From the NCBI GenBank assembly GCA_050014495.1, contig JBEKDF010000036.1:1-31142 (forward strand): a stretch of 31,142 nt of DNA, written 5' to 3'. The notes beneath the pieces are model-generated. The model was not told the DNA's origin, ran no database searches, and saw only the letters and a program-made list of their open reading frames with translations. The DNA is from Candidatus Bathyarchaeia archaeon (GTDB lineage: Archaea; Thermoproteota; Bathyarchaeia; TCS64). The position numbers and the translations under genes are program-made. Below are positions 1 through 31,142 of the stretch, piece after piece (within the stretch, counting starts at the first letter, position 1; each line of letters begins with the position of its first letter).

Positions 1-98
1 GCAATGAAAACTACAAAGAAGGTTCCTCCCTTTACTCTTTAAACATTTTTTGGTTGATGACCTGGTGGTCCCTATTATTTTCGCGCACAGTAGATGTT

Positions 99-1370
99 TC
101 AATCTCTACCATGCTTAAAAAATGGGAAGGGCACATATAACCCAATTCGTTTAAAGAAGCTTATTTTAGATAAATTAACGCTACTTAGAACTAAAAATGT
201 CCTAAAAACCGATACGGGAGATAAACCAACTTTAGGTCTAGGTTTGAAAATTGGTGTTTTATACTTTTGAGCTGAAAGAATTGCCATGCGGGTGCCTAAG
301 TCAACTTTTTTAAATACCAAGTTAGATTGTTGAGATTGTTCAATCTTTTCGACTGGGATGTATCTGAGATTTAGTCGGCCGTTTTTCACTATATCTTTCA
401 GTAGATTGTCAGAAAAATTATTTTTTGAGACGATAAGTGATCGGCCAATTTTATCTGAATTGTATTCTGGAAGCCAAGCGTCTCCAAATGATATATCGGC
501 TAACTCAGCCATTTGGTCTGGGCACATCATGCATCGAATCGGCGTAAAGAAATAGCAGGAAAACATTGGCCAATAGGAAAACCAACCTGTAGTTAGAGGA
601 ATTATCTTCTCTCGTTTGTTCTTTATCTTAATCGACATTGACCCCGGCCAGCCTCTTCCTCTATATTGCATCTCTACGACACTTGAGGGATCTACACCCT
701 TTTTTTCTAGGAGGAATTGGATACCCGGGAAACTCACCATGTGTGAACATAACAGGCCAAGGTGTAGAACTACTCTTTCTCTCAAATGTGGGATATATTG
801 CTCAGCCTTTCTAATACCATGTATATGACAGGGTAATCCTACGATAGCATATCTTCCATCAGAGGTTACAATAGTTCTCAGGGCTTCAGCGAGGGTTACT
901 GGGCAGTATTTTGATCGTGCAGCTTCAATAATCTCTTCTTTAGTAGTCGCCAATATGGCCATAGGCTCTAATGGATTAGATGGGTTCATTGAGGTTACTA
1001 AGGCCCCATCGATCTTTTTTTCTTCAAGAAGTGTTGTTAATATCTGAGTGATTAGCCCACCTGAAGCGGAATTGAACCTAATATTTTCGTCGCTAGAGTA
1101 GCCAACGTAGCAATGTGTGAAAATACCTACCTTCTCATTTTCTGGTTGGGTTTTGAAGACTTTTTTATTCAATCCTTCTATGTCTAAATCGTAACCCGGG
1201 CATACTTTTAGGCATAAATTACAATTATTGCAGCTCTCATTGACAATTGGAATGAAGTGTCCTTCTTCATCATTATTCTCCATGTGGATGGCCAGTTTCG
1301 GGCAGACTGCGTAACATGTGCCACATCCATGACAAAGATGATTCTTTACGACGATACCAACATTAGGCAA
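99..1370 (-). CDS. Coenzyme F420 hydrogenase/dehydrogenase beta-subunit (FrhB/FdhB)-like protein with N-terminal 2x[4Fe-4S] ferredoxin domain
   Basis: Two CxxCxxCxxxCP motifs at the N-terminus, plus SASGG, SKY, VGLPC, GLLC and ADISFGDAW motifs. This family is common in polysaccharide loci. Confidence 0.9.
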   Translation of the reverse strand: MPNVGIVVKNHLCHGCGTCYAVCPKLAIHMENNDEEGHFIPIVNESCNNCNLCLKVCPGYDLDIEGLNKKVFKTQPENEKVGIFTHCYVGYSSDENIRFNSASGGLITQILTTLLEEKKIDGALVTSMNPSNPLEPMAILATTKEEIIEAARSKYCPVTLAEALRTIVTSDGRYAIVGLPCHIHGIRKAEQYIPHLRERVVLHLGLLCSHMVSFPGIQFLLEKKGVDPSSVVEMQYRGRGWPGSMSIKIKNKREKIIPLTTGWFSYWPMFSCYFFTPIRCMMCPDQMAELADISFGDAWLPEYNSDKIGRSLIVSKNNFSDNLLKDIVKNGRLNLRYIPVEKIEQSQQSNLVFKKVDLGTRMAILSAQKYKTPIFKPRPKVGLSPVSVFRTFLVLSSVNLSKISFFKRIGLYVPFPFFKHGRD

Positions 1371-2679
1371 TAGAGCTACCTCTGTTGATCGTTGAACTAA
1401 CAGGCCTCATCTTTCCTGATTGTTCACGCTTAATATCTTCAACGAATATGATATTGATACTGAAATTTTCGGGTTTAATATTTATCAATCCATACATGAA
1501 TGTTTTCATTGAGCTCTCGAGTTCTTTTTCTTCAATGTTTTCATTCGATTTTTTGACGTAGATGTCAATTGATTCAATTTCTTTCTGAACTACCTGCCAT
1601 TCCTCAATCTTTGTCTGAAAAGGTCCTCTCATCAGGAGCTGGAAGGAAGTTGGGGAGATAGTTCGACCATCGGGAAGTACGATGTAATCACCTTTTCTAC
1701 CCTCTATGACTTTCATCATTGAAAGTGTTCTTCCGCAGGGACATTTTTCATCAGAAAGTACTCCAACATCGCCCATGGAGTATCTAAGCAATGGCATTGC
1801 ATAGTTTATCAGGCTAGTGCAAATAATTTCGCCGGGTTCACCGGGTCTTACCTCTGAGTCGTCTTGATCAATGAATTGCACAATTGTTGCATCTTCGTCG
1901 ATATGATAGCCTGTTTTTTTTGGGCATTGCCATGCCACTCTCTCGAATTCGATTGTAGCGTACTGATCATAGAGGGGAGCCCGGAATATGTTTTCGATGT
2001 AGTCCATCTGTGTTTTGCTACAGCTCTCTGCCCCACAGAAATTTAGTCTTGGACTAATTGTTTTAGTACCACGTCTCTCGATTTCCTTCGCTAATAAGTA
2101 TAGGCAACTCGGATATGCATCTATTATATTGGGTTGTATTTTTTCTAATAGATCTAGTTGTTTTTGTACACCGTCAAAAATTGATATTGGTCTGGGTGTA
2201 AAGACACTTAGGAACTCAAGTGTTCCGGGTACCTTAGTTCTCTGATTGACGTTGGTTATGGTTGTCCAGCGATCAAATAATCTTTGACCACAACCAACAT
2301 TCGCCCTGAGGTGTTTTACTTTACGGATTCGATCATCATGTTTGCTTAAAAAGATCTGGAGTGGCTTTCCAGTTGAACCAGAGGTTGACTTAACTATTAA
2401 CTCATTTTTATTGAATTCTTTTGATATGAACTTGTCTGGATTTTTTTGGATGTCTTTTTTATATAGTATTGGAAGCTTGTTTAAATCATCAACTTTTTTT
2501 ATATCTTCCGGATTTATATTCATGTTTTTCATTAAATCGTGGTAATAGCTTACATTATTATATGAGTAACTAATAATTGCCTTTAATTGTTTATTTTTGT
2601 ACTCTTCTAATTTTTCCCGACTCATATATGAGTTTTTAACAAATTTATAATAGTTATATATCATCGACGGGAGAGACAT
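1363..2679 (-). CDS. Phenylacetate-CoA ligase family (PaaK/CapK-like) adenylate-forming protein
   Basis: STSGSTG P-loop, YATIE, AMPLLRYSMGD, EGR and SGK motifs; overlaps the downstream gene by 8 bp. Confidence 0.9.
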   Translation of the reverse strand: MSLPSMIYNYYKFVKNSYMSREKLEEYKNKQLKAIISYSYNNVSYYHDLMKNMNINPEDIKKVDDLNKLPILYKKDIQKNPDKFISKEFNKNELIVKSTSGSTGKPLQIFLSKHDDRIRKVKHLRANVGCGQRLFDRWTTITNVNQRTKVPGTLEFLSVFTPRPISIFDGVQKQLDLLEKIQPNIIDAYPSCLYLLAKEIERRGTKTISPRLNFCGAESCSKTQMDYIENIFRAPLYDQYATIEFERVAWQCPKKTGYHIDEDATIVQFIDQDDSEVRPGEPGEIICTSLINYAMPLLRYSMGDVGVLSDEKCPCGRTLSMMKVIEGRKGDYIVLPDGRTISPTSFQLLMRGPFQTKIEEWQVVQKEIESIDIYVKKSNENIEEKELESSMKTFMYGLINIKPENFSINIIFVEDIKREQSGKMRPVSSTINRGSSIA

Positions 2680-2860
2680 GTTTTACATCTCGTTAAGCTT
2701 CGTGTTACTCATTAAATGTATCCACGTGTATATTAAAAATTATTTTTGATAAATAAAGAAAATCGTTTTTAGAACCATAAAGTATGATCGCGAATATTTC
2801 AACTGGGAATTAATTATTTGCAATTAAAGATTGAAATTTTGCTACTCAAAATATGTTCTG

Positions 2861-3538
2861 TTAGTTTTGTAGATTGATTTTAAAAAAAAGTTGATTCCAG
2901 ACACATGACTTCGTTGGGGTATTTATTACAAAACTGAATGTATTTGTGTTTTCGTTGAATGTCCATAGTTCAAAGACTATCCTCGAATAAACGAAATTGT
3001 TTTCATCGGGGATATTAGGAATTATGGGTAGTGACAAATCAACAGGATATTTTGAGTTATTTATATTGATTATAGTGGATATTCCTATTGAGGTATTATC
3101 ATTGTAGGTAATTTTACTTGGATTTTCTATCGACCATGTAAAGTTATGATATACGGTAGATCCTTTAGTTATGAAAAATGGAATATTATATATAGTGGTT
3201 GCTGGACTTGGTGAAAGAGATGCTGAATTTGGTAAGGGGGATAACGCCTGTAGCGTCTCGTTGTAGGGTAATATTTTTACTTTAATATCTAAGTATTGTA
3301 TATTATCCATATTATTTGTAACTGAAATATTCCAATGATTATTAGATCCGAGCTTAATTTCTGTATTATTATTACTATAGTAATTTTCAATAGTGTTATT
3401 ATTTCCAATAATACCCATAGCTAAAAATTGGTTTTCTTTATTAATATTTATTACTCCTCGTAGATAGGTAATCCATATAATAGTTATTATGAATATACTA
3501 ACTAAAATAGTTAATATTTTTATTTCATTAAATTTCAT
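2861..3538 (-). CDS. DUF1616-like membrane-anchored protein
   Basis: N-terminal TM helix; 'ENYY' and 'RIVFELWTFN...WNQL' resemble archaeal DUF1616 proteins of glycosylation loci. Confidence 0.6.
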   Translation of the reverse strand: MKFNEIKILTILVSIFIITIIWITYLRGVININKENQFLAMGIIGNNNTIENYYSNNNTEIKLGSNNHWNISVTNNMDNIQYLDIKVKILPYNETLQALSPLPNSASLSPSPATTIYNIPFFITKGSTVYHNFTWSIENPSKITYNDNTSIGISTIININNSKYPVDLSLPIIPNIPDENNFVYSRIVFELWTFNENTNTFSFVINTPTKSCVWNQLFFKINLQN

Positions 3539-4025
3539 GTTTTATTACCTCTGGTTTCATTTTCATTAGTTTTGTTAAATAATATTGTTTATAGATAATC
3601 CAGAATAGTGTAGTTAATATAACTATTATGATGGTAGTTACTATTGGAACAATAGAGTTTGAGATATAGGTCAAGTAGCCCTTGGAGTAATATTGAGTCA
3701 AGGCGTTTTGGGCTTCATTATTAATGTTATTTAAACTGGATGCTGCTAGCTGCAATGTTGAGATAGCATTTTTGTCATCCCCAGCGTTATTATATGTTCC
3801 AGCTTTTTCAAGTAAATCTAAACTAAGATTTAATATATTTGCGTAATAGGATACATCGACACCGTTTTTATTTAATGTCAATACTAAATTATAATCTATT
3901 AATAATTTTACTTCAACGTTGGCGCGTAGTTCATTGTATTGAGTTTGAGAATTACTTGGTTGCGGTTTTAAAGAAGTAATTGATATAAATATTAACATTA
4001 AAAAAAAAATTATCTTTTTTCTCAT
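3528..4025 (-). CDS. Hypothetical protein with signal peptide and C-terminal TM anchor
   Basis: Hydrophobic N- and C-terminal segments around a helical body; overlaps the next gene. Confidence 0.7.
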   Translation of the reverse strand: MRKKIIFFLMLIFISITSLKPQPSNSQTQYNELRANVEVKLLIDYNLVLTLNKNGVDVSYYANILNLSLDLLEKAGTYNNAGDDKNAISTLQLAASSLNNINNEAQNALTQYYSKGYLTYISNSIVPIVTTIIIVILTTLFWIIYKQYYLTKLMKMKPEVIKHEI

Positions 4026-4326
4026 TTTTTTACACCGTAAGCCTATGAAGTGTCTAGACTAAACCTCTCTAAAGACGATTTATACTTTTTGCAACTATTT
4101 TCATAAACAAGTTCATATGCGCAAGAATTGGTGACATATTTCTAATTTCTATTTAAATGAAGGCTTTCAATTTATTTTGAAGGCTATTAATTAAAAATAT
4201 TAATAAATAATTATTTTAAATATATATTGCCTATATTTAAGTATTTTTTTTGCTAATTATTTAAAATTAGAATTTATCGTGTCCCTGCCCTTAAAAAGGA
4301 CGAGTAGAGTCAAATAATTAGCATCA

Positions 4327-5772
4327 ATGTTCGAAAAAAATAAGTTTAACTTATCGATGACGATTAAAACATTCATTATTTTAGTTGTAGCTGGATCGAT
4401 TATAGCTCCTCAAGTTAATGTGTTTGGGGCTACGGCGACGATTACTATAACGTCGAATTATTTGACCTCTAACACATTTTCTACTGGATTTCAGCTAACG
4501 GGGGAGGATGCTTGGAAGTGGCAGTCAAGTTCAACGCTTCAGTCCTTATCCGAAAATATGAATGCACAATTTGTTCGTTTTTTTAACAATCTCTTTGAGC
4601 CTTGTACCCAATGGAATGAGAAGACTAAGACTGGTACGTGGGATTGGACCGAGGTAGATAGTCAGGTTGAGGCGATTTTTGCGTCTGGAGCAGAGCCAAT
4701 TATTGTGCTCGGATTTTATAGTTGGACGTCAAAGACTCTACAAGTGCCGAATGGGATGACTACCTATTCAAGCACTGGTGGTTTGCCCTCACCAGATAGT
4801 TGGGCAGCTTATTGTAAGGCCTGGGTTACTCATTTTAAACAATTAAATCTACCTGTTAAGTATTATGAGGTTTTTAATGAGCCATGTAATTATTGGAATG
4901 TTTATGGTTGGCCTGCGCCTCAACCCTGGCTTGGTTATTTCACGAAGTTATTCAACGCTGCTGCAATAGCTATGCGTTCCGCAAATTCGAACGTTAAAAT
5001 TGGAAACGACTCCAGCAATATGGTGGCAGTGTTGAACTACTTCATCGCAAATGGTGTCAAAATAGACTTTTTTGACTATCACAATTATACAACTGGTACC
5101 ACTTCGACCTCCGACTCCGATCTTTTCAGCTCCGCTGAAACACATTATCTAACGGATTCAGTTAGCTATTATGGTACCAGCAATGCTCTATCAGTATACA
5201 AAGCTGCTACAGGAGTCTATCTGCCCGTTCTGATTACTGAAGGAAATCTGAGTTATACCTATTCGAGTGGTACTGACTCCCGGATTCAGAAAATGACTGG
5301 AGCAGTATACCAAGCCTTGAGGATAAAGACAGACATAGTAAACAACTACTTAACAGATATCTACTTCACCTTCGCTAGTAGTGCGAGTGCTTGGAAATCT
5401 AAGGCTACTCACGGGTACGGCTTTGGAATGGTTAACACGGACACCTCCAAGCCGTGGTACCCATATTATGTTCAACAGTTGATCGGTTCAAATTTATCGA
5501 TTGGAGACAAAATTTACGATGTCAATAGCTCCATCAGTGGAATTACTGGCCTATCATGGATTCATAACGGTGTAAAGAATATCCTGCTCATCAGCAAGGT
5601 AACTAGCCAAAACACGGTAACGATCAAGGGAGTAACCTCGCAGATGAGTTACTATAAATTGGATAATTCGATATCTTATACTGCACCTTCGGTTCAGAAG
5701 GGTACGGTTAGTCCAACTAGCTCCATTACATTCAACGGTTATACTGTTATGCTTCTGCAGACGAAAGTCTAA
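4327..5772 (+). CDS. Secreted clan GH-A (GH39-like) glycoside hydrolase
   Basis: Signal peptide; YYEVFNEP (acid/base Glu), DFFDYHNY, LITEGN (nucleophile Glu); C-terminal beta-sandwich-like region. Confidence 0.8.
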   Translation: MFEKNKFNLSMTIKTFIILVVAGSIIAPQVNVFGATATITITSNYLTSNTFSTGFQLTGEDAWKWQSSSTLQSLSENMNAQFVRFFNNLFEPCTQWNEKTKTGTWDWTEVDSQVEAIFASGAEPIIVLGFYSWTSKTLQVPNGMTTYSSTGGLPSPDSWAAYCKAWVTHFKQLNLPVKYYEVFNEPCNYWNVYGWPAPQPWLGYFTKLFNAAAIAMRSANSNVKIGNDSSNMVAVLNYFIANGVKIDFFDYHNYTTGTTSTSDSDLFSSAETHYLTDSVSYYGTSNALSVYKAATGVYLPVLITEGNLSYTYSSGTDSRIQKMTGAVYQALRIKTDIVNNYLTDIYFTFASSASAWKSKATHGYGFGMVNTDTSKPWYPYYVQQLIGSNLSIGDKIYDVNSSISGITGLSWIHNGVKNILLISKVTSQNTVTIKGVTSQMSYYKLDNSISYTAPSVQKGTVSPTSSITFNGYTVMLLQTKV

Positions 5773-5845
5773 AATTAGAGACATAATTGCTGCGCGCGAA
5801 CCAACATGTGCTTAATAGATGTTTAAGTGTGTTAATTCAATTAAT

Positions 5846-7141
5846 TTAGTGGATTTTGTTTATTATTTTTCTCAGTTTACCAGACTTGTCTCTTTCTATG
5901 TGTTTTACAAACTTAAAATTGATATCGATATCGGTTACAAATATGTCTTTTAGAATTTTTTTTGCGTGTTCTAATCTCTCTTCACCCACAAAATTTTCAT
6001 TTATCTCCAAATTGATGGTTAAACTGTTAATTTTATCTTGAATGATCTGATATTGGTTTATTCCCTGGTAATTATTGAATGGTTCATCTAATATATCCGA
6101 TAATAATCTGGGGGAAATTAATTTGCCAGCTTCATTTTCTAACGTATCATCTTGTCTCCCCTCAATCACCTTAAATAGGGGTAGTTTTACCCCGCATGAA
6201 CATTCATCGTCTAAGTGAATTGCCATGTCTCTCATTCTATATCTTATTAAAGGCATGGAACTATTATTCAATGAAGTACAAACTACTTCGCCTACTTCAT
6301 TATTACCTACAACTTCATTATTTTTGTTAATTAACTCTACATATATATTATCTATGTTTATATGGTACCCTTTATGTTCCTTACACTCCCAGGCTATCTG
6401 ACTCCATTCTTCACTGGCATAATTGTCGTAAACTTCTGATTCAAAAGTGTCTGAGATTTGTTTTCTAACTGACTGCTCTAATAGTTCACCGCTCGTTATG
6501 AGTATTTTCGGATTAATTTTAGCTTGAACATTTTTTGTGTAATAGTCTGCCAGTATTTTAAGGCAGGAGGGATAACTTTTTATTACATCTGGTTTAATAT
6601 CTGCTAATTTTTTTAATAACACGGAAGGATCATCAAAAATTGATAAATAATATCTATTGATTAATCCTAATCCTCCTCCAATTTTCATAAATATACCTTT
6701 ATTAGGACGCATATCTGCTGGGATTATTAATGTCGCATATTTATCCATCATTTTTATACCTCTTCGCATATTAGATCTTCTCCACATTACATCTTCAATT
6801 GATTTCTGATTTTTATCGATATATACATTTAATGGTATCCCAGTTGATCCACTTGTGTGTCTACAGAGTAATTTATTTTTATCATAGTTAACGCTTATAA
6901 TTTCTTCTAATGATAATCTTCTTATTGTTTCCTTAGACATAACAGGTAAATTCTTTATATCCTCAATATTATTAATATTATTAAATTTATCTTTATAGTT
7001 TCTATTATAAAATTTTATGTTATTGTAAGCATTATTAAGTATTTTAACAAACTTTTTATTTTGTATTTTCTTTATCTCTTCTGAGGATTTAAATAGATTA
7101 TTATTATACTCTATAAGGTGTTCTAAATCATTAAGAGACAT
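5846..7141 (-). CDS. Phenylacetate-CoA ligase family (PaaK/CapK-like) protein, second paralogue
   Basis: TSGSTG, YASEE, MPLIRYRMRD, EGR and SGKLR motifs. Confidence 0.9.
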   Translation of the reverse strand: MSLNDLEHLIEYNNNLFKSSEEIKKIQNKKFVKILNNAYNNIKFYNRNYKDKFNNINNIEDIKNLPVMSKETIRRLSLEEIISVNYDKNKLLCRHTSGSTGIPLNVYIDKNQKSIEDVMWRRSNMRRGIKMMDKYATLIIPADMRPNKGIFMKIGGGLGLINRYYLSIFDDPSVLLKKLADIKPDVIKSYPSCLKILADYYTKNVQAKINPKILITSGELLEQSVRKQISDTFESEVYDNYASEEWSQIAWECKEHKGYHINIDNIYVELINKNNEVVGNNEVGEVVCTSLNNSSMPLIRYRMRDMAIHLDDECSCGVKLPLFKVIEGRQDDTLENEAGKLISPRLLSDILDEPFNNYQGINQYQIIQDKINSLTINLEINENFVGEERLEHAKKILKDIFVTDIDINFKFVKHIERDKSGKLRKIINKIH

Positions 7142-7251
7142 ACTTATAGATTCAACTCTTACGTACCATAGGGGTAGTCATAAACCTTAATTGATAAGTT
7201 TATTGGAGGTTATATATGTAATAAAAAGACCTATCATTTATACGCGCTCAT

Positions 7252-7578
7252 TTAACCTGAGGGAAGGAAAACTGCTACTATCTTCATATCTTTCTGAACT
7301 ACTATGGTGGCGGGGTTATCTACACCTGATTGGTCTCCAGACCAGTAACTGAAAATGTTACCGGGGTCAGCTACTGCTTTGACCGTTATCGTTGTTCCCT
7401 GCAGAACCTGTATAGCGGTTTGGTAGCCTCCCTGTGGTTGGAAGGTGACTTGACCGTTTCCTATGACGGAGAGGGTGACGGTGTAGTATTTGGGTTGTAG
7501 AAAGACGAAGTATGTGACGCTTATTCCCGCTGCAATTACCGCGACTCCAATTATTGCGTAAATTATTAGTTTATTCAA
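7252..7578 (-). CDS. Small membrane-anchored protein with a divergent InlB B-repeat (Flg_new-like) domain
   Basis: TM helix followed by YTVTLSV-GNG-V...A.ADPG..FSYWSGD...NP..I.V..D..I.AVF. Confidence 0.75.
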   Translation of the reverse strand: MNKLIIYAIIGVAVIAAGISVTYFVFLQPKYYTVTLSVIGNGQVTFQPQGGYQTAIQVLQGTTITVKAVADPGNIFSYWSGDQSGVDNPATIVVQKDMKIVAVFLPSG

Positions 7579-7667
7579 TTTGTTTTCTACCTTTTAAGTC
7601 TGAAAAGGAGCTTAATGCTATTAAGGCTTTTGAGTTTATAACATAGATAATTAATTCACATCGTGAT

Positions 7668-9506
7668 TTGACTTGTTTCCAGTTTAGTTTTGTGCGTGAT
7701 TTCATTCTCAAGTCACAAGATAAGACAAGTGCAACCTTAGCATGGAATGTAAGTTTAATTCTTGACCATACTTTATATGGAGAAAAGGAGCAAGGGTACC
7801 TGTTCAAATCAACGTTCGACAGGGTCATACCGTATGTCCTGTCACTCACAACGGTTTTGATGATTCTGCAGGCCATTGACTACTTGAAGCCAGTCTACCT
7901 CGTACAGGTTCATAGGTTCTGGGAGCCAGCCGAGTTTAGTATTAATGCAAATCTCACGTTGCTATTGGGGATTCTCTCGTCAATTATCATCTTTTGGATA
8001 GTGACAACAAGACCCAAATTTGTGCTTATACCGGCTCTTGGATTAGGTTCCTTTCTCTTTATGAACCCAACTGCATCAATCGTATTGGTTGCATCACTCT
8101 GCATCGTTACAGCCCTCTTCTCGAGCTTGAAGATCACGGATTACTTGCTCGGGTTAATGGGTTTATTGTGCATTTTGGAAGGGGGGGCTCTACTCCAATG
8201 GTTGATTTTCATGCCGCTGGGACTTTTGAGCCCCCTCTCCGGCTTGGCTGATCTTGAAAGTAACCTGTACTATTTGGTTGCGCAGTTGTCTCCCCTGATA
8301 ATGCTCATATTCGCTATTCTGGGGATCATAATCCCGGTTCAATACTTCTCGAGGGGATCCTTTGAAGTCGTGGTTCATGAAACAAAGATTGTCAAGGGAA
8401 CACGATATGAGCTGATTGTTCTGGGTCTGATATTGGCGTTGAGTGTGATAGTGGCGGTATACCCGTATCTACCGAGGGTTAATCCCCTGAGTGTGAATGT
8501 TGGGGTAGATGGCCCACAGTACGTTCTTGAGTTCAAGCAGGTTGAGGCAGACCCGAGCCGAGCGTTTCAGCTTGAGGGTGGATCTAGGCCAGTACTCTAC
8601 CTGCTCCTGTTCGGGTTCCAGAGGTTGACGTCCCTAAGTGTCCCAGATACAATAAGATGGACACCAGTCGTGTTGAATCCACTGCTTGTGCTATCCACGG
8701 TCTTCCTGGCTTTGGAGATGATTGGGAATATTAGGGGGGCGGTCTATGCGGGTTTCTTCACGGTGGTGGGGTATGCACTATCGGGGGGGATGTATGCCTA
8801 CTTCCTAGCGGATATGCTCACATTGAGCATTATTCTGGCCTCTCTGGGTTTCTTGCTGAGGCATTATAGGAATGGGAGTAGGCTGGACCTCGTGATCGCT
8901 TCGATTCTTGGGAGTCTATTCGTGTTCACTCACCCTTGGACCCTCGACCAGTACGTGGCTCCGGTGGCGGCTACGGGTGTGTTGGTTACGTATCTCTATT
9001 TGAGGCATAAGGGAGATGCTCCGACCCCTTGGGGTCTAATCTCCTATTGTGGTGTGATTGCAGTGGCGGATGTTGTTAAAGTGTTGCTACTCAGAGGCAG
9101 TGTGGACGGCGTCACTGCTCTTGGCACGCTCTCCCAGGGCATCACTAACACTCAGATGTTCTGGCTCGACCTAGTTAATAGCTCGAGGTTCATCCTGGGA
9201 GGTTTTCTGACAAGTTTGCCTCTTCTTGTTTTGGCTGTTATCGGGATGTGGAGGATTAAACGGAAAAATTTGCCAAACTCACTGATCTTACTCTTTATGG
9301 CTATGACATCGGCTGTATACTTGGTGGGGGATGTTGTGGTTAAGAGCAGGTTGATCTACAATTTGCCCATTGGTATTCTCGCTGCCTTTGGGCTCGTTTA
9401 TTTGAATGATCTCATTGTTGACCATAGACTCAAATCAATGATTTCTGGAGCCTTGGTGATCACGCTCCTTGTGTATCTGTTTCGGGGACTCGCTACATTG
9501 GTCTGA
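7668..9506 (+). CDS. Polytopic membrane protein, GT-C-like (glycosyltransferase/polymerase-like); true start probably near 7800-7860
   Basis: Many TM segments; 'VGVDGPQY' loop and 'FTHPWT'; adjacent to the flippase. A TATA-like CTTTATAT at 7771-7778 argues for a later start than the ORF-track start. Confidence 0.6.
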   Translation: MTCFQFSFVRDFILKSQDKTSATLAWNVSLILDHTLYGEKEQGYLFKSTFDRVIPYVLSLTTVLMILQAIDYLKPVYLVQVHRFWEPAEFSINANLTLLLGILSSIIIFWIVTTRPKFVLIPALGLGSFLFMNPTASIVLVASLCIVTALFSSLKITDYLLGLMGLLCILEGGALLQWLIFMPLGLLSPLSGLADLESNLYYLVAQLSPLIMLIFAILGIIIPVQYFSRGSFEVVVHETKIVKGTRYELIVLGLILALSVIVAVYPYLPRVNPLSVNVGVDGPQYVLEFKQVEADPSRAFQLEGGSRPVLYLLLFGFQRLTSLSVPDTIRWTPVVLNPLLVLSTVFLALEMIGNIRGAVYAGFFTVVGYALSGGMYAYFLADMLTLSIILASLGFLLRHYRNGSRLDLVIASILGSLFVFTHPWTLDQYVAPVAATGVLVTYLYLRHKGDAPTPWGLISYCGVIAVADVVKVLLLRGSVDGVTALGTLSQGITNTQMFWLDLVNSSRFILGGFLTSLPLLVLAVIGMWRIKRKNLPNSLILLFMAMTSAVYLVGDVVVKSRLIYNLPIGILAAFGLVYLNDLIVDHRLKSMISGALVITLLVYLFRGLATLV

Positions 9507-9786
9507 TTCTCAGAGTTTCTTCTCGTGGCCTTCTATTTGTGTGTGCGGGGGACTTATGTGGGCGGGTTAGGTAGGGGCTGCCATTATTATTCATAGGTGC
9601 GGCGTAATGCTCAGAAATATTAGACTCGAAAACCATAAATGACACATAGAGGACTTTGATTCGTTAAATACGAACAATTGAAACTGTATCCTATTACAAT
9701 AAGGAAAAATACAGAGGGGAGGGTGCCGGCTGTCTGAGAGCTTTGAGAATCTGGCTAAGAAATCTGCTTCATATAGTCTTATTCTC

Positions 9787-11289
9787 ATGTTCGGGCAGAT
9801 CACCTCAACAGTGATTTTAGCGGTTTCCTCTATCTTCCTCGCCAGGTTTCTAGGAGCCGATCAGTATGGCGTCTATACAATCGTTCTGATACCCGTCGCG
9901 ATAATGTTTCTCATACAGGACCTGGGGACGAGCCCCGCCTTCATCAGGTTCTGTGCGATGTATCGCCACGAGGAAAGACCGGGCGATCTGCGGGAGGTCA
10001 TCAAGACGGGTCTCATCTTCGTCTCCCTTACGTCGATGGCGCTCAGCGTGGCGCTCTACCTCTCATCCGGCATCATAGCTTCGGCATTCCTTCGCAGACC
10101 TGAACTCGAATACCTTGTAAAAACTTCATCATTCGCGGTGTTCGGAAGCGGCCTGTACGGCGCCATTCAATCAATATTCGTGGGTAATGAGCGGATGGGT
10201 CTCAGAAGCATCATCGATGTGTTCTGGGCTCTCAGCAAGAGTGTTATCATGGTCTCACTGGTTCTAATCGGTCTAGGCGCGGGGGGCGCTGTGCTCTCCA
10301 ATGTGATTGGATATCTAATGACCGGCCTACTAGGGATCATACTCATTATAATCTACATTAGACCCAGGCGAGACTCGCAATCTCAGAGCGGTAGTCATAC
10401 ACTGGGCCTGATGCTCGCCTACGGCCTTCCAGCCTATGCGGGAAGCCTGCTATCAGGTGGCTTGACGCAGTGGTACAACTCACTGATGACCCTTAATGTC
10501 TCCACCACCCTAATCGGTAACTATAGTGCTGCTTCAAACTTCGGCGTCCTGGTCGGCTTCATCATCATGCCCATCGGCACCACCCTGTTTCCCCTATTCT
10601 CAAGGTTAAGGAGGGACGATCCCCAACTCGCGTTGATTTTCAGAAAAGCCGTGAAGTACACAACGCTGGTGACCATACCAGTCATGACCCTCCTGATCCT
10701 AGTTTCGGGCCCTCTGACACGCATAATCTACGGGGGAAACTACACCTATGTGGCATTCTATCTTAGTCTCTACCTCCTCGGCTACAGCTTCGAGGGTTTA
10801 GGGGGGACCTCACTCACCAACTTCATTATGGGAATGGGGGAGTCAAAAGTCATATTTTTGATGAACGCGGCGACACTCCTCCTTGGCGTTCCACTTGCCC
10901 TCATTCTTATCCCTCGATTCCAGATAATCGGGCTTATAGCAACCTCTCTGATTGCCCCTCGTATCGGATGGCTCATTGGCTACGCCTGGGTAAGGAAGAA
11001 ATTTGGAATTACTGTTGGCTGGTTGAGTTCAGCTAGAATATATCTCTGCAGCGCCGTATCCTTTGTTGTAGGCTATCTGGCACTAAACCTGCTACATGTA
11101 ACTGGATGGGTCGCCCTGGTTGCGGGCTCGGCGATATTCTTCACGTTCTATTTGATGGCTCTGCCCCTGAGTAGAACGCTGAGCAGGAAGGATCTTGATG
11201 ATCTCAGGGTGATAGCTAAGACAACTGGACCGCTTGACCCAGTCATTGGGGTTATTCTGTCACTGCTTGAGCGTTTTACCCGCGTTTAG
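9787..11289 (+). CDS. Wzx-type oligosaccharide flippase (MOP superfamily)
   Basis: LARFLGADQYGVY, DLG, GNYSAA and TLFPLFS motifs; 12-14 TM segments. The start may extend slightly upstream. Confidence 0.9.
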   Translation: MFGQITSTVILAVSSIFLARFLGADQYGVYTIVLIPVAIMFLIQDLGTSPAFIRFCAMYRHEERPGDLREVIKTGLIFVSLTSMALSVALYLSSGIIASAFLRRPELEYLVKTSSFAVFGSGLYGAIQSIFVGNERMGLRSIIDVFWALSKSVIMVSLVLIGLGAGGAVLSNVIGYLMTGLLGIILIIIYIRPRRDSQSQSGSHTLGLMLAYGLPAYAGSLLSGGLTQWYNSLMTLNVSTTLIGNYSAASNFGVLVGFIIMPIGTTLFPLFSRLRRDDPQLALIFRKAVKYTTLVTIPVMTLLILVSGPLTRIIYGGNYTYVAFYLSLYLLGYSFEGLGGTSLTNFIMGMGESKVIFLMNAATLLLGVPLALILIPRFQIIGLIATSLIAPRIGWLIGYAWVRKKFGITVGWLSSARIYLCSAVSFVVGYLALNLLHVTGWVALVAGSAIFFTFYLMALPLSRTLSRKDLDDLRVIAKTTGPLDPVIGVILSLLERFTRV

Positions 11290-11295
11290 AGCGGT

Positions 11296-11433
11296 ATTCA
11301 TGTTGGAGGTTTGGGCCCTCTTCGGGTCCTCGATACAGGTGTTTGGCAGAGATTCCCAGGTTTACTGAGGTCGCCGATTTCAGTTGAGGCCGATTAAAAA
11401 TAGTCTTGTGGATTAGTGATATTTAGTTAATTG
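11296..11433. repeat. Copy 1 of a diverged ~140-bp non-coding repeat with hairpins
   Basis: Aligns by eye with 26371-26510; the core TTTGGGCCCTCTTCGGG..CTCGATACAGGTRTTTGGCAGAGAWTCCCAGGT is nearly identical. Confidence 0.85.
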
Positions 11434-11487
11434 GGTTTTGCGCGTGCGCATATGCACAGATAGGAGCGAAGAAGACTGAGGCTTAGG

Positions 11488-12924
11488 CTACAGGAGGCCC
11501 TTCCTCACCGCCTTAGCCAGGTAGCCGTCGGCTGCCATAAAGTCATCAGCGGCTCCAGCGGTGATCTCATCAGCGGCCCTCTGCGCCTTCTTCATGACTT
11601 CGAACTCATCGAGAGTGACACATCGCCTGTTCTCGACCACGAATTTACCGTTGACGATGACGGTTTCGACCTCGTCGCCTCGGCCGTAGTAGACGATGTT
11701 TGGGGCGATGTTCCTGACGGGGCTCGTTATTGTGGGGACCATGTGAGGCATCTTCAGGTCCATGATGATTACATCGGCCTTCTTACCAGCCTCCAAGCTC
11801 CCGACCTTGTCACCGAGGCCGATGGTGTTTGCGCCGCCGATGGTGGCTATGCGTAGCATCTGCCATGCGGGGAGTATGGTGGGGTCTCTGTGTCGGACCT
11901 TGTTTAGGAGGGCCGCCGTCTTCATGCCGATGAGCATGTTGTGTCCCGTGCTACCGGGGGCTTGGTCACTACCGATGCCGGCGTATCTGCCTCCCTGCTG
12001 GAGGTAGAGGGCAAGTGGAGGCACTATCCCATCGATCAGGGCTATGCTGGCTGGACAGCTGGCGTAACGGACTCCCCTCTTGGCGATTATGGCGACCTCG
12101 TCGTCAGTCGTCTGATGGCAGTGTGCGGCGATGATGTTGTCGTCGAGGAATCCTATCCTGTCGAGGTACTGAATGGTGGTGGCGTTGTAGCGGAGTTTCA
12201 TCTGGATGGCTTCTCTCGCGCCTTGGGCGACGTGTATGTGGGTGAGCTTCCCCCGATTCACGGCCTCCGCTTTGACGCGTTCTAGCAGACTACGACTCAT
12301 CATGTCGGCGCCCTGGGGGCTGAAGATGCAGCTGATTCTGCCCTCGCCTGCGCTATCCCAGCGCTCGACGAGGTCTATTCCTGCTTTGAGCTTCTGCTCA
12401 CCCAGTGCATCGTCGAAGATGTAGGGTTTATTGGCGTCTGGGCGGCTGTTAGGCCCTATCTCGTTAATCGTGTCGGCTATGTTTGCGCGTACCCCGGATG
12501 GTATGAAGACTTTTTCGGCTACTTGTCCCTCGTTTACGCCTATCTCGCCGAATGTTGTGACGCCGCTCTTTACTCCCTCGAGGACACCTAGTGCTCCGCC
12601 CGCGATGCTGTGCTCCGGCTTGATGTACTTGCTGAATGGCGCCATGGTCTTGAGCATCCACTCTATCTCTGGGACATCCTGTGCCTCGCCGCGGATGATG
12701 GTGTGGCCGGTGTGTATGTGGACGTCTATGAATCCGGGGAGGACGGCCTTTCCCTTCGCCTCAATGACTGTCTCGGAGTCCCTGTATTTCTTGTCGAGGT
12801 CATGGGTTCTCCCTACGGCGACTATGTTCTGGCCTTCGATGGCTATGGCGCCATCCTCCAGTACGCCGAGGCCCTCGCCTCGCATCGTGAGGAGTAAGCC
12901 ATTCCTGATGTAGATATTCGTCAT
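11488..12924 (-). CDS. Amidohydrolase, SsnA / MTA-SAH deaminase-like family
   Basis: PGFIDVHIH, GVTT, HIHVAQ, AAHC, GSD and GSLEAGKKADVI motifs. Confidence 0.9.
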   Translation of the reverse strand: MTNIYIRNGLLLTMRGEGLGVLEDGAIAIEGQNIVAVGRTHDLDKKYRDSETVIEAKGKAVLPGFIDVHIHTGHTIIRGEAQDVPEIEWMLKTMAPFSKYIKPEHSIAGGALGVLEGVKSGVTTFGEIGVNEGQVAEKVFIPSGVRANIADTINEIGPNSRPDANKPYIFDDALGEQKLKAGIDLVERWDSAGEGRISCIFSPQGADMMSRSLLERVKAEAVNRGKLTHIHVAQGAREAIQMKLRYNATTIQYLDRIGFLDDNIIAAHCHQTTDDEVAIIAKRGVRYASCPASIALIDGIVPPLALYLQQGGRYAGIGSDQAPGSTGHNMLIGMKTAALLNKVRHRDPTILPAWQMLRIATIGGANTIGLGDKVGSLEAGKKADVIIMDLKMPHMVPTITSPVRNIAPNIVYYGRGDEVETVIVNGKFVVENRRCVTLDEFEVMKKAQRAADEITAGAADDFMAADGYLAKAVRKGLL

Positions 12925-13469
12925 TGGGTTCCGGTAGATGTGTGATTAATCATATTTTACGCCTTCGGTGAGAGTGGGTTGTGTTCGACCTGAGAAGTGG
13001 TCACACGTTGTCAATTGATCGAGGGACGAGGGTTTACTTCGTCACGTGCGCGCACGGAATACACGCACCCTGGCCACCCTTGGGAGACATATGTCAGAGT
13101 GGAGGCCACGGACTCCGAGGGGAGGGTCGCCTGGACCAACCCAATATACAAGATGTAAAAAAAGATATCCGTATCAGTCCGTGCGCGCTACGGTATAGGC
13201 GCACATGAGATGGAGACACAACCTAGAACATCAGCCACTCCGCTGGCTTCTAAGTCCATGAGGTGTCCTCTCATCCTTCTTGTCAGTCATTAATTGTTCT
13301 CCTCCATCTTGAACATATCCCTGCGCGCATCGTCTTGATCATCGTGTTTGTTGGCGCTGTGATAATGGGGGTTGTGTTGAGTTTGAATGAGGTGGTTGGA
13401 GTCTTGATGGTTCCCCGAAGAATATCTTATGGGGCTTCATCCGAACTGGAGGGGATAAGTGATGCAGAT

Positions 13470-13516
13470 GTAGGAATTGTTATTATAAGTAAGATTTATA
13501 TTAAAAAGTAAGAATT
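13470..13516 (+). promoter_or_regulatory. TATA box (TTTATA 13495-13500) with three GTARGAWTT direct repeats; likely autoregulatory operator of the TA operon
   Basis: Repeats at 13470, 13489 and 13508 (19-bp period) immediately upstream of ATG 13522. Confidence 0.6.
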
Positions 13517-13521
13517 ATTCT

Positions 13522-13779
13522 ATGGTGTACTACTTGGAGGAGGCCGTGAGGGTCAGCGAGAAGGGGCAAGTTGTCATCCCCAAGAGAATCAGGGATAAGA
13601 TCGGCCTAGAGACCGGAGACGAACTCACGGTTAATCTCGTGGACCAGAAGATAATTCTGAGGAAGAGACCGAAGAGCTACACAGACTATATGTGGGGTCT
13701 CCACGGAGACGCCTGGAGGGGCGTCGATGCTGGGGAATATGTTGAGGGGGAGAGGGAGTCTTGGCGGAGGAGAGGGTGA
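13522..13779 (+). CDS. vapB: AbrB/MazE/SpoVT-family antitoxin
   Basis: VSEKGQVVIPKRIRDKIGLETGDEL; overlaps a PIN gene. Confidence 0.9.
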   Translation: MVYYLEEAVRVSEKGQVVIPKRIRDKIGLETGDELTVNLVDQKIILRKRPKSYTDYMWGLHGDAWRGVDAGEYVEGERESWRRRG

Positions 13780-14240
13780 AGGAGGCTCTAGCTCCGCACG
13801 GGGTCGTCGGCGTAGACACCATGGTTTTCATCTACCACCTCGAGGGAGACGAGAGGTTTGGGCCCTTCACCCGTACCCTCTTTAGAAGTGTTGAGAGTGG
13901 TGAGCGTCGGGCCGTGACCTCCATTATAACGCTGCTTGAGACTCTTGTGAAGCCGAAGGAGCTTGGGGATGAGGAGATGAGGGATGATTATTATTATGCT
14001 TTAACCTCTTTCCCGCATCTGAAGATGAGGCCTGTGGATGAGGAGGTTGCTGAGGTGGCGGCTGAGCTCAGGGCTAGGCACGGGTTGAGGACGCCTGATG
14101 CGTTGCAGTTGGCGACATGTCTCGTTGAGGGGGCGAGCGGATTTATCACAAACGATGAGGGGCTGAGGAAGATCGAGGATCCTAGGGTCATTATCATGAG
14201 TGATTATTTCTTAAATGCAGGCGAGCCACCAATTAGGTAA
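13761..14240 (+). CDS. vapC: PIN-domain toxin VapC
   Basis: VDTMVFIY, TLLE, LRTPDALQLAT and FITND acidic-quartet motifs. Confidence 0.9.
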   Translation: MAEERVKEALAPHGVVGVDTMVFIYHLEGDERFGPFTRTLFRSVESGERRAVTSIITLLETLVKPKELGDEEMRDDYYYALTSFPHLKMRPVDEEVAEVAAELRARHGLRTPDALQLATCLVEGASGFITNDEGLRKIEDPRVIIMSDYFLNAGEPPIR

Positions 14241-14264
14241 ACTAAATTTGTTCGCGCGCGCGAT

Positions 14265-14363
14265 ACCTGTTGGAGACTCGGCCTCTGCTGAGGGAGTAGT
14301 TCCGGTGATGTAAGTTGGGTTGATGAATCAGGAAGTCCACCTCTTTAGGGGTGGGTAGTTCGC
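14265..14363 (+). mobile_element. Orphan IS200/IS605 (TnpB-type) right end / omega-RNA (reRNA)-like remnant
   Basis: CCTGTTGGAG-ACTCGGC-CTCTGC...TAA-GTTGGGT-TGATGAATCAGG-AAG, then the hairpin TCCACCTC-TTTA-GGGGTGGG and TAGTTCGC. This resembles tnpB 3' ends, recognised from memory. No tnpB ORF upstream. Confidence 0.65.
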
Positions 14364-14365
14364 CA

Positions 14366-14887
14366 TTAGACCGTCAAGGATGTACTTGCATCCTTTCTTA
14401 GCCGCTCTACCTCAGCGGCGAATTCCTCTGTGACAGTCTTCGTAGACGAGGGAATCAACATGAAAGAACAGGTCCTCCCCCCCGAATCACCCCTGTAACG
14501 CACGCGGAGATAGTAGAACCTCGCCATCGTCCCGAAACTACCCAGACGATTGGCTACGGCTTCTTGTACGTCAGCCACTGGCACCTGGAAGCTTCCCTCA
14601 TTCCTCAGGCCCTCCCTTATCCTGTTCGAGTAGTCCTCGGCCTGCATAACTACCTCGATACCCAGGACCTTTTTACCTGGGATCCTCATGTAGATGAGTC
14701 TCTCATTCGTGAGGACTAACTGGCCCTTCGACGAAGCCCCACCTGAGGCCTTTTCCTTATCGTAGAACCCCACGATCGATTTAGTCACCACGTATTCTGG
14801 TTTACGGGTAGCTTGGGGGACCTCCTTGAGAGTTCTCGGTTCCTCTCTCGCCTCCACTCTTCGAGTGATGGGGGGGAATCTCTGCAC
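14366..14887 (-). CDS. PH/GRAM-like beta domain; probably the frameshifted C-terminus of the 14802-16256 gene
   Basis: 'KGQLVLTNERLIY' PH-like motif; 86-bp overlap with the upstream ORF across a C7 run. Confidence 0.55.
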   Translation of the reverse strand: MQRFPPITRRVEAREEPRTLKEVPQATRKPEYVVTKSIVGFYDKEKASGGASSKGQLVLTNERLIYMRIPGKKVLGIEVVMQAEDYSNRIREGLRNEGSFQVPVADVQEAVANRLGSFGTMARFYYLRVRYRGDSGGRTCSFMLIPSSTKTVTEEFAAEVERLRKDASTSLTV

Positions 14888-16256
14888 GCGTTTTCAGCTC
14901 TTCAACCCTCACGATCACGGGAGCGGATATAGGAGAGAAGGGGATTGGTTTCTTCAACTCAATGACATCTGCTGTTGTGACTGTGTCCTGTGTTTTCAGC
15001 CCTTCACCTGCCTCGACCATGGAGGTGTGTGGATCAGAGACCTTGACCAGTTTCTTAAACTCGCCATCATCAATGAAGGAACCCATCATATTCTTTCTGA
15101 GGATGGATGCCTTCAACGCTCCGAATTCCTCGGAGGTGACAGCTCCAGAGTCCAGGAGGGACTTGACCTTGTCAAGCTTATCCAAGGTCTCCATCGAAAC
15201 CTCGGCACTGCTTCTGCTTGGTATGGTTGACTCTCTCTCCGACCTCTCCTCAGCTTCTACCTGAGCCATGTGCCCACTCACAGCTGCCACCGGAGCCTGG
15301 GGCTGCGGCAAACTGACTACACCTTCTCCCTGAGCCTCCAGTACAATCGCGGCAGCCACTGGGGTCCCTGACCCCGGTGAATTTATCTCCAGATGGCGGT
15401 GCCGCCTTACTCTCAGAACGACGCTCAACACCACGGCGATCATTGGCAGAATCAGGATGGCGAGGACCTCCGCAATACTCCATGGGCCCGAAAAAGCATA
15501 ATTCAGGAACTTCAGGTTCCCACCGATGGAGGAGACGCCTCCTAGGAAATTAGCGAAGGCATCAATGATGTTCATTAAAATGCCAGAGGGACCAGGGTCC
15601 GTCTGAGGAGGGATCCCAGACGTGTCCGGGGGTGAACTTAGGGATGGGCCTCCCATCGGGATATTGGTGCTCGCGAGCTCCATTACCACATTCTGGTAAC
15701 CGCGGATGGAGCCAACCTGCCTAACTATGAGCCCACTGCTCATCTCGACCCACATCACCCCGCTAATCTCTACTACAGGTGCCCCGTTGGGAATCGTCAC
15801 CTCGACTGTGTTGAAGGTTCCAGCGGGAACCGTGATCTTGACACCAGTGTTAACCTTTCCATATCCCAGATCGCTGGATGTCTGTCCTTGGTCCAGAGAC
15901 TGGAGGTTTGCTTGACTCAAGGCGGGGAAGGGTTGAGGGTTGTAGAATGAGATACTGTTGTTGTATACGGGTTGGTTGAAGACCTCGCTGAAGCTTATCG
16001 TCATGTCCATCCTCTGGTCCATAAAATCAACGCTGCTAATCGTGTAATTCACAACCCCGTTCAGTGTCCCACTTGTAGTCTGGTACGATGCGTAAGCGCC
16101 CTTGAACGCGAACGGTATCGTCCCCATGCCCCCAGCGCTGGTTGGGGGGGAGTTCGATGTTGATCCGAATGCATCAGCGGGGTGAGTCAACATGCCTACG
16201 CATGATAGTATCATTAGAAGAGCGATGTGGGCCCGGAGATTTCTACTATTTATCAT
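14802..16256 (-). CDS. Secreted/membrane protein with extracellular domain, TM helix and cytoplasmic SHOCT domain
   Basis: Signal peptide; 'ITVPAGTFNT' motif; TM helix followed by RVRRHR; LDKLDKVKSLLDSGAVTSEEFGALKASIL matches SHOCT. Confidence 0.7.
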   Translation of the reverse strand: MINSRNLRAHIALLMILSCVGMLTHPADAFGSTSNSPPTSAGGMGTIPFAFKGAYASYQTTSGTLNGVVNYTISSVDFMDQRMDMTISFSEVFNQPVYNNSISFYNPQPFPALSQANLQSLDQGQTSSDLGYGKVNTGVKITVPAGTFNTVEVTIPNGAPVVEISGVMWVEMSSGLIVRQVGSIRGYQNVVMELASTNIPMGGPSLSSPPDTSGIPPQTDPGPSGILMNIIDAFANFLGGVSSIGGNLKFLNYAFSGPWSIAEVLAILILPMIAVVLSVVLRVRRHRHLEINSPGSGTPVAAAIVLEAQGEGVVSLPQPQAPVAAVSGHMAQVEAEERSERESTIPSRSSAEVSMETLDKLDKVKSLLDSGAVTSEEFGALKASILRKNMMGSFIDDGEFKKLVKVSDPHTSMVEAGEGLKTQDTVTTADVIELKKPIPFSPISAPVIVRVEELKTRAEIPPHHSKSGGERGTENSQGGPPSYP

Positions 16257-16461
16257 CCAATCATGCTTACAGTCTCTATTTATTTACAGAAGCGTGTGTA
16301 ATTGAAATTCACATACACATTAGTGGGCTCCATCAACACTAGTTCTGCTCGAGCTGCGCGCGCTACCCTGTTCCTAACTTCCCACAGTTTAGAATAAACT
16401 TAAATTAATGATTAAGTCTTCGTACCCCCATGAGTTGTCCAGACACAGGAGGTAAGTTCAC

Positions 16462-16576
16462 TTTGGACAAGATGAACACGAGATCCTAGAAACACTCTTC
16501 AAAAACATCGACTTAAGCATTGCCCAACAACAACTTATCGGCTGCTACCACACAACCGGCCCAGGAAGATCCCCAA
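16462..16576 (+). pseudogene. Possible transposase N-terminal remnant
   Basis: Frame reads QDEHEILETLFKNIDLSIAQQQLIGCYHTTGPGRSP, resembling the D-L-S...Y...GRP N-termini of IS5/IS1182-like transposases. Ends at the GCGCGCGC tract at 16577. Confidence 0.35.
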
Positions 16577-16741
16577 GCGCGCGCATAGGATTCTCAGTGA
16601 GATCAACTCTCTAAGTCCCCTTGAGACAGGCGTCACCACCCCATTATTCCTACATGACTAAACACTTCAATGAAATATAAATAGTCGAATAAATACCATT
16701 AGGGGTCACCCAAGAGATGGAGGAAGAAACAACTCAAGACA

Positions 16742-17260
16742 ATAAGCTTAGAATCATTCAGCCTTGACCATACGCGGATCAAGGCCCCCTACGTCAGACT
16801 ATCAAAGAGGATCGAAGTCCCCGCAAGCAACTACGAGATCTCGGTGTTCGACTTCAGGGTCCGGACGCCCAACACGCAACTCCTCTCACCGAAGGTGACC
16901 CATTCCCTCGAACATCTATTCGCCGTAGCCCTCAGGACCGAGTTCGAGGAACATCAAAGAGACCTGAGCGTTATCGACGTCTCGCCGATGGGCTGCCGAA
17001 CCGGGTTCTACTTGACAATACTCAACCCGAGGGGCACACTGCCACTGGGAAGGATCGCGGCGTCAATAAGGTCGATGCTGGACATTGCCCTTGAGATAGA
17101 GTCTCTGCCGGGAGCCAGGAGGGAGACCTGCGGCGCTTTCGAGGAACACGATCTCGAAGGCGCGAGATCCGAGATAAGGCGCTTGGTTGGGGAGAGCATA
17201 GTCCAGTTGGATAAGCCACCCTGCTGGGGCCTTAACAAAAGAAGGAGCGACACTTGTTAA
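16742..17260 (+). CDS. luxS: S-ribosylhomocysteine lyase LuxS; anomalous 5' end (ATA start or frameshift from ATG 16717)
   Basis: In-frame upstream extension reads SLESFSLDHTRIKAPYVR; HSLEH, DVSPMGCRTGFY and CGAFEEHDLEGA motifs. Confidence 0.9.
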   Translation: MSLESFSLDHTRIKAPYVRLSKRIEVPASNYEISVFDFRVRTPNTQLLSPKVTHSLEHLFAVALRTEFEEHQRDLSVIDVSPMGCRTGFYLTILNPRGTLPLGRIAASIRSMLDIALEIESLPGARRETCGAFEEHDLEGARSEIRRLVGESIVQLDKPPCWGLNKRRSDTC

Positions 17261-17267
17261 CGAGTTC

Positions 17268-18392
17268 ATGGGTGGTCTTCTGAATCTGGTCAAATCATGC
17301 GACGTCGGAAGCATGCCTCTGAAGGGGCGGAGATACGAGTTCCTGGAGGGGGCGAAGAGGTCGCAGACCCTGACCCAGTACACGGGTTACGGGGAAGGGT
17401 TCAGTTATGTGAAGGTGTTCGAGGACCAAGTAGTTTCAGGCCTGATGGACAAGATGAGGGCAGGAATCGATGTCCCAACCTACCCACAGTACAGGGACAT
17501 GGACGAGATGTTTCTGGGCATGATCAATGGGCTCACGAAGACACCGAAGGGATACATGGCCTCTGGAAAGCTGTCTGTGGAGCCCGGGAAGATGATCCCG
17601 GAGGTCTACGCGGTGAGGAACCACCTAAGTGAGGTGTCGGAGGCGTCCAGTGTAGGTAAAGTGGGTTTAAAGGTCTGCGTGACGGGGCCCTATACGCTCT
17701 CCAGATCCTTCGCGGCTCGGACACCTGAGCTATTCACGGAGCTGGGAGGGCTCCTCAGCGAGGTAACATCCAACTCAATCTTCAAGGCTAAGAGGGGAGA
17801 GACAGCCCTAGTCTCCATAGATGAGCCCGCCTTCGGCCTCGCTGACGACCCGTTCCTAGACGTCGGCCACTCCGGCCGCGAGTGCCTCAGGAAGGCGTGG
17901 GAGGAGGTATCCTATGCGGCCAAGTCTAGGGGTGTGGAGACGATGATCCACCTCCACAGCACCGTCGACAGCCTGATGTGGGAGGTCGGGAAGCTGGACA
18001 TCATTGGCTCCCACGTCTCCGACCCTGTCTACGGGGCAGCCACGAACAGGCTGCTCGCGGAGACGGGGAAGAGGTTGAGCATCAGCGTGGCTACCACGAG
18101 CTTCGAGGAGCTCTTGGCAAGGGACGCGGAGACCCCTGAGGACGTCGGCCATCTCTGGGAGAGGATAAGGCGAGGGGAGACCGACCCTTCGACATATCTG
18201 GAGGGCGCTCAAGTCATAGCGGATAGGCTGAGCAGGTCGCTGAGACTCTTCGGCGAGGAGAACGTCCCCTACGCTGGCCCGGAGTGTGGGTTGGGCGGTT
18301 TCCCCACATACGAGTGTGCGATCCAGTACTTGGAAAGAATATCCCGCGTCGTCAAGCATACCAACGTCGATAAGTCAAATACACACTCCTAA
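17268..18392 (+). CDS. Single-barrel MetE/URO-D superfamily protein (cobalamin-independent methionine synthase-like)
   Basis: DVGSMP, PTYPQ, KVCVTGPYTL, SIDEP, IHLH and GPECGL motifs; 7 bp downstream of luxS. Confidence 0.75.
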   Translation: MGGLLNLVKSCDVGSMPLKGRRYEFLEGAKRSQTLTQYTGYGEGFSYVKVFEDQVVSGLMDKMRAGIDVPTYPQYRDMDEMFLGMINGLTKTPKGYMASGKLSVEPGKMIPEVYAVRNHLSEVSEASSVGKVGLKVCVTGPYTLSRSFAARTPELFTELGGLLSEVTSNSIFKAKRGETALVSIDEPAFGLADDPFLDVGHSGRECLRKAWEEVSYAAKSRGVETMIHLHSTVDSLMWEVGKLDIIGSHVSDPVYGAATNRLLAETGKRLSISVATTSFEELLARDAETPEDVGHLWERIRRGETDPSTYLEGAQVIADRLSRSLRLFGEENVPYAGPECGLGGFPTYECAIQYLERISRVVKHTNVDKSNTHS

Positions 18393-18413
18393 AGGGGTGG
18401 GCTTGTAGCTCAA
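18374..18413 (+). mobile_element. IS200/IS605 IscB/HEARO-type end remnant
   Basis: GTCAAATACACACTCC-TAAA-GGGGTGGGCTTGTAGCTCAA; closely similar to the reverse complement of 30811-30850. Confidence 0.7.
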
Positions 18414-18522
18414 GTCCTCCGCGCGCGATAGGGCAGTACAAATGATGAAATTACTTAGCGCGCGCGTTGGTAGCTCACTTGCGGATTAAAATATTGAGAG
18501 ATACCCTTTTGGCCGGGTTGGG

Positions 18523-18818
18523 TCAGTCTGAGAACATGATCTTAGCCCATTTCGGTGACTCGATGAGGCGCAGGACAAAGGATCCAACGGGCTCGACCTC
18601 AGCGTGCCTCTTCTCCCTTATGGACCCATAACTGATAAGATGGAGTCCTCGGAGGATGCGGGCGTTTAGCTTGAGCGTCGACAGGGGGATACCCGTCTCC
18701 TCGTGTAGACTCTTCAATAGACTGGTCAATGGTCGGCTATTCGACGCGACGCGAGAGAGAATGAGGAGTTGGTTGTCGTTTAGGGTGTCCTTAGAAGGAG
18801 TCTGCGGAGGTCTTCCAC
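18523..18818 (-). pseudogene. Winged-HTH-like protein, apparently frameshifted near 18785
   Basis: VEDLRRLLLRT in one frame continues as LNDNQLLILSRV...TSLLKSLHEETGIPLSTLKLNARILRGLHLI in another. Confidence 0.55.
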
Positions 18819-18904
18819 TCCGCTGGTCGATATTGGAGTTTGGTCACACTCAACACCGGTTTCATTCCCTCGATTCGGTTTAAAAACATGTTGGGCAGGA
18901 GGAA

Positions 18905-20020
18905 CTACCCATTAATACTCATCTCAATGCTCTCACCCCAGATGATGGGGACGAAGCGCACCCCAGTATCCTGAGGTACCGCATGGCTAAGCCACAGGTC
19001 ACCATCCCTCTCCTGCTCCAAGACATTACGAAACATAGCATAGTCAAGTATCCCTCTACCATGACCCAACTCATGGAGATGAAGCGGGAACATGACGCGG
19101 CTCTGTGGCACCAGCTTATAGTAGTCCTCGGCGACCATCCCATCAACATAATGCACAATGTAAAGATCCACCCGCTTACCCGAGAAATCAGGTTTTAAAC
19201 CGTTGAAGAATCCATCCCCCGTATGAAGGATGCCAAAACCCGAAACCTCGATATAGAACCAATCCATAGGCGTCGCCGAGAAGGCGTCCTCAGTATCATT
19301 CGGAGAGCCATGATCTGCGGGGTAGGCTGTAATCCTGACACCCCTAACCTCAATTGTCCCCCCCGGCTCCACACCGACCAATGCCTGGGCTGCCAAGGGT
19401 GAACCCGCGAGGACCTTGACCATACTCTCACCATTTGGGTCCCTCACTAGGTTATTCTGATTCGAGTAGTCCACCCTAACCCTCTCATCAGCTACCACAA
19501 TCTTAGCCCCAGCCTTCTCCGCCGCAGCCGCGACATTTGCGTCGAGGTGATCTCCGTGGGGATGAGTCACTATGAGTACGTCGAGGAGGCCGCCGACGTC
19601 GGCGATGGAGGGAGCCACATACGTGCCAGCTACGTCTATGCCTATGGTGACATTTGACGTCTTGATGACGACTCCCATGTTGTAGATGTACCAGACCCTC
19701 ATGCTCCCCACCGGGACGATGGTTGACCTGATCTCCTCAATGGCACGCTTCGTCCTAACTTCGAGTAGATCCGCCACAGCGCCCTGATTGAGGATGACTG
19801 GAAAATTCTTCGAGATGAAGTCGTCGAAGCTGAGAAGCGTGCTTTTCCGGTCCTTGGAGCTGCTGCCCGGCGGAGACTTCACTATTTCTTCATCTAGTGC
19901 GTTGACTTGGCTTCCACTCAGCTGCTCTTGGATGAAAGGTGTCTTCAACCAGACGACGAAGCTGAGTGCAGCAATTAGAAGCACTGTGACTGATACCAGA
20001 TGCTTTCTATTTAATCTCAC
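18905..20020 (-). CDS. Membrane-anchored metallo-beta-lactamase-fold hydrolase (UlaG-like)
   Basis: N-terminal TM helix; THPHGDH, ADH, HTGD and PLH motifs. Confidence 0.85.
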   Translation of the reverse strand: MRLNRKHLVSVTVLLIAALSFVVWLKTPFIQEQLSGSQVNALDEEIVKSPPGSSSKDRKSTLLSFDDFISKNFPVILNQGAVADLLEVRTKRAIEEIRSTIVPVGSMRVWYIYNMGVVIKTSNVTIGIDVAGTYVAPSIADVGGLLDVLIVTHPHGDHLDANVAAAAEKAGAKIVVADERVRVDYSNQNNLVRDPNGESMVKVLAGSPLAAQALVGVEPGGTIEVRGVRITAYPADHGSPNDTEDAFSATPMDWFYIEVSGFGILHTGDGFFNGLKPDFSGKRVDLYIVHYVDGMVAEDYYKLVPQSRVMFPLHLHELGHGRGILDYAMFRNVLEQERDGDLWLSHAVPQDTGVRFVPIIWGESIEMSING

Positions 20021-20059
20021 TAGATAGATCCCAGCATCATACCATTTTGCATGTGTGCC

Positions 20060-23000
20060 TCAAGAATCACGCATGAGTGGTTTGTCAACTCCCAGTTTCT
20101 GGAAAGCGGACGCGACGTGCAGCGCCAGAGTCTCCATCAACTCCCTATCGACCTCATCAAACGCATGGAGTTCCTCGCTCTCCAAGTTGATCACAGCAAC
20201 GGTCTCCCCATACACAATAACCGGGACATCAAGCTCGGACCTGGAGCCCACCGCCCCTCGAACGTAGCTAGGCTCCACTCCGGTGTCGGTTGTGAGGATT
20301 GACCTCTTCTCCTTGGACGCCCTGACGGTGAGACCCCTACCGTCCAATGGCAATCTGATAGTTGGAGAGAAATTGCCTCTACTGGAGGTGATCACGAGGG
20401 CGCCGTCACGAGGTTCGAGGAATGAGAGGTAGTGAAATCCAACCACAGACTCAACCGCATCCAGGGTGGCACGTATTATTTCATCTCTGGTGCTGGCCTC
20501 CGCCAGCCTCTCGGCGTGGCGATGGAGGGCGGCGACCTGTCTACCCTGCCTCTTCATCTCGGATACGTCCCTACCGATGATTAGTATTGAGGGCTTTCCT
20601 TGCCGAATGATTAGGTTGAAGGATGCGTCGATTGGTACGATTCTCCCATTCTTAGCTAAGATCAGTAACTCGTACCTCGTTGGCTGGGGCTCTCCTCTCT
20701 GTCTACTCAGGGCCCTCTCCTTAACCTCTTCGAGCGTCTCCTTAGATAGGACCTTCGAGATATCCACGCCGATCAAATCGCTGGGGGATTCGTAGCCGAG
20801 TTTCTCCGCCGCCCCCTTGTTGACGTATGTGATTGTGGTACCCGAGATGAGGGCTACGAGCTCACGTGATGAGTCCAGTAGCGTCCGATAAGTCTCTTCA
20901 TTCTCTCTATTAGCCTCGATTTGCTTTATCCTAGTGATCGCTGAGGCCACGTGATCGGCGAAGAGTACGACTAGCCTCTTATCCTCGCCCGTGAAGGCGT
21001 CTGCCTTCACGCTCTCCAAGTTAATGACCGCCTTAACCTGTTCGCCGATCACAACTGGAACCACAAGTTCGGATAAGAAAACTGTGCCAGGATCAAACGA
21101 TCCAATATAATCCTTCTCAAGGCGAGTATCTGGGACGAGCTGGGCTTCACCTGTTCTAAAGGCCCTCACTGTTACACCGGGTCCGCTGAGTGGTAGTTCC
21201 TTACGCCAACTCTTATACGAACCCGTCTTAGACACGAAACTCAGCCTATCACCTTCCACTAAACCGAAGCTACCATATTCGGCTCCCAAGACCTGTTGAA
21301 TTGTCTCCAGGGTGATCTTCGCGACTTCCTCGAGATCCAGGCACTTTGCGAGTTTTGATGTGTGGCTGGATAAGGCCTCAAGCTTGATCTTGTAAGTCTC
21401 CCCCAATTCCATGGATCTAATCCTCTTGATGGCGGAGCCAGCCTCATCCGCCAGAGCCTCCATGAGCGTCTTCTCATCCTCGCCAAATGCGTTCAGTTCC
21501 AGGCTCTCTGCGTTCAAAACACCGAGCAACTCGTCCCCGCAGAGAATCGGGGTCGCTATTTCGCTTAGGGAATCAGTTTTACCCTTAACGAAATCAGGGT
21601 CCAAACGTGTGTCTTTAACCAGCAAGGTCCTTCTTTCTCGTGCAACCTTAGCGGTCACCCCCTTCTCTCCAATTGGCATCGACGCCCTAATGGGCTCCAC
21701 ACCTCTGGTGGCTAAGATGTGTAAATTTTCCCCTTTGGCTAATTGTATGCCTAGGAACTTGCAGCTCAAGAGCTTCTGTAATATGTCTAGGGTGACGTTT
21801 GCCAAATCATCCATATTCCGCAGCTCATTCAACTCATGCGCATGCTCATGCAGGGAGGCTATTCTACTCTGCAGCGCCTGTTTTTTCTTTTCATTTGAAA
21901 TATCGCGTATGAATGTTAGACTCGCGTTTTCTCCGTTGAAGACGATTCGTGAGATAGAGAATTCAACGGGGATGAATGACCCATCCTTCCGGATTAGCTC
22001 CACGTCGTACTTGTTCGGGACCGATTCTCCTAGGGCTCGTCTCCGAGTAAAGTCCTCAATCAGTTCTCTGTAAATATCTCTAGTGCATTCTAAAACACCT
22101 TTCACAAGTAATTCGTCGACGGAATATCCCATCATATCGGCGAAGTGCTGGTTTACGTACACTGCTTTACCCAAGACGTTGACGATGACGCCCTCCGGTG
22201 CGGAGTCCAGCATATACCTGAAGCGTTCCTCTGACCGGGTCAGGGCCCTTTTAGATGCTTTGATTACCTTAAAGTGCTCAATTCTCGAGAACGCCGAGGC
22301 AACGTGCTTCGAGAGGATCTCAACAATCTCCATATCCTCCTCGCTGAAGAAACCCAGCCTCCTGTCCTCAAGATTGATCACCGCGATGACTCTTCCAGCC
22401 ACCTTCACTGGTACATCCAGCTCAGATAGAAAATCAACTGGCTCAACATCCTTCACGAAGTCCTCATCCAATCGGGTGTCTGGGACCAGCTGAGACTTCC
22501 CCGTCCTAACCGCCCTAGTGGTGATACCCTTTCCATTCAGTGGGAGATCAGAAATCTTGAAGGTCAGGTTCCTCGCGTACTTAAACTTGATGACGTCGCC
22601 TACAACGATGCCGATGCAGCCATCACTGAATCCAAGCAACTCATGAAAAACTTCGAATGTATACTCAGCCACCCCTTTTTCCGAGTTTAGATCCAAAAGA
22701 TATGCCGCATGCCTATTTATCTGCTCAAGCCTGGAGAGATACTTTTTAGCTGATTCAAGCATTTTAAGCCTGTTTAGGGCTGATCCTACGTGTTCGGAGA
22801 AGATCTCGAGTAATTTAGCGTCATTCCAAGTGAACTTATCCAGCTTCTCGTCCTCGATGTTGATGACGGCGACGACCTTACCACCGATCTTTACTGGAAC
22901 AACAATCTCGGAGAGGTACCTAAGCCCCGACTTCGGGCCGATGTAATCTTGGTCAAGACGCACATCAGGGACTATGATCGAGGAACCAGTACTCACAGCC

Positions 23001-24022
23001 CTCCCACAGACACCTGGACCCCCAAGCGGATACTCAAGCGACCAATCGTCGCCGATGTCCCCGTTTGGTAGAAACCTTAAAACATCGCCCTCAACCACTC
23101 CGAGTCCGAAGAAGCCGTAGCCCATTATTTCATGTAAAATCTGATAAGTAGTCTCAGTCACCGCGGTAACGTCTTCACATTGGCTAAGCGTCAACGCGTG
23201 GCTCTGCAGCGCCTCAAGCCGCTCCTTCATCTGAGCCTCAAGCCGCTTACGATCCGAGATGTCCCTGCTGAAGCTCAGAACCGCGTCGACGCCCATGTAC
23301 CTGATGACCGTGGCGCTGACCTCGACGGGGATATCCTTCCCTTCACATGTGACTTGAACGGATTCGAAGACAGCATGCCCCTGCCGGATAATCTTCTCCA
23401 AGTTGTCCTTGAAGTTTATACTATTCTTTGCGATATCCTTATACTGGTTCTCCCTCAGGAGCTCCTCCCTTGTGTAGCCTAGCCTCTCGCAGCCCGCCTT
23501 GTTTGCGTCGAGGATTTTTCCATTAAGGTCGCGTATGAATATCGCGTCGCTGGCGTTCTCGAAGAGATTCCTGTAGCTCTCGTTGCTCCGGCGGCGCTCA
23601 ACTGCCTGTCTGATGCGCTTAGACACGACTTGGTAGTGAGCTGGCGCCATCTCTTTTCTAATATAGTCGTCTACTCCAGCCGCGAATGCTCTCTCCGCGA
23701 CCTCCTCGCTGCCCCTTCCCGTGTAGATAATTATGGGTATGTTGCTGGTTTCCCTGATCTTCTTAGAGAGGGTTATTCCATCCATGTCCGGCATGTCGTA
23801 GTCGGAGACGATGCAGTCGTAGGCACCCGTCTGAACTAGGTCTATAACGTCTTGAGCACAATGAGTGGAGGTGACCTTTATGCTTGGATCGTTCTCGACG
23901 AAGATCTTGAGGAACATCTGCTGCTGCTCTTCGTCGTCGACGTGGAGGACCCGGATTACCTCCATAGAAGACGCTAGAACCAGGTCAGATTCGAGATGGT
24001 TCTTATCGTCATCTAAGGTCAT
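20060..24022 (-). CDS. Multi-sensor signalling protein: REC-PAS-GAF-GAF-PAS-GAF-GAF-PAS-GAF, no kinase/output domain
   Basis: REC motifs (VDD, SDYDMP, YTG, YIRK); three PAS/PAC units ending in RDIS/RDVS; five GAF repeats (D-R-DPDY...SE-VP...VIN-ES...F). Confidence 0.9.
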   Translation of the reverse strand: MTLDDDKNHLESDLVLASSMEVIRVLHVDDEEQQQMFLKIFVENDPSIKVTSTHCAQDVIDLVQTGAYDCIVSDYDMPDMDGITLSKKIRETSNIPIIIYTGRGSEEVAERAFAAGVDDYIRKEMAPAHYQVVSKRIRQAVERRRSNESYRNLFENASDAIFIRDLNGKILDANKAGCERLGYTREELLRENQYKDIAKNSINFKDNLEKIIRQGHAVFESVQVTCEGKDIPVEVSATVIRYMGVDAVLSFSRDISDRKRLEAQMKERLEALQSHALTLSQCEDVTAVTETTYQILHEIMGYGFFGLGVVEGDVLRFLPNGDIGDDWSLEYPLGGPGVCGRAVSTGSSIIVPDVRLDQDYIGPKSGLRYLSEIVVPVKIGGKVVAVINIEDEKLDKFTWNDAKLLEIFSEHVGSALNRLKMLESAKKYLSRLEQINRHAAYLLDLNSEKGVAEYTFEVFHELLGFSDGCIGIVVGDVIKFKYARNLTFKISDLPLNGKGITTRAVRTGKSQLVPDTRLDEDFVKDVEPVDFLSELDVPVKVAGRVIAVINLEDRRLGFFSEEDMEIVEILSKHVASAFSRIEHFKVIKASKRALTRSEERFRYMLDSAPEGVIVNVLGKAVYVNQHFADMMGYSVDELLVKGVLECTRDIYRELIEDFTRRRALGESVPNKYDVELIRKDGSFIPVEFSISRIVFNGENASLTFIRDISNEKKKQALQSRIASLHEHAHELNELRNMDDLANVTLDILQKLLSCKFLGIQLAKGENLHILATRGVEPIRASMPIGEKGVTAKVARERRTLLVKDTRLDPDFVKGKTDSLSEIATPILCGDELLGVLNAESLELNAFGEDEKTLMEALADEAGSAIKRIRSMELGETYKIKLEALSSHTSKLAKCLDLEEVAKITLETIQQVLGAEYGSFGLVEGDRLSFVSKTGSYKSWRKELPLSGPGVTVRAFRTGEAQLVPDTRLEKDYIGSFDPGTVFLSELVVPVVIGEQVKAVINLESVKADAFTGEDKRLVVLFADHVASAITRIKQIEANRENEETYRTLLDSSRELVALISGTTITYVNKGAAEKLGYESPSDLIGVDISKVLSKETLEEVKERALSRQRGEPQPTRYELLILAKNGRIVPIDASFNLIIRQGKPSILIIGRDVSEMKRQGRQVAALHRHAERLAEASTRDEIIRATLDAVESVVGFHYLSFLEPRDGALVITSSRGNFSPTIRLPLDGRGLTVRASKEKRSILTTDTGVEPSYVRGAVGSRSELDVPVIVYGETVAVINLESEELHAFDEVDRELMETLALHVASAFQKLGVDKPLMRDS

Positions 24023-24645
24023 ATCATCGTTTATATGGTGTTAGTGATTATTCCTTATAACGAAAATGGAGTAGAAACACATCATTATATTAACATAATT
24101 ATACTATGATGAATAGTTAAAAGTTACTCTTGAATGATGATGGAGAGTAAATGTGCTAAATTACATGAAAATCATTGTAAAAATTATAACAATTTAATAG
24201 AATTATTAAGATAAATATTGAATAATGATTAAAGATATTCTGATTGTGGTGTAAATGATATTTAATGAATAATCACATCGAAAAATCGCTGTAGGCAGTG
24301 AGTGGATGACCTGAGTGTTTTCCTAGCTTCCCACACTTGTCGGGACAGGTTGTCTTCTGGCGCGCGCGATTTTTGAATAAATTCTAAGCATGCATTATTG
24401 TAGCAATGAGGAGTAATATCCATGCAACTTAGTTTTTGCGCGCGCGCCTCCCTCGAGTACCAGCCAAACGTTCTGTGTTAAAACACCAGTCCAGATAGTT
24501 GAGATGAGCCAGTTGAGGCCGTAGTCTTACAAGGTGGTTAACAGTAGGCTACCCATCAACAATGGAAAGGTATACCTCATTTCAACTCACACCTCCGGCG
24601 TCGCGCGCACATAGTTAAGGATGCACGTGTTTCTCGGGGGTTGAT

Positions 24646-25155
24646 CTAAGCTTTGCGGAGATGGGATACTGCGAGGAGTGTACCCTTGACTATGATAAGG
24701 AGAGGAGGGCACATTGAGGTTAGCATCAGGGTCGTTATGTTTAGGGAGAGGTTTGCCTGAATGCTCATCGGAATGTTGATTTCTAGTGCACTTTGGATCT
24801 GGGTGACGGGAATCTGGATGTCTATGGTTCCTCCGTGGAGGAGTACGTAGGAATATGTGATTAGGGAGGCTCCTAGGAGGATGAGGAAGGGGCCTTCGAG
24901 CTTCGTCTTCCTGAGCATCATGGTTGCGAGTACGAGGAGGGATGCGAGGATTCCTAGTGTTGGGATCCTCGGGTCGAGCAGCTGATTGATGAGAGCCAGT
25001 AGCTGGGCGTTAGGGATCTCGGTGCTCGTGTAGTCTATGAGAGCTCTAGGTAGGATGTATAGGGCTGCGAGGCTGAATACAGATAGGAGGATGGCTATTA
25101 TCGCCCTCAATGTGAGCCTTGCAGCAGATATTTCGATGTCCAGCAACTTAACCAA
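24646..25155 (-). CDS. Hypothetical membrane protein (about 4 TM)
   Basis: Hydrophobic segments; coupled to the upstream gene by an 8-bp overlap. Confidence 0.7.
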   Translation of the reverse strand: MVKLLDIEISAARLTLRAIIAILLSVFSLAALYILPRALIDYTSTEIPNAQLLALINQLLDPRIPTLGILASLLVLATMMLRKTKLEGPFLILLGASLITYSYVLLHGGTIDIQIPVTQIQSALEINIPMSIQANLSLNITTLMLTSMCPPLLIIVKGTLLAVSHLRKA

Positions 25156-26305
25156 GGGATCCGACCTCCAGGTCTATGGACCCAAGCTGGGTCTCGAGGC
25201 CCAGCACAAGCTTGGGGCTACTCATTAACTGGCTGTTTGGGACGACGATGTCGAAGTTGAGTGAGGCTGTTTCTCCGGGTGTGACGTGGAGTTGCTGTTT
25301 GTTGCCCACCCAGGTATCACCTGACCCGTTCACGAGTTTTGGGGTTATTGATCCGTCTATGGTTAGGATGTTGTTGTTGTTTAGGAAGCTTAGCATGGCT
25401 TTTACTCTCGTATATGTCGCGTTCACAGGTGTTTGGGTGGTCGAGATCTTTAGGTTCTTTATGGGTGCTCCCCAGTTTAGGTTGATGCTCTTGCTGAGCT
25501 TCGTGGCGATGGGTAAGCCGGTGAGTGTGAACTCCATGTCTGCCCTGTATCTGAGTGTCGCGTCCTTTAGGAGCAGGTCTTCGAGGTTTGTCGGGGGAGA
25601 TAGGGTGATCTGTGCGGAGTCGTTCCATTTGGTCATTGGTTGGGAGGTGATTTTGAGGGTTCCTAGGCCAACCTGGTGATCTGTGGAGTTAAATACGGAG
25701 ATCACGCCCTCGCCGTTCACTGCGAAAAACGGGGACTGGTTTTCGAATGAGAAGGGTAACTCTATCATGATTTGGGTTGGGGTCATTCCCTTGATGGTTG
25801 GTTGTCCGATAGCAGGGTTGTGGATGGGTGGAAGCCAGGTTACTCGGGCGGTGGCCTCTGCTGTTATTGAGGTGATTGGCTGCATGCCCACGTGTGCTGA
25901 TACATCGATGGTGAAGTTCTCCGGGTTGGATGCGAGGCGCTTCGCGTCTTCCTCCGAGACCTTGCTTAGGTCGATCTCGACGGAGACTGGGATTCTCTGC
26001 AGCGGCGATCCAGCCTCAACGGTTAGCTGAGGCGCTGTGATGCTTATCGGGGTTCCCTGGTTGCCGTTGACCGAGGCTGTGACGTCGGCTTCAGTCCTGA
26101 AGGGCCCTGAGTTTCTTATGGTGAGGACTGAGGATAACGTGAATTTGCCGTTGTTTAGGGACTGTGTTGTGTTGTCGAGTTTGATTGAGTTCGCGACTCC
26201 GGCGACGTTGTTTGCGGTTATAATTAGTAGGGCAGGGAGTATGAGTAGAGAGAGCAGGATCAGCAAGTTGAGTACGGTCAGGCCTTTTATCAACTGGTTT
26301 GACAT
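25148..26305 (-). CDS. Membrane-anchored protein with about three LEA-2/Ig-like beta domains
   Basis: N-terminal TM helix; repeated (I/F)xNxx(P/N) motifs: IRNSGPF, FENQSPF, FLNNNNI. Confidence 0.65.
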   Translation of the reverse strand: MSNQLIKGLTVLNLLILLSLLILPALLIITANNVAGVANSIKLDNTTQSLNNGKFTLSSVLTIRNSGPFRTEADVTASVNGNQGTPISITAPQLTVEAGSPLQRIPVSVEIDLSKVSEEDAKRLASNPENFTIDVSAHVGMQPITSITAEATARVTWLPPIHNPAIGQPTIKGMTPTQIMIELPFSFENQSPFFAVNGEGVISVFNSTDHQVGLGTLKITSQPMTKWNDSAQITLSPPTNLEDLLLKDATLRYRADMEFTLTGLPIATKLSKSINLNWGAPIKNLKISTTQTPVNATYTRVKAMLSFLNNNNILTIDGSITPKLVNGSGDTWVGNKQQLHVTPGETASLNFDIVVPNSQLMSSPKLVLGLETQLGSIDLEVGSLG

Positions 26306-26370
26306 CCTCTCATGCGAATCGATTTGGTTTGCATATTTTTCTACTTCAATTAATTCCAGTGTAACACAAT

Positions 26371-26510
26371 GTTCACGTTATGATTTGGGCCCTCTTCGGG
26401 CCCCTCGATACAGGTATTTGGCAGAGAATCCCAGGTATTCTGGAATCGCCGGTTGCAAGTTTGTCTGGATTGAATTAGTCTTTGTGGATTGGTGATATTT
26501 GGTTAATTGG
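26371..26510. repeat. Copy 2 of the diverged ~140-bp non-coding repeat
   Basis: Same orientation as 11296-11433; shares the GGGCCC-TCTTC-GGGCCC hairpin and the downstream TTGTGGATTRGTGATATTTRGTTAATTGG block. Confidence 0.85.
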
Positions 26511-26959
26511 AGAGATTATGCTTCTCACGCATTAGTTATCCCTTTCTATATTACTCATGGAAATCAGGAAAACGTACGTGTGCAATCGATTAGAATATTG
26601 TTTTCTTGTCGCCTTCATTCATCGGTTATAATTGATTTGGACTCCATCATTATTAGAGAAATAGTATCAACATATAAATGAATATAATGATTTAATCCTG
26701 ACTATCCTAACCCGTACCTGTGAGTTTAAATTAATAAGCAATTATTAACTACTATGATACAACTTGTCTTATTTATTTCCTCAAAATTACTGTATTGAAC
26801 ATTATTTATTTTCGTAAGCCAACATCATTCGCAAGCATCTAATATGTTATCGTCATCTAAAACTTAATTTAGGAGAAGCTTATACTTGTAAATCAGTGGA
26901 GGTCGCTTTCAAATCTATATCGGGTATAGAGAAATACTTGACTGGGGAGAAAAGTAAAT

Positions 26960-27262
26960 ATGACTAATAAAAGATCGAAGCTAGAAATCTATGTTGATAT
27001 AATGGATGAGATCAATAAAGGAACAACTCAACCAACAAAGATCATGTACGCTGCTAATTTAGCCTGGATACCTGTTCAGCGGATGCTCAAATCACTAGTC
27101 AACCAAGAGCTTATAGAGGAATATGACGCCGATGAACATGATCAGAGAAGCAACAAGTTGTATTGTATGACCGAAAAAGGTCAAAGCGTTTTACTTTATT
27201 TCGATAAAGTTAGAGGGATTTTAGAAAAGAAGAAACCAGTTGAGATAATGGGCTGGAGATAG
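26960..27262 (+). CDS. Archaeal winged-HTH transcriptional regulator (HTH_45-like)
   Basis: KRSKLEIYVDIM...PTKIMYAANL...LKSL...Y.MTEKG signature. Confidence 0.85.
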   Translation: MTNKRSKLEIYVDIMDEINKGTTQPTKIMYAANLAWIPVQRMLKSLVNQELIEEYDADEHDQRSNKLYCMTEKGQSVLLYFDKVRGILEKKKPVEIMGWR

Positions 27263-27471
27263 AACCCTCCTCATCTTGGTTTAATCTATTTCGCAGTACC
27301 GCTCGTGGTTACCAGTTTAAAAACATAATAGTTACGCGCGTGCGCCGTCCTCGTCTCGCTCGATGACTACGCTGTATTTCAGCTGTTTCGCCCCTTGTTC
27401 GTGTCTGTAGTTAGAGGTTTAAACTTATCATTTCTTGTTCTTCACGCGCGCTAAATGGAGTGCACGCGCGA

Positions 27472-27843
27472 TTAAATGAAGACGACGCCTTTAACACCTT
27501 TTAGATCCTCGTCGCTGGTGTAGAGCTCCGCACCATAATGCCTAGCGGTCGCATAGACCACAGCGTCAGTCATATGCAGTCCAAATATTAGACTGTAGTC
27601 AGCGGCCTCGAGAGAGAGGGACTGGTCGACGGGCACCACAAGGGTCTGACCGATGGCGGCCACTGTCTCCAAGGCGCTCTGCTCGTTCACAGCCTGCTTG
27701 ATCTTCTTGTAGACCTCGTAGAGCACCATCGCTGAGGTGACTATCTCATTGGGGGCAACCTTATCGATGACCGCATTGTAGAGGTCGGCCTTGGGACCCT
27801 TGGTGATTCGTTCGATCCACCCGTAGGAGTCGACTGAGATCAA
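27472..27843 (-). CDS. vapC: PIN-domain toxin VapC
   Basis: VDSYGWIE, VLYEV, LHMTDAVVYATA and LYTSDED motifs. Confidence 0.9.
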   Translation of the reverse strand: MISVDSYGWIERITKGPKADLYNAVIDKVAPNEIVTSAMVLYEVYKKIKQAVNEQSALETVAAIGQTLVVPVDQSLSLEAADYSLIFGLHMTDAVVYATARHYGAELYTSDEDLKGVKGVVFI

Positions 27844-28049
27844 CTTCTATCATACTCGTCTCTGAGGTCACTCGTATCGAGGCCCGGCACCATGCCCTTC
27901 GTGGCTCCCAGGGGCTTGATTGGAACGTAATGAATTATGTTGTGCTTCACGATGACGGCCATCCTGTCACCTGGCTTTATCCCCGCCTCTCTTCTAACCC
28001 TCTCGGGGATGATGACTTGATACTTGCTGGAAACGGTTACCGACTCCAT
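27840..28049 (-). CDS. vapB: AbrB/MazE/SpoVT-family antitoxin
   Basis: VTVSSKYQVIIPERVRREAGIKPGD; 4-bp overlap with vapC. Confidence 0.9.
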   Translation of the reverse strand: MESVTVSSKYQVIIPERVRREAGIKPGDRMAVIVKHNIIHYVPIKPLGATKGMVPGLDTSDLRDEYDRS

Positions 28050-28353
28050 CGATCCTCTAACCGTAAAACAGTTATCCTATCGATATAAAGGCGTCGAAAT
28101 ACATGCGCGCACTGCAACGTCTGCACTGCCTCCCTTTTTCCTGGCCCCCCAAATCAATGATTAAGCTCTCATACACAATCTCTACACTGTGACAACGTGG
28201 TACCCTGACTGGGCGTTCTGCTGCGAGACACATAATAGGATGCTACATGAGTTTTGTGGATACGAGGGCTACACACCGTACGCGCAAGATGCCTTCAATG
28301 CTATAATCGCCGAAATGCGCGCTGGCCTGTCCCGAAAATGGTTAAAAATGGTA

Positions 28354-29541
28354 TTAATTCCCCTCAACGGATTTGGGCAGGCGAATACGGTCTTCCTTAA
28401 TGGGCCTGATCGCCAATAAGCTGCACAGGCCTATGACCGGAAGGACAATACCCACCAATCCCCAGCCAGCGTAAGCTAGCATCAAACCACCTAGTCCAGT
28501 GCCAACGCCGTAACCCAGCTGAAGGGCGGCGAAGTTGAGGCTCATCACAGTCCCACTCTGATCTGAGGACTGGTCCAAACTGAGGGCGCTGTTCCCATTC
28601 AACCTGAAGCCCATCATGAGGTTCCCCGCCATGATGGCGGCCACGGACAACGCGGCACCCGGCAAGTAATGGTACGCGAGCGTCATTGAGGAGATCCCGA
28701 GCACGCCTATGATCGTGGTCCTCCTAGGCCCAAGGCCCCGTATTAGGCGACTCGTAGCGATGCCCCCAATGATGTAGAAGGCGGCTGTCCCTGTGTAGAT
28801 GAAGCCTGTCTCGATTGTGCCCGTGCCATAAACCTCCTTCAGGAAGCTGAAGCAGTAGAGATTGAGGCCCATCTCGGCTGCGGATGCTAGGAACCCACCC
28901 ACCAGGCTCCTAACAGCGCCTCTGTTACCCGCGATCCGCCTCATGCTATATGTGAGGCCATCATCGCTGCCCCTCGCGTCGGATCTGGGTAATAGCACCA
29001 AGGTGGATATGAGTCCTAGAAGGGAGAGGGCCCCAGCGAACCCTAGAAAGGCCAATCGCCAGCTACCATACTGTGCGAGGAAGCTCACAACGACTCCACC
29101 AACCAGGAATGGTACTCCCGCGGCGGTTCCGAGGAGGCTGATCACCCTCCCCCTCTCCTCCCTGGGATAGTACTCGCCGGCCAGCGTGTTGGTCATCGGT
29201 ATGGCCAACGCTATACCCAGACCCGAGATCGCGGTGAAAGCCAGAAGCATCGTGAAGCCCGTGGAGAAGGCGGAGGCTATCGATCCCGCTGCTATCGCAG
29301 CTAGGCCGGCTATCAGTAAGCTTCTGTAGCTGAGCCTGCTCGTCAGCACCGTGACCAGGAGGCTGCCGAGTAGAGCTGATAGGTTGAGGGTCGTCACCAG
29401 CTGGCCCGTCAGCGGCAGTGGGGTTCCGAGTGAGAGGCTGATCTCGACAAGTAGCAGGCTGAGCACGGCTGTTGGGGGGTTCGTGCTAGCGATGCTGATT
29501 AGGAGTGCAGGGAGAACCCTCACCTTTTCCTCTGGTTTCAT
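28354..29541 (-). CDS. MFS transporter
   Basis: About 12 TM segments; EYYPREERGRV and RLIRGLGPRR loop motifs. The ATG at 29541 is preferred over the ORF-track start at 29589. Confidence 0.88.
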   Translation of the reverse strand: MKPEEKVRVLPALLISIASTNPPTAVLSLLLVEISLSLGTPLPLTGQLVTTLNLSALLGSLLVTVLTSRLSYRSLLIAGLAAIAAGSIASAFSTGFTMLLAFTAISGLGIALAIPMTNTLAGEYYPREERGRVISLLGTAAGVPFLVGGVVVSFLAQYGSWRLAFLGFAGALSLLGLISTLVLLPRSDARGSDDGLTYSMRRIAGNRGAVRSLVGGFLASAAEMGLNLYCFSFLKEVYGTGTIETGFIYTGTAAFYIIGGIATSRLIRGLGPRRTTIIGVLGISSMTLAYHYLPGAALSVAAIMAGNLMMGFRLNGNSALSLDQSSDQSGTVMSLNFAALQLGYGVGTGLGGLMLAYAGWGLVGIVLPVIGLCSLLAIRPIKEDRIRLPKSVEGN

Positions 29542-29606
29542 GTAAACGGATTGCTCTGCAGTGATGTTTGTGTTTTTCCATATATGCACTCTGTTGTGTA
29601 TGCGCG

Positions 29607-29801
29607 CAGGCGAAGTATCTGAAGATCTGCAGGGGATTCATTGGCACCTCGGATCCATCGGATGTCGCTCATGCGGCCACCTGTCTCCAGACGGGGTCGA
29701 CGCTGATCAGTGATGATCGCCACTTCGATAAGATACGGGATGAGGAAATCGTTGATGTTTGGGGCACTGAGAGGGCATTTGATGAATTGCTGGGACCTTA
29801 A
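29607..29801 (+). pseudogene. 5'-truncated PIN-domain toxin (C-terminal half only)
   Basis: DPSDVAHAATCLQTGSTLISDDRHFDKI is a PIN C-terminus; the N-terminal DTN motif is absent. Begins at the GCGCGC tract at 29602. Confidence 0.75.
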
Positions 29802-29857
29802 TATTTCACTGCATGCGCGCACAGTGCACATACGTAACGATATTCAGCGTGCCCGAC

Positions 29858-30697
29858 TCAATATGTTCTCGGTGTTGATATCTTTATACGGGTCAAAAAA
29901 CCAAAATACGCATCCCTGGCATTCTCAGCCACGAATCTAATTTTTGTCGCGGATAGCAGTTCATCTCCCAAAAAGTGGTGAACCGCATGAGCATTAGATT
30001 GGTCAGGGTAATCAATCTCTACTGTAATTGGATTATCATACGTTAGTGCAGAGATCTCATTCATCCTCCTCAAACCATCTTTAACAGCTTCCCTGATTAG
30101 ATTCTTTGACCTTTTAGGGGTGAGGCTGATAGCCATATATCGACCGAAGCCCTTCTTAACTATGGCTCCGGATATCTTTTCGGAGATATTTCCCTTTATA
30201 TAGTTCACCGTTGCCTCATCTCCCGAAACTGCGACTAGGGGAACACCATAATAGCCAGCTAGACTCGCATTCATACAAGCCTCGGTAAGAGATTTTCCAT
30301 TAAATCTTACTTCTCTCACGTTCCAGTTATGGCACAGTACAGCGTTGGATAAGAGGGGGTGACCATGAGCACCTATACATATCAGGGCGTCGAAACTATC
30401 ATCGAGGCCGAAAACCTCGTCATATAATTCCCTTGAGTTCAGAACCACTGAGACATTTCCGGGAAATTCTTCGAAGAAGACATTCATATTCGTTGAGTGT
30501 CCGTCGTTAAACAGAATCTCGGCATTTGGATCAACCTCCAAAACGCCCTCGATCGCCGCTAACACATCGTCGGTGGCTAACCTCTTAGCGCGTTGAAAAG
30601 CCTCTGGAACAGAGGCATCCTGCCCCATTTGTCCTCTAATGGCAGTTCCCGTGCATCCCTCCATGTCAAAACTTAGGTATATTTTCATAACTGTCAA
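29858..30697 (-). CDS. dppA: M55-family D-aminopeptidase (DppA-like)
   Basis: KIYLSFDMEG, NDGH, IGAH, LCH, GVPLVAVSGD and VKKG motifs; GGTGA RBS and TTATATA upstream. Confidence 0.88.
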   Translation of the reverse strand: MTVMKIYLSFDMEGCTGTAIRGQMGQDASVPEAFQRAKRLATDDVLAAIEGVLEVDPNAEILFNDGHSTNMNVFFEEFPGNVSVVLNSRELYDEVFGLDDSFDALICIGAHGHPLLSNAVLCHNWNVREVRFNGKSLTEACMNASLAGYYGVPLVAVSGDEATVNYIKGNISEKISGAIVKKGFGRYMAISLTPKRSKNLIREAVKDGLRRMNEISALTYDNPITVEIDYPDQSNAHAVHHFLGDELLSATKIRFVAENARDAYFGFLTRIKISTPRTY

Positions 30698-30810
30698 CTA
30701 ATCTCACCCATTAGACGGTATATAAGCGCGCGAAGATGAAATTAAAGCAGTTAGCTGTTTGTGAGTTTAATAGCACGCTTAACATGCGCGCGCGCAGCGG
30801 GTGCTAGAGT

Positions 30811-30850
30811 TTGAACTGCAAGCCCACCACTTTAGTGGTGGGTAGTTGAC
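30811..30850 (-). mobile_element. IS200/IS605 IscB/HEARO-type end remnant
   Basis: Minus strand GTCAACTA-CCCACCAC-TAAA-GTGGTGGG-CTTGCAGTTCAA with a perfect 8-bp stem. Confidence 0.75.
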
Positions 30851-31002
30851 CTTCTCTCACGGTCCTCTCTGATCATCTCTACAACTTCGTCTGTGCTTAT
30901 TTTGTCGAGGACGGGCTTGAGGCGCTTCAGCTCTGTGTTTATTTCCTCGATCTCCCTGCGTTCTATCTCTGCCTCCAGGGATTTACGTATTAATTCCCCG
31001 GC
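30832..31002 (-). pseudogene. 5'-truncated VapB-like antitoxin
   Basis: Reads AGELIRKSLEAEIERREIEEINTELKRLKPVLDKISTDEVVEMIREDRERR, with a typical ...IREDRE tail. No start codon; begins at the GCGCGCGC tract 31001-31008. Confidence 0.7.
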
Positions 31003-31034
31003 GCGCGCTCTATGTAGCGCGTTTCAGGCATCAT

Positions 31035-31142
31035 TCATTCTGGGGATACCGGCTCAATTATTATGCGGTTCCCCTCAACGTAGATCTCCACCTCGTCGCC
31101 TATCTCAACCTTCACGGCGTTAACCACGTCGTCGGGTAGGTA
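31035..31142 (-). CDS. AbrB/MazE/SpoVT-family protein, 3' part (runs off the window)
   Basis: YLPDDVVNAVKVEIGDEVEIYVEGNRIIIEPVSPE*. Confidence 0.8.
   Translation of the reverse strand, partial: YLPDDVVNAVKVEIGDEVEIYVEGNRIIIEPVSPE

Follow-up and report, generated by a model that had tools for sequence, protein, structure and literature searches.

Insertion sequences (ISs) of the IS5 family are described in ISfinder as making a fixed-length direct target duplication, and IS5 itself prefers a short palindromic target. Elements of the Tc1/mariner, hAT and piggyBac types leave excision footprints that derive from the duplicated target or from a few terminal bases, and piggyBac flanks re-anneal through self-complementary overhangs. 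Non-homologous end joining by Ku and LigD, found in bacteria and in Methanocella, reconnects broken DNA ends and is able to insert untemplated bases. REP elements and the HIP1 sequence of cyanobacteria are short palindromes with hundreds of dispersed copies and lineage-specific abundance. IS1272 is reported to insert at inverted-repeat structures, replacing them, without duplications (PMC5678879).

We analysed a 31,142-nucleotide stretch of DNA from a Candidatus Bathyarchaeia archaeon of peat (contig JBEKDF010000036.1, positions 1 to 31,142; hereafter the window), in which short tracts of alternating G and C, (GC)n, lie between the genes.

Alternating G/C tracts are abundant and intergenic

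The window contained 22 maximal alternating G/C runs of at least 6 bp (nine of 6 bp, four of 7 bp, four of 8 bp, two of 9 bp and three of 10 bp), with starts identical to those listed in a preliminary description of this DNA. The near-misses reported there at 82, 7243 and 11440 were each 5-bp runs, of which the window had 11, and several of these fell inside genes (for example at 10277, 12217, 12485 and 17160). All 22 tracts lay outside Pfam-supported genes, as that description had stated for credible genes, and some overlapped short match-less ORFs (12981–13208, 13263–13511, 28189–28419, 29538–29831 and 30893–31123). A 7-bp tract (5792–5798) was located between convergent genes ending at 5772 and 5846, a 9-bp tract (24360–24368) upstream of a PAS/GAF sensor gene, a 7-bp tract (30726–30732) upstream of a peptidase M55 gene, and a 6-bp tract (13183–13188) in DNA without relatives. 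Further tracts occupied 13323–13328, 27335–27340 and 29815–29820 (6 bp each), 24602–24608 and 27445–27451 (7 bp each), 18458–18466 (9 bp) and 24438–24447 (10 bp).

GCGCGC matched 30 times in the window, whereas 100 shuffles that preserved dinucleotide counts averaged 2.98 matches (sd 1.8) with a maximum of 11, and none reached 30. Genome-wide, with coding and intergenic DNA separated by a crude ORF caller, we counted 1121 intergenic GCGCGC matches against 49, 188 and 520 expected under Markov models of orders 1, 2 and 3, and 424 intergenic copies of GCGCGCGC against 2.1, 16 and 87. Coding DNA held 348 GCGCGC matches against 385, 378 and 254 expected and was therefore not enriched; coding GCGCGCGC showed some excess (87 against 19.6, 19 and 10), which probably comes from mis-called ORFs or from scars inside genes. 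Runs of at least 7 bp numbered 543 in intergenic DNA, which makes up 18% of bases, 100 in coding DNA and 2 straddling the two, and were thus about 24 times denser between genes. The counts confirm that the GCGCGC runs are real and far above chance frequency.

Run lengths across the genome (6 bp, 481; 7 bp, 186; 8 bp, 192; 9 bp, 144; 10 bp, 111; 11 bp, 5; 12 bp, 4) formed a plateau from 7 to 10 bp with a hard stop at 10, whereas AT, AC, GT, AG and CT repeats of the same genome decayed geometrically with length, and we rejected microsatellite slippage on this comparison. Odd-length runs were as frequent as even-length ones. We also rejected the idea that the 8–10-mers are decayed 10-mers, as their phase match beyond the first mismatch was 0.19–0.24, the background level; some 6–7-mers did look decayed (0.41). 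The flanks had no consensus and no T-run, in line with the preliminary description of the tracts as non-random, intergenic and unrelated in their flanks. Purine-pyrimidine alternation carried on into the flanking bases; a palindromic constraint on the two neighbouring bases was rejected, the −1 and +1 bases being independent. Tracts occurred in all spacer types, at 1.5 per kb in convergent spacers against 0.8 in tandem and divergent ones. They were rare in the ~40 nt that precede start codons and frequent just past stop codons (107 of 361 within 30 nt of a stop). Only 120 of 1258 tract flanks genome-wide adjoined any repeated DNA.

Logan contigs of four peat runs from four studies bridged 13048–14253, 18420–18458, 24360–24602, 27335–28105 and 29602–31001. 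Four of these five spans showed zero differing letters, and the fifth showed no difference at any tract; a single-base deletion at 25932, outside any tract, was present in the contig covering 27335–28105. The tracts crossed by contigs from four independent runs were thus unchanged and therefore no assembly artefact. We found no tract polymorphism in these contigs, a level at which rare variants are hidden. The only joint among the peat-run contigs, from 21901 to 28130, has merely 24 nt on one side and is weak.

Tracts at breakpoints and truncated genes

The 6-bp tract at 13048–13053 lay exactly at a breakpoint in a ybaK-like neighbour gene. Homology to seven relatives stopped at 13048, 15 nt into the 3' end of this gene (13033–13047, minus strand), and the relatives continued into the gene; a full ybaK-like gene of this genome is on contig C40. 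At 14253–14262, 13 nt past the stop codon of a PIN toxin gene, a 10-bp tract coincided with the point where a tnpB element had been truncated. All that was left there were the final ~100 bp of the tnpB gene and the right end, as an IS605-type remnant with a terminal hairpin (14263–14361, plus strand) that matched the 3' end of a tnpB gene preserved intact on another contig (C19:37201–38391; OrfB_IS605 89 bits, TNB domain 61.7 bits), so that the TnpB remnant noted earlier at this position was borne out. Two shorter pieces had been taken for IscB-type ends, and nothing IscB-like was found: the 8-bp tract at 18420–18427 lay at the truncation of an inverted tnpB-type right-end remnant (18371–18419, minus strand), and the 10-bp tract at 30786–30795 at that of a plus-strand one (30796–30851), both of the kind seen at 14253. 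They were linked through shared matches, one locus in genome G009 matching 18371–18419 and 30807–30850 in opposite orientation. An Rfam scan of the window at the gathering threshold matched no family, and a tRNA scan of the window found nothing.

Toxin-antitoxin genes gave similar pictures. The 6-bp tract at 29602–29607 lay where a VapC-type PIN gene is truncated on its 5' side, and the remaining 3' part (29608–29798, plus strand) covered only Pfam profile positions 81–118 of 120 and scored 23.5 bits, just below the 23.6 cut-off; the PIN fragment of the preliminary description is thus real, with its 5' part missing. An intact MazE/PIN module (27472–28049, minus strand) was bordered by two 6-bp tracts, one 1 nt from the PIN stop codon (27465–27470) and one at the opposite edge (28105–28110), and homology to three relatives was limited to the stretch from tract to tract. 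On the downstream side of a MazE-type antitoxin gene that runs off the contig end, at a distance of 30 nt, lay the 8-bp tract at 31001–31008. This antitoxin fragment (31038–31142), earlier placed among the tract-associated breaks, is cut by the contig end and by no tract.

Taking the paralogue as the unbroken state, we found no (GC)n run of at least 6 bp at the break in 15 of 15 comparisons, which indicates that the tract is added sequence and not a pre-existing hot spot. All seven before/after comparisons showed a deletion or replacement, and none a plain insertion. Four were events of 455, 167, 317 and ~470 bp; the others were a replacement of 7 bp by 7 bp, the breakpoint at 13048 and a deletion of ~440 bp inside a gene of genome G008. 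At the C33:31597 junction, at least 6 of 10 nt derived from neither parent. One-sided gene truncation was seen at 39 of 526 tract sites and at 35 of 1066 random intergenic sites, a one-sided criterion being used for this control since homology simply ran across random sites. The G008 deletion was clean and carried GCGCGCGC; G012, G015 and G017 also have deletions at this locus, none of them with a tract. Between species, tract positions at syntenic loci differed or were missing, and at one such site (C1:179049) the relatives' spacers were unrelated. These results confirm that the tracts mark junctions where DNA was cut or lost, with breaks demonstrated in the window at 13048, 14253, 16577 and 29602.

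An IS5/IS1182-like element flanked by tracts

The genome carries a 1284-bp IS with 15-bp terminal inverted repeats (TGGCTCGTCCCTAAA and TGGCCTGTCCCGAAA) and one 331-aa ORF. This architecture, ~1–1.5 kb with terminal inverted repeats and only one gene, for a DDE transposase, agrees with that of the IS5 family. The transposase matched DUF772 (37.8 bits, cut-off 23.1) and DDE_Tnp_1 (51.5 bits, cut-off 23), and scored 18.4 bits against DDE_Tnp_1_6 (cut-off 25.1). Its best NCBIfam match was IS1182 (NF033551), at 94.7 bits in three stretches and below the cut-off of 270; IS5 (NF033581) scored 84 bits over residues 14–306, below the cut-off of 140.

Matches to the inverted repeats identified 48 IS termini in this genome, of which 46 were preceded by an alternating run of at least 5 bp (6 bp, 15; 8 bp, 12; 9 bp, 6; 7 bp, 5; 5 bp, 4; 10 bp, 4). 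The run abutted the terminus on the outside, in the same phase in 46 of 46 cases (...GCGC followed by the T of the IS). A fixed-length direct target duplication was not seen: flanking runs of 5–10 bp were unequal on the left and right, their sums per IS copy ranged from 11 to 18, and there was no other duplication or repeat beyond them. Even near-identical IS ends (97% or more) had runs of 5–10 bp that differed per copy. Solo tracts share the 6–10 bp size class with these flanking runs. At the IS junctions C24:45818 and C30:116, the paralogue had no tract at the insertion point; for a complete IS on C5, relatives shared the left flank only. Intact ends of other repeat families of this genome did not abut tracts.

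Two IS pieces were present in the window. The plus-strand fragment at 16364–16576 (213 bp) consists of a diverged inverted repeat and transposase residues 1–53, with one 8-bp tract outside its terminus (16356–16363) and another at its internal truncation (16577–16584); the transposase-like stub reported at 16577 is this fragment, cut at that point. Eight IS copies matched it at one of their ends with 76–81% identity, and it had high depth in the peat-run contigs. We considered and rejected a MITE here, since the fragment proved to be a single IS end that is broken internally. The plus-strand piece at 28323–28377 is a solo terminal piece of the IS that has the inverted repeat TGGCCTGTCCCGAAA, with multi-copy depth and loose ends in the peat-run contigs, and the 6-bp tract at 28317–28322 abuts its intact end. 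Contrary to the earlier statement that no responsible enzyme is evident, the window thus has two pieces of a DDE-transposase IS, and the genome about 40 such ends.

Relatives showed the same arrangement. A run was present at 19 of 23 IS termini (14 loci) in four other species, and in other genera of the family it abutted a recognisable terminus at 11 of 12 loci. The inverted repeats of the IS subfamilies in these genera differ (TGGCTTGTCCC, TAGGCTGTTTAGAAA, AGGCGGATTAAATAATT and CAGCGTGTTGCTAAATT) and their transposases are 31–72% identical; four divergent subfamilies share the GC flank, including those of the tract-poor genomes G065 and G076.

Tract abundance was compared across genomes by 10-mer counts. 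These replaced GCGCGCGC 8-mer counts over 401 genomes of the class, which were uninterpretable because GC content was unknown. A 10-mer match occurred in 23 of 36 other genomes of the family (f1) and in 1 of 24 genomes outside it, with high counts in genera g1, g17, g13 and g15. In G015 (58% GC, 400 kb sampled), run lengths decayed geometrically and no 10-mer was present. Among the genomes tested, each of five tract-rich ones (in genera g17, g13 and g15) had the transposase, as did two of five tract-poor ones. Within the genus, the top tract counts accompanied the most IS ends (40 in G000 and 26 in G016); two genomes were essentially tract-free, and the single GCGCGCGC in the 1.8 Mb of G001 abutted the one IS-end remnant of that genome. 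In G000, a tract and an IS lie downstream of one conserved gene; in G013 the corresponding position holds a decayed run, GCGCTCGCG. The Ku gene, present in this genome (C3:65798–66334), was also present in the tract-poor G001, G010 and G018; in the tract-rich G184, G206, G214, G096 and G155 we did not find it. Of the genes compared for co-distribution, the transposase thus followed the tracts into the tract-rich genera and Ku did not, and we rejected Ku/LigD end joining as the tract source.

Origin of the tracts and comparison with known systems

With a probability of about 60%, we consider the tracts to be the end-marks and leftover scars of one clade of IS5/IS1182-like ISs, with no separate joining system. 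The preliminary description had proposed an undescribed deletion/joining system; the junction role holds, and a more economical reading than a separate system is now at hand. Every insertion event would place a self-complementary (GC)n run at each of its two junctions; this run would belong to the element as its outermost part or arise as the element integrates. Annealing or recombination between the two flanking runs would then remove the IS and leave one run of the same size class, and IS-mediated deletion, or recombination between IS copies followed by IS loss, would leave lone tracts at deletion and rearrangement junctions. Selection would keep neutral scars only outside genes, a retention that fits the rarity of tracts before start codons and their frequency just past stops. 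Several observations count against IS scars. We know of no DDE transposase that adds or carries a variable-length flank; the equal frequency of odd- and even-length runs is not predicted by a simple model of duplication and microhomology; and plain insertions, often expected from insertion followed by loss, were absent from the seven comparisons. In the window, 19 of 22 tracts lack adjacent IS sequence (the exceptions are 16356, 16577 and 28317). The G008 deletion occurred in a genome with no IS termini and a transposase only 33% identical, G065 has five transposase matches yet few solo tracts, and G013, G015 and G003 have 20–101 ten-mers and no transposase found with this query, although all three MAGs are incomplete and two IS ends were seen at the ends of contigs in G013.

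Host end joining independent of the IS is an unlikely source, to which we keep some weight because all seven before/after comparisons were deletions or replacements. Short self-complementary (GC)n tails would be added to broken ends and anneal, leaving a 6–10 bp filler at every repaired break, captured fragment and IS junction. The untemplated bases at C33:31597, the run-free unbroken paralogues, the excess of one-sided truncations and the G008 deletion without detectable IS ends are all consistent with it, as are the left and right runs of one IS, whose lengths are independent, as from separate joining events. However, the four divergent IS subfamilies carry the run even where solo tracts are almost absent (G001, G065 and G076), which a host system idle everywhere else would not explain. 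The tract-free ends of other repeat families, the tract-free deletions at the G008 locus in three genomes and the distribution of Ku also argue against it, and no candidate enzyme was identified. In a broader form that we likewise hold to be doubtful, broken ends, including those made by the IS, would be healed by an activity of the host, or of the transposase, that gives each of them a fixed self-complementary tail, (GC)3–5. Microhomology would thereby be created where none existed, any two ends could anneal and join, and the tracts would be traces left by a new chemistry of end joining.

It is very unlikely that the tracts were there first, through some other cause, and only serve the IS as targets, in the way that REP palindromes serve some bacterial ISs. 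The 46 termini in or beside tracts would fit such targeting, as would several copies compatible with an 8-bp GCGCGCGC duplication and transition-type interruptions, as in old targets, in some runs flanking young copies. But the paralogue was tract-free at two IS junctions, no single duplication length fits all the left and right sums, IS ends bear tracts in tract-poor genomes too, and the origin of tracts at deletion junctions would be left unexplained. A functional intergenic signal is highly improbable, whether as a binding site for a protein, as an insulator prone to form Z-DNA or as part of a terminator. It would account for the strong intergenic bias, the density in convergent spacers, the tracts close behind stop codons and the extended purine-pyrimidine alternation. 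Against it stand the unconserved positions at syntenic loci, the occurrence in all spacer types with no fixed position or orientation relative to genes, the flanks without consensus or T-run, the tracts at gene truncations, the two essentially tract-free genomes of the genus and the window's lack of an Rfam match.

If the tracts are indeed IS end-marks and scars, this IS clade would have a junction chemistry undescribed for DDE transposases, with an alternating-GC run at every junction and more than 1000 lone runs per genome recording past insertions, deletions and rearrangements. They would offer a cheap, sequence-only marker of accessory-genome reshuffling in uncultured Bathyarchaeia, revealing the toxin-antitoxin, tnpB and metabolic modules that had been trimmed or relocated, and a concrete, testable transposase would be in hand. 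Should host end joining be the source instead, the tracts would point to a new way of joining DNA ends.

In the literature searched, we found no published description of such tracts or of such an IS flank. Ku/LigD end joining has in common with this system a Ku gene in the genome, but Ku and tracts do not co-distribute and, to our knowledge, no Ku/LigD product is a fixed alternating repeat. Cut-and-paste footprints are likewise short marks left behind by a departed element; we know of none that is a uniform 6–10 bp repeat or that has been described at such density in a prokaryote. REPs are longer than the tracts, conserved in sequence and hairpin-forming, and HIP1 is common inside genes, whereas the tracts are 6–10 bp long, excluded from genes and found at breakpoints. 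The IS resembles the IS5 family in its DDE_Tnp_1 catalytic domain, its length of ~1.2–1.3 kb and its 15-bp terminal inverted repeats, and differs in its NF033581 score, in having no fixed-length duplication and in a flank that is always alternating GC. With the IS1272/IS1182 family of Staphylococcus it shares the best NCBIfam match, a DUF772 N-terminal domain, the lack of a conventional target duplication and palindromic DNA at the junction, although it falls well short of the IS1182 cut-off and its 331 aa compare with a model of 488 positions. Unlike IS1272, it has as its palindrome one fixed sequence, (GC)3–5, on both sides after insertion, the paralogues of two tested insertion sites have no such run, and thousands of lone copies of the tract remain.

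Length, composition and placement of the tracts

To establish the extent of the alternating G/C signal, we scanned the window, which is the complete contig C36 of a 3.1-Mb metagenome-assembled genome (MAG) in 92 contigs. The scan returned 22 alternating G/C runs of 6–10 bp, at exactly the positions reported by eye in the preliminary description, which had also placed them outside genes; indeed, none of the 22 lay within a Pfam-matched gene. GCGCGC had 30 matches in the window, compared with 2.98 expected, and none of 100 dinucleotide-preserving shuffles reached 30. The tracts are genuine rather than assembly artefacts: they were bridged by contigs recovered from four independent runs of four studies, with no differing base in any contig except one, which had a single-base deletion at 25932, distant from the tracts. 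Sequencing depth was at repeat level over two fragments (16364–16576 and 28323–28377) of a 1.28-kb IS5/IS1182-like insertion sequence, hereafter the IS.

Across the genome (G000), run lengths of 6, 7, 8, 9, 10, 11 and 12 bp occurred 481, 186, 192, 144, 111, 5 and 4 times, respectively, forming a plateau at 7–10 bp with a hard stop. A crude ORF caller assigned 81.6% of the genome as coding, leaving 18% of bases, at 42% GC, as intergenic; on this split, 543 of the runs of at least 7 bp fell in intergenic and 100 in coding DNA, and 2 spanned a boundary. The intergenic enrichment withstood correction for composition, with 424 copies of GCGCGCGC where Markov models of orders 1, 2 and 3 predicted 2.1, 16 and 87, respectively, and no GCGCGC excess in the coding DNA of G000. 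Because AT, AC, GT, AG and CT repeats showed geometric length decay in coding and intergenic DNA alike, general slippage can be ruled out. The flanks were unrelated, as first described, with a bias at the adjacent base only (T before a G-start, A before a C-start), and the flanking bases of the two sides varied independently. We also considered whether 8–10-mers were eroded remains of longer tracts and rejected this idea.

Tracts as breakpoints

The suggestion that tracts sit at breaks was borne out by comparison with relatives. In seven relatives a ybaK-like gene comes after the amidohydrolase gene; homology of the window to all seven ends 15 nt into the 3′ end of the ybaK-like gene, exactly at tract 13048. 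A full ybaK-like gene lies on contig C40, directly past a tract at which a thioredoxin gene breaks off within its active-site motif. Tract 14253 truncates a tnpB element, of which the last ~100 bp remain; this right end also survives as shorter remnants, truncated at tracts 18420 and 30786. Tracts 16577 and 29602 mark cuts in an IS fragment and a PIN gene, respectively. For the MazE/PIN module at 27472–28049, homology to three relatives was confined to the tract-to-tract stretch, and in relative G011 the surrounding tracts lay at other distances.

Genome-wide, one-sided truncation relative to a paralogue was found at 39 of 526 tract sites versus 35 of 1066 random intergenic sites, and homology ran across the site at 3 tract sites versus 23 random sites. 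In all 15 such cases (15/15), the paralogue had no (GC)n run of at least 6 bp at the break. Within one IS copy, 455 bp had been replaced by a tract, at least 6 of whose 10 nt were untemplated, and in three paralogue pairs of G000 tracts replaced 167, 317 and about 470 bp. A fourth pair (C9:85302–85309 and C8:24157–24165) had GCGCGCG in place of CCTGGCT, 7 bp for 7 bp; both sides of this swap are conserved between the paralogues, and the tract lies in a probable gene with the frame unchanged. At one syntenic locus, a gene of about 170 aa is intact in relative G002. In G008, about 440 bp of it had been exchanged for GCGCGCGC; G000 and G009 had different tracts at different positions, and G012, G015 and G017 had deletions without a tract. 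None of the seven before/after comparisons showed a plain insertion.

Other features in and near the window

Several further observations concern the same DNA. tnpB elements were repeatedly reduced to their last 40–100 bp, the cut being marked by a tract (C33:32000–32009 and the three window sites), and the right-end hairpin piece is the part that often survives. At 16844–18392, this archaeal genome has a LuxS-like gene adjoining a MetE-like one. The LuxS ORF begins at profile position 33 of 154, and because DNA homology to relatives begins about 190 bp upstream of the ORF start (16643–16656), the gene may have a broken 5′ end. On contig C30, a paralogous LuxS fragment ends at a tract (C30:11840). 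The 2500–7500 region, at 27–36% GC compared with 49% for the genome, carries genes of polysaccharide type, among them one glycosyl hydrolase 39-like and two AMP-binding-like ORFs, with an FrhB/FdhB-like gene alongside; this DNA was probably acquired. Two intergenic copies of a 127-bp direct repeat (11310–11434 and 26384–26510; 80% identical) lie 15 kb apart. A 1320-aa sensor protein (20060–24022) has five GAF and three PAS domains, and repeats of its PAS segment at 23597–23823 occur on four other contigs.

An insertion sequence with (GC)n-flanked ends and a probable origin of the tracts

The preliminary description saw no responsible enzyme in the window, which was not supported, as a likely agent, an IS transposase family, is in view at tract-flanked ends. 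When 1258 tract flanks were searched against G000 with BLAST, 279 had further copies, 120 of which abut a tract. The main family among them was an IS of 1284 bp, bounded by the inverted repeats TGGCTYGTCCCKAAA; the 331-aa product of its single gene matched DDE_Tnp_1 (51.5 bits) and DUF772 (37.8 bits). A 5–10-bp run preceded 46 of 48 IS termini in G000, its final ...GC adjoining the initial T of the IS in every case, and such a run preceded 19 of 23 termini in four other species. Left and right runs of IS copies were unequal, runs differed in length even among IS ends at least 97% identical, and we saw no duplication outside the runs at the IS ends. In five further genera (g17, g13, g15, g10 and g12), whose transposases are only 31–72% identical and which have four different inverted repeats, 11 of 12 IS loci had a (GC)n flank. 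One IS variant (C17:58706–58789; loci L044 in G016 and L051 in G012) has the same 18 bases before the inverted repeat in three species, and its G000 copy has a tract about 60 bp further out; the mobile unit of this variant apparently includes an additional segment at its terminus.

Counts of 8-mers were confounded by GC content: G015 has 58% GC over 400 kb, and its run-length series there was purely geometric. We therefore compared genomes by 10-mers, a cleaner measure. A match occurred in 23 of 36 other genomes of the same family versus 1 of 24 outside it, high counts within the family falling in genera g1, g17, g13 and g15. Two genes were followed as candidates for the co-distribution envisaged earlier: the transposase tracks the tracts in part, but Ku does not. 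The transposase was present in 5 of 5 tract-rich genomes tested outside the genus versus 2 of 5 tract-poor ones, and within the genus G000 and G016, which lead in number of IS ends (40 and 26, respectively), were among the tract-richest. Counting against this link, four genomes (G013, G015, G003 and G008; MAGs 84–94% complete) had 20–101 ten-mers with the transposase not close or not found. Of the 17 genus genomes, 14 have Ku, which is rare in archaea, and both tract-poor genomes are among these; in the five tract-rich genomes of other genera, one of which (G184) is a single contig, Ku was not found. The G000 homologue lies outside the window (C3:65798–66334; 129.8 bits). Ku was also present in genus g2 and was not found in any of the 43 other Bathyarchaeia genomes searched.

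The most economical account, to which we assign a probability of roughly 0.6, is that this IS clade plants (GC)n runs: each of its junctions would receive one, and lone runs would be what remains after IS loss or after IS-mediated deletions and rearrangements. Pre-existing tracts might instead be targeted by the IS, but this fits poorly and we consider it improbable; at two IS junctions the paralogue had no tract at the insertion point, and therefore the IS is not simply seeking tracts. A functional signal is a poorer prospect still, and likewise a poor fit. Tract density was 1.5 per kb in convergent spacers, 0.81 in tandem and 0.79 in divergent ones, and 107 of 361 tracts followed a stop codon at 30 nt or less, compared with just 22 of 352 that preceded a start codon at such a distance; neutral marks tolerated as far as functional boundaries would behave this way.

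The chief competitor, in which a distinct end-joining activity writes the (GC)n run, would account for the missing plain insertions in the seven comparisons and for a variable-length flank capped at 10 bp, but it fails on the tract-bearing IS ends of tract-poor genomes, and we regard it as rather unlikely. In 1.8 Mb of G001, GCGCGCGC occurs once, adjoining the only IS-end remnant of that genome. Planting of runs by the IS clade is not rated higher because of those missing plain insertions and because, to our knowledge, no known transposase chemistry yields a variable-length flank with such a cap. In the papers covered by our literature searches we found no description of such tracts or IS flanks; among known families, the transposase scores 94.7 bits against IS1182 and 84 bits against IS5, which places it between the two and below both curated cut-offs.
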